Assembly (NCBI GenBank): GCA_011109175.1
Contig: RDEW01000051.1
Span: forward strand, 180,685 to 244,684
Length of the DNA: 64,000 nt
Origin: Dicyema japonicum
Taxonomy: Eukaryota; Animalia; Dicyemida
Reading direction: 5' to 3'
The position numbers and the translations under genes are program-made. Every line of letters starts with the position of its first letter. The first letter of the stretch is position 1. This document shows, piece after piece, positions 1-64,000 of the stretch. The notes under the pieces were generated by a model. That model searched no databases, was not told where the DNA came from, and saw only the letters and a program-made list of their open reading frames with translations.

Positions 1-377
1 AACAAAGTTTATTGGGATGTTCGTGCAGCTTGCAGAACTGAGGAAGAGCCTAGAATGACACAATGACTCTTCCAGAACATCGCGATCATGAGGAGTGACT
101 TGCGTGTTCAATGCCAGCAGGCCAGCATAAACTTGACCGCAAATCAATGATAGGCTTCACATAAGAACAAAAAGCCGAAATAGTGTTTCAGCCCTTCCAC
201 CGAGGAGTAGTAACGTTTCCATTGCTCATCTCAGCTTAGGCAGAACTCTCACCAAGAAGAAAAGGACAGTTATGCTGATTAATCGACTGCTAAGCCGACT
301 CTTAAAAATCAGAATACGGCGAACTGTGACCGTTCAAATATAAATGACGAAAATAACGGTTGTAAAGAATTTTGTAA

Positions 378-1338
378 ATGCGATTTTATAAATTTCTAAT
401 TAAAAAAAAATTTAGAAAATTAATTCCAATTATAATCCTCGTATTTTAATAATTAACGAATAGTCGATTTTCCTCATTTCCTCATTTCGAGCTAAGGTCA
501 TCTACGATTATCAGGTAAAATACAAGTTTCTGTTTGTCGTGATTTCAGGTTAAAATGAACTTGTTATTGATAGAACCAAACACGTGCAGAAAAGGAATGC
601 CATCAGGGAAACATGGGGGGACTTGGTGCTGTTGGGAAGGATGAATTCTAAAATTGTCTTCTTCATCGGACAAAGTAAGCAAAGGGACACGTCGTCGATG
701 ATAGAAAACGAACAAAAATTGCACAAGGACATTGTCATTAATAAAAATTTTATCGAAGATTACCTAAATTTGACACTAAAGGTTGAACAAGCACTCACGT
801 GGGCATTGAATGAGTTCAAAGATTTTGATTACTTCGTCAAAATTGACGACGACGTCCTTTTGAATGTCGAAAATTTTGTCTTTTTTCTGCACAAAAGCAT
901 ACCTAAAAAAATTAACTGCCAGGGTCCGCTCATATTTTGCTCAATCAACGCTTATCTGAAGCCAATAAGAGATCCCGAAAACAAGTGGTACCCTTTGTCT
1001 TATTAAGGTTTATCACTGAGGAGGAATATCCCGACTCAAGTTTCCCTGATTATTGTTCCGGACACGTGTATTTGATATCCAAGCAGGCCATCTCTCAACT
1101 TCTGAATAACTGTAGAAACCAAATCAGACTTAATTTTGACGACGTTTATTTCACCGGTAAATTACTCGGTGATTTGACAGGATTATGCCGAGTCGAAAAT
1201 AATATCCCGCTACTTGCACACCCAAAATTCGAACTTTCGAAGAATTCCAATATCTGCAAGTTTACTGACTATGCCACAAAAGTAAATCACTCCGAGGATT
1301 CTCTGAATGATTTAGTGGAGAAATTAGAAAACTGCTAA
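378..1338 (+). CDS. GT31 family beta-1,3-galactosyltransferase/GlcNAc-transferase (B3GALT/brainiac-like)
   Basis: Motifs RNAIRETWG, YFVKIDDDV and EEYPDSSFPDYCSGHVY. The two ORFs join through a 20-nt intron (gtaccctttgtcttattaag). The N-terminal TM exon and start at 378 are inferred. Confidence 0.85.
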
Positions 1339-1439
1339 TAATCTCGATTTTATAGTAAATGCTCTTCCATTTTTATGAGGATCGATTAGTGGAGCGTAGA
1401 TAAGCGACTTGTGGTTTGCTAATTTTGCGGAAAATCAAT

Positions 1440-2400
1440 TTCGTGGAGTTTAATCATTACATAACTCTTAAAAAATCTACCGTGTAAAAGCTCTCGTCGA
1501 ATGGTCCCCCCTTTTTCACGAGAGCCATAATAGCTCCGCATAGACAGGATACATTGGATGGCAAACGAGATTCGCTCAAATAACTAGCAGCGCCCACGGG
1601 GATCTCCTGTTCGTGTAGAACTCCGATTCCATAGACGACTCGAGAATTCAAGCGTCGCAGGCTAAGGGAAGCAGAACTTATGCTAACTAATCGTTGAGGG
1701 AGACAAGGATGATCCAGCAAATTGTGATGTTTTTGCAAGAGTCCCCATCCCACAATTCTATTAAATTCCTCCAAGGAATAGTTTTTGAATAATTTCTTCA
1801 GTCTTTTCTGGTATCACCTCCATCAATTAGATGAGGGCTTCCATGCCTTCCGAGATAAAGTCCGCATAAGGCACAGCGTCTATCCACCCCTAAAGCCTCA
1901 TTTCTTAGAGTCCCGATTCCAAATGTGCTATAAATAATATGGGAGATAGAGGATCTTATCGTTGTCATGAATGGTTTTGAAAATACTCTTCCACAGAGAT
2001 GATGGTAAGAGGACAGATAACGTGACGAACATGCCATGGAGCAGAGGGAAGTGTCTTGCTTTGACTCAACGTGCACAGATACTTTCTAACATGCGAGATT
2101 GCAGAAGGGCTAGAATGGCACGATGGCTCTTCCAGAATATTGGACTCGTGGTCATGAGGGGTATCTGCGCCGTTCGTTTGACATTCATCTAATTTATTAA
2201 CCCCCGAAGCACTAAAAAGAGTTTTGATCCACTCCTCACCATCGTCCAGATGCTATTCACTCAAAAATTCGTATTACAAAAACATGGGCCTATTTCACTG
2301 CAGAAATCAACAAGGGAATCTCCGGAAAGATTTCTGAATCCTCTTCCATGAAATCCCAAGCAATCCTCACCATTCTTTCATACCTCTGCCTTTGCATTCC
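1440..2400 (-). mobile_element. Decayed non-LTR retrotransposon remnant
   Basis: Broken frames with a LINE-like C-terminal Cys motif (GIGTLR...RRCALCGLYLGRHGSPHL). Shares ttattaacccc-gaa-cac with 29.58 kb and 45.63 kb. Confidence 0.35.
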
Positions 2401-3208
2401 AATCACCACATGAATGTTAGAGTAGATCTGCGCAGGTCCATATATGTTCCACCTATAAAAATTTGTCTCGTTTACCTAACATGATTTTTGTCAAAAAATG
2501 AAGACTGGCAACTTCCAAAATCCATCCAAGATGAGCAAGACGTAAATTTTAAGAAAGTTAGGAAACACCGACTAAAAAATAAAGCTGAAAATTTCATTAT
2601 AATTGAGGGAAAGCTTCATCTGAATCCCCCGAGTCTGGGCATTGTTGAAAAATTCAACGATGAAATCGGATGACAAGAAAGAGTGGAAAAGCATATACGA
2701 AACGTGTTTTTATGCAATCAAACGCCTCACTTTTCCACAGGTAAATTGGTCCTTTTATTTGTTGTAGGTGTTTGTCCGTTTCAGAGATATCGAGGTTCGT
2801 ATTCAGAAAAATTATGCGACTAATCCTTCTCTGCCCCTACAAAAGTTTGAACATCCCTACAAAAATTCTTTCACCGTCGTAGCAGAATTGTCAACAAGTT
2901 GTTAACGTTCAAGGTGAAGTGATAAAAGTCCAGTCAGTCGTCTTGAATGGTTTTGTGTTTTTTTTTTTCAAATGCATAAAATAATCCACAGATTTTTAGA
3001 AATAGTCCGGATGCTTAGAAGTAAAATGTCTATTTAGTTTGCTAGGAACCACAGCATTTTACAAAACTTCCATGCAAATTAGGCATTAAGGTAGTTTCTT
3101 TTTATCATCCATGTCAATCCAATGACAAATAAGAATCTTTATATGAACGACGAACTGATTTATCCATTTTTTAAAAATATTTAAATAAATTCATTCAAAT
3201 TTGTATTT

Positions 3209-3258
3209 GGCTGGAGACACTAGAAATTGTCTCGAGACACACCGTTTGACAATCTCTG
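3209..3258 (-). mobile_element. hAT-like terminal sequence remnant
   Basis: Reverse complement reads cagagattgtcaaacggtgtgtctcgagaca, resembling hAT (Buster/SPIN-type) ends. No clear partner end found. Confidence 0.3.
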
Positions 3259-3354
3259 ATCTAGACGATCTAAAAATAGTTAACTAGGATTATTTTTTAT
3301 CTCTGAAAAATTGATTAATTTTATTTTTTGACAATGATTGACATTTATGAAGTA

Positions 3355-4600
3355 TCACCTTGGCTCGCGACAGATTAAGTTCCCAGTATAAACCCCGTCA
3401 ATGATAAAGTCGGAGAATGACCCCCCACAAGCACATAACTTGTTCTTATCCTCATATTCCACAAAGGGTTTGTGAAATGTGATTACCACTTTGGGAATTG
3501 TCTTAAATGAGTGAAACGATCTTAAAGACCGGTCGAAGAGTGAGATGTAAGCCATAGTTCTAAAAAATCCGTAGTAAACGTTCAAATCCCGGAAAGTCAC
3601 AAATTACGCAAAACCGCGCAAAGTGTGTTATCAGATCTGAGTATGGTGAGTAGTCCTAAGACATTAACGTTGAGTAACCCCAGGATCAGTCACCATGGCT
3701 TTCCTGTCAGAAGCTTGGATCAGGGGGTGATTCCAATTTTTAACATAAAGTATACTCATAAAGACTATTTTGGTAAGAATAACAGTGAATGAGGTGAACA
3801 TGGACAAACAAAGCTTTTTGACAGTGGCATCTAAAAATAGCATTCCGTGGAAAACTGAGATTTTTGGGGGTTCAATTCCGTGCCGTTTTTGCATTTTGGA
3901 CAGGTAATTGTGTTAGGAACCACTATTTGACGACTACTGTACTTCTTTGTGCAACTACTAGCGACAGCGACAATATATTCAGTGAATACTATCAAACCCG
4001 ACGGATCCCCCATCATCAACCACCGAAATATATTAAGTCATTCTGCAAGTCTCCCATTTGGTTTATCTCGATCTAATCTCTTCACTATTATAGATTGGTC
4101 CTCCAAGACAATTCTTAATCACATCTTCCGTCAAACATTCCTTCACATCTGAGGTGAGTCACAAGCTTACCATCAGCATCCTCACAATGATTCACGTGGA
4201 ACTCGTCCATTCCGTCAATTACAAAGTTGGACGCCAAAATGAGCTTTTCCGAACTGCTTTTAATATTCGAATGGTTTCCGTAATAATGATGTTGTAGAAG
4301 AATGGAGTTTGTCCGTAAATATATTTTTGTCGTTTTCGTTCACTTAAAGTCATATTTTGCATTTCATAGTCGCCCTTGCTAACAATCCCCCAAGTTTTTA
4401 TCACTCGACGACAGAACTGTTATATCCGTGGTGGTATGCTCACATCTCAAAATCCGAATATTTAATTTCTTCTGAGTCACATAGTTCTGAACGTTCTTCA
4501 AGTGGTTCATAGTTAACTTGACCACCATAGTCGTCTTCATCATAAACTGTGCATTTTAAGGTTTGTTAGCAATCCTTTAACCTTGTTTATTCTCGTGGAA
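3355..4600 (-). CDS. Class C GPCR-like protein (Cys-rich domain plus partial 7TM), frameshifted or truncated
   Basis: CPKCKNGTELNPQKSQFSTEC Cys-rich stretch, then TM1 and YVKNWNHPLIQASDRK (compare the class C intracellular loop 1 motif TPIVKAS.REL). A TM2-like LILGLLNVNVLGLLTILRSDNTLCAVLR lies in a shifted frame. Boundaries approximate. Confidence 0.5.
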
Positions 4601-5465
4601 GTGGAATGGCTCAGATTTATAAGGGATTGTTTGCCTTAGTCTGGTCTTAGGTCACGTGGATTATCTTTAAAGGAATTTTATTGGTTAATTTTGGAGAACC
4701 AAATCCGACCAAAATCCGTTTGTAAAAGTAACGTTGGGGAACTTTTCCTGGTAGATCAAAAAGTGACCTTTCAACTAAATTTCGTTAAAAGAATGTAAAT
4801 ACGACAGGAAATTTCCGTGATGGTCCGGTTTACTAAATATTTAGAATAAACTAAAGCCACTATTCCGACCATAAAGTCTTCTCCCCCTTCTGGCGGTTAT
4901 TTCCAGGAGCATGACAACTAAGAATCCTTCCTATACAGTAACTAAAGTACCTCACTACTTGATGCATGTATGTAAAGTAAAGCAGATGTTGACTTACTTC
5001 CAATCGGCACCCTTGAAACAGAAATGTTGAGTTACTTCCAATAGTCGGACCCAATACTCATCTTCACCACAACAATTCATCTAATTCGTAATAAATTCTG
5101 CTATCTGGGGATCACTATATCCTTACAAAACTGGGATTCAATCTCTGTGAGACAAGATTCCCCAATGTTAGATCACCTCGATATGATCAAATTTGGTGAC
5201 CTCATCAATTTCGAATATCCAGCACCTCCTGTGATCTTTCTGTTGGTCCTCCATATAAAATCCAAAAAGGATATCTCTCGTCCCTACTCCAATGGAGGGA
5301 TTCCGAAAATGACGGGTATGGATAGACGATGTGCTCGATAAAGACAAGTCTTACTCCTACCGTGGGAACTATATATCTCCATATCTCCCAATCTTAACCT
5401 CTTTCCGGTATTCCCGTTGTTTTTATTAAAATTAACCGCCCTTTTAATCAAAATAACAATTTGAT

Positions 5466-6753
<1,288 letters not shown>

Positions 6754-6789
6754 TTTATCTTGTCTCTAATCGATAACCATATTTACTAT

Positions 6790-9050
6790 TAAAGCTGTAA
6801 TTCAAGTGCGCTTTTATCGGTAATATTCGGCCTAATCAGCATATAGCTTCCTTACATAGAACCATATTAGCTGAATCCTCTGACAGGTGGTCTTCTGAGT
6901 TCTTTAATTTTTGAATGGGCGAGAGTCAAACCTGGATCCTGCATGAAGAGAAAAAAGACTAAGCATACATTCCGTGCAATAGAAGTGCGTCACGACATCT
7001 GCATTAAATATGACTTGATAAATGCAACCCAAAACATCAGGGAAACTCCATCGATGTGTGCAATAACTTGTATAGCCACATACGGAGCTATTTGGTTAAA
7101 GCATTGGTAGTAATAACACCAGAGACTACGGTTACACAAACTACCTAATCACGTGATCCCAGCACGGTCTAGCAGGAACCTCATCTTGCCCCGATGCTCC
7201 TCTTCGTCCCCACACAAGCACGTATCGGTCGAGTGACTGGACCTTCGCAGTCACGACGGCGCGTTCCATGGTTCATTCGTATCAAGGCTTTAAGAGGCAT
7301 TGGTGGCTGGAGTTCTCCAGAGATCCAGCGTTCCGTGATTTTGGAGGCTCTTCTCCGGCTAGCCTCGATCTTCAAGACATTCGTCCAAGAGATCAATGAA
7401 GAGTTTTAGTTTAATTTTGTTTTTTTCATTTAATTATAAAAATGTCTTTTTTAATTTGAAATTTATTAAATATTTTGATAAATTTATTGAACTTTGTGGA
7501 AAAATTATTAAACAAATAGGAAAACCTTGTCTTTATATTATATATTTAAATATTAAATTTTCATGTTATGTTGTTGGTACGATGGTACATTTATTTATTT
7601 ACAACCCAAGACCACGGTAAAACCTAACTAATTATCACGTGATGCATTCTAACAGCGACCTCATCCTGGTGTTCTTCCCTCGTGCCTGCACATGAACGTA
7701 TAGGACGGCTGACAGATTTTTCGGGGCCACATTCCCTTAATTAGGGGGTATTCAAGCATTTCGGATAAATCTTTATATTCACGTTCATTCAAAAAACTGA
7801 TGATCGCCTCATACAATTCTGTTAGAGCCCTTCCTTTCAAAAGCCACCTTATTTCTTGGAAATGTTTTGGAGGAGACTATGCATTACACTATGATTCGTT
7901 TGGGGGTGGATTAACTCTTTAACGTGAGCGACAAATCCTGACCGTTATCAAAGAACAGAAGGAGCTCCGTCTTTTGTCACAGCCAGAGCCCTTCTCGTTG
8001 ATCCCTTTACTTTCTGGCAAGCATTCCTCCGAGGGGTAGATTTTTAAAAAATATAATTTTATTGATTTAATTTAAAATTCATGGGGACCGCCTGATAGAC
8101 GGTGGTTTAGTTTATACTCAATAGAAAAATGAAGATGTAAGGTCAGGGATAGACTTTCCTCTTCCCCCGTTCAGAGGTTACTTACCAGGAGGTTTCGAGT
8201 GCTTCACTAAACTCTTGTTTAAAGGGCAGTAACCTGGATATAATATCTAATATTTAGATCATTTCCGTCTAAAGAACGAGGATACTTTTTTCGTCCGCGT
8301 GGTGGTTGTGCTATGTGGCTAATTGGTTGCAGATTTCTGTATGTTTTGTCTGTTCCTCCTCTTCCCCTTCCAACTATAATGGCGTCATGTGATTCACCTA
8401 TCTCAGGTGGCGCCCAGCGCCAGACTGCCTGGAAAAGGGATCATTTGCTCTCCCCCACTCCACTAGAGCTGTTTCCACAGCTCAAAGAATGACGTCTTTT
8501 ACCCCTTATGCTGGTTCTGACTTTGTTTCTGTGACAGTGGATACTGGATACACTTAGTTGTTTACTGTTAACTCCTTTCTCGGTGTATCCGGGATTAATA
8601 ATAATACTAAGCCATTCCATGTTAGAACTCACAACAAAACCTGAAGTGTTTATAATCCTGCGTTGTTCTACGATTGCCCAGCCAACTCATCGAATACTTA
8701 TCAGCCTTTAATAGAGAAAATCTAGATCAAGATAATCAACTGATGACCCAGATGCATGCTATTTTATTGGAAGTCTTATATAGCCATTCGCATCTTCTCC
8801 ACAACGTCATGTATTGTGGTTATTCCATCTCCTCTACAACTACTGTCTAAGTAGAAGATACTAACGGCATCAATGCCCTTGCTTCCATCCCTATCAGCAA
8901 CCATGAGAATAACTCCCAACCGTCCTCCATAGCAGTAGCCAACAGTTATTTATAACCCTGAAAAACCCCGGGAAATAAGAGCTAAGTATCTTCCATACAT
9001 CTCTACCTCATACGGAATCCTAGTCCGACTACATCATAAAAAATCATCAT
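6790..9050 (-). mobile_element. Fossil LINE (possible endonuclease remnant, RT N-terminus, RT tail)
   Basis: 8330-8630 is homologous to the RT-adjacent segment at 16545-16790 (DKTYRNLQPIS resembles NYRPISL). 7181-7396 has NVLKIEASRRRASK, like a LINE RT tail. 7110-7230 and 7600-7740 match 33670-33820. Confidence 0.55.
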
Positions 9051-9072
9051 ACTACCCTTTATTAAAAATAAT

Positions 9073-9787
9073 TTAAGAACTATTAGGACTACCGACAGCC
9101 TGCATTACAATATTATAAAATTCGCTGTAGGCTACGTCAAAGTCATCATTGACCACCTCCTGGTCGAATATGGACTTGTCTTTATTAACTAAAATTATTT
9201 ATAAAAATACTAATATCCAGGTCACGCTTGGCCCTATCGAGTCTGGCTTTTATGCTTTCTTCAGTCTCTGTGCCTCGTTTAGACAAACGTTCCCTCTAAC
9301 CATATAAATTAGGGGCACCAAAACGTCGAAATCTGGCGGTAAAATTAAAATAAAAAAAGCGGGAAAATCCTTCTGACTCTTTAAATTTTTGACTCCGTTG
9401 ATCTCCACGTCAAGGATACAGATCTTGCCATTCTTCTGAACGTCATCTAAGGCCTTGCGACTGCCATTTACAGACCCCACAAATTACCTTGTGCCGTACT
9501 GATACCCCGAAAACTGGGCATGCTCTATGAATTTATTTTCCCCAATCATTTTTTTGAATTTAGACTCATTGACGAAATAGTAATCTACAATATCGACCCC
9601 CCAGACCTTTCTTATTGACTTCTCCTTTCCTCTTAGGACGTGTCGTGTCTAGGAAATTATCTAGTTAAATACGGGAAACGCTAAATCCCAGATTTTCCCC
9701 ATTTTCCTTCAGGAGTTTTCGCACGAGGGAACTTTTCCCGATTCCAGAGGGACCACTAACGACTATGGACAACATCGCCCTTTTCAT
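9073..9787 (-). CDS. GUK1: Guanylate kinase
   Basis: P-loop [41 protein letters not shown] and [12 protein letters not shown]. Five introns of 24, 22, 27, 23 and 31 nt give a continuous frame. Confidence 0.95.
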
Positions 9788-9879
9788 TAATTACTATTAA
9801 TTTAGATTATTTCAATTTATTTTTTATTATATTTAATTTTTAATTTTTTACAGATTTTCTTTGATCTGTCTTTTGGAAG

Positions 9880-10340
9880 AAATTAACGTTCGCCACGTGG
9901 TGCTACGTCGCTAATTTGTTGAAGTTTTATGTTTGTTTTGTCTGTTCCTCTACTTCCCCTTCCTACTAGAGTGACTTCATGTGATCCACCTATCTCAGGT
10001 GGTGCAGGATGGCACGAAAAATGATAATCTGCTGTCCCCACTCCACTGTAGGTGTTTCCGCACTGCAAGGAATGGACGTCTTTTATCATTTATGCTGGTT
10101 CTGTATGGACTTGTGTGACGTTGAAGGACTCTGTCTCTGTAACAGTGGAAACTGGATATGTTCTTCTAGTTCTGCCCCTCCAAAAGAATCCTATCGCAAA
10201 TTCGTCAAGACATATGTGATTAGTATGATTGATTTTAAACAACACACAAAAATTTGCCAAAAAGTCGGACAAATCAACCGAAATGAGTTCAAGTGGTTGT
10301 CTCGAGTGGTTTATGGGCCTGGTTGACTGAGAGTTCTGCA
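9880..10340 (-). mobile_element. LINE fragment, same family as 8.3-8.6, 16.5-16.8 and 45.8-46.1 kb
   Basis: Shared DNA segment (catgtgatccacctatctcaggtgg...aactggata). Translates as PPEIGGSHEVTLVGRGSRGTDKTNIKLQQIS. Confidence 0.65.
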
Positions 10341-10599
10341 CCCTTTAACTTGAATTGAACTGAATTTGGCATTTACGGAAGAATTTGCCTTGTTATCAAC
10401 GTACATATCATCATATTTACCATCGTCCTATACGAGAAGCTTAGGATAAATGGTAGGGGTACGCCTCATCACGCTGGTTTAGGATGGCGGAGCTAATGAC
10501 GTGGTTAAACCAAACTGGTTAAAGACATGGGTGACTAGTTGTGACTTGCTAACTTTAAGAATCCGGAAAAAATCGTCTCTACCTATCACAAGCAAAACA

Positions 10600-10810
10600 C
10601 GTTGCGAAATCTAAGGAATTTCAACGCCCAAAGAAAAATTAAGGTTATTTGTTTTATTAAGCAGGGAACGGCTTATACGCTGTTGACTGCGAATAAATTC
10701 AGAATTGGCATGTCTATTGAAAAAATAATTATAGGCTGTAACATGCACACTTCGAAAACGAGGATTCCGACGTCTTTCAAAGTCCCCGAATCTGTCCAAT
10801 TTAGATGAAA
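10600..10810 (+). mobile_element. Possible pogo/Tigger HTH remnant
   Basis: RKIKVICFIKQGTAYTLLTANKFRIGMSIEKII loosely resembles a pipsqueak-type HTH. Weak evidence. Confidence 0.2.
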
Positions 10811-10999
10811 AGCAGGAAATCGTCCGTTCCACCGAGAAACTCCTCAGTTGTATCATCAATCGAAACTTTTCGGCGTTTCAGTTTAATGTATTGCAAAGCT
10901 TAGAAAATTCGTGGACCCCTCTCTCACGTTTCTACGAGCCAGGGACTCTGGGAATCTCTACTATGGTCTGGAGTACCACAAGTTTCAGTTTAAATGTGA

Positions 11000-12930
11000 A
11001 TTCTAAACTTATTTGATTTAATATTAGCAGACAGACGGTCGGAGAATTCCATGAGCGTAACAATGCTGAATCCCCAAGTGAAGATGTTGTCCAAGGATAT
11101 CGGATTAATAGCCTTCATAAGACTCACTCAATCTTCAGAAAAGTTGTTGTATTTGACATTTAGTGATAAACTCACGGTCACTCCAGATTGAGGAAACTCA
11201 CGTGTGGCACAAAAAGAATGGGAGTTGGATCGACGTTCATTTCCACCAATCATTATTAGCAACCCCACAATTCTGTTCGAGTTTTGCCAGTAGTGATACA
11301 CCAAGCAAAAAACTATGAATCAATATTTTTAATATTTGACTTTACTAACCAAATCATTCTATCAAAACTACTCACATATGTCACGTGCTTAACAAAAGAT
11401 CCACAATTAATGGGATCTCCCCATGACTCTCACGCCCTTTCGGGGCATTGAACCTAACCCGGGTTATTGGAAAACTTAACAATTCTGCAGCTATACTTCA
11501 ACAGATTCATCTACCTGGTCTCTAACACAGGTTTGGCCTCTATAGAAATAAGCCAAGCCTTTGACAGGACCCCCGTCATGTCCCATGCAACAGGATTACT
11601 TTATCGAATATTCCTTCAATCATTCAGGGATGGATGACTTCCTTTCTGTGTTGCAAGACTCTGTCCAATCGCCCCTCTATTTAATCGTCATTGGAGCAGC
11701 ATACCTGAAACTGAGGATTCCCTTGTTCTCCCCTATGCAGCGGTTTGGGATAGATCACTTCTTCGGCTTCAATTTGACTCCAAAAACACTTGGACTCCCC
11801 GGAGTCATGATTATTAGCAATCCACCACACCCCATCCTTTTCAATATCAAGTGAGACGATTTTTGCTAAACCGACGTCATCTGAATATTGAACCGGAGGA
11901 TAAAATCTTCGGAGAAGTTCTTCCATTCTCAAAAACTCCAAAAATCCTGGCTGTCATTTACCAATCCCTCGAACCACCTTGAACTATGCAAGACGACCTC
12001 CATTGCAGCTAGCAACCTCCAAAAACTTCAAACGGTTTAAAATGGAGCTCTGGACAATTATCGGATGCAACATGTACATCCCCCTCTGACCATTTCCATT
12101 AGGAATCTACCATTCTCACACTGGAGGACCAGTTAAGCATGATTAGCCTACAATTTTTAAATAAAACCACAGATCCAGGTCACCCTTTCTACTTTGACTC
12201 ATTCAACAAATATAGGGAAAATCACTTCCACCATAACGGAATTGTATCGGGAATTAGCGAAGATCCCCCAGTCAACTCACGGAAAATCCAAGGCAAAAAT
12301 CATACATGACCACAAAGGGTTGAGTTGGAACAAGCTACTAGCCCTCCCACGATGGTGGATATCTCGTAGTGCACCCTCGATTGAGAGACATGAGGAGTTT
12401 AGCTCAACTCTTTCTTCCTCAGGGACAAATCAGGATCCTGGGTATCTTCTCAAGACCGCCCTTCGATGATTCTGAGCAAAGTTTTCATCTACCTTGGTCC
12501 TCACTAGTTCATGCTCCTCCTACAAGCTAGTGAAATCGGGGGGTAAGTAACTAATTAAATGTATCCAGCTACCACGGTTCAGTCTCCCTGACTGCGTGGC
12601 TATTCTGTTTCAGGATGGGGAGATTAGATCAAATAAGTCAGCAACATTCATGGAGATCTCCCGTTTGTGTAGAAATTAGATCGATATAATAGCATTTAGA
12701 GTCAAAACAAGCACGTTTCTGAAGTGTCTTGGAGGAACGAATTCGCATGATCTAACCCCACTAGACGAGACTTTTTTGAGGTAGGCACCTGCATATATGG
12801 TGGTCGTTTATGACTGGCATGGCTGTTTTGACCACAAGTCCTCAGAGACCGGATAAGAGATCTGTGAATTCTTTGATGAATATGTCGCTTGTCAATCTTA
12901 TCAAGTGTCGTGATCTTCAAAGATAATTTC
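11000..12930 (-). mobile_element. Heavily decayed LINE reverse transcriptase
   Basis: VQYSDDVGL (YADD-like motif) in ORF 11681-11941, with further degenerate RT-like motifs and many stops. Confidence 0.45.
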
Positions 12931-13109
12931 CAACCTTAATCTATAAGTTTTAATAAAAGTTCCCAGACATCAGAACATTGGTGGACCACCCACGTGGTTA
13001 AAAATCACGACTTAATTATCAATTTAGTAACTCTTCTTAAGACAGTGCTGGCAAGGGATTACATATTTAAATCTTTTTTTGTTAATAAATTGTTATCCCA
13101 TTTAAAAAA

Positions 13110-13898
13110 GACTGGTTCTCAATCTTTTTTCCCGCCACCCATTTTGAAATTTCAACGCCCATCAAAAAATTGCGACCGCCCATGAGTAAATTTAATCTTT
13201 TTAGAATTTTATTAAATTAATTACCCATTTATGTATTCAGCTTTTTAACGAATAGTTTTATTGGAAAAAGAAATAATCAAAACTAATGTGATCCTTGAAA
13301 ATGATGATTTTTAGTCAACGTTGCAATATCGAGCTTGATTCGCTAAAAGTGGAATATCACCTCACACAAATTTCAATTTATTTCGCTCATTTCTCAATAA
13401 ATAATTAAGTGAGCTGAACCTCATTCGACGTTGGAAAGTACAAGATTATGAGACCGAGTTACACAATTTAGGAAACTTCTTTAATCTTAGAATTCTGGCA
13501 AAAATGAGAAATTGAGGTATTCTGAAAGTTAATTTCATCATTTATTATTTTTTTGGGGAGGTGGGGCTTCTAATCTCTCTCTAATTCAGAATCTGAGTTT
13601 AAAATTTTAATTTGACAAGTCAACCATCCAATAATCCTGAAAACGAAAGATTTTCAGATTTGGAAAAATTGGAATAAACCCAAGTGATAAGAATCTGTTT
13701 TGGCAATTAGACTTATCACGAAAAAATTTATTTCACGCTTAATTTGTAGTCTGTGGATATTAAATTTTTATTTTTTTAAATAATAATTTTAATATATTTT
13801 TACTTTTTATTTTTTGTTCTTTTTATAAAAATAAAAAAATCAATAATTAAAAATCCCACCGCCCATTTGAGCGATATCGTCCAGACTGAGAACCACTG
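13110..13898. mobile_element. Internally deleted hAT (Buster/Charlie-type) element or MITE
   Basis: Imperfect TIRs gactggttctcaatct ... agactgagaaccactg (13/16 match). Subterminal cccaccgccca and internal aaagtacaagatta-gaga-cgagtt-cacaattt are shared with 21.7-22.6 kb. No clean 8-bp TSD. Confidence 0.6.
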
Positions 13899-13949
13899 CT
13901 TTAAGATACAAAATGTTAAATTAGTGATTCAATCCTTCAACCCCTTTAT

Positions 13950-14739
13950 ACGAACTTCCATTAATATCTTCAATTTCCCGAGGAATCGACAAGATCAATT
14001 GAAAGGGACCATTTCTGACAGTTGAGAAAGTTGTGACAGTACAGCGAATCTCCACGAACTACTGAGTCAGATTTGTTTCCAAATTTTTGAAACAAGGTGT
14101 TCATGGCGGTAACAGTAGACAGGACTTCCCACATGACAGAAACAGTGTGTTAGTGTAGGCTGGATGAGGATGTGACTATCATTCTATATCAAACGGCTAT
14201 AAATGTTCAACAGGATTTCCATAACCTTAGACCGCAGTTGATAGATGTTCCTTGGGATTTTCATTATACATTGAAAGTGGGGACCAATGATGTCAAATGC
14301 TAAAACTCACTTCGCCCACAGCATGCTAGCTATGGGGCCACACTGCACGTTGGTGGTTGTAAATTTGCACAACACTATATCTTTCCAAAATGGTTAGAAT
14401 TATGTTGTACAAAAGTGAGAGAGGGTAAGGTATCTTCACGGGTGGACCAATGAGGAAGGCCAGCGCCGCTGCGGAGACGTTGAGGCAAACCCTGGACCAG
14501 CCAGAATAGGGTAAGGTAACCACGATCATTGAAAGCTTTAGTTCATCCTCTTCAACGATGAAGAACCTTAGAAGGAAGTTTTTTTTCCGAATGGAAGCCT
14601 TTCCTTCAGAAAACTCCATGTTTTGGTATGAGTTTGAGTCGATGCTTCGTTTCCGGTCAAATTCGACATCGAACTCTAGAGATTTTTGCAATTTGTTGAG
14701 TTGCAATAATTTTTCTTTAGTAAGTACAACAAGATCCAT
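13950..14739 (-). CDS. Hypothetical protein (probably spliced)
   Basis: 137-aa ORF starting just after an AT-rich island, like the other genes here. No family recognised; 3' end uncertain. Confidence 0.35.
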
Positions 14740-14797
14740 TTTCCACTCGAAAATTAATTATAATTATTTGTTTAATTTTTAATCAATTGCCAGAAAG

Positions 14798-14898
14798 AAA
14801 AGGGATCAACGAGAAGGGTTATGGCTAAGACAAAGGATTGGAATAGCCATACTCCGAGGGAACTCGTTCGCAATCCATGCAGCAGGCTTCCTCAACTG
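14798..14898 (+). mobile_element. 3' end of a CRE/SLACS-clade non-LTR retrotransposon
   Basis: Translates KRDQREGLWLRQRIGIAILRGNSFAIHAAGFLN*, matching the QRxSxAxQRGNA C-terminal motif of CRE-like elements. Confidence 0.55.
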
Positions 14899-15404
14899 AC
14901 ATTTGTTTAATTGTTAAAAAATTTTTTGTTTTTAAAAAAAAATCAAATGAATAAAAATTTTTAATACAATTTTTGCTTTAAAATAAATTTATAACGTCCT
15001 AAAAATGCAAAATAAAATCAACTCAGAAAAATCGTGTTAACAGAAAAAATCAGTGACATTTTTTGAAAAATTGAGTGTAGAAATGATTGCATATAAAATT
15101 TATTATAAACTTCACTTATGAAAAAAATCAGAATCGACAATAATAAACAGTTCCAAGCATGCCAAATTAGGCATTAAGAAGCTAAGAAATATAAAAAATA
15201 AAAGAACTCTAAGTACAGATAATAGGTAGTAAAAGAAATTTTTGTGAAATCAGTCGTATAGTTATTAAAGAAGAGCTTAAGAGGCTGTTAAAAATTACAA
15301 TTAACAAAATTGAGATAATGATGGGGAAATGTATAATAAATCCGCATATTAAGATTTTGAAATTTTGAATATATAAAATCAACTGTTAGTAGTTATAAAA
15401 AGAA

Positions 15405-15476
15405 TGACCGGCACGGGATTCGAACCCGTAACCTTCTGATCTGGAGTCAGACGCGCTACCGTTGCGCCAACCAGTC
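15405..15476 (-). tRNA. tRNA-Trp (CCA)
   Basis: 72-nt cloverleaf GACTGGTTGGCGCAACGGTAGCGCGTCTGACTCCAGATCAGAAGGTTACGGGTTCGAATCCCGTGCCGGTCA, with intact stems, CCA anticodon and A/B boxes. Confidence 0.97.
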
Positions 15477-15569
15477 TTTATTTGCTATTTAATACATTTT
15501 AGAATTAACGATTTATTAACAAAATCTTAATCTTAAAATTTTAACTTTATTAGCAAAAAAAATTGTATT

Positions 15570-16790
15570 AACAAAAGAGTTTCTCCCTGCTTTATATACG
15601 TGTCCTGGATCTTTGATCTCCTCCTGAAACCGGTTCTAAGAGCTTGTGCTTGTCCTCGCTTAGACAGTCTTTCAATTTATTGTTTAAGGAGAGCTTAATT
15701 GCAGCTCTCCTAGTCTTCTCTAGGAGGGATAAGATCTTCTTTTTCGGAGATAGGAACCACCCCTCGCACCCATAAAGTAGGCTAGGGAGAATAACCTCCT
15801 TGAAAATAAACAGGTAGGTGTAACTTTCGTGTACATTGGAGCGAGCGAAAGGCTCTCTTTCTCCTCCCCTTTATGTGTCCATATAATCTCCTGTGTCCAT
15901 AGTCGACCCCCAGGTAGCGCAGACTGTGTGCATTGTTTACTCCCAGTGTGTATTCTTGTTTCAGGTGCTTTTTCACATTGCTTATTTGGAGTGCGCAAGA
16001 TCGTCCCTTTTTTAAACATGTTGAAATCTGGCATCAACATACTCTCGGATTCTTCCTTCAGATATAGAAGATTTTAGAGATGTATCCACTTCGATTACTT
16101 CATCCGCATAAAAAGACTAGTATTAATATTCCTCGGACGTGGAAAACTCGCCATGAATATATTAAACAAAATAGGGCTCAATACCGAACCTTGTGGTACT
16201 CCCCTCTTGATTGTCTTTCCTGAAGATAACTTCTTAGCCAAACAAATAGGTATCTTGGCACACATGCTGATACAAGCTGCTTTAACAACACTTCATACAC
16301 TGTCGAATGCTTTCGAGATATCAAGACATAATAAGTCTATTTGCCTCTTGGAATCTTGCTTTCATGATTTCAGAATTCAGTAGAAAGAAACAGTCTCCAC
16401 AGCCTCTTCCGGGACGAAAACTCCACTGCTCCGCATTCTTTTCTATATGTCTGCTTAGCCTTTTGAAAATGATACGTTTAATCACTTTCGCGAAAGAACA
16501 TATCAAGCTCAGAAAGTCATCCGCATAAGAAGACTTCCTATTATAGTGGCGTCATGTGATCCACCTGCCTAGGTGGCGCCCAGTGCCAGGCCGACACGAA
16601 AAAGGATCATTTGCTCTCCCTGACTTCATTGGAGGGGCTTCCACAACTGTAAGTATGGACGTCTTTTATCCATTATTCTGATTCTAGATGGACTCTTTCT
16701 GTGGAAGTGGAAACTGGATACACTCAATTAGTTGCTTACTTTGACTTCCTTCTCGGTGTATCCGGGGTTAATAAATAATAGCTTGCCGGA
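15570..16790 (-). mobile_element. Degenerate RTE-like LINE reverse transcriptase
   Basis: Motifs in order: KVIKRIIFKRL, QWSFRPGRGC, LDISKAFDSV, GVPQGSVLSPILFNIFM, YADEV, LRYLGV, ILPSLLYGCEGW. Several frameshifts. Confidence 0.88.
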
Positions 16791-18015
16791 TCTCTCTTTG
16801 GCTTCCCTGGTTTTGGAATCATCCTCACAATTTAATACATTAATAATTATCTAGATTTATATATTTGTGTTTTATTGAATAACGAATTTAGTTTTTCTCA
16901 AATGCTATCATTTTTGTAACTCAATGCTTTATGTTATTAATTAGTGGGTATTATGCGATTATCGTCAATTCCCCCATCATTTATTATTTCTAGTAAATAA
17001 AAAATAAATTCTAGTTTCAAATTATCATTTGTTTACTTATAATATAATTTTGTACTCGAAATAATCATTTAAGCATTTAATCATTTATTTAATTTTATTT
17101 AAAATACAGAAACTGCCTCGGATCTTGGGTCGAACGCCTGGAAAAGTTGAAGTTGCTTAAGGAGGCCGGGATCAACTGACCGCAGTGTTTCTTTACTAAT
17201 TTGTCAGTAATTTGTCAGTGATTCTTTTTTATTTTTTCAATTCCTAAGAGACGGCATGTGATCACCGTGTCTGGTGGACATTCAAAAAGGATCCCTCTCT
17301 TCCTCACTCAAGTGAGTGATTTCCACAATAGGGGATATATATAGACGTGATGCTTCGAACACGTGGATTATCCATAAGAGCCCTACTTGTTTAAATAGAT
17401 CGAAAGTTACTCCCAAGCAATGACTTAATCCATCTCCGACACAGAAATTTTCAGTCAGACGAATCCCCTACTGAGACTCTAATTAAAGGAGATCAATGAA
17501 AAAGTCAAAGATAGGCGTATATTCAAGTCATATTGAATGACTTTCTGAGTGATTCCTACAGGTTGTTTCAATTAAATTTATTATCCTGTAATATGGTTGA
17601 TCTGAGAAACTAACAACATTTCTCAGTGGGTTTCCAATTACCCTGATCTTCAAACCCATGATAATCACCCAATTAACGGTTTACATGGCGGTCTGGTAAT
17701 TTTCGATAAATCCTAATTTGTGAGCATTTTTTAAGTGAGTGATTTATAATTTTTAACTTTTGTCGTGAGTGATGTCATTCAGGTGCATAATTGATTTTGA
17801 GCATTAAACTGCTAATTTGGGCAATTAGTGTACTAAAACACTGACGATTATCATGAAGTTCTCCGACATTAGGAAGTCCTGCTTAGTCCAATATTATAGC
17901 AGACTCGTCGTTCCAGAATCAGTAGACGGTTACAACAAAGTCATCTTCAAGTTAGAAGAGGCGTTCAAATTGGACAAGTTCTGCAGCACTAAAATTAAAA
18001 AAGGCTAGAAAAAAA

Positions 18016-18178
18016 GTGACGACTTTGGGGAAGTAATGGGAGATAGGCTATTACATGTGACGACACCAGGAAACGGTAATGGGAGAAGCCTATAATTGGC
18101 TTTCAAAATCGACGACTACAGTGAGCAGTAATGGGAGAAGACTATAATTGGCTTAGGATGTGACGACTACAGTGAGCA
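18016..18178. repeat. Tandem ~43-52 bp repeat (gtaatgggaga...attggc...gacgac)
   Basis: gtaatgggaga at 18033, 18076 and 18128; gacgac at the end of each unit. Confidence 0.85.
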
Positions 18179-18494
18179 CTAAAGTCTCTATTTTCATGCA
18201 TAATTAGTGTGTAAAGAGGAATCAATACTTATAAAGTAATACATAATTATCCGTGAGGTCACGAATATTGAAATTGTGATAATGAGACATTCTGATAAAC
18301 AGAACACTACAATGCAGCTAATTAGGGCGATCTCTGTCGTTGTGGTGGTATCATTAGTAGTATTGTTATCAGTTGTCGGTCGCTGTGGTACGCGGTAGCG
18401 GTGAATTGATGTTAGACGTCGCAGACAGGCTGTAAGAATACAAATTACTTCGCATATAAAAATCAGATACGCCGTGGAATTGATAATTCCCTTC

Positions 18495-19396
18495 ATGAAT
18501 AACTTTGACAACTCCGAGATTCCAAAAGATGACAAAAATGGGGACTTTACTATCAAGTCGTTGAATATTTTAACTTCACAAAATTCTGTCCCCCAAAGTT
18601 TTTCGTATCCCTCCACGTTCTTTAATTTGTTTCCTCAAGAAACGATCAATTTCATATATTTCATGAACAACGCCATGTACTGTCTCATGCAACAATTCCG
18701 CGGTCCCCAACACAAGAACTTCAACGGAATCGAAAAAAGTCAAAATCTACAAAATTTTCTTGAAGGATTAGATCATTCGTGTGAGGAAATGGAGTCCAAA
18801 TCAGCCGAGGAGATTGAGAATTTCATGTCTCTGCTAAACCAGTTTGTAGGCGCAAATCATGAATTTCACGATTTTTTACAAAACAGAGACTCCCTGGTTT
18901 ACTTGCGGACTTTGTTGTTGTTCAAACGACAGGAGTACAGTCTGGTTTACGGGATCATTGAAAGTCATCAGTTCGGCAAGGAATTCCACTGCAAAATGCA
19001 ATCTTTGTGGGAAAAGTCAAGATATGCGGAGGCCAGTAGGACACGTGGACGGAATCTTGGTCCTGTCGATAAGTATCGAATTCGAAAAAATATCCGTACC
19101 CCAAAACAATCTGGGACGGGGAACACAGATCCCACTCATTCAAGGACAACATTCGTCATGTCCTGAAGGATAGTTACGCACGTGACTCCTACCCAAGTCC
19201 AACGAAAAAGGCTGAGCTCTCAACTACGACGGGATTGACGGTGATTCAAGTCGGGAACTGGTTCAAGAACAAAAGACAGAGAGACAGGTCCGCGAAAAGG
19301 TAACCTTAAATGTAAACCCCAAGGCTGAAAGAACAGGAAGTAAACAATCAGCACGATACCGCACGTGACGGGGGGTTGAATCACATCATGGAATAA
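18495..19396 (+). CDS. SIX3/6: Six3/6 (optix-class) homeobox transcription factor
   Basis: SIX domain ending [14 protein letters not shown]. After a 1-nt shift in an A-run at ~19085, homeodomain [11 protein letters not shown]...[10 protein letters not shown]...[19 protein letters not shown] and QVGNWFKN indicate the Six3/6 class. 24-nt intron at 19300-19323. Start codon uncertain. Confidence 0.9.
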
Positions 19397-19659
19397 ACGG
19401 ATGGATTATACAATAATCAATTTATAAATTTTAACTTTCTCTGATTATTAGCAGACATGTTTATCGTGTTTCGATTTTATTTAATTAAACTGAATGTATG
19501 TAAAGGACACATGTTGAGATATTGTTTATATTGACTACAACAATTATTGTTTGAATTAGTACTAATTGATTTATTGTATAAATCTAACATCATTAGCCAT
19601 GTACTCTTCTGTGAACTTTTCTTTGTTGTGCGTAGTTCCCGCTGATTGAAAGTCCACTA

Positions 19660-19725
19660 CTGCGGTAACGGAAGAAGGGTATTGGCTTTTAGAAGCGACG
19701 ACTTAAGGAAACAGTAATGGGAGAG
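19660..19725. repeat. Further copies of the gtaatgggaga/attggc/gacgac repeat
   Basis: ggtaacggaagaagggtattggcttttagaagcgacgacttaaggaaacagtaatgggaga aligns with the units at 18.03-18.18 kb. Confidence 0.65.
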
Positions 19726-21659
19726 GGGTGGATCGGCATTCACATTGTACGAACTTTCATTTTGCGTAACTTACTAAAGTCAGTGATACGTCTGACAGAG
19801 GGAGATACTGTCATATCCCCCACGTGGTGTAAATAGTGGCACATTCTGTCGCTGTTCTTTAATGTGAAATTACGGGCGCATGAGTATCTCATGAAATGAT
19901 CTGTCTATAACTTGGGATCCCAGAGGTAACAGAGCGAAGATGAGGAGGCGATTGAGAAAAGTGAAATCAATTTCTTACGATGCACGTGGTTGGAATTCGA
20001 ACTCGGGTTCTTCTGCAAGTTCGAACACGTTAGATGAGACAAAACAATAGAACAACCCTGTAATAAGGCATTAGACATTCTCTAAGAGGACAACATCTCC
20101 AGCTCTACTAGTGTAGACTAGCTGATCACTGGGATATCCAGATATGATTAGTTATGACTGAAGAACCCCACAATGGTAGACTTTCCTATCGTCCTTAACT
20201 ATTCCTTTTTTAGGGAATAGAACCCCCAATCTTTAGTGTGATTTGTGACATTGACTTTCTTCGAAGATCTTCTGCTTCAAATTGGCCATAACCGCTGTTT
20301 CCTCCCAGAGTGGGATAGTAGAGTCGATCGACTAGGCCCTAGCGTTTGAAATTAATCCCCAGGTCCATATTCATAGGAGGGGATCCTGGGGTCGGACAGA
20401 TTTTCCCGAGGAATAAAAAAGATCTAACCTCAAAAAAGAATCAAAGATATCTTTTTCCCGAGTCTCTTGTTAGGCACGAGATTGCCCACGTGGAGGCATT
20501 ATATGATTGTTATGGTCATTTATGTACAACTATTGGCTAAATGCGTTAAAATTTGTTATTTTTTAATATAAAATAATTTGAATTAATAAAAATAAAAGTT
20601 TCTTTTTTGTGATGAGCCTTGCCAAACCACAACTACGAGGGCTTTTGCGGAATACTTTTAAGAAAAGGATGCTGATTTGTCTCTCCGCAGGTGTAATATC
20701 CGGTCTCTTGGTGGTCGAATATGGAAAAGCAAGAACAAGAATAATAAATGAGTATTACAAGTATCTAGCATTGCTCAACCATTAGAAACGTGGATACTGA
20801 TATGATATTTAGGAGAATAAGGGAAGCGGGGGAATATCAGTACGTCAAACCCACTGGACACGACTAACTGACAATTTATATTCTAATTCACTAATTTTCT
20901 AATTTTAGTCAGATTTAATCAAATTGAAACTTAAATACCTTTCTTATTAGTGTGGTCACGTGGTATCTGCTAGTAGCAAGCGTGCTATGTGGTCTTGTTT
21001 TGTGTGGATTTGAGTGGAATGGCTGAGATTTAAGCGAAGAGGCTGGCTTGAGAGTCATTTGCTGAGTGTTAGCGAGAAATCTATATTATCTGCCTTGAAC
21101 TGCTTTTGAGGTAGTTAGCTTGGCCATGGCAGAGTTCCTTTTTGGGAAAGCTATGCTAAATAGAGGCTGGTGGTGCTAGAGCCATAATTGTGGGAGACAC
21201 GTGGTCTTAATTTGATGGTAGATTGAGACTTAATACTTCAAATGATATCAGAAGTATTGACATGTGATAATGACTTGAATGAATATCGATTGTGGAGATA
21301 AGTGATATCTCTAAGATACTTGTCTCTATTCGAAGATGTTATTCGTGGATTACGGAACGTAGAACTAACTCAGTCATCATTAACTGGCAGATCACCATTG
21401 CTCAATATTTGTTAGTATTGATCAGTACAGTTAAGTTTCTTCGTTGAAGGCTAAGTAATGATACAGATTTACTACATTCGATTCTCCCCTCCCCCAACTG
21501 TACCTGGCCCGAAGGTATATACGACTTTGGTTTATCTGCTCCGTACGAATCCATAGAGGTGCAGTCCTTCGGAGATCAGTGTTTCAAGGATGAGGCCATC
21601 AGAGGCCGTCACCCAACTCGGTCGTCCACTATGAGGTCGTCACCCATCTCTGATATCGC

Positions 21660-22616
21660 CCACTTCTCAATAAATAATTATGTGAGGTGAATCATCATTA
21701 AACAAGACATTAAGTCGCAAAGTACAAGATTACGAGATCGAGTTTCACAATTTTGAAACTGTTCGTATTTTTTCCAAGTTTAGACGGATGCTTGCATTGC
21801 AAATGCTGAATAGTCTTGATTGCTTCATTGGACAAAGTAATATTGCATATTAGGCAAAACGGCTTTGTTTCATCGATTGGGCTTAATAACCCAAATGACA
21901 AGAATCTGCAGTGATAATTACGGGCTCATCTCATCACTAAGGAATTTATTCCACGCTTCTTAACAATCTATGGTAGTTCTCTGCAATAATGATTAACAAA
22001 GTAAAACGAGTAAATTACTAATTAAGCAAATTTTAATCCAGATTGCTTGTAATCCCTCTCCTTCTCTTAGAAGAAGAGTGTACCATCAACTCCCTGTTAT
22101 TCCCCATCCCCACATCAGTATCAGTCGAAATATATCTGGAATGTCCTCACGGCATGTCAGTTCTATAAGTTGAGAGGTTTACTCTTCATCAGAAACCTTC
22201 ATCCCGTGTTTTTGTTCAATTAGCAAGCTTTCGAGAGTCCTTTTCAATACAACCGACTGGATGCGAGTTCTCGTTGCTCCTTCAACAATAGTTTTTGTAG
22301 TATTTCGAGACGACTTCAAAAAATGTTAGTTATTTAATTTTTATTTAATTAAATAATAATTTTTAATATTTGTTGCTTCCATTAATACTTTCTCAGTTGC
22401 AATCGTGAGAGGTAACGCAACATCGATAATGTGGGCGGGTTCCACTTTTGATGGTTGATTGTGTTAATTTAATTACATTTTTTAAATTTAAAAAAATTAA
22501 TACTTTAGTTCTTTCTATAAAAATTAAAAAATCAATAATCAAAAATTTTACAGCCCAAATTTAAATCAAACGCCCAAAATAAAAAACCCCACCGCCCAGG
22601 TAGAGAACCTATGCTG
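21660..22616 (-). mobile_element. hAT (Buster/ZBED5-like) transposon remnant
   Basis: KPFCLICNITLSNEAIK...HLQCKHP zinc-finger N-terminus. Terminal cccaccgcccaggtagagaacctatgctg resembles the end at 13.86-13.90 kb. Confidence 0.7.
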
Positions 22617-22826
22617 TAGAAAATCAGGTTCCACGGTGAGGGATAACTCCTCAAACCAAGAGTGGAACCTTCAGCCAGAATGGACAGCAGGAAGATTCAA
22701 ACCCGAAATGGATTTTGTCCACCACCTGACATTCCCCATCTTGACTAAATCCATCAGCAGTGTAAACTCCCACGTGATCCCACCACAGGACATTAACTCC
22801 TAACCAAGACAATAACAAAATAAATA

Positions 22827-24003
22827 TTAATTTTTATCCCCAAGTTTCAATAAATTTAAACCAGTCAGATAGCACGTGTTATATTCCCTCAACAATAACT
22901 TCATAGAGCACAACAATGACAGTTTACATCTCACATTACACGTTTTCTTACTCCCATATTTAAAGAACTCGACATATCTCCCAAAATTGCCAACTACAGC
23001 GGAATATATCATCCGAGCATTGTTACCTTCCACGGAAAACAGGCTTGACTGCCTGTATTCCTCCCAAACCCCCTCATTGGACAGATACAGCTGAGTATAA
23101 TCCACAATTTCATTCAGATTCTCCTCATATGAATATATTCGAACTCCAGGACTCCCAGCAACCCGAGAAAGAGCGGGGGAAGCGTATATAGCCCGATCAA
23201 ATTTGGAAGGATCCGCGAAAATGACGCTGTGGTGAATGTCCGCAGAACACTCCAACTATTTGGGGGTTAAACTCAATCAAAAGCTCCACAAAACGTGAAT
23301 TGAATCGTTCAAGGTTATAAAATCTGGACACGTTTGGCTCATGACCGGGAGGCACGTGGCTGAATATCATAACCTTGTCTCCAATATCCCTGGCTCGCCT
23401 CAAAACTGAGTACAGCCAGTCGAACTGTCCAGCCGGATCTGTTTTATTGACAGCCACGTGGTTTGGGGAAATCCACAAAATTGAATTCAGACCAAGTGCT
23501 ATGAGAGAGCTCGAGAGTCGCTTAGAGTAGTATCCCCCCTTCAAGAATGTGGCCCGTTCCGAATGGGAGTCGACGAATTTCCCCCATTTGCCGGGATTCA
23601 GGTAGTCCCCGTAGAACTTTGAGTCGTCGACGGGGAGCACATTTGAAGGACAGGCATCGTGGTTCCCAAAAACGGGGATAACCGTAGTATTCGGGAAGTA
23701 TTGCCTCAGCAAAGTTGTTATTTGGGAGATCTGAGTCTGCTTTTGTGGTGGAGAGATTGAGCACGCGTTGTAGGAAAGGGAATCACTGGGAATTACAAAT
23801 CAGGGTCACCCAGTCCAGGCATGAATTCGGGACTGTGATATGACCGGATGTAATCAAATGCTGACTTAACTACGCTCAAATCACATTTTCCGTTAGATGA
23901 GCAGTCCACGTGGGTGTCTGTAAACTGAAGGAAGGTCCTAATTGCTAAAATAAGGCATGGAAATACAGGTTTGAGTAGAAAATAGGAGAAACAACGCAAG
24001 CAT
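22827..24003 (-). CDS. Acid sphingomyelinase-like phosphodiesterase (SMPDL3-like metallophosphoesterase)
   Basis: Signal peptide, FTDTHVD, WTGD (after a 1-nt shift and a 24-nt intron at 23786-23809), PVFGNHD, IFSHVPPG, FCGH and PGVRIYSY. Confidence 0.87.
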
Positions 24004-24139
24004 AATAAGTAGGCTTAAATAGGTTTTATTCTATTGATTTAACATTAACGAATGGAATTTTTATTTTTATAATACAATAATTATTATTAAAAAAATAAAT
24101 TAAATTAAAAACTATTTTTGTACGACCTAGTAACTGGCA

Positions 24140-24803
24140 CCGGCAATAATTTAATAACTCTCGCACATGCGGACGAGCAGAGACGAATATGTTTTGACAG
24201 CTACCAAGTTACAACATATGCTCGACTGACATAATTTGTGGTAAAATCTATGTCTACGTCCATGGAGGAATCCTCGACTTCTCTCTTCACGTCAGATAGA
24301 CGAATGACAACCGAGAACGCGCTTCCCCGGTCCATTTGCAGGGAAATGCGCGCAATTGGCCAAATTTTTTTTGTTCTATCGTTTTTCATCTTCGCGATGA
24401 GTGATCCGATTTTGTTTAACAGGGTCAGTAATCTTTATTAATACAATATAATAAAAAGTTAACACAGCGGCCCTGACTGATTTATTTACCACCGTAGCCG
24501 TAATGGCATTCGAAGTGAACAAATCCCATAAGAGAACTAATTATGTTTTTGGAGTAACCTTGGCACACTGATGACTCTCAGAACATGTGTTGAATGTAAT
24601 CAGTGCGTCAGCACGAAAATTGAACTTAGTAAAAAATGATGCTTTCCATCATTCAATTCAACGTCCTTTGTATACCCAGAACATCGAGCCAACCATGGTT
24701 GTGCTGCGTGAGGGAAAAACCTAGCCGGTACAAACATTGAGAAAATTAATTCTACCCAATCCAGATAAAAACCACGTTTCCAAAGGAGAAGTGAAATGAG
24801 CAA
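24140..24803 (-). other. Possible small spliced gene of unknown function
   Basis: Short ORFs downstream of an AT-rich island at 24.85-24.95 kb. No family recognised. Confidence 0.2.
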
Positions 24804-25099
24804 ATTTTATTGATTCTGACTAAGAAAGGATTTGAAAGTATTACCAAATATGCATAGTTTTTTTATTTTTTTATTCTTAAAATTTTATCTTATTTATTAA
24901 TAATTTATAAATAAATAAATTTATCTGTTATTGATTTTAACTTGACGCTTTCGATTTGTAAAGCCAATAAATATGAAAATTTATAATGACTTTATCGACC
25001 CAAAAAGTAATTTTGACGACATTTTGAACTAACGTCATATTATTGACTTATTATTATTAAGGTACTTTCACGAGAGCCCTAATGTCGTCCCCTGTTTTG

Positions 25100-26880
25100 A
25101 CCTTTTTTTACCTGGTTTAGAATCTTGGTTTAAGACAATCGGCAGTGTCGTCTTGGTCGTCCGCGGAGGGGTTTGTCGCAACTGTCAAAGTAATCTTCCA
25201 TTGCTTTGTTAGCGGGTGCGTCTGGGTTCATTCGTAATACATGTTTAAATAGCCTCCACCGGGCATCACATCCTTACTGATTTACGAACACATACACTTG
25301 TAAATACCACTGGTTGATATTCTACGTGGCCACTCCATTCTGAATAAGCTTCTTAGTTGCCCTCTGTGGAGCGAATCCAGTTTCGTTAGTTCGTTGAAAA
25401 ATTCCACAAGTCCCAGCGTTGTTCAGTAGGACTGGTTTCACAAAGGCGTTGTAAAGCCTGCATTACTGACTTATGCAGCCAAATTTCAACGAAAATTTCT
25501 GAGTGGAAACGTAACGGCAAAGTTAGCTGGTTATTTGATGATCTTCCTCATCATTGCGGTCAGCACGTGTCTCCTACCTACTTAGTCGCTTCTCCAGGAT
25601 TTTGTCTCTTACCTACTCAAGGACGTTCTAATTCGGAGAAAGTTGAATACAAGTCATCCCCAAGGTTCACGGGACAAGTTCATGACAAGATGGAAAATGT
25701 GCTGAGGACCAGGACAGCCTCTGAGTCCTGAACAATACGAACACCGCCGATAGAAAAAATGGCCTTTCCTCATCTTAAAGACAACTTTAACGACCACAAC
25801 TCATCCTCTTGGAAATCAAGATAAGTCAGGACCTCAAAGGCAACCTTCAATGATCAACTATGACCTCACCAGTTGGAGAGGATTCAACTAATACATCGAT
25901 ACTTGCACGTGGACAAGTGATTTGTAAAACGTGAGATCGAAGACAAATTTTCTATCCAATGGAGTCCCCCAAGACTCTCTACTCTCATCCGAACCCTTGA
26001 ACACATTATACATTGACCATAACAGTTTCGCTGAGACCGGCCACTCACGTGGTGCAGAAAATACACCCTGACAGCCTTAGCCCCATAACATGGTACCCTG
26101 ATCACTTGTTTGCTTAATTACACCTCAATGTCTTTCCAGCAAAGTCCTCGGTAGTCCACCACGACAACAGTACTATTCTCGCCAGCACCTCATTCGACAT
26201 TCTTGGAGTCACATTTGACCATGAAGTGAGCGTTGCTAGACATGCGGAAAACTGGACAATTCTCAGGATCATTTCAAAAACTTTCCGAGGGATGTCTTTT
26301 TTAATATACCCCAAGTTTATGTGGCCAACCCTTATCTTTATAATCTCCTCATGACCAATAATCATGCTCCATCCTTTCCTACACGAGTTATCACCAATCC
26401 GAAGCCGTCAACAGAGAAAAATTCCTATTCCATGCCTCTTGGAGCTCTTACGAAGATGAAACTCCTAAAGGAACTCAGCCTCTCAAGAAGCCCTTCTATA
26501 AAAATTAACTCAGGTACCTTAAAATTTTCTAAATATATAAACTGACTCCATTCCCAATGATAAAAGCATTACAAGACATCTGTTCCCCCAGATTCAGCAT
26601 CCCCCTTGTCCACAAAAACGCCAAGAATTCGTTAATTCAGAAATCTCTAGTATATGATTCACCCAGAATCCGCAAGATAAGAGGGGAGATGGGGACCACA
26701 TTCGTCATGAGGTTGTGAAGCTTAGTATAAGATAAGAAGGAAGATGAGGGTCATGGGCCCCTTTAAACCTTCTGCTTTAAGGAGGACACGTTGCAATGTA
26801 GGTGAAAGTTCACTGCTCTGAGATGGGGATTAAGTTAAAACCTTCGAGGAAAGAGTATTTTTTCAAGAACACGTGGGCTT
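25100..26880 (-). mobile_element. Heavily decayed LINE RT remnant
   Basis: Degenerate RT-like stretches (VVPISPLILRILGE, VDIFRKF) with many stops. Confidence 0.4.
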
Positions 26881-26997
26881 CACCTCAATAAAAATTACAA
26901 TTTAAAACGTTTAAATCATTACAAAAATTTAAAAGTAAAATTCAAAAATAATTAAATTTCCAAGTCGTCCATAAAGTTGTAATTTCCATAGAAATAC

Positions 26998-28235
26998 ATG
27001 ATTGTGAGGGAGTCGAAAATAACTGAATCCGAGGAAATAAACATTTCAGACAGTGACTCTGAAATTGGTCTCACGTGTGTATATTGTAGACACTCCAGCC
27101 TACGATCATAGCAATCAAGCCAAATACGTCAATTTATGCCGTAAACTGAGTGTTGTGCCGTCCTCACTGTTTATTCGCCTTTTAGACAGCCCAGTGATGA
27201 ATATGGGCTATTACAGTCTCAGTTACAACTCCCTTCGAGCAATGAGCATGACCCTGGCTGTACATTTGTCACTAAAATCAGTCTAACTCACGCGTGACCA
27301 CCCTCAACTTGAGCAGTAACTCCATTGGACCACGTGGTGGGGAGTTAATAATGAAAATGATGACCGAGAATATTTACATAACGAACCTTGTTTTCGTGTA
27401 ATTTGAGACCCAGAACTTGTCGGACAACAGAATGACGGATGACATTGCGCCTTTTCTGAGGAATGTGATCGAGCAGAATGAATACTTGACGGACCTCAAC
27501 CTCTCCGGTAACGAATTGACTGGGAGGACGATGGAGGCCATATCAGAACCCTTGATGGTCTGAGTGAGTATAACGATAGTTCAACCAAAGAATAAAATGT
27601 CTGAATTTGAGTAAAAATAAACTCGACGACGTGGCGGGTCACCATTTGGGGGCAGCCATCAAGGAGAGTTCACTCCTAGAATTGGACATCAGCTGGAACT
27701 CGATCGGGTTCATTGGAATCGACGAGATTGGAAAAGGACTGAAGGTCCGTCGTTTTTGGCATCCTAGAAAAATATGTTTATGAAAAAACTTGATTTATCG
27801 TTCAATAAAATAGCTCCCCCAAACGTCGAGTGTTTGGGGCAGGCGCTGCGGAGGAACAACGTGATCGAGGAGATCTCCATAATGTATGAAATGACGCCAA
27901 TTTAGAAACACTCAGCTGACCGTTGAGTGCGCGAATGTGCTGGCGCCAGCGATAGCCCAGAATGAGTCCTTGAGGATAATCAGAGTGAGTCTGTTTGAAA
28001 ACGTCTAGTTTGGGTCAAATCCAATGGGATCCAAGGGATGCATGATAATCGTCAATGCTGTTGCTAAAAGTACGAAGAGTGGGATCAAATTGATGGACTT
28101 TAAGGTACGGATCCGTGCTAAGTGTAGGGTACCGCATTGATGAAGGAAGACCTGAAAACCATGGAAGAGATCCTCGAAGAAAGGAAGGACATTCAATTTG
28201 AGTACAGAAACAGCAAGAGTACTTATCTTTACTAA
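26998..28235 (+). CDS. LRRC74: Leucine-rich repeat protein LRRC74-like
   Basis: YVNLCRKLSVVPSSLFIRLL...SNSRVTTLNLSSNSIG, RI-like LRRs, ELDISWNSIG and KLDLSFNKI. Eight GT-AG introns of 22-24 nt restore one frame. Confidence 0.85.
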
Positions 28236-28379
28236 ATGTCCTCTAACCTTAACTATAAAAGAACTCATCATTAAGAATATTTAGGATTGCTTTGTGTCCC
28301 CCATTTTCACTGAAGAGTGAGCTTTGCGCTTTTTTTCGCGTCTGCTGTGCATAAGCCTGAATTTGAAGATATCCCTAAT

Positions 28380-29800
28380 TATATGGAAGAGTAGGTTACC
28401 ACTTACCCACGTGGTCAATTAGTCGAGGTGGTGACGCCGATTTAACAAGTGTACTCAGCTTAAAGGCTGAGATATTTGCGACCGCATTCACTGCTTTACG
28501 TTGTCACTACTCATTCTGTCTCTCCAAATCCCGATTCTGCCGAATGGAGGGAACTTAGGAGATACTCAGCCCTCCGAGATCGTTTCTCTTACTCCCAATT
28601 ACTTTCGAAACTTCAGGAGTTGTCGGAAGAATTGTTAGTCATCAACCAAATTGGGAATGCAACCGCAACTCAGAGAACCCCGCACGTAGGGACTGTGGTT
28701 CTCGGTCGTCCACGGAGCGACAGAAGCAAATAGGTCCACTCTAGTACGTGTCCAAAGAAGCTCCATCTAGCTTCCACATAACATGTGACCCCTAATTCAG
28801 GAAGCAGTAATGGGAGAAAAAATTCACGACGATAGGAAGACGTCTCGTTTTCTCGGCTTAAACCTCGGAAATTCAAGGATTCAATTCGTTTTCATCGTGA
28901 ATTTGTAATTACATGTGATTTGAGCAAATCAAAGTAAAAAATTCCACTTCTCTTAGTAAAAGTCCTTCCAACCATACAAGTCTATTAAATACTCAGTTGT
29001 AGAAACCCCCAAAAGTCGAGTGAGGGAGAAGAATGATCCTCATTCAAACAATAGTGGTAGGAATCGAACCCTTTATTATAAGCATGATATTCAAACCACT
29101 CTGAGAATAACGTAGCACAATTGTCTCCAGACGAAACCTTTACGGGTCCCTGGGTTGTAATTACTATTGAAGTAACTCCAATAGGCCAGCTAGTGCTCCA
29201 CTATTCTCCTAGGGTTTCGTCATAGTCAGGAGTACATATCCATTGATTATATCTATCCCCCATGATAGGCATGGAGTCTTCCAAGATAACGTTCCCCATT
29301 CATGAACCAATTGTCTTGAACTTCAAAACTCGTCAAAGCATCTAGTCTTTGATAATTGTTTTTGTTGTTTTAAACATCAGGAGTCACTTGAAGCAGATCA
29401 CTGACCCTGCTGATTGCGTTGGATCGCTATTGAGAGATGAAAAAGTACAAGGGAGAAAGAAGCTGGCTTATTGAGCGCATTTCCTTACAAAACATCAGGG
29501 AAAATGCGTTTGAAGGAACTTTTAGTAATCGCGGCCAGTCTTTCGGTACTCAAGTCCTGACATTCTGACGCATTTAGTTAATTTATTAACCCCTGAACCA
29601 CAAGAAAGAGGATAAGAGATATCGTCTAAAATAATTTATCCAAGTCTCCATATAAGGCCTTCCCTGGAATCACTTATTAATTTCCACAAAGGAGATTTGT
29701 TCCAACATATTGGTCAGGCTTCCAGATTTTAAGTGTAGAAAAATAGTGTAAGCCAACTAAATCAATGAGATCACATATAAGACCACAGAGGGGAACCACC
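28380..29800 (-). mobile_element. RTE-type LINE 3' region remnant
   Basis: ARWSFFGHVLE...LRGRPRTT matches the RTE C-terminal RWFGHV...RGRPR motif. ERYLGR lies further upstream. Confidence 0.55.
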
Positions 29801-29879
29801 ACGCCTTACTGATTAACAACACCCAATTAATATTTAAAATTAAATTCAAAATAAAGTAAAATTTAACAAATACATAAAA

Positions 29880-31194
29880 TTATTTAACACTCCTCACAAT
29901 TTCTTCGACTTGAGCATCATCTGGCATTTTATAATTATTCAATTTCCACAGATTCTTTAGTTTGGCAACCAGGTAATTGATTTGCTTGCCTTTAAACCCT
30001 CTTTCTTTCAGTTTTTCAACAGGAAATGAAAAATGGGGGACAGTCCACTCAGTAATCCTGTTCGCCTTCTCAGTGAGACCCGTGTACAGCCCCAACTGGG
30101 AAATCATATGGTGATATTTCTTCACAGGGTATCTCCTGTCCACGAGAAGATCTTGAATCTGTTTGTAGTCAATATCTTCAAACACGTGTCTATACTCCAC
30201 TATAAACTCAGACAAATGTTTGCATTCATTCGACATTTTAGCTCGAAGTTGGAACATGTTTACGTCACTTAACGTGGGTAGAAGGGACGATATAAATGTC
30301 CCAAAATTCACATCCCCCACGTTACACAGGTAGTGCTCATAAAAGCGATAAAACTCGGTTAGATCCTGCTCAGGCAACCCCAAGTAGGGAAACAGCCGGC
30401 AGCGATTCATGCACGTGACCACGTGGCTCAGATTGACGGGGTCTCCCCCATAAAACAACTTCTCCAGCTCTGAGAGGATCCTTGGCCCAGAAATATCTTG
30501 AATTAGAACACCACAAACTTGCTAGTCCTTCACAATTATCAATGATCGCTTCCAAGGTTCCATCCACGTGCTCACAGGACTTGGAAATCCTCGCAAAGAA
30601 CCTGAAGTATCTCAGAATTCTCAGATAGTCCTCCTGAATCCGTTTTTCTGGATTGTTCACGAACCTCACTACGCGGTTCTTTACATCCCCAATCCCATTG
30701 AAGTAATCGATCACGTGGCCGTCAAAGTCTGAAGTTGAACAATCACGTGGATTACCCATAAAGATTGAATTCACTGTCAAGTCCCTCCTTCCAGCGTCCT
30801 CTTCCCAGTTCTCGGTGAATCTCACCTTAGCCCGTCTACCGTCAGTGATCTCATCCACTCTGAGGGTGGTCACTTCATAGTTCTAGAATAACCACGTGAC
30901 TAACTTCCCCGTCTAATCTTGCTGTGACAGTACCATGAGAAAGGCCGTTGGAGTTGATCATTCTTATTTGATTCGACTCAAACATGGCTGTCATCTCGGT
31001 GGGGGTGGCATCAGTGGCCAAGTCAAAATCTTTGGGAGTTATGCCCATGAGGATGTCTCGAACGGCCCCACCAGCTATTCTCAGTTCAAATTCGTTTGAT
31101 CTTCATTAGAAGCATATCAATACTTGAATAGTTCTGCCAGTTTTAATATTCCACTAGAAAGCATTGGTCTAAGGAAATCGGGGGAAAACTTCAT
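29880..31194 (-). CDS. TRNT1: CCA tRNA nucleotidyltransferase
   Basis: [49 protein letters not shown] and [15 protein letters not shown]. Introns of 23, 22 and 22 nt. Confidence 0.96.
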
Positions 31195-31333
31195 TCACCA
31201 CAAGATACAACAGAGTTTATTCGAAGCAAATAAATTTAAATAGTGTTTTTTATTAATAATAAAATATTTAAACAATTAAATTTAAATTATTATTATTAAA
31301 AATATAAAATGATTGACAAGTTTTATTATTCAA

Positions 31334-31500
31334 ATATAAATCTCTGCCGGGTGGCATAGTGGTTAGGTTTCGGGCCTAAGTGACTTAGCCACGACTCCGT
31401 GAAAAAAGCCGTTATTATTATATAAATCTCTGATTACAGTAAGTGCGTCGTGCGTCGGCACTCGGGGGATGAGGCGGCTGCTCTACCTTCGTTTGTTTTT
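31334..31500 (+). ncRNA. Candidate small structured RNA or tRNA-derived element
   Basis: Pol III A-box-like TGGCATAGTGG and similarity to the 5' half of tRNA-Glu. 9-bp stem GTGGTTAGG/CTTAGCCAC. 13-bp direct repeats atataaatctctg at 31334 and 31420. No cloverleaf. Confidence 0.25.
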
Positions 31501-32042
31501 GTCGGTGATTCTTAGTTTTTAAATTAAAATCTCAGATTAATTTATTTATCGGTTGAGGTGGTTCTGGCTGAACGTATGATGACATCGGATCTGAAGGTCT
31601 ATTGAACCGTTATTCAATAATCCCTTAGCTTCCTCAACTGTCGTCTTTATCTACTCGGTTCTTCGAGTTGTCCTCCTAATTCTACTGCCTCAGTGTCTAA
31701 ATGACCGAGTAAATGAAGTCTTTTATGCAGACTTTAGCAGATATTGAAATTAGTCCAGTTGACTAAGCGAGTGATTGGCCGACGGTTGAGAGGGGATGTA
31801 ACTTTGGTTCTCTCCCTGCCTCCATCTAGTACACTCAATTTTTTCATCTCCTCAAGCTGGATATAACCTCTCCTTTGATCACAGGAAACACAGATAAGCT
31901 AACTTTCGGTTACAAGTCAGCATCTACCACCAATGCCTGAGTTTAAACCCCGGCGAGCACACTCAGAGGAACTCGGATAAGTCTGGATGGGGGACAACAA
32001 GTAAGCATTATTATATAGCAAAACGATGACAAATTACGTCCA

Positions 32043-33006
32043 CTAATTCTCGTTTTTGACGAAAACTTTTGGACGCGAAAAAATCTTGATGGCGTCGTTG
32101 ATTTCACTGAGTTTACCGTTGAGGGCTGATCTTTCGTTTTTCACCCGCAGGGTATCACTCGCTATTGGAAGCTTGGAGAGCTTTTCGATAGTCGAAGCCT
32201 CGGCTATTTTAGAGAATTTATTTTTACCTTCCTTCAAAAGTTGGAGGGTCTTTGCTCTCTCAGTCTCAGGCATTAGGCGATGATTTTTTGGCATTGCCGG
32301 GTCGGGGAGCTCTGCGATTCGACGCTGCTCTTGAATTTGCTTTTCTTCCTTCATTTTTATCAAACTTTGTTCAAATTTGGGCTTACTATTGGGGGACCTC
32401 TCCCTTTTTGCACATTTTATCGGCCTTTTTATCATTGGTGGGGAAATCTGTAGCATTTCTTGCAGATCCGGCGCCTGCCGAACAAATAGAACGGTTGGAC
32501 CTCGAAGACATCAATTCTCTGTTCATTTTGACAAAATCACAGTTCATTCGTTTTAAATTTAACTGAAATTGAAATCCAAATTCGACTTTGGTGGATAACT
32601 CCAAGGCTGTGGGAACTGTCAGTTTCCTCGGATTCACAAAGACCATATCGTCCCCCTTGTTTGGAGTAGGAATAAACCCAGTCCGAGAATGTGCCCGCAG
32701 ATAATTCTTCGACCTCTCTAAATTGCTAGTCCCAGGATCTCCCGTTCGGTTAAACTTGAGTCTGAGATATTGTTACCCTAGATTGGATATTTTGGAATTT
32801 TTTCATCTTCCAAAGAGGCTGTTCTAATAGCATGTGGTTTCTCTCCCGTTTTTCGTCTTTCACGGCGTATTCTAACTTTTTGATGTTTCTAGCGTTCATC
32901 CTTAAGAAATTCGTGGCTGAATCCGGGATGCTGCGAATAATAAATAAATCGAACCATAAACTCTCCTTCCTTCTGGGTTTACACGTATTCCAACAATGTC
33001 GAACAT
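32043..33006 (-). CDS. ENKD1: Enkurin domain-containing protein 1
   Basis: LWKMKKFQNIQSR, KKGEVP, and an enkurin domain PDPAMPKNHRLMPETERAKTLQLL...KLSEINDAIKIFSRPKVFVK. Confidence 0.82.
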
Positions 33007-33199
33007 TAGTATCTAAGAGATAATTTTAAATATCATTAAAATGCTTTTTTGTATTTAAATTTTTTAAATAATAAATAATTATATTTTGAATTTTTTACAA
33101 AAAGATTTATACGTAGTTTTTTTTTATAAAGAACGGGTGTACGAAATGAGTGTAAGAGAGGGACGCCACCACCTCAACCAGAAGACTAAAGAGCAATGA

Positions 33200-33895
33200 A
33201 GCCTCAGTAGTCTGTGGAGGCTGGCATCGAACATGAGAGGGTGGGAGAGACTAGTATCGAGGATCATGGAGACGAGGCATGAATAGAATTATAGTTTATA
33301 TGTTGTTGCTCATATTAAAGGGGGATCCTACCTACACTCGGTATAGAGTTCACATTCTTTCAACCATTCTGGAAACTGAGGTCACTCTTCCGCCATTCGG
33401 TTTCTACTAATACTTTCAAAAACGATTTCTTCTCATTCTAGATGCGTCTGACTGATCTCTATGAGTGTCCACCTTTGGTTATTACTTTCCTTTTAACCAT
33501 CGGATTCCTTCACGTTGTTCATCTGCAATGTGATGTCTCAAGTTCCCGGAGACCTTGCTGCCTACTCACCTATCCACTCCATGACCAAATCGAACCAAAG
33601 GAGGATTGTTAGCAACACAACATCTTAACCACCGAGCTACTCATAAAACGAATGCTACCATTTATTTTATTCAACAACCCAAGACCACGGTAAAACCAAA
33701 CTATTTATCACGTGATCCCGATGTATTCTAACAGCGACCTCATCTATGCCCGGTGTTCTTCCCTCGTCCTCGCGCATAAACGAACAGGCTAAGACACTGA
33801 TTTTTTCAAGGCCACATTCCCTGGAATCTAGTCTCATAAGGGCTTCCAGAGGCGTCGGACCGGTTCGGTCAAAATTCAAGAGTATTAATGACGAT
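33200..33895 (-). mobile_element. LINE fragment homologous to 7.1-7.75 kb
   Basis: caacccaagaccacggtaaaacc-aacta-ttatcacgtgat...tattctaacagcgacctcatc is near-identical to 7601-7670. Confidence 0.55.
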
Positions 33896-33899
33896 GCAC

Positions 33900-34948
33900 A
33901 ACAACAACCCCGCCCCAATAAAACCCCTGCTTGGGGCACCCTCTATATATGGGGCACTTTTTTAAAAAGTTCATTTTATTTTTATTTAATTTCCAACCAA
34001 TAAATAATAATAAATAAAAATCATCAACCTCGCTTATTGGGGCATTTTTATTAAATAAAAATTTTATTTATTATTTTAAATTATATCATTTTTAAACGAT
34101 GCTAAAAAAGCTTTCTTGTGCCTTGAAACAAAAAAATTTGAAAACTTAGCAACAATGTCCTAAAGGGAACAGTATCTATAATAAAAATGGAGACTATACA
34201 AGGATTCTGCAAACCCTATTACCGAGAAAGTCTTATGTAAAAACTATGAATCAGATTTTTCATCAAAACTCGATCGTCTAGTTTTTGAAGTTTTCAGAAA
34301 CTTGAAGCTAGTTGAAATTTCCGGATATTTAGTTAAAAACATTGGCAGAACTATCAGGGTCGGATAAATTTTAAAGGCCCAAATAGATGGCTCGACCGTT
34401 TTAAGAAGTGCCATTAACTATCTTTTAAAGCAATTTCTGGTGAAAGAATTCCTGCTAAAAAAATTTAATTAAAAAATTTACGAGTTTTTGAGCACGTTTC
34501 AAATAGAAGATATTTTTAATTGTGATCTCCGATATGCCTTAAAATATAAGAAATTTTGGAGACTCATATTTCAAATTTAATAGACATCCAATTTAGTGGA
34601 ATTTATAATAGCACACAATTATATGATGGGTGATGAAATTGCTTTAAAGACACAATAAATATAATGAATAGTCTTGAAAACTCATTATTTAATGTTTTTT
34701 CTTTAGCACTGAGAATATTATGATTTCATACTAAACGTTGTCAAGAAATTACTGAAAAATACAACATTGGGGGAATTTATGATTACTTTTTTAATTAATA
34801 AATAAAATGTTTTTTTTATTTTTAACATAATATTTAATATAAAAATTAAAAATAGTATTGAAAAAATGGATAAATTATCTTACTCTCTATATTTGTGGCA
34901 CCCTCTGTATTTTGGGGCGCTTTTTCATTGGGGAGGAGTTGAACTGTA
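33900..34948 (+). mobile_element. Decayed pogo/Tigger DNA transposon
   Basis: NRWLDRFKKCH*LSFKAISGE and DIFNCD transposase motifs. Right end gaactg-TA. Imperfect TIR caaccccgccccaataaaa versus caactcctccccaatgaaaa; subterminal direct repeats ggcaccctct-tat-tggggc. Confidence 0.65.
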
Positions 34949-35042
34949 ATTTTATATTTATTATTTTAGAAAATATTTAAATATTTATTTATAATTTAAA
35001 AAAATAAATAAATTTTAACACTGCCTTATAAATACCGTCTTT

Positions 35043-35690
35043 ATGTACGGAGATGAGCCTAAAAATAGGAAAACAACGAAAAAATGCAAACAAATTTGCG
35101 AAAATGCTTACAACATGGAAGGAATGTTTGATATTTCGTCCTACAAAGTCCCGTTTGATTAATGCTGTTATTTTAGAAAAAATTTGTCCTTAGAAATTTC
35201 ACGTGGAAAAGACCTTGACGAAGTTGCCATTAAATCGTTATTTTGCCTCCTAAAGGACAACATGCGAGACATGTTTGTGGGAGTTCCTTCGGTTGGAACG
35301 ACAACGAAAAGATCTCTGAGCTCAAAAGCAGAAGAGCGTTACTCATAATCATAAAGGAGTCGCAAAGCAGTAAAACCGTTGGATTTCTTCATTTTCGTTT
35401 CGTCACGGAAGAACGGGAGGCCATTTCTTACTGCTACGATATTCAGGTTTCAAAGGGAAGTCAGGGATTGGGGGTTGGCTCTTTCATGTTAGATGTTTTG
35501 GTGGAAATCTCCAAAAGGTTTAATGCTGTAATTATTCAGGGCTTTAGTGGACAAAGTCACGTGTACCATTTTCCGTAGTAATCACTCATCTTTGGGTTTT
35601 TTCAAGAAACATAACTTTGGGATGGACTGGAATTGTCCGACTGATGATCTGTGTGATTATTTTATTTTCTCCCATTATTTGAAGTTATAA
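35043..35690 (+). CDS. NAA40: N-alpha-acetyltransferase 40 (histone H4/H2A NAT)
   Basis: LLKDNMRDM, FGWNDNEKISEL, VGFLHFRFVTEE, YCYDIQV, QGLGVGSFML and KVTCTIFRSN. Introns of 24 and 22 nt; one G-run frameshift. Confidence 0.87.
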
Positions 35691-36915
35691 ATGCTAATAC
35701 CTCTGTTTTGGGGGATGGTCTTCCAAGTTCGTTCAATTGTGGGCTGACCGGATTAGAATCCGGGTTTTACTGTATCCAGAACTTCTTTGTTCAAAGCTAC
35801 TGGTTTCTGATGCCTCATGGTCAGTCACCTCGTCATGCCCACGAGAAGAGGGAAGACATGGGCTTTCAGCAATCATGAAGCGATGTAGACATTTTGTGCG
35901 GTATTTATCTAAACATAGACTGAGTCATTCTGCACCACGTGGATATTCCTGACTGATCTCTGGAAACGTCCACCTTTGATTGTTACTTTTCTGTCTCACA
36001 TCTAAAGCAAATATCGTTAATCTCCTTTTCAGCATAACTGCACGTGGTTGCATGTCAATTTCGTTAGTCGCCAGGTCATTTTGTGGATGGGAAGATTGTC
36101 TCGTGTGTAATTGCTAAATCACTGGACGATAAAACGGTGGAAAGAAATGACTACCATTAAACAGTTTGGAGACCATAATTCATCTAATCGATCCAGGGTA
36201 CCAAGTAAACTGTGATCCCGCATTTATTCGTCCAGAGGAACACCAAGCCAATTTGATAGCTCTGTTTGGAGATGCCGGGATCACATAGTCATCCAGTTCT
36301 GGTCTTTACTTATGGTCTTTTGAAACACCCCCATCCATTCTACTCCTCATACCGAACAGGTCAATTTTTGCACGTGCTTCATTTATTTTAGCGCAATTAG
36401 AGAGTATCGTGGACTAGTAATAGTCGTCTTGGTAATTTTTGAGTAAAGATCTCAGTAAAATTGTCAATTTATGAGAAAAGTTCATATCTGAAACTTTGCG
36501 CATCCGATAAGTCTTAATTTGTCCATTCATTTTATTTCATTCATGTTAGAAGATGGGGGAAACATAGTTCAGACAATCCGACCCCAGAAATTTCCAATTC
36601 TGAGGTTATTCCTTCAAGATCTACTTTTGATGTCCCCACCTTCCTAGGTTATTGAGTAGGGTTGGCTGTACGCACATATTCTATGGAAGCATCCTGAGAT
36701 TCACTTGCTTCCCACGTGTCCAAATGTTCCACATCTCTTTCAGTGCACAAGACACCAGCATGAGTACTCGTGGACTTGTCGATCTATGAGAGCAATCGGA
36801 ATTTACCGCGTCTACTTATCCCCCTGCAAGTTAGTGAAGTCGGGGTAGTGACGTCAGGGGGGTCAAAAGTTAGAATTACTAAGCCCACGTGATTTAAAGA
36901 AAACTTGGGAAAATA

Positions 36916-38558
36916 TTACACAAAAGTTAGTAAATTAAACAACAGAAGTCTTGGGGCTCCTTTTCGCGCTTCGAGCGACTTGGGGACGAAGAAAGACAAA
37001 ATAATCAGACACAAATAAAAAAATGCGATAAATTCGAAGGAAATCAGAGACCCAAAGACCTTCCCAATACTCAAGTCACATTTGAGGGATGCTGCGTATA
37101 TGCTTTCAAACATCACGGGGGCGATGGATCTGCAATATTTCCCAATCAAACCTGAAGAGGCACGACAGCGACAATCCGATTCCATTCACGGTCCCCACAT
37201 CCTTCACATCCGCAGCGTTGTTGAGAATCAGTCCAATTGGACCGAACATCATGACGTTGTTCGATTTTATCAGAATATTCGACGTACATGAACACTGTGC
37301 TCCCATACGAGGATCTGCGTAAAGCACAAATTACACATTTTCGTCAAAATGATGTAACTGAGTGGGATTGAGGCGATCAGGGGGAGAGCGAGCATGTTGA
37401 CATACTTAATGACCTTAAGATCAGACAGTTACCAAACCCAGATGATCCCAAATCTGGACATTAACTGAGTGAAGACGAAGATGGTCAGGAATATCCCTGG
37501 GATGGAGCAGAACGTGATGAAATTCCCAATGGCTTTCGCGGAAAACCCGAGTCCCCCGGATTGAACTTCCGTGGAAAGGTATAGAATCAGCAATTCGTCA
37601 ACTCCAATGGAGCATAGCGAAAAGAGCAAGTAGATCCCCAACGAAATGATGACCTTTTTGGATCTATTTCAGTAAACTCAAAAAGTGACCTCATTATGCG
37701 TGCAAAAGCCCTGAGAGTCGACTCCTTCGCTGAATATTTGGCGGGTTCTTTCATTTCAATGCTGGTGGTCAGGCGTATTCTGTTGAAACCTCAAAATACT
37801 TTCTTTTGAGGGATTTTTCGAAGACGTAAACAGAGGTTACGTTTATTCCGATGAAGGCGGTCACCACGAGGGAGCACAGGAAGTAGGGGTATCGCATGAA
37901 AAACGAAGTCTTGAACACGTTCGGGTACAATTTGGCTGGATTTTGCAAATATCCTTAATGGGGTAACAACCACGTGATACCGCCAACCATGGACCCCAAA
38001 ATGGTCCCGACATAGACTCCAATCATGTGGAAGAGCATTCCTATGGACTGGTTTTCGTTTGTGCATAAATCGTAGACTATCGCTTTGCTCAACAAAGCGG
38101 TCCCTTCAATCACGGAAAAATAAACCGGAAACGAGACCAATTAACAGCTTCATGCAAATCGTGAAGTACAGATCGATCGTAAGCCCGAAAATGAGCGTGA
38201 ATAGGCCACTCATGGTTAGGCAGACCATCAGAACACGGTATTTGCTCATTTTGTCTGCAAGTCTACCAATTATGACACTAAAGCTTATCCCCAATAGTTT
38301 ACCTCCCAAAAATTCGTCCCCCGTAAAATGCCGTTTGGACAAGGCCGGCGTAGTACCCCTTTTCGTACTCCGAATAGCCGAAAAACTGGAAAATCACTAA
38401 ACCCCAACTCTAATCATTTCGGGGATAAATGGCTGGGAGAAAAGCGCGAGAAGACTGGTGGTGATCTTATCTAATCAAATCCAGGGTACCATGTTCATAG
38501 TAATCACGGTGATTGCTGAAATTGACAACTTTGTGGGGTCATACTCCAGATTTTTCAT
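36916..38558 (-). CDS. ZIFL/YCR023C-like MFS transporter, copy 1
   Basis: PFIPEMIRFFGYSEYEKGYYAGLVQTAFYGGRIFGSFSVIIGRLADKMSK (motif A) and later LYLSTEVQSGGLGFSAKAIG. Introns of 24, 23 and 19 nt mapped. Exact C-terminus is ambiguous because of a G-run length difference between copies. Confidence 0.85.
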
Positions 38559-39299
38559 GATTCTCAAAATAACTGTCGACGTTGTACAATCTACAACTTA
38601 AATAGACTTAACCGCAATAATCACTTAAATATCACGTGAACATACGGTGACTCATATCTTTCGTTAACGACATTGATCTACATTTAAGACTCCCATTAAT
38701 GTGACTGTTTCTATTTTAGTTGAAGAGCCTCCCCCGATGATTGAATCATTAATTCCTTATACTTCACTAAATCCTAATCAATTTAAATCGATACTGGCTA
38801 TTGATCTTTGCCCACAATTGCTGAGTGTTGCCTCTCGTGGTAGCGAGGGAGATCAAATGGGAGAGCTTATGGTGTTTACTTTGGTGAAGCCTTGAATGCC
38901 ACGTGACCTCTTTCACGTGACCCTTAGTAATTCAGCAGCCTGGTATCTATTTATGACTCCCTTTTGTGCAACTAATTCATTTCTTGTCCACGTGGTCTGT
39001 GGGTGATCTGTTTCTTCCAACTTTTATGAGCGCCAACACTATCAGCTGGACGCTTGAGGGCAGCCAACCCCCTCCAAGGATCCTCGTCTTTATTAGACCA
39101 TTAGCCGAAAATACTTCCTATATTTTTGTAGGTCAGCCTTTATTTGGGGATGTGTAAGACCTCGCCAGGACGTCCACCAACTTGGATATTTTTTTGATGT
39201 GATCTCTCATCATTGCGTCATGCCTGGTAAGAAAAATTCTTGGAAACGGAAAAGGGTTAATTAGTCGACATTAGAATAGAAAAAAATATGAAGAGACGT

Positions 39300-39950
39300 T
39301 CACATCACAAAAAAGTCTCCGTAAATAACATGTTTAACAAACCCCACATGAATGTGAAGACCACCAATCAGAGATAAACCATCCGACTGATATTTGAAAG
39401 CACGGGTTTTAGCTGCTACGTTCATGTTGGCCACATGTTTTTCACTTAAAGGTATCGAAGGAAAATAAATGTCGATTGAACAGAGTTAAGTGTCACAAGA
39501 ACAACTCATCGATGCTCTAAAACGTTCCGTAAAACTGACACGAGAATTCTAATGAAGTCTAATTTAAAATATAAATGAGGCAACGTCGTCTTCTCTAAGA
39601 CTGAAATAGCTAATGAAAGGGAAGCGCATTATGGAAATGCTTCAGTATGCTAGTCACATGGGCACGCATGATTTTGTTCGGTTTTTTTAAGATTGACCAA
39701 AACATTGCAGAAAATTTCATCACAGAGAACTACGTCGCAGCACGTCCACGTTCAGTGCTTCCTGAAATTTTTAATGAGGATCTGAAACTGGTGAAGAAAG
39801 CAATGAGCAACAGCAAAGACCCTAGTGATCTGAAAAGTCTGGCGTTAAACAGAGGAGGGCGGAAGAGAGGAAGAGCAAACTAATCAAAGCGAGGTACATC
39901 AGAATTAAACGTCTCTATGCTAGCTTGCTTTCACGAAGAAGCAAAGACAA
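39300..39950 (+). mobile_element. Probable RTE LINE tail remnant
   Basis: AARPRSVLPEIFNEDLK...LKSLALNRGG resembles the RTE terminal GRPR...EDLK...LAxDR motif. Confidence 0.3.
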
Positions 39951-40067
39951 AGTTCAGCAGCACCATCCCGCGTCCGTGGTACTCCATTGCACAACCTCTG
40001 CCCAAGCGCCTAATTATTAAGGATCACCAGGCACATATAACAAGAATAAATCGTAAAAAATGAAAAA

Positions 40068-41059
40068 TCAGTCAATTCTGATCTTCCGGGCAATCAAACC
40101 CGGTAGCAGATGCTTAATATAGACTGCGAGCCGATGTTTCAGGGTCCGATGAGAATGTGGGAATCGTTTTGATCACTGATAGCCTTCACAATCTCCCTGG
40201 CCACGTATTCAGGCTCCATTCCAGCATTGGTGTTGGGATCCTCCCCTAAGATAGCTTAAAACCAATACTTTGATTTATGGACCCATCGGGGAGCATCGCA
40301 TTGTGAGAAATGGGAGTTCTCACGTAGCCGGGACAAATCACGGAAACTTTTATTCCATTCCTGCCCTCCTCAGCCCTCAGAGCATCCAAAAACGCCTCAA
40401 AAGCAAACTTGGAGGCCGCATCTGGTTACATAGTAAAAATACAGGGTCCCCTCTCCGGGATTGATATCTTCCCCTGTATACTGCTGATTCCGACTACTTG
40501 GGCTCCCCCATTGCTTATCATTTTCGAGAGCAAACCTTAGGAATTAAAAGTGGATGACTTTTAATGAAGAGGACGTTCGAAAAGAAGTTCACGTTCATGA
40601 GGTGACGATAAACGTCCACGTGTGTTGACTGAACTGTCGATTTGCGACACGTGAGTCCTGCATTGCAGATTAAAACGTCAATTTTTCCACGTGTCTTTTC
40701 TATGATCTCTTTTGAGGCAGACACTGTCTCCTCTTCGTTGGAAAGATCAAAAAAGAGGCACTCGGGCTCCAAAAAGGTCTCATTTCCAATTTTAGTGCAG
40801 TCATCCTTGGTCTTGTTCAACATCTCCCTGTTTCTTCCACACAAAATTAAATTTGCCCCTTTTGTGGTTCAATGGCACATGCTTGCATCGTGATAAAAAG
40901 CTACCTCGCCCAATCCCCGAGCTGGCCCCTGTGATTACCACGTTCAAATTCTTGAGTGATCTCGTCGATTTGGAGCGAATAAGGCGATACAAAATCATCA
41001 GTAAAAAATTAGCACAAATAATCTCAACTCTAAAGTAAACCCAGCAAAGCGTACATCAT
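40068..41059 (-). CDS. DHRS7B: Short-chain dehydrogenase/reductase, DHRS7B-like
   Basis: VVITGASSGIG, IDVLICNAGL, HVDVYRHLMNVNFF and GMEPEYVAREIVKAI. The C-terminal frame is restored by the extra G seen in the amplicon copy. Confidence 0.75.
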
Positions 41060-41131
41060 TAAATTTGAATTTATTTACTTTAAAATTTAAATTAATTTTA
41101 AAATTAAAATTTATTTTTTAAAACTTTTATC
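41060..41131. promoter_or_regulatory. AT-rich bidirectional promoter between DHRS7B and RMND1
   Basis: About 72 bp, almost entirely A/T, separating two divergent inferred start codons. Confidence 0.6.
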
Positions 41132-42349
41132 ATGTTTTTTTCTTGTGTATCCGTTTTTCGGAAAACTTTTCTGAGAGGTTTATTTTAAACTGTAAAATAG
41201 AAAGCATTTCAATTAATTTTAAAAAATATTCCTCAAAGAGGGTTGTTCAGACGAACTGCGCAGAGTCCCCCACTTACTCAGTGATGGCCTACGCAACCGC
41301 CGAAAAATATGATTTGACTGCTTTTTTTGAATTTCTTAGAAATTTGTCATACAAAATAAAATGTTTGTTGAGCAATAATTTAAGACATTGGTTCCGCTCT
41401 TTATTTAGAGAACCTTAATGACCAAGACACGAGCATTTATTTTTTCGAGTAACTTTATATTAATCACTTCAGTACCGGTGTCTCCGTCTTCTGGAATGTC
41501 AACTATAATGCTGTAATTTTAATTTATTATTTTTTTAAATTTATTATTATTTTTTAAATGTTATTTCAATATAATAAATTAAATTTTTGGTTTGAATCCT
41601 TTGATTCTTCATTTTTTGAAGTTAATATTTTTATTAGCAAATGAAAATTCTCGATGATTTGAAGCCTTTTGAATCTCTTCCTTTAGTGAGAGAAGGTGTA
41701 ATCAGAGAATATGAAGACTTAGTATACGCCTATTCAAAGTTCTCCGTTTTAAGGAAAATTAGTCAGAGGACGTCGATTAACTCCGACGGATTCGTCAACC
41801 TGTGCGAAGGCGATAATTTTACTTTGGAACTTGAAAAGTACACAATTTCCAATGTTTTGGCTCTCTCTGGTTTCACTTGGGTAATTCTCAGTAAAATTGT
41901 CAATTTATGAGAGCATCCTCGAAGAGTACAAAGTCTCTGTCCACGAAATTACGGAGAAGATGAAACGGGGACAACGTTTGGCGTGGACGAGACGGGAAAT
42001 CCTTCGAAAAATCGGAGAAATTCTCGAACTTAGGTTTATTGGATTTAAATTGGAAGAAGTGAGATAAATCTGAATTCTGATTTGCTCGGAATCCCCGACT
42101 TTTATTGGGAGAACAGTCGCCTCGAGTCTCTTTACTCCAAGGGCTCCCAAAGCCTCTCTTTGCTTTCCAGGACTAAAATTATGAACGGAAAGCTATCGAA
42201 TTGTTATGAAACTTTGACTTTGGTGGGGCAGCTGATGACTGATAGACACAGTAATAGGCTGGAGTGGCTTATTATTATTCTCATTTTGTCTGAGGTTGGG
42301 GGTTATTTCATTTTAGGTTATTTTTGAGGTTATTAGATTTATTGATTAG
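41132..42349 (+). CDS. RMND1: RMND1/Sif2 family (DUF155) protein
   Basis: MAYATAEKYDL, GVSVFWNV, LEKYTISNVLALS, PDFYWENSRLESLY and HSNRLEWLIIILILSEV. One 125-nt AT-rich intron at 41513-41637. Confidence 0.87.
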
Positions 42350-43598
42350 TATTTTTAGTAATTTTTTTATTTGAATATTTATACTTTTTATTAAGGCGGG
42401 AATTATAGCTGACTTTGTTCTTCCGCAGCACAGGTATCAGAGTTCCTCCAATTTGGGACGGTGGATCCGAATTCTGGTGTACCCGACGCAGCTTTATTTT
42501 GACTCTTTGAGTTCACGATGTTTCATAGGTCAATTAAAAGGGGGACGAGAGGTTATATCCACCTTGAGCACTGAGGTTATATTTCATTCTAAGGGAGTAA
42601 GGTAGTGACGACATTATTAAGAGGGAATGGGATAAGGACTATTTAGCTTGGCAAACTAAGGGAATTGAATAAAGGTTTGATAAAAAATGCCGCTGTGGCT
42701 TACTAGGGAGATCAATGTTAACAGAATCTAAAGTTCGGGTATCCGATATTCTCCTTCTCCGAGAAGGAGGTTACATTCATTTTGAAGAGGTGAAGCATTG
42801 AGTTTATATTAAATTCAATGGGTATGACTTTTAGGGATCTCAAGTTTCGACTTCTTTCTTTTTCTGGTAGGTAGAAAGTCTAATCTCAGCTCCTTCTGAT
42901 GACTTGCGAGAACACTTCTGCCTGTTCCAACCTTGTTCTTTCACATTCCAGAAGGGGAGGCGGTAATGGGAGCTAACCTCTGAACTAATTACACCAGAAT
43001 TTTATGCATATTATTTCTCTGAACTAGAAATGGAGACAATAAGACACTTAGTATTAATTCAACGTCACCACACGTTATCAACAAGATATGGGGACAGAAG
43101 CTTGCCCCTCGTTTTGTAGCCACTACCAAGCGAACCGTTAAGTAGTTACTCTGTAAGGGAGTAATTTCAAGTCTGTTAGCTGCAATAGTAGGGCTTTTTC
43201 TCAACGTAAAGATGACCCACGTGCAGAAGAGACAACATAGAGTTACATATTAACCCCCAAAATTACCAAAAAGAAATTATTTAAGGTATGTCCAACTCGT
43301 CTTTTCCACCGAGTCCATCCATATTGTAGAAACCCCTCGTGGAAACCGCCTCACTAGAGCAGAGCGAGGATATCCTTGGATCCCGGACAGGCACTGGGCG
43401 TCTTTTGAGACAAATGAATAACATGACACCTCTTAGGATAAAAAGACACAGCAACAAGAAATCCTTTGACCAGGTAACTGAGGAGTTATTCACCTTTAAA
43501 GGCTTTCCCAGTCCACCTACTCTATCAGTGAATTTTAATGTTTTAAATAAAATGGAAAATTAATTTTAAATTATTAATTTGAAGGGCTGTTCTTTGTG

Positions 43599-44537
43599 AT
43601 GTCTAAAGTCGCTTCGGGCCAAGAACGTCCTCAAAATGAGACAAATCACATTTCAATCCTCAAAGAACTGGCGGAAAAGACCATAAAAATGATCAAAGAC
43701 TCGGATGAGTCCAAGAATCAAGAAAAATCGAACAACATTCTTAAAATCAACACAACCTTGAGGTAACCAAGACATCCTCACAAACCAGGGACATATTTCG
43801 GAGAGGAACCACCAGTTTGCTGTTTCACAACGACACTCAGTTCTCAATAAGCATCAACATGAACAAGGAAACCATGTAAACTCACTCAACCAGCTCATCT
43901 CGTGGGCAAACCAGGTACTGCCTGTATTCAGCCTAGTTTATGGAAAATCACGAGAAAATCAGTCCCATTCTACTTCGCTTGGGTAACTATGACCACATGG
44001 ACCGATTTGATGCTGAGGTTTCTAACAACTTTGACATCCCCACGTACATCGTCACTATGTCCAACCAACTGAAGGCCCTCAAGGTCAGAAAAAACGAGGA
44101 TGGCTCTGTTCTCCAGGTTTGAAGTCATCCTGCATTTAAGTTAATCGTAGGCGGCATATTGGAAATCCACGTGGTCGTATATTACTCAGAGATCACCTCA
44201 ATCGTAGTGCGCGGCCCCTATGAGAGTCTAAGGGACTGGGATGTGTGGACAAAATCCAAGCACGCCGTTTTCAGAGAGGTAACCGAGATCCCGACCTTGG
44301 TAGATCAACAACTTCATAATCTGGGTACACAGCCGTATTTGCTCGAATCCCTACCGCCCCAATCACGCTCTGCGGACATTCGTGGTCTCTCTGGTTCTTA
44401 TGTAGTACTTGCTGGTGACCTATGCTGATTTATTCAACAAAAAGTGTTTTATCTGCGACCGGATCCTGAGGAACCTGAAACCCCCAACAATGAGGACGTT
44501 GGAAGGCCACAGGCCACACCATCCTGACTGTTCATAG
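43599..44537 (+). CDS. MED27: Mediator complex subunit 27
   Basis: ITSIVVRGPYE...DVWTKSKHAVFREVT and C-terminal zinc motif WLVTYADLFNKKCFICDRIL...PPTMRTLEGHRPHHPDC. Confidence 0.8.
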
Positions 44538-44659
44538 ATGACGTCATTTGATCATATATGACGTCATTTTTGTTTAATACGGCTTGAATAATAAATACTG
44601 CGTAATTGCAGCTGCTATTTTGTTTCGTATAAGTGATGAGGGCTAAGATATTGTGAATG

Positions 44660-45123
44660 ATGGATTTGCTGAGTAACCGCTTTGGTAGTCTCACTGTCGA
44701 GTTCTGTGCGCCTTGTCTCTCTGTTGAGGATTATATGTGCCCTATTTGCCATAGTGTGTTTGTCCGCCCACTCAGGTGTTTCCCGTGTAACCATGCCTTC
44801 TGCGAGATTTGTCTCCGCTTACTGAAGAAGTACTCCCCGATGAGACTGGATGTCCCTTGTGCAGGCAGGTCATTCAGTACTGTTTCGTTGATGTGGGTTA
44901 TTGATGCGTAGTACCTTTTGTAGATCTGACAGTGGCTACGAATAGACTCAACGTTAGAAAGAAACCGAGGAGATCCAAGAAGAGGCGCAAATTTAGCAAA
45001 CATAATCCCCTCCCATGTACTGAACCCGCTACGAGTCAGGGATTTGAGAGGCAGTTATTGATATTATTTATACTGACGATATGCGTGATTGTATTTATCA
45101 TAATTAATTTGAATGAATTATAA
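44660..45123 (+). CDS. RNF180: RNF180-like RING E3 ligase with C-terminal TM anchor
   Basis: CPIC...PLRCFPCNHAFCEICLRLL, then after a C-run shift GCPLCRQVI, followed by PLPC and a hydrophobic tail. Confidence 0.65.
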
Positions 45124-45689
45124 ATATTTTGTGGAATTTAATTTTTTTACTTTAAAGTTGTTAAGACTGGGGGATCTCTAGGACATTTGAGGAGTTAATT
45201 CAAATTCTGTTTAGTGCAGTGTCATGTGGTTAACCTTGAGGGCACCAAATGCACCTCGAAATAAGACCACTCACTGGGGGACAATCCTCCTCCTGACCCG
45301 TTCACTGTTGCTGAATCGTTGGGGTCACGTGTTTTTAAAGTGGCTTTTGGAACTTTTCAGACTAACCGTTCAGTGAAACTACGGAATGCCTCATATGGAT
45401 GTTATGGGAATGGTCTCCGAGACTGTCGAGTGGGAGATTGTTGATAATGATTATTATTAAAAACTGACTTATTCTACCTACCTCAGGACAGAAGATCATG
45501 CGAAGTTCGTAAAACGTGCCATCTCCCAAGTTTTGGGTGTGACGCTATTTGAATGTGAAGCTTTCGCAATTCAAGTTACGCGCGTTATTAGATTGAAGAA
45601 TGGCTTTATCCACCACAGTTAAAAATTATTAACCCGGGAAGCACAAGATGAGGATAAGTGACCCCACTGTGAGGCTAGCTTCCTTCTAT

Positions 45690-46130
45690 GGTTGTCGGTA
45701 TTTTGGATTTATTTGCTTAAGAAACCCAAGGTCAGAAGAAAAAATGTCAACTTTCTGAATCTCCATAAAGAACAACGTTTCTCCCCCCGCATCTTGGAGA
45801 GAATCCGATCTTGCTCCCTCCCAGGGGTGCATGGAGACTGCCATTTGAGGGGATCTTGTTGGCGTACCGTCAGATGATACATAATCGGTGTCCCTTTAAT
45901 CTTTTCCGTAACAGTAAAGCAGATTTCCGTTTCACCGTCTCAATAAGACTCTTAGCCACCTCCAATGGCGAGAGTGGGGTGACTCAACGTCTTTTACCTT
46001 TTATGCTGGTTCTGGGTGGATTTGTGTGACGTGAAGGACTCAGTTTCTGTAAGTGTAAACTGGATACACTTAGTTGTTTACAGTTAACTTCTTTCTCTGT
46101 GAATCCGGGGTTATTTATTTAGAACCCCTA
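45690..46130 (-). mobile_element. LINE fragment of the family at 8.3, 9.9 and 16.5 kb
   Basis: Shared segment cgtctttta-c-tttatgctggttctg...aactggatacacttagttgttta...tccggggttat. Confidence 0.55.
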
Positions 46131-46397
46131 TTCCCTCAGGATAGCGAGATTCATTCAAATAGTCAGCATTGTTCACAGAGATCTGTTCGTGTAGAAATCC
46201 GATTCCCAAAGAATTCCAGCATTGAAGGCGCAAGGGAATCGGGAGTTCAACTTTTTAAATGTTCATTTAAAAAATTAATAAGCATAAAAAAGAACCACAA
46301 ACATACATACGAGTAAATGATGGCATTTTAATTTAATTGTATTTTTATTTAATAAATTATATTTAAAATTTATATATTTTGTTTTATTTATGTGGTG

Positions 46398-46862
46398 ATG
46401 AGTGAGTCTACCAACTCGATCGACGATATAGCTGACAAATTATCGAACCTTAAGATAGAGAATGTCGATGAAAAGAACATTATTTCGAAATCAATCGAGG
46501 TTTATGATATCCCAAGTTTCTACGAAGTGAATGTACTCCTTTCTCATTTCGAAAAATCCAAGTAAGATAATTTCTCACTACAGAATCGAGGTTTTCTGCA
46601 AGTTCGGCACTTCTGTGGCCATTCTCTTCAAATGTGAAGAATATGGTCCTTTAGTTTCTTATTGCAGCCAAACAAATGACTAACCGGACTTTAAGATTTG
46701 TTAAAATTCGCCCTTTGGGTGATTCACCTGAGAAAATGAGGGAAATGCTGTTAAACCAACATTGTAGTCGTCTTTATCACTTTAGTTGGAACCAAACGCA
46801 TCAAAAAGCCTGGTAAATCCGCGGAGGTTGCTCGTCGTATTATTTTGAGGTCACTCAAGTGA
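46398..46862 (+). CDS. R3HCC1-like RRM protein (C-terminal domain only)
   Basis: Three 22-nt introns give a continuous ORF with IEVYDIP, VKIRPL and KSAEVARRIILRSL, resembling the R3HCC1/R3HCC1L RRM and TSAALARRLV motif. Confidence 0.6.
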
Positions 46863-46904
46863 TATTTATTTTTTTTATTTATTTGCTTTACTCATTTATT
46901 AGCT

Positions 46905-49316
46905 AACGTAGTGGTTCTGGCGACTTTTCTGTAGCAAATGTTTGGGGGATCGATTCTCCCGTTCATTACTTGATCATTGTGCAGGATTTCTGGAAGGAAA
47001 ACCACAACAACCCAATTGATCTACAAGAGCGTTGGCCTTGCGATCCTGTGGTGACACTCACAAATAATAAAAGCATAGGCGAACAAATGTTCACCATATT
47101 ATAGGTAGACTCCTCATTATTTAATACGATTGTATCGATCTTAGTGGTTGGGATGCCTATAACAATGACTACTTTGTCAAAAGGATTAAAGTCCCTTCCA
47201 TTAATCGCTTCATTAGTAGATCCTCCTGTGATGCATCTGTTTAAGGAGGCGTCTCTAGGATAGCCTTAATAATAATTTGCTCCCTCACTAAACTGGGTCA
47301 TTCCTTATTGGTTCCCACAACTATGCTTCTACATGTACTTGAGTGCTTGATTCCCCCAACATCGATCATTGGAACTGGACTCCTAATCGAGTACCAGCTG
47401 CCAAGAGACAGTCAGCATGGCGATTCCAAGACGCTGAGAGTATCATCTCCGTCAACGGGTTCTCAGAGTCCTGTTGCGACACGCTTAATTAGCTGTCAAC
47501 CATGACATCCCAGAGTACCTCCGTTAGTAAAAAACGTCATGAGCAACGAAAACATTTCAATATTAAAAGCGTAAATATCGTCAATAATTGACACACTTAG
47601 GTGAGTAAATCCTTCAGAGGTAACAGCGAATCATCAAGGCACGTGTCAAAACATTTCAACTAAAATAACCGGAAAAACGACTCTATCATGTGTACCCCAC
47701 GTGTGCTTCAAATTCAAAGTAGAAATAAGATTTCGCACACAAAACAATTCCTCAATGTCAATAATACACTTTGGGACGCAATAACTTCCAAACATCGAAA
47801 CAACAACAGACCTGGTACGTGTCATTAACAGAAATACAAATTTTCAGCATTTCTTGACAGATAGCGGGAAATTTCAGCCAAATTAGGAGAAATTGACTCC
47901 AAAATGTTCAGAATAGCCGACGGAGTCACCAAATTCTTCACCTTCTTCACTAATGCGGCCACTTGTACGAAGTACTCCCGAATAATCTCGTATTTCTGGT
48001 CCTCTATGAGTTCAGAGTAGTCCACCACAACATCCTTTAATGAAAAGCAAGAATACAGAATCACTAAGCAAATTTACATTTTCTCCCACGTGGTCAATAA
48101 GCCTGAATAAAGCCAAACAGTACTTTTTAGTCAAATCTCTCATATTCTTGTCAAAAAATAACATGACCAAGCTTTGGTAGTACCCCTTCAGGAAAACGGA
48201 GAAGTTTGCTTTGATCTTCAGCAAGGTAACACATAGAAAGTTTATGTAGTCCCTCAGAATCGTCAAGTTGTGTATGGATAGGACATCACTGGACGCCTCC
48301 AATTGGCTCAGCATATTTTTTAACTGAATAAATCATAAATCACCTGATTTCTCGTCCATGGAGCCAATTCGGTAGAGGAATCACCAAAAATGGCAGAGAA
48401 CTGAGTCACTGACTCGAACACATGCTCTCTGTAGAGTTCTACAAGGCTGGAAATCTTCTCAAATGAGGATAAATTGTTGTTTATGGACATAATTCTGCAG
48501 TTTACTCCATTCGTTCTTCCCTACAGGTAAATAGCAAGTAAACCTGCAAAAAGCACTTCCTGAGTTCACCCTCAGTAAATCTCCCGCTTTTTCTAAGGAC
48601 GGTGACGACTTTAAGAAGTTCAGAGACTCGACCTGAACCGCTTTTTAGCTGAGCCAGAAGAAGGTCCACCATTCTGTCGTAGCTGGACTCAATCATGTGA
48701 AGTATTTTCCGGATTATAAATCTTCTTACATTTATTATAGGTATTGGAGAAAGCTTCTTCCAAAGGGTGAGGATTTGGTGGACCTCATCGTAGTTACCCT
48801 CCTCTATTAAGGAGTCAACCGTCTTGGGCATCCTCAGAATGCAGGCCACGTCCTCAATTTCTCTTTGGTTCAAAAACCTATTCAAATAATAAAATTATTT
48901 TTTAATTTAAAAATAAATAATAAACATTTTAATTATTTAAAAAATTAAATAATAATACTAAAAATAAGAAATAAAATAATTTTGCAAAGTTAAATACATT
49001 ACGGTACTTACAAGGTTTGGTCCACTTTGAAATCGTTCATGTTTGGCTTGATAGACTCAATGCTCAACTTTAAGGCTGATATTTGAGAGGTCATTTGAGT
49101 CCGCTTAGGGTAACTAAGGAAAGGACATTATTGTTGATTTGTTCGATGCTCTGAGAGAACTTTATGAAAGATCCATAGTGAGAGAACGTATTGTTCGACA
49201 TTTCTTCGATTACGCTGTTTATTTCTGATTCAATTTCATTTGGTTTATTTACTAATGGGGTTATTGGTAACATTACATAATTTTGATATATTTTCAGAGA
49301 TGTTATCACTAGACAT
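46905..49316 (-). CDS. COG8: Conserved oligomeric Golgi complex subunit 8, full-length copy
   Basis: FSHYGSFIKFS, ILRMPKTVDSLIEEGNYDEV and VLRKSGRFTEGELRKCFLQ. 120-nt AT-rich intron at 48878-48997. 3' end approximate. Confidence 0.8.
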
Positions 49317-50512
49317 GTGTGACTCACAAAGATCAATTATTTAAATTAAATTTAATAAATTCAAAGTTATATTTATTATTTATTAAATTAACAGCAGATA
49401 CTAAAATAAACGGTAGATAATAGAGAGACCTTCCAATATCACGCATAAGTCTTTCAGAATTAGCGAAGAGGGAGAAAACATCCAGAGGGAGAAACTTCTT
49501 CAATACAAAAGAATCTCAACTCTCTATTATTTATAGTAATGTAGGCGGCGGATTCCTCGAAACACAAAATTTGAGCATATCGTTTGATTTTTTCCCTTTC
49601 TCTCCAGTCAATGAATTTATCGAGTTGTCATGAAAATCTTAATTTTTTTCAATTGCTTATCGTGTTGATTCCACTAGAACATATTTTATAAGTATATTTT
49701 CAAAAAAACTAATATAAGTTTTATTTTTTTATTATTAATAATTTCTTCCAATGAAATGTTTTCTGAAAATTTATTTTTCGTATTTTGAGCATTCACATCG
49801 CAGCTCTGGGGTCTCGCAGATTTGTACTGTGACATTTTATAAAATAAATTAGGGAAGAAGATATTCTTTTAGAAAAAAATTGAACTATCAAAAGGCTGAA
49901 CTGACAAATAAAAGCAATGAATTTAATATGTGTCCTGAAATACTTGACTATTCTTTAAATTTTGTTGGAGAGGTTAAAGAGACAGGTGAGAATGTTATTC
50001 GGCTCTTCAAGGGTTAAAAAATTATTTTAAACAGCTTGAATTGTTTAAATGGAATGCAGAGGTTAAATCAAATTTCAAGAAAGGAAATGAGTTTTATAAC
50101 AGAATTGGTTTTTCAAAAATAAATTTTTCTTTATCACTCCTTCTAGCTGCCCAAAATAGGAGATTAGGTGGAGTCTTACTGTAAGTTGTATTCGATTCAT
50201 TTAATAACTTTTTGATTAGACAACGACAGAAGATTATGAGAGAGCATCAACTCCGACTAATCCAACTATCAGTTATGGTTGTGGCGCTTGGGGAACAAAC
50301 TTAGCCACCCACGTGTCCAAATGTTCCACATCTCTTTCAGTGCACAAGACACCAGCATGAGTACTCGTGGACTTGTCGATCTATGAGAGCAATCGGAATT
50401 TACCGCGTCTACTTATCCCCCTGCAAGTTAGTGAAGTCGGGGTAGTGACGTCAGGGGGGTCAAAAGTTAGAATTACTAAGCCCACGTGATTTAAAGAAAA
50501 CTTGGGAAAATA

Positions 50513-52150
50513 TTACACAAAAGTTAGTAAATTAAACAACAGAAGTCTTGGGGGCTCCTTTTCGCGCTTCGAGCGACTTGGGGACGAAGAAAGACAAAAT
50601 AATCAGACACAAATAAAAAAATGCGATAAATTCGAAGGAAATCAGAGACCCAAAGACCTTCCCAATACTCAAGTCACATTTGAGGGATGCTGCGTATATG
50701 CTCTCAAACATCACGGGAGCAATGGATCTGCAATATTTCCCAATCAAACCTGAAGAGGCACGACAGCGACAATCCAATTCCATTCACGGTCCCCACATCC
50801 TTCACATCCGCAGCGTTGTTGAGAATCAGTCCGATTGGACCGAACATCATGATGTTGTTCGATTTATCAGTATATATTCGACGTACATGAACACTGTGCT
50901 CCCATACGAGGACTGCGTAAAGCACAAATTACACATTTTCGTCAAATGATGTAACTGAGGGGATTGAGGCGATCAGGGGAGAGCGAGCATGTTGACATAC
51001 TTAATGACCTTAAGATCAGACAGTTACCAAACCCAGATGATCCCAAATCTGGACATTAACTGAGTGAAGACGAAGATGGTCAGGAATATCCCTGGGATGG
51101 AGCAGAACGTGATGAAATTCCCAATGGCTTTCGCGGAAAACCCGAGTCCCCCGGATTGAACTTCCGTGGAAAGGTATAGAATCAGCAATTCGTCAACTCC
51201 AATGGAGCATAGCGAAAAGAGCAAGTAGATCCCCAACGAAATGATGACCTTTTTGGATCTATTTCAGTAAACTCAAAAGTGACCTCATTATGCGTGCAAA
51301 AGCCCTGAGAGTCGACTCCTTCGCTGAATTTGGCGGGTTCTTTCATTTCAATGCTGGTGGTCATGCGTATTCTGTTGAAACCTCAAAATACTTTCTTTTG
51401 AGGGATTTTTCGAAGACGTAAACAGAGGTTACGTTTATTCCGATGAAGCGGTCACCACGAGGGAGCACAGGAAGTAGGGGTATCGCATGAAAAACGAAGT
51501 CTTGAACACGTTCGAGTACAATTTGGCTGGATTTTGCAAATATCCTTAATGGGGGTAACAACCACGTGATACCGCCAACCATGGACCCTAAAATGGTCCC
51601 GACATAGACTCCAATCATGTGGAAGAGCATTCCTATGGACTGGTTTTCGTTTGTGCATAAATCGTAGAACTATCGCTTTGCTCAACAAAGCGGTCCCTTC
51701 AATCACGGAAAAATAAACCGGAAACGAGACCAATTAACAGCTTCATGCAAATCGTGAAGTACAGATCAATCGTAAGCCCGAAAATGAGCGTGAATAGGCC
51801 ACTCATGGTTAGGCAGACCATCAGAACACGGTATTTGCTCATTTTGTCTGCAAGTCTACCAATTATGACACTAAAGCTTATCTCCAATAGTTTACCTCCC
51901 AAAAATTCGTCCTCCATAAAATGCCGTTTGGACAAGGCCGGCGTAGTACCCCTTTTCGTACTCCGAATAGCCGAAGAACTGGAAAATCACTAAACCCCAA
52001 CTCTAATCATTTCGGGGATAAATGGCTGGGAGAAAAGCGCGAGAAGACTGGTGGTGATCTTATCTAATCAAATCCAGGGTACCATGTTCATAGTAATCAC
52101 GGTGATTGCTGAAATTGACAACTTTGTGGGTCATACTCCAGATTTTTCAT
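50513..52150 (-). CDS. MFS transporter, copy 2 (homopolymer frameshifts)
   Basis: Near-identical to 36916-38558. Confidence 0.7.
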
Positions 52151-53974
52151 GATTCTCAAAATAACTGTCGACGTTGTACAATCTACAACTTAAATAGACT
52201 TAACCGCAATAATCACTTAAATATCACGTGAACTTACGGTGACTCATATCTTTCGTTAACGACATTGATCTACATTTAAGACTCCCATTAATGTGACTGT
52301 TTCTATTTTAGTTGAAGAGCCTCCCCCGATGATTGAATCATTAATTCCTTATACTTCACTAAATCCTAATCAATTTAAATCGATACTGGCTATTGATCTT
52401 TGCCCACAATTGCTGAGTGTTGCCTCTTGTGGTAGCGAGGGAGATCAAATGGGAGAGCTTCTGGTGTTTACTTTGGTGAAGCCTTGAATGCCACGTGACC
52501 TCTTTCACGTGACTCTTAGTAATTCAGCAGCCTGGTATCTATTTATGACTCCCTTTTGTGCAACTAATTCATTTCCTGTCCACGTGGTCCGTGGGTGATC
52601 TGTTTCTTCCAACTTGTATGAGCGCCAACACTATCAGCTGGACGCTTGAGGGCAGCCAACCCCCTCCAAGGATCCTCGTCTTTATTAGACCATTAGCCGA
52701 AAATACTTCCTATATTTTTGTAGGTCAGCCTTTATTTGGGGATGTGGAAGACCTCGCCAGGACGTCCACCAACTTGGTTATTTTTTTGATGTGATCTCTC
52801 ATCATTGCGTCATGCCTGGTAAGAAAAATTCTTGGAAACGGAAAAGGGTTAATTAGTCGACATTAGAATAGAAAAAAATATGAAGAGACGTTCACATCAC
52901 AAAAAAGTCTACCGTAAATAACATGTTTAACAAACCCCACATGAATGTGAAGACCACCAATCAGAGATAAACCATCCGACTGATATTTGAAAGCACGGGT
53001 TTTAGCTGCTACGTTCCTGTTGGCCACGTGTTTCCTTCACTTAAAGGTGTCGATTGAACAGAGTTAAGTGTCACAAGAACAACTCATCGATGCTCTAAAA
53101 CGTTCTGTGGAACTGACACGAGGATTTTAATAAAGTCTAATTTAAAATATAAATGAGGTAACGTCGGCTTCTCTAGACTGAAATAGCTAATGAGAAGGAA
53201 GCGCATTATGGAGATGCCTCAGTATGCTAGTCACGTGGGCACGCATGATTCTGTTCGGTTTTTTTTAAATTGACCAAAACATGGCAGAAAATTTCATCAC
53301 GGAGAACTACGTCGCAGCAAGTCCACGTACGGTGCTTCCTGAAATTCTTAATGAGGATCTGAAACTGGTGAAGAAAGCAATGAGCAACAGCGAAGACCCT
53401 AGTGATCTGAAGAGTCTGGCGTTAAACAAAGGAGGGCGGAAGAGAGGAAGAGCAAACTAATCAAAGCGAGGTACATCAGAATTAAACGTCTCTATGCTAG
53501 CTTGCTTTCACGAAGAAGCAAAGACAAAGTTCATCAGCACCATCCCGCGTCCATAGTCATCCATTGCACAACCTCTGCCCGAAAGCGCCTAGTTATTAAA
53601 GATCACAAGGCACATATAACAAGAATAAATCGTAAAAAATGAAAAATCAGTCAATTCTGATCTTCCGGGCAATCAAACCCGGTAGCAGATGCTTAATATA
53701 GACAGCGAGCCGATGTTTCAGGGGTCCGATGATAATGTGGGAATCGTTTTGATCACTGATAGCCTTCACAATCTCCCTGGCCACATATTGCCCCACGTTT
53801 TGTAGCCACTACCAAGCGAACCGTTAAGTAGTTACTCTGTAAGGGAGTAAGTTCAAGTCTGTTAGCTGCAATAGTAGGGCTTTTTCTCAACGTAAAGCTG
53901 ACCCACGTGCAGAAGAGACAACATAGAGTTACATATTAACCCCCAAAATTACCAAAAAGAAGTTATTTGATGTA

Positions 53975-55922
53975 TGGAACTGGACTCCTAATCGAGTATC
54001 AGCTGCCAAGAGACAGTCAGCATGGCGATTCCAAGACGCTGAGAGTATCATCTCTGTCAACGGGTTCTCAGAGTCCTGTCGCGACACACTTAATTAGCTG
54101 TCAACCATGACATCCCAGAGTACCCCCGTTAATAAAAAACGTCATGAGCAACGAAAACACATTTCAATATTAAAAGCGTAAATATCGTCAATAATTGACA
54201 CACTTAGGTGAGTAAATCCTTCAGAGGTAACAGCGAATCATCAAGGCACGTGTCAAAACATTTCAACTAAAATAACCGAAAAAACGACTCTTATCAGGTG
54301 GACCCCACGTGTACTTCAAATTCAAAGTAGAAATAAGATTTCGCACACAAAACAATTCCTCAATGTCAATAATACACTTTGGGACGCAATAACTTCCAAA
54401 CATCGAAACAACAACAGACCTGGCACGTGTCATTAACAAAAAATACAAATTTTCAGCATTTCTTGACAGATAGCGGGAAATTTCAGCCAAATTAGGAGAA
54501 ATTGACTCCAAAATGTTCAGAATAGCCGACGGAGTCACCAAATTCTTCACCTTCTTCACTAATGCGGCCACTTGTACAAAGTACTCCCGAATAATCTCGT
54601 ATTTCTGGTCCTCTATGAGTTCAGAGTAGTCCACCACAACATCCTTTAATGAAAAGCAAGAATACAGAATCACTAAGCAAATCTACATTTTCTCCCACGT
54701 GGTCAATAAGCCTGAATAAAGCCAAACAGTACTTTTTAGTCAAATCTCTCATATTCTTGTCAAAAAATAACATGACCAAGCTTTGGTAGTACCCCTTCAG
54801 GAAAACGGAGAAGTTTGCTTTGATCTTCAGCAAGGTGGCACATAGAAAGTTTATGTAGTCCCTCAGAATCGTCAAGTTGTGTATGGATAACATCACTGGA
54901 CGCCTCCAATTGGCTCAGCATATTTTTTAACTGAATAAATCATAAATCACCTGATTTCTCGTCCATGGAGCCAATTCGGTAGAGGAATCACCAAAAATGG
55001 CAGAGAACTGAGTCACTGACTCGAACACATGCTCTCTGTAGAGTTCTACAAGGCTGGAAATCTTCTCAAATGAGGATAAATTGTTGTTTATGGACATAAT
55101 TCTGCAGTTTACTCCATTCGTTCTTCCCTACAAGTAAATAGCAAGTAAACCTGCAAAAAGCACTTCCTGAGTTCACCCTCAGTAAATCTCCCGCTTTTTC
55201 TAAGGACGGTGACGACTTTAAGAAGTTCAGAGACTCGACCTGAACCGCTTTTTAGCTGAGCCAGAAGAAGGTCCACCATTCTGTCGTAGCTGGACTCAAT
55301 CATGTGAAGTATTTTCCGGATTATAAATCTTCTTACATTTATTATAGGTATTGGAGAAAGCTTCTTCCAAAGGGTGAGGATTTGGTGGACCTCATCGTAG
55401 TTACCCTCCTCTATTAAGGAGTCAACCGTCTTGGGCATCCTCAGAATGCAGGCCACGTCCTCAATTTCTCTTTGGTTCAAAAACCTATTCAAATAATAAA
55501 ATTATTTTTTAATTTAAAAATAAATAATAAACATTTTAATTATTTAAAAAATTAAATAATAATACTAAAAATAAGAAATAAAATAATTTTGCAAAGTTAA
55601 ATACATTACGGTACTTACAAGGTTTGGTCCACTTTGAAATCGCTCATGTTTGGCTTGATAGACTCAATGCTCAACTTTAAGGCTGATATTTGAGAGGTCA
55701 TTTGAGTCCGCTTAGGGTAACTAAGGAAAGGACATTATTGTTGATTTGTTCGATGCTCTGAGAGAACTTTATGAAAGATCCATAGTGAGAGAACGTATTG
55801 TTCGACATTTCTTCGATTACGCTGTTTATTTCTGATTCAATTTCATTTGGTTTATTTACTAATGGGTTATTGGTAACATTACATAATTTTGATATATTTT
55901 CAGAGATGTTATCACTAGACAT
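53975..55922 (-). pseudogene. COG8: COG8 copy 2, 3'-truncated
   Basis: Homology to COG8 stops at the C/A junction (~53975). Confidence 0.7.
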
Positions 55923-57114
55923 GTGTGACTCACAAAGATCAATTATTTAAATTAAATTTAATAAATTCAAAGTTATATTTATTATTTATTAAATTAACAG
56001 CAGATACTAAAATAAACGGTAGATAATAGAGATTCCTTCCAATATCACGCATAGTCTTTCAGAATTAGCCGAAGAGGGAAAAACATCCAGAGGGAGAAAC
56101 TTCTTCAATACAAAAGAATCTCAACTCTCTATTATTTATAGTAATGTAGGCGGCGGATTCCTCGAAACACAAAATTTGAGCATATCGTTTGATTTTTTCC
56201 CTTTCTCCAGTCAATGTATTTATCGAGTTGTCATGAAAATCTTAATTTTTTTCAATTGCTTATCGTGTTGATTCCACTAGAACCATATTTTATAATTGAT
56301 ATTTTCAAAAAAACTAATATATTTTTTATTTTCTAGTATTAATAATTTTTTCCAATGAAATGTTTTCTGAAAAATTATTTTCGTATTTTGAGCATTCACA
56401 TCGCGGCTCTGGGGTCTCGCAGATTGTACTGTGACATTTTATAAAATAAATTAGGGAAGAAGATATTCTTTTAGAAAAAAATTGAAACTATCAAAAGGCT
56501 GAACTGACAAATAAAAGCAATGAATTTAATATGTGTCCTGAAATACTTGACTATTCTTTAAATTTTGTTGGAGAGGTTAAAGAGACTGGTGAGAATGTTA
56601 TTCGGCTCTTCAAGGGTTAAAAAATTATTTTAAACAGCTTGAATTGTTTAAATGGAATGCAGAGGTTAAATCAAATTTCAAGAAAGGAAATGAGTTTTAT
56701 AACAGAATTGGTTTTTCAAAAATAAATTTTTCTTTATCACTCCTTCTAGCTGCCCAAAATAGGAGATTAGGTGGAGTCTTACTGTAAGTTGTAATTCGAT
56801 TCATTTAATAACTTTTTGATTAGACAACGACAGAAGATTATGAGAGAGCATCAACTCCGACTAATCCAACTATCAGTTATGGTTGTGGCGCTTGGGGAAC
56901 AAACTTAGCCACCCACGTGTCCAAATGTTCCACATCTCTTTCAGTGCACAAGACACCAGCATGAGTACTCGTGACTTGTCGATCTATGAGAGCAATCGGA
57001 ATTTACAGCGTCTACTTATCCCCCTGCAAGTTAGTGAAGTCGGGGTAGTGACGTCAGGGGGTCAAAAGTTAGAATTACTAAGCCCACGTGATTTAAAGAA
57101 AACTTGGGAAAATA

Positions 57115-58759
57115 TTACACAAAAGTTAGTAAATTAAACAACAGAAGTCTTGGGGGCTCCTTTTCGCGCTTCGAGCGACTTGGGACGAAGAAAGACAAAA
57201 TAATCAGACACAAATAAAAAAATGCGATAAATTCGAAGGAAATCAGAGACCCAAAGACCTTCCCAATACTCAAGTCACATTTGAGGGATGCTGCGTATAT
57301 GCTCTCAAACATCACGGGAGCAATGGATCTGCAATATTTCCCAATCAAACCTGAAGAGGCACGACAGCGACAATCCAATTCCATTCACGGTCCCCACATC
57401 CTTCACATCCGCAGCGTTGTTGAGAATCAGTCCAATTGGACCGAACATCATGATGTTGTTCGATTTTATCAGTATATATTCGACGTACATGAACACTGTG
57501 CTCCCATACGAGGACCTGCGTAAAGCACAAATTACACATTTTCGTCAAAATGATGTAACTGAGGGGATTGAGGCGATCAGGGGGAGAGCGAGCATGTTGA
57601 CATACTTAATGACCTTAAGATCAGACAGTTACCAAACCCAGATGATCCCAAATCTGGACATTAACTGAGTGAAGACGAAGATGGTCAGGAATATCCCTGG
57701 GATGGAGCAGTACGTGATGAAATTCCCAATGGCTTTCGCGGAAAACCCGAGTCCTCCGGATTGAACTTCCGTGGAAAGGTATAGAATCAGCAATTCGTCA
57801 ACTCCAATGGAGCATAGCGAAAAGAGCAAGTAGATCCCCAACGAAATGATGACCTTTTTGGATCTATTTCAGTAAACTCAGAAAGTGACCTCATTATGCG
57901 TGCAAAAGCCCTGAGAGTCGACTCTTCGTTGAAATATTTGGCGGGTTCTTTCATTTCAATGCTGGTGGTCAGGCGTATTCTGTTGAAACCTCAAAATACT
58001 TTCTTTTGAGGGATTTTTCGAAGACGTAAACAGAGGTTACGTTTATTCCGATGAAGGCGGTCACCACGAGGGAGCACAGGAAGTAGGGGTATCGCATGAA
58101 AAACGAAGTCTTGAACACGTTCGGGTACAATTTGGCTGGATTTTGCAAATATCCTTAATGGGGGTAACAACCACGTGATACCGCCAACCATGGACCCCAA
58201 AATGGTCCCGACATAGACTCCAATCATGTGGAAGAGCATTCCTATGGACTGGTTTTCGTTTGTGCATAAATCGTAGACTATCGCTTTGCTCAACAAAGCG
58301 GTCCCTTCAATCACGGAAAAATAAACCGGAAACGAGACCAATTAACAGCTTCATGCAAATCGTGAAGTACAGATCGATCGTAAGCCCGAAAATGAGCGTG
58401 AATAGGCCACTCATGGTTAGGCAGACCATCAGAACACGGTATTTGCTCATTTTGTCTGCAAGTCTACCAATTATGACACTAAAGCTTATCCCCAATAGTT
58501 TACCTCCCAAAAATTCGTCCTCCGTAAAATGCCGTTTGGACAAGGCCGGCGTAGTACCCCTTTTCGTACTCCGAATAGCCGAAAAACTGGAAAATCACTA
58601 AACCCCAACTCTAATCATTTCGGGGATAAATGGCTGGGAGAAAAGCGCGAGAAGACTGGTGGTGATCTTATCTAATCAAATCCAGGGTACCATGTTCATA
58701 GTAATCACGGTGATTGCTGAAATTGACAACTTTGTGGGGTCATACTCCAGATTTTTCAT
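57115..58759 (-). CDS. MFS transporter, copy 3
   Basis: Near-identical to 36916-38558. Confidence 0.7.
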
Positions 58760-60569
58760 GATTCTCAAAATAACTGTCGACGTTGTACAATCTACAACTT
58801 AAATAGACTTAACCGCAATAATCACTTAAATATCACGTGAACTTACGGTGACTCATATCTTTCGTAAACGACATTGATCTACATTTAAGACTCCCATTAA
58901 TGTGACTGTTTCTATTTTAGTTGAAGAGCCTCCCCCGATGATTGAATCATTAATGCCTTACACTTCACTAAATCCTAATCAATTTAAATCGATACTGGCT
59001 ATTGATCTTTGCCCATAATTGCTGAGTGTTGCCTCTTGTGGTAGCGAGGGAGATCAAATGGGAGAGCTTCTGGTGTTTACTTTGGTGAAGCCTTGAATAT
59101 CACGTGACCTCTTTCACGTGACCCTTACTAATTCAGCAGCCTGGTATCTATTTATGACTCACTTTTGTGCAACTAAATCATTTCCTGTCCACGTGGTCCG
59201 TGGGTGATCTGTTTCTTCCAACTTGTATGAGCGCCAACACTATCAGCTGGACGCTTGAGGGCAGCCAACCCCCTCCAAGGATCCTCGTCTTTATTAGACC
59301 ATTAGCCGAAAATACTTCCTATATTTTTGTAGGTCAGCCTTTATTTGGGGATGTGTAAGACCTCGCCTGGACGTCCACCAACTTGGTTATTTTTTTGATG
59401 TGATCTCTCATCATTGCGTCATGCCTGGTAAGAAAAATTCTTGGAAACGGAAAAGGGTTAATTAGTCGACATTAGAATAGAAAAAAATATGAAGAGACGT
59501 TCACATCACAAAAAAGTCTCCGTAAATAACATGTTTAACAAACCCCACATGAATGTGAAGACCACCAATCAGAAATAAACCATCCGACTGATATTTGAAA
59601 GCACGGGTTTTAGCTGCTACGTTCCTGTTGGCCACGTGTTTCCTTCACTTAAAGGTGTCGATTGAACAGAGTTAAGTGTCACAAGAACAACTCATCGATG
59701 CTCTAAAACGTTCTGTGGAACTGACACGAGGATTCTAATAAAATCTAATTTAAATATAAATGGAAGTAACGTCGGTTTCTCTAGGACTGAAATAGCTAAT
59801 GAGAGGAAGCGCATTATGGAGATGCTTCAGTATGCTAGTCACGTATGATTCTGTTCGGTTTTTTTAAAATTGACCAAAACATGGCAGAAAATTTCATCAC
59901 AGAGAACTACGTCGCAGCACGTCACGTTCAGTGCTTCCTGAAATTCTTAATGAGGATCTGAAACTGGTGAAGAAAGCAATGAGCAACAGCAAAGACCCTA
60001 TGATCTGAAAAGTCTGCCGTTAAACAGAGGAGGGCGGAAGAGAGGAAGAGCAAACTAATCAAAGCGAGGTACATCAGAATTAAACGTCTCTATGCTAGCT
60101 TGCTTTCACGAAGAAACAAAGACAAAGTTCAGCAGCACCATCCCGCGTCCGTGGTACTCCATTGCACAACCTCTCCAAGCGCCTAATTATTAAGGATCAC
60201 CCAGGCAACATATAACAAGAATAAATCGTAAAAAAATGAAATCAGTCAATTCTGATCTTCCGGGCAATCAAACCCGGTAGCAGATGCTTAATATAGACTG
60301 CGAGCCGATGTTTCAGGGGTTCCGATGAGAATGTGGGAATCGTTTTGATCACTGATAGGCTTCACAATCTCCTGGCCACATATTGCCCCACGTTTTGTAG
60401 CCACTACCAAGCGAACCGTTAAGTAGTTACTCTGTAAGGGAGTAAGTTCAAGTCTGTTAGCTGCAATAGTAGGGCTTTTTCTCAACGTAAAGCTGACCCA
60501 CGTGCAGAAGAGACAACATAGAGTTACATATTAACCCCCAAAATTACCAAAAAGAAGTTATTTGATGTA

Positions 60570-62517
60570 TGGAACTGGACTCCTAATCGAGTACCAGCTG
60601 CCAAGAGACAGTCAGCATGGCGATTCCAAGACGCTGAGAGTATCATCTCCGTCAACGGGTTCTCAGAGTCCTGTTGCGACACGCTTAATTAGCTGTCAAC
60701 CATGACATCCCAGAGTACCCCCGTTAGTAAAAAACGTCATGAGCAACGAAAACAGATTTCAATATTAAAAGCGTAAATATCGTCAATAATTGACACACTT
60801 AGGTGAGTAAATCCTTCAGAGGTAACAGCGAATCATCAAGGCACGTGTCAAAACATTTCAACTAAAATAACCGGAAAAACGACTCTATCATGTGGACCCC
60901 ACGTGTGCTTCAAATTCAAAGTAGAAATAAGATTTCGCACACAAAACAATTCCTCAATGTCAATAATACACTTTGGGACGCAATAACTTCCAAACATCGA
61001 AACAACAACAGACCTGGCACGTGTCATTAACAAAAATACAAATTTTCAGCATTTCTTGACAGATAGCGGGAAATTTCAGCCAAATTAGGAGAAATTGACT
61101 CCAAAATGTTCAGAATAGCCGACGGAGTCACCAAATTCTTCACCTTCTTACTAATGCGGCCACTTGTACGAAGTACTCCCGAATAATCTCGTATTTCTGG
61201 TCCTCTATGAGTTCAGAGTAGTCCCACCACACATCCTTTAATGAAAAGCAAGAATACAGAATCACTAAGCAAATCTACATTTTCTCCCACGTGGTCAATA
61301 AGCCTGAATAAAGCCAAACAGTACTTTTTAGTCAAATCTCTCATATTCTTGTCAAAAAATGACATGACCAAGCTTTGGTAGTACCCCTTCAGGAAAACGG
61401 AGAAGTTTGCTTTGATCTTCAGCAAGGTGGCACATAGAAAGTTTATGTAGTCCCTCAGAATCGTCAAGTTGTGTATGGATAGGAACATCACTGGACGCCT
61501 CCAATTGGCTCAGCATATTTTTTAACTGAATAAATCATAAATCACCTGATTTCTCGTCCATGGAGCCAATTCGGTAGAGGAATCACCAAAAATGGCAGAG
61601 AACTGAGTCACTGACTCGAACACATGCTCTCTGTAGAGTTCTACAAGGCTGGAAATCTTCTCAAATGAGGATAAATTGTTGTTTATGGACATAATTCTGC
61701 AGTTTACTCCATTCGTTCTTCCCTACAGGTAAATAGCAAGTAAACCTGCAAAAAGCACTTCCTGAGTTCACCCTCAGTAAATCTCCCGCTTTTTCTAAGG
61801 ACGGTGACGACTTTAAGAAGTTCAGAGACTCGACCTGAACCGCTTTTTAGCTGAGCCAGAAGAAGGTCCACCATTCTGTCGTAGCTGGACTCAATCATGT
61901 GAAGTATTTTCCGGATTATAAATCTTCTTACATTTATTATAGGTATTGGAGAAAGCTTCTTCCAAAGGGTGAGGATTTGGTGGACCTCATCGTAGTTACC
62001 CTCCTCTATTAAGGAGTCAACCGTCTTGGGCATCCTCAGAATGCAGGCCACGTCCTCAATTTCTCTTTGGTTCAAAAACCTATTCAAATAATAAAATTAT
62101 TTTTTAATTTAAAAATAAATAATAAACATTTTAATTATTTAAAAAATTAAATAATAATACTAAAATAAGAAATAAAATAATTTTGCAAAGTTAAATACAT
62201 TACGGTACTTACAAGGTTTGGTCCACTTTGAAATCGCTCATGTCTGGCTTGATAGACTCAATGCTCAACTTTAAGGCTGATATTTGAGAGGTCATTTGAG
62301 TCCGCTTAGGGTAACTAAGGAAAGGACATTATTGTTGATTTGTTCGATGCTCTGAGAGAACTTTATGAAAGATCCATAGTGAGAGAACGTATTGTTCGAC
62401 ATTTCTTCGATTACGCTGTTTATTTCTGATTCAATTTCATTTGGTTTATTTACTAATGGGGTTATTGGTAACATTACATAATTTTGATATATTTTCAGAG
62501 ATGTTATCACTAGACAT
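60570..62517 (-). pseudogene. COG8: COG8 copy 3, 3'-truncated
   Basis: Same truncation as copy 2. Confidence 0.7.
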
Positions 62518-63711
62518 GTGTGACTCACAAAGATCAATTATTTAAATTAAATTTAATAAATTCAAAGTTATATTTATTATTTATTAAATTAACAGCAGAT
62601 ACTAAAATAAACGGTAGATAATAGAGAGATTCCTTCCAATATCACGCATAAGGTCTTTCAGAATTAGCCGAAGAGGGAAAACATCCAGAGGGAGAAACTT
62701 CTTCAATACAAAAGAATCTCAACTCTCTATTATTTATAGTAATGTAGGCGGCGGATTCCTCGAAACACAAAATTTGAGCATATCGTTTGATTTTTTCCCT
62801 TTCTCCAGTCAATGAATTTATCGAGTTGTCATGAAAATCTTAATTTTTTTCAATTGCTTATCGTGTTGATTCCACTAGAACCATATTTTATAATTGATAT
62901 TTTCAAAAAAACTAATATATTTTTTATTTTTTATATTAATAATTTTTCCAATGAAATGTTTTCTGAAAAATTATTTTCGTATTTTGAGCATTCACATCGC
63001 GGCTCTGGGGTCTCGCAGATTTGTACTGTGACATTTTATAAAATAAATTAGGGAAGAAGATATTCTTTTAGAAAAAAATTGAACTATCAAAAGGCTGAAC
63101 TGACAAATAAAAGCAATGAATTTAATATGTGTCCTGAAATACTTGACTATTCTTTAAATTTTGTTGGAGAGGTTAAAGAGACTGGTGAGAATGTTATTCG
63201 GCTCTTCAAGGGTTAAAAAATTATTTTAAAACAGCTTGAATTGTTTAAATGGAATGCAGAGGTTAAATCAAATTTCAAGAAAGGAAATGAGTTTTATAAC
63301 AGAATTGGTTTTTCAAAAATAAATTTTTCTTTATCACTCCTTCTAGCTGCCCAAAATAGGAGATTAGGTGGAGTCTTACTGTAAGTTGTAATTCGATTCA
63401 TTTAATAACTTTTTGATTAGACAAACGACAGAAGATTATGAGAGAGCATCAACTCCGACTAATCCAACTATCAGTTATGGTTGTGGCGCTGGGGAACAAA
63501 CTTAGCCACCCACGTGTCCAAATGTTCCACATCTCTTTCAGTGCACAAGACACCAGCATGAGTACTCGTGGACTTGTCGATCTATGAGAGCAATCGGAAT
63601 TTACCGCGTCTACTTATCCCCCTGCAAGTTAGTGAAGTCGGGGTAATGACGTCAGGGGGTCAAAAGTTAGAATTACTAAGCCCACGTGATTTAAAGAAAA
63701 CTTGGGAAATA

Positions 63712-64000
63712 TTACACAAAAGTTAGTAAATTAAACAACAGAAGTCTTGGGGCTCCTTTTCGCGCTTCGAGCGACTTGGGGACGAAGAAAGACAAAATAA
63801 TCAGACACAAATAAAAAAATGCGATAAATTCGAAGGAAATCAGAGACCCAAAGACCTTCCCAATACTCAAGTCACATTTGAGGGATGCTGCGTATATGCT
63901 CTCAAACATCACGGGAGCAATGGATCTGCAATATTTCCCAATCAAACCTGAAGAGGCACGACAGCGACAATCCGATTCCATTCACGGTCCCCACATCCTT
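63712..64000 (-). CDS. MFS transporter, copy 4 (3' part; continues beyond window)
   Basis: The 89-aa ORF is identical to the 36916-37185 translation. Confidence 0.65.

Follow-up and report, generated by a model that had tools for sequence, protein, structure and literature searches.

A highly iterated CACGTG palindrome in a 64-kb window of the Dicyema japonicum nuclear genome

Introduction

To our knowledge, a palindrome excess that pervades a whole genome has hitherto been described only in bacteria. The closest described system is HIP1 (GCGATCGC) of cyanobacteria, an 8-mer that occurs at 300–2700 copies per Mb with observed-to-expected ratios (O/E) of 55–228 (PMC4390886). In Elhai's model, methyl-dependent mismatch repair makes HIP1 sites, up to approximately 1 per kb (PMC4390886), and there are cognate orphan DNA methyltransferases for the motif or its core. 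Chi and the DNA uptake sequences (DUS/USS) are bacterial oligomers that are likewise over-represented, there kept through recognition by a DNA-processing machine, and have been listed as a self-mark or molecular drive (PMC4390886). In Escherichia coli, Dcm/Vsr raises the short palindrome CCWGG independently of coding, through repair bias, and lowers its deamination neighbour CTWGG. CACGTG is also the core of the class-B E-box, G-box and CDEI, read by bHLH-Zip dimers (Myc-Max, USF, TFE/MITF, Cbf1, Pho4), although ordinary E-boxes are sparse, lie in promoters and enhancers and have no genome-wide enrichment.

Here, we describe CACGTG as a highly iterated palindrome of the nuclear genome of Dicyema japonicum, as measured in one 64-kb window (the whole stretch of 64,000 nucleotides analysed), which has animal-type features such as SIX homeobox, enkurin and COG8 genes and spliceosomal introns of 20–27 nt. 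Like HIP1, CACGTG is a short perfect palindrome, far over-represented, that is found in non-coding DNA and in coding DNA regardless of frame, and in both systems the motif is followed in the enrichment ranking by words that overlap it. The density of 1.2–1.4 per kb is of the same order as, and inside, the 0.3–2.7 per kb of HIP1, whereas the O/E by composition is 9–14 as opposed to 55–228 (PMC4390886). CACGTG is a 6-mer of an animal nuclear genome rather than a cyanobacterial 8-mer, no cognate methyltransferase for it is known in this animal and, unlike for methylation-linked HIP1, no CpG-methylation effects are seen in the window. In addition, its sites are clustered (variance/mean 1.44–1.81), whereas HIP1 is described as quasi-periodic (PMC13756078). 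Compared with Dcm/Vsr, the deamination neighbour is not depleted and all six positions behave alike. The enrichment is also far larger than that of CCWGG in E. coli. Chi and DUS/USS differ in being non-palindromic and often strand- or orientation-biased, and we know of no analogous machinery in animals.

Results

CACGTG occurs exactly 90 times between 581 and 63688 of the window, with the following starts (no strand assigned).

Part 1: 581, 796, 1063, 4193, 4653, 7150, 7636, 9894, 11199, 11382, 12991, 17360, 19042, 19179, 19362, 19821, 19983, 20487, 20957, 21198, 22771, 22873, 23353, 23455, 23907, 25564, 25906, 26046, 26870, 27072
Part 2: 27331, 28408, 30183, 30412, 30420, 30565, 30712, 30744, 30893, 33709, 35200, 35558, 35936, 36041, 36371, 36713, 36886, 37971, 38633, 38900, 38914, 38989, 40617, 40648, 40688, 43218, 44168, 45326, 47640, 47698
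Part 3: 48087, 50310, 50483, 51563, 52225, 52492, 52506, 52581, 53025, 53232, 53904, 54247, 54306, 54424, 54696, 56914, 57085, 58172, 58834, 59101, 59115, 59190, 59633, 60499, 60842, 60900, 61018, 61288, 63511, 63683

At the window's GC content of 39.05%, base composition predicts 8.6 sites (O/E 10.5), and dinucleotide-preserving shuffles give 6.31 (sd 2.52, maximum 13, n = 100 shuffles; O/E approximately 14). This confirms a sequence-only reading of the window, which had put the count at about 90 and the excess at roughly tenfold, and its estimate of about 60 sites in the non-duplicated first 50 kb compares with 61 in 1–50307. Under Markov models of orders 1, 2, 3 and 4 the window is expected to hold 6.3, 12.1, 26.5 and 54.8 sites per strand (O/E 14.3, 7.5, 3.4 and 1.6), and CACGTG is the most over-represented hexamer at orders 1–3. 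The order-4 model, with its 1.6, is conditioned on pentamers whose enrichment is itself due only to the hexamer. In the non-duplicated part the 61 sites stand against 4.8, 9.1 and 17.6 expected at orders 1, 2 and 3 (12.7-, 6.7- and 3.5-fold). The window carries 1406 sites per Mb and its non-duplicated part 1213 per Mb, or approximately 1 per 0.7–0.8 kb, with spacing that is mildly clustered (over-dispersed) rather than regular (variance/mean 1.4–1.8 in bins of 0.5–1 kb).

12997–17359, no strand: longest CACGTG-free stretch, 4.36 kb, GC approximately 36%; approximately 4 sites expected at the window's own density

No credible protein-coding ORF was found in this stretch. The lack of sites there, together with the clustering, indicates that the force or the age of the sequence is not perfectly uniform.

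All nine one-mismatch classes of CACGTG lie at 0.9–1.9 times expectation (CACGTT/AACGTG 1.9, CATGTG/CACATG 1.38, the remainder 0.9–1.7), CANNTG variants lie at 0.5–1.4, no other palindromic hexamer exceeds 2.6, and CACGT without the following G reaches just 1.4. This shows that the enrichment is limited to the intact hexamer, and the earlier impression that one-mismatch variants are frequent is borne out only weakly. The relative entropy of the flanks is at most 0.23 bit, and 21 eight-bp palindromes surround the motif compared with 18.1 expected with independent flanks. A preference for C or T before the motif, also claimed earlier, is largely generic (70% pyrimidine versus 67% before other CAC), and only C is modestly raised (43% versus 31%). 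Only 2 of the 61 sites in the non-duplicated part fall inside intra-window repeats and the flanks are nearly uninformative; hence, the motif is not borne by a dispersed repeat such as a SINE or MITE.

The excess is about uniform across sequence classes, at 10–24-fold over class-specific composition: 14-fold in DNA without an ORF of at least 50 codons in any frame, 16-fold in ORFs of at least 100 codons, 24-fold in Pfam-supported exons and 10.5-fold in the rest. Within ORFs of 100 or more codons, the 16 sites occupy frames 0, 1 and 2 in the ratio 10/2/4, in line with the earlier claim that exon sites lie in different frames. Synonymous shuffling of these ORFs yields 2.26 sites (maximum 7, 500 shuffles) and codon-order shuffling 1.36, so that the excess persists under codon-aware as well as trinucleotide-aware nulls (7.5-fold at order 2) and a codon-usage effect is rejected. 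His-Val is spelled CAC-GTG in 10 of 11 pairs versus 14% expected, and the dipeptide itself occurs 11 times versus 4.9 expected. In C|Thr-Cys/Trp contexts ACG is used in 4 of 4 cases, against a share of 17% among Thr codons. Acting on DNA, the force overrides codon usage and saturates synonymous choice. A Pfam scan of about 100 ORFs of the window, which gave no reverse-transcriptase or endonuclease domain, does not bear out the dead LINE DNA named by the sequence-only reading.

Individual genes and introns that carry sites are as follows.

30183–30898, minus strand: densest CACGTG cluster, 7 sites in approximately 0.7 kb, in a CCA-adding tRNA nucleotidyltransferase gene
30729–30755, minus strand: probable 27-nt GTAA..CAG micro-intron that holds CACGTG 30744–30749; corresponds to a 9-residue stretch missing from human TRNT1
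30497–30518, minus strand: 22-nt GT..AG micro-intron; 22 letters missing at 30497 in a contig of run X5
23353–23460, minus strand: two His-Val CAC-GTG sites in an SMPDL3-like metallophosphoesterase gene (contexts SHVPPG and NHVAV)

The nucleotidyltransferase gene is identified by Pfam PolyA_pol matches and a PDB match to TRNT1 (E = 4e-37). Of its seven sites, five are coded as HV, HV, HV, V-T-C and HV and the one at 30744, inside the probable micro-intron, reads P-R-D, and in the TRNT1 alignment dicyemid G-H-V-I corresponds to human G-T-L-F and E-H-V-D to D-H-D-P. The alignment gap, GT..AG ends and typical length make 30729–30755 a probable intron, which would provide one case of the intronic sites noted by the sequence-only reading. 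The 22-nt splice-out at 30497 identifies run X5 as RNA, and sites 30412, 30420, 30565 and 30712 are unchanged in its spliced contig. Across 25500–31000, contigs from four runs, one of them an independent 2017 sample with a spliced contig, are free of variants within all 14 CACGTG sites. As CACGTG recurs unchanged in independent runs of both DNA and RNA, spliced RNA contigs among them, it is not an assembly or sequencing artefact.

The sites beyond 1–50307 are held by a 6.6-kb amplicon, whose copies account for 29 of the 90.

36711–36718, no strand: CCCACGTG, with which amplicon piece A exactly begins; this octamer recurs as the B|A junction (50308, 56912, 63509)
39432–39437, no strand: CACATG in source copy A1; CACGTG in A2 (53025) and A3 (59633); either direction of change possible
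39655–39660, no strand: CACATG in A1; CACGTG in A2 (53232), CACGT followed by a deletion in A3; either direction of change possible
47816–47821, no strand: TACGTG in B1; CACGTG in B2 (54424) and B3 (61018); either direction of change possible

These paralogs have diverged by 2–3%, and differences occur in 3 of 102 motif columns compared with 2.3 expected at the background rate; the motif columns thus show no purifying constraint among recent copies. CpG positions changed in 3.7% of cases and other C/G in 3.0% in the amplicon copies, and the CpG O/E of the window is 0.85. CpG is thus neither depleted nor hypermutable here, nor is the deamination neighbour CATGTG/CACATG depleted (1.38-fold), which argues against 5mC deamination or its repair as the origin of the CACGTG excess. 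The earlier interpretation of a HIP1-like, frame-independent signal present in all classes and distinct from ordinary transcription-factor sites holds, but the evidence on the 5mC version of its mechanism is negative.

Discussion

The site frequencies suggest a directional force at the DNA level that multiplies the odds of an intact site by approximately 10–15 (S approximately 2.5). A one-parameter fit (e^S = 12.7, baseline 0.143) predicts 68% CAC-GTG where 10 of 11 were observed (P approximately 0.09), and a single parameter would reproduce both the non-coding density and the near-saturated His-Val spelling. A perfect palindrome of 6 bp that is read as one unit, and whose flanks vary independently, points to a symmetric, dimeric reader of double-stranded DNA, and the animal fold with exact CACGTG specificity is the bHLH-leucine-zipper (USF/Max/TFE type). 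Our main reading, to which we give a probability of roughly 0.4, is that a putative CACGTG-binding dimer biases repair or gene conversion toward the intact site. Such a reader would recognise CACGTG and, in a heteroduplex between motif and variant or where only one homolog has the site, resolution would favour the CACGTG strand, such that sites would be gained faster than lost throughout the genome. This drive is deduced from equilibrium frequencies, in which mutation bias, conversion bias and weak selection look alike. Self-fertilisation, which is presumed for dicyemids, would provide few heterozygous sites on which a meiotic conversion bias could act and speaks against drive.

The same frequency pattern, with the intact site enriched and its neighbours neutral, is predicted if weak selection keeps CACGTG dense as the chromatin organiser of an abundant bHLH-Zip factor or as a 'self' DNA mark like Chi in E. 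coli, with a small benefit per site. One site per 0.7–0.8 kb resembles the functional densities of HIP1 and Chi-like motifs, and a high-copy element (29364–29731) is without a site, although it is too short to weigh much. However, we consider selection unlikely, as 4Nes would have to reach approximately 2.5 at sites that number in the tens of thousands, synonymous and ORF-free ones among them, and as it has to contend with over-dispersed spacing and with the unconstrained motif columns of recent paralogs. The dicyemid genome consists of 49% repeats (PMC6736024), and in a fast-evolving, probably inbreeding parasite with such a genome Ne is likely to be low. Hypomutability, in which a bound protein shields CACGTG or improves its repair so that gain is normal and loss 10–15 times slower, predicts exactly the observed equilibrium as well. 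A 13-fold shielding, however, predicts approximately 0.2 losses and 0.16 neutral gains against the 3 differing columns (P approximately 0.006, with small numbers and the direction of change not fixed), and bound transcription factors usually raise rather than lower local mutation rates, which makes this account highly improbable. CACGTG could instead be marked by a DNA methyltransferase specific to it, perhaps obtained by horizontal transfer, with methyl-dependent or targeted mismatch repair, as in HIP1 or Vsr, creating and maintaining sites; this was the leading idea of the sequence-only reading. Elhai's model is the closest known precedent, density and frame-independence match HIP1, and CACGTG, which includes a CpG, is recognised by known bacterial restriction-modification systems. 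We nevertheless think it quite unlikely given the CpG results, the undepleted CATGTG/CACATG, unlike CTWGG in E. coli, and the equal treatment of all nine neighbour classes, which repair of a single mismatch type cannot produce; what probability it retains includes 4mC, 6mA or methylation confined to CACGTG.

Dicyemids have been reported to eliminate DNA in somatic cells, and CACGTG could be the signal or footprint of programmed DNA rearrangement. Rearrangements and extrachromosomal circles are documented in dicyemids (PMC6543705), the B|A junction of the tandem amplicon starts exactly at CCCACGTG, and the A|C junction falls between CCACGTA and CCCACGT. However, a single exact match among three junctions would arise by chance in a few percent of cases, CACGTG is missing from the C|B junction, and the motifs on dicyemid circles are 12–20 bp long and confined to circles (PMC6543705). 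With a footprint also leaving 10 of 11 His-Val as CAC-GTG and the unchanged CACGTG in mRNA unexplained, rearrangement seems very unlikely. As for trivial causes (base, dinucleotide or codon composition, a dispersed repeat, duplication or an artefact), the amplicon copies and the order-4 O/E of only 1.6 speak for them, but 61 sites remain versus 4.8 without duplicates (6.7-fold at order 2, 3.5-fold at order 3), codon-aware nulls give 2.3 and 1.4 versus 16, flanks are uninformative with 2 of 61 sites in repeats, DNA and RNA runs agree, and CACGT without G is raised just 1.4-fold. Trivial causes are refuted within the 64-kb window and next to negligible overall.

A broader version of the drive reading appears doubtful to us, namely that CACGTG makes this the first animal with a highly iterated palindrome, and that a sequence-specific molecular drive, or else a Chi-like mark of self DNA, with the putative dimer as reader, rewrote the whole dicyemid genome, bending codon choice and even amino-acid sequence, and separating old resident from newly arrived mobile DNA. 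Full-text literature searches found no paper reporting a CACGTG excess in this animal and, in the text of the dicyemid genome paper, HLH factors are mentioned only for the loss of neuronal ones. The sites in this window are not ordinary promoter elements: the core matches that of bHLH E-boxes, and the symmetric hexamer implies a dimeric reader, but a 10–24-fold excess in every class, ORF-free DNA included, and 10 of 11 His-Val pairs as CAC-GTG reject ordinary cis-regulatory sites. The flanks modestly favour C at −1 and purines at −3, which is reminiscent of Myc-Max-type flanks.

Results

The palindromic hexamer CACGTG occurs exactly 90 times in the 64,000 bp of the window (GC 39.05%), with the first site starting at 581 and the last at 63683, compared with 6.31 ± 2.52 in 100 dinucleotide-preserving shuffles of the window (highest 13). 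The large excess of about 90 sites noticed by the sequence-only reading is thus real and statistically overwhelming. On both strands of the whole window the observed/expected (O/E) ratio is 14.3, 7.5, 3.4 and 1.6 under Markov orders 1, 2, 3 and 4, and CACGTG ranks first among hexamers for over-representation under orders 1–3. The order-4 value is low because the pentamers CACGT and ACGTG are themselves inflated by the hexamer; in the non-duplicated part (1–50307), CACGT without a following G stands at 1.4 times expectation. This part contains 61 sites, in line with the roughly 60 previously counted there, versus 4.8 (order 1), 9.1 (order 2) and 17.6 (order 3) expected. The excess therefore remains once all DNA past 50307 is dropped and is not due to duplication.

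The runner-up among the 64 palindromic hexamers in 1–50307 is GACGTC at 2.6-fold, on small counts (15 versus 5.8), and a general enrichment of palindromes is thereby rejected. The remaining fifteen CANNTG E-boxes stand at 0.5–1.4-fold and the nine one-mismatch neighbour classes at 0.9–1.9-fold (CATGTG/CACATG 1.38, AACGTG/CACGTT 1.9, CTCGTG/CACGAG 1.67). The flanks hold little information (0.23 bit at −1, 0.10 bit at −3). A pyrimidine does precede 70% of sites, as the earlier reading had it, but it precedes other CAC nearly as often (67%), and only C is raised (43% versus 31%). Extension to an 8-bp palindrome is seen at 21 of 61 sites, with 18.1 expected from independent flanks. Given near-neutral neighbours and uninformative flanks, the hexamer by itself is the enriched unit. 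It does not belong to a dispersed repeat, with only 2/61 sites in intra-window repeats. An origin from an RSS-like heptamer is rejected, with CACAGTG occurring only twice, as, on the evidence, is one from a transposon target-site duplication or footprint. On small counts, and before any correction for multiple testing, some palindromic hexamers are rarer than expected in 1–50307: TACGTA (1 versus 5.8), CTATAG (1 versus 7.5), AGCGCT (0 versus 3.3) and GGGCCC (1 versus 4.1).

Codon choice was analyzed in 22 non-overlapping ORFs of at least 100 codons each (8.8 kb in total). They contain 16 sites, versus 2.26 ± 1.42 when synonymous codons are shuffled (maximum 7 in 500) and 1.36 ± 1.14 when codon order is shuffled, and the excess is thus kept under codon-aware nulls. 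Exon sites had been described as falling in different reading frames, and in these ORFs all three are used: 10 are CAC-GTG (His-Val), 2 nCA-CGT-Gnn and 4 nnC-ACG-TGn. His-Val is encoded as CAC-GTG in 10/11 dipeptides (14% predicted by codon usage), and ACG is used in 4/4 C-preceded Thr-Cys/Trp contexts (17% of Thr codons are ACG). His-Val itself occurs 11 times versus 4.9 expected, and Val-His twice. Within 0.7 kb, the CCA-adding enzyme gene (counterpart of human TRNT1) has 7 sites; its alignment to the human protein places dicyemid G-H-V-I opposite G-T-L-F and E-H-V-D opposite D-H-D-P, which suggests that amino-acid change also accommodates the motif.

CACGTG by sequence class, observed versus expected from each class's own dinucleotides
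DNA without any ORF of at least 50 codons in any frame (10.2 kb, GC 33%): 7 versus 0.50, 14x
ORFs of at least 100 codons: 21 versus 1.29, 16x
Pfam-supported ORFs: 19 versus 0.80, 24x
All other DNA of the window: 42 versus 3.99, 10.5x

Classes were built from the longest and the Pfam-supported ORFs; a self-trained codon-usage classifier was dropped because its split between coding and non-coding DNA was too weak to rely on. O/E values of 10.5–24x indicate a force that is about uniform, and composition accounts for most of the two- to three-fold rise in raw density within genes. Spacing is mildly clustered (variance/mean 1.4–1.8). One AT-rich stretch of 4.4 kb (12997–17359) has zero sites and no credible coding ORF, an Atlas look-up of its largest ORF returned no credible family, and it may be younger inserted DNA.

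Genes in the window are of animal type (SIX homeobox, enkurin, COG8, beta-1,3-galactosyltransferase, TRNT1). Among about 100 ORFs scanned with Pfam, only host genes were matched (galactosyltransferase, aspartyl protease, guanylate kinase, SIX homeobox, zf-BED, SMPDL3-like, CCA-adding enzyme, enkurin, GNAT, SDR, RMND1 and COG8). In these ORFs no reverse transcriptase or endonuclease domain turned up to bear out the dead LINE DNA proposed from the sequence. Protein searches returned no dicyemid relatives (one distant match for the SIX exon, zero for the CCA-enzyme exon). Introns in the window are 20–27 nt long, a size found among animals only in myxobolid myxozoans and Dicyema japonicum (PMC13644364). 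GC and repeat content, together with data sets dating from 2017 and 2019, also agree with D. japonicum (PMC6736024) as the likely source.

Micro-introns in the window
985–1004 (+): 20 nt, GT..AG ends, inferred from protein alignment
30497–30518 (−): 22 nt, GT..AG, confirmed by a spliced RNA contig of run X5
30729–30755 (−): 27 nt, GTAA..CAG, probable, from an alignment gap

The site at 30744 sits inside the 27-nt stretch, which is missing from human TRNT1 and is very probably a micro-intron.

Contigs from four public sequencing runs span 25500–31000 with 0 variants inside any of the 14 sites there, a zero without power given that the ~44 contig variants in this region predict only 0.7 in 84 motif bases. 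One run, X5, comes from a different sample and year (2017). Its contig omits exactly the 22 nt of 30497–30518 and thus skips a GT..AG micro-intron, which identifies it as RNA; the sites at 30412, 30420, 30565 and 30712 are unaltered in it. Recurrence of the sites in independent runs, including spliced RNA, shows that they are not an artefact.

Self-comparison reveals a 6.6-kb unit in about three tandem copies (97–99% identical; amplicon region 36711–64000), which duplicates part of a COG8 (Dor1) gene and joins three source pieces that lie apart from one another.

Source pieces of the amplicon and the copies compared
A: 36711–40209, compared with 50308–53789 and 56912–60384
C: 43102–43290
B: 47370–50307, compared with its copies

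The B|A junction opens at CCCACGTG, 2 nt ahead of CACGTG, and A|C is flanked by CCACGTA and CCCACGT; no CACGTG is present at C|B. At a density of one site per 0.7 kb, the association is suggestive as a rearrangement lead at the few-percent level only. The copies show three motif/variant differences, each separating one copy from the other two, with no outgroup for polarity.

Discussion

The closest precedent is HIP1, the highly iterated palindrome of cyanobacteria, which has a similar density range, frame independence and enriched overlapping words (PMC4390886). Unlike HIP1, the motif here is a 6-mer in an animal host, its O/E is lower by about ten-fold, no methylation is in evidence, and its spacing is clustered and not quasi-periodic. 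Class-B E-boxes have the core in common but are defined by a distribution not seen here. Frame-independent and 10.5–24x enriched in all classes, the motif is aptly described as HIP1-like rather than as ordinary transcription-factor sites, as proposed from the sequence. Full-text literature searches found no paper combining Dicyema and CACGTG and no highly iterated palindrome in any eukaryote, and neither dicyemid genome paper (PMC6736024, PMC6543705) mentions the motif; searches on CACGTG in general returned only regulatory E-box/G-box work and a paper on TET preference (PMC9451156).

Frame-blind over-represented short palindromes belong to bacteria, with HIP1 and, related to it, Chi and uptake sequences as examples; how they originate is still debated. 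One in an animal would show that a sequence-specific directional force can mould a whole eukaryotic genome, including synonymous codons and some amino acids. Biased repair or conversion could supply such a force, and so could a system that marks self DNA. Because animals have a candidate reader family (bHLH-Zip), the question of origin would also become open to experiment in a new way. For dicyemids, so strong a compositional signature would have to be allowed for in gene finding, motif discovery and substitution models.

Intact CACGTG stands at ~13x and each neighbour at ~1x, which is the outcome of any model favouring the complete hexamer alone, at all six positions. By our own calculation, an odds factor of ~12.7 (S ~2.5) predicts that 68% of His-Val is CAC-GTG; the observed 10/11 has P ~0.09, so a single parameter accounts for the density in non-coding DNA as well as for the saturation of synonymous choice. 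Two models survive, and equilibrium frequencies cannot separate them: repair or gene conversion biased toward the intact palindrome, and weak selection in favour of densely spaced sites. We favour biased repair or conversion because selection of this size, acting on tens of thousands of sites, seems improbable in a parasite that evolves fast, is laden with repeats and probably inbreeds. Since inbreeding also weakens meiotic conversion bias, gain of sites by biased repair or conversion may need a bias in mismatch correction itself. A hexamer that is symmetric and has independent flanks suggests a putative dimeric reader; in animals, the bHLH-Zip family would be its obvious candidate.

Paralogs differ in the motif columns about as often as at background positions (3/102 versus 2.3 expected, where 13-fold slower loss would give ~0.4). 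On these small numbers and unpolarised changes, pure shielding of the motif from mutation is disfavoured. The methylation version of the sequence-only reading is weakened as well. CpG O/E in the window is 0.85, and among amplicon copies (2–3% diverged) CpG positions changed in 3.7% versus 3.0% of other C/G, with no CpG hypermutability and no sign of CpG cytosine methylation in these statistics; taken together, they suggest that germline CpG methylation is slight or absent. Vsr-like repair of one mismatch type at CpG would need CATGTG/CACATG to be depleted and does not fit, as these stand at 1.38x. The TET-preference mechanism (PMC9451156) is rejected, given that it could only guard CpGs from decay and cannot produce a 13-fold excess at such a CpG O/E.

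Other elements in the window

An old dispersed repeat pair (7579–7737 and 33648–33822, 79% identical) has CACGTG at an equivalent position in both copies (7636, 33709). At 21713–21925 (−), a weak zf-BED match (E = 0.0015) could represent a fragment of an hAT-type transposase, either domesticated or decayed. A short element at ~29364–29731 contains no CACGTG. In three DNA runs its contig word depth is 40–80x the level of the flanks, and many contigs leave its ends into unrelated sequence, so it is a high-copy SINE-like repeat.
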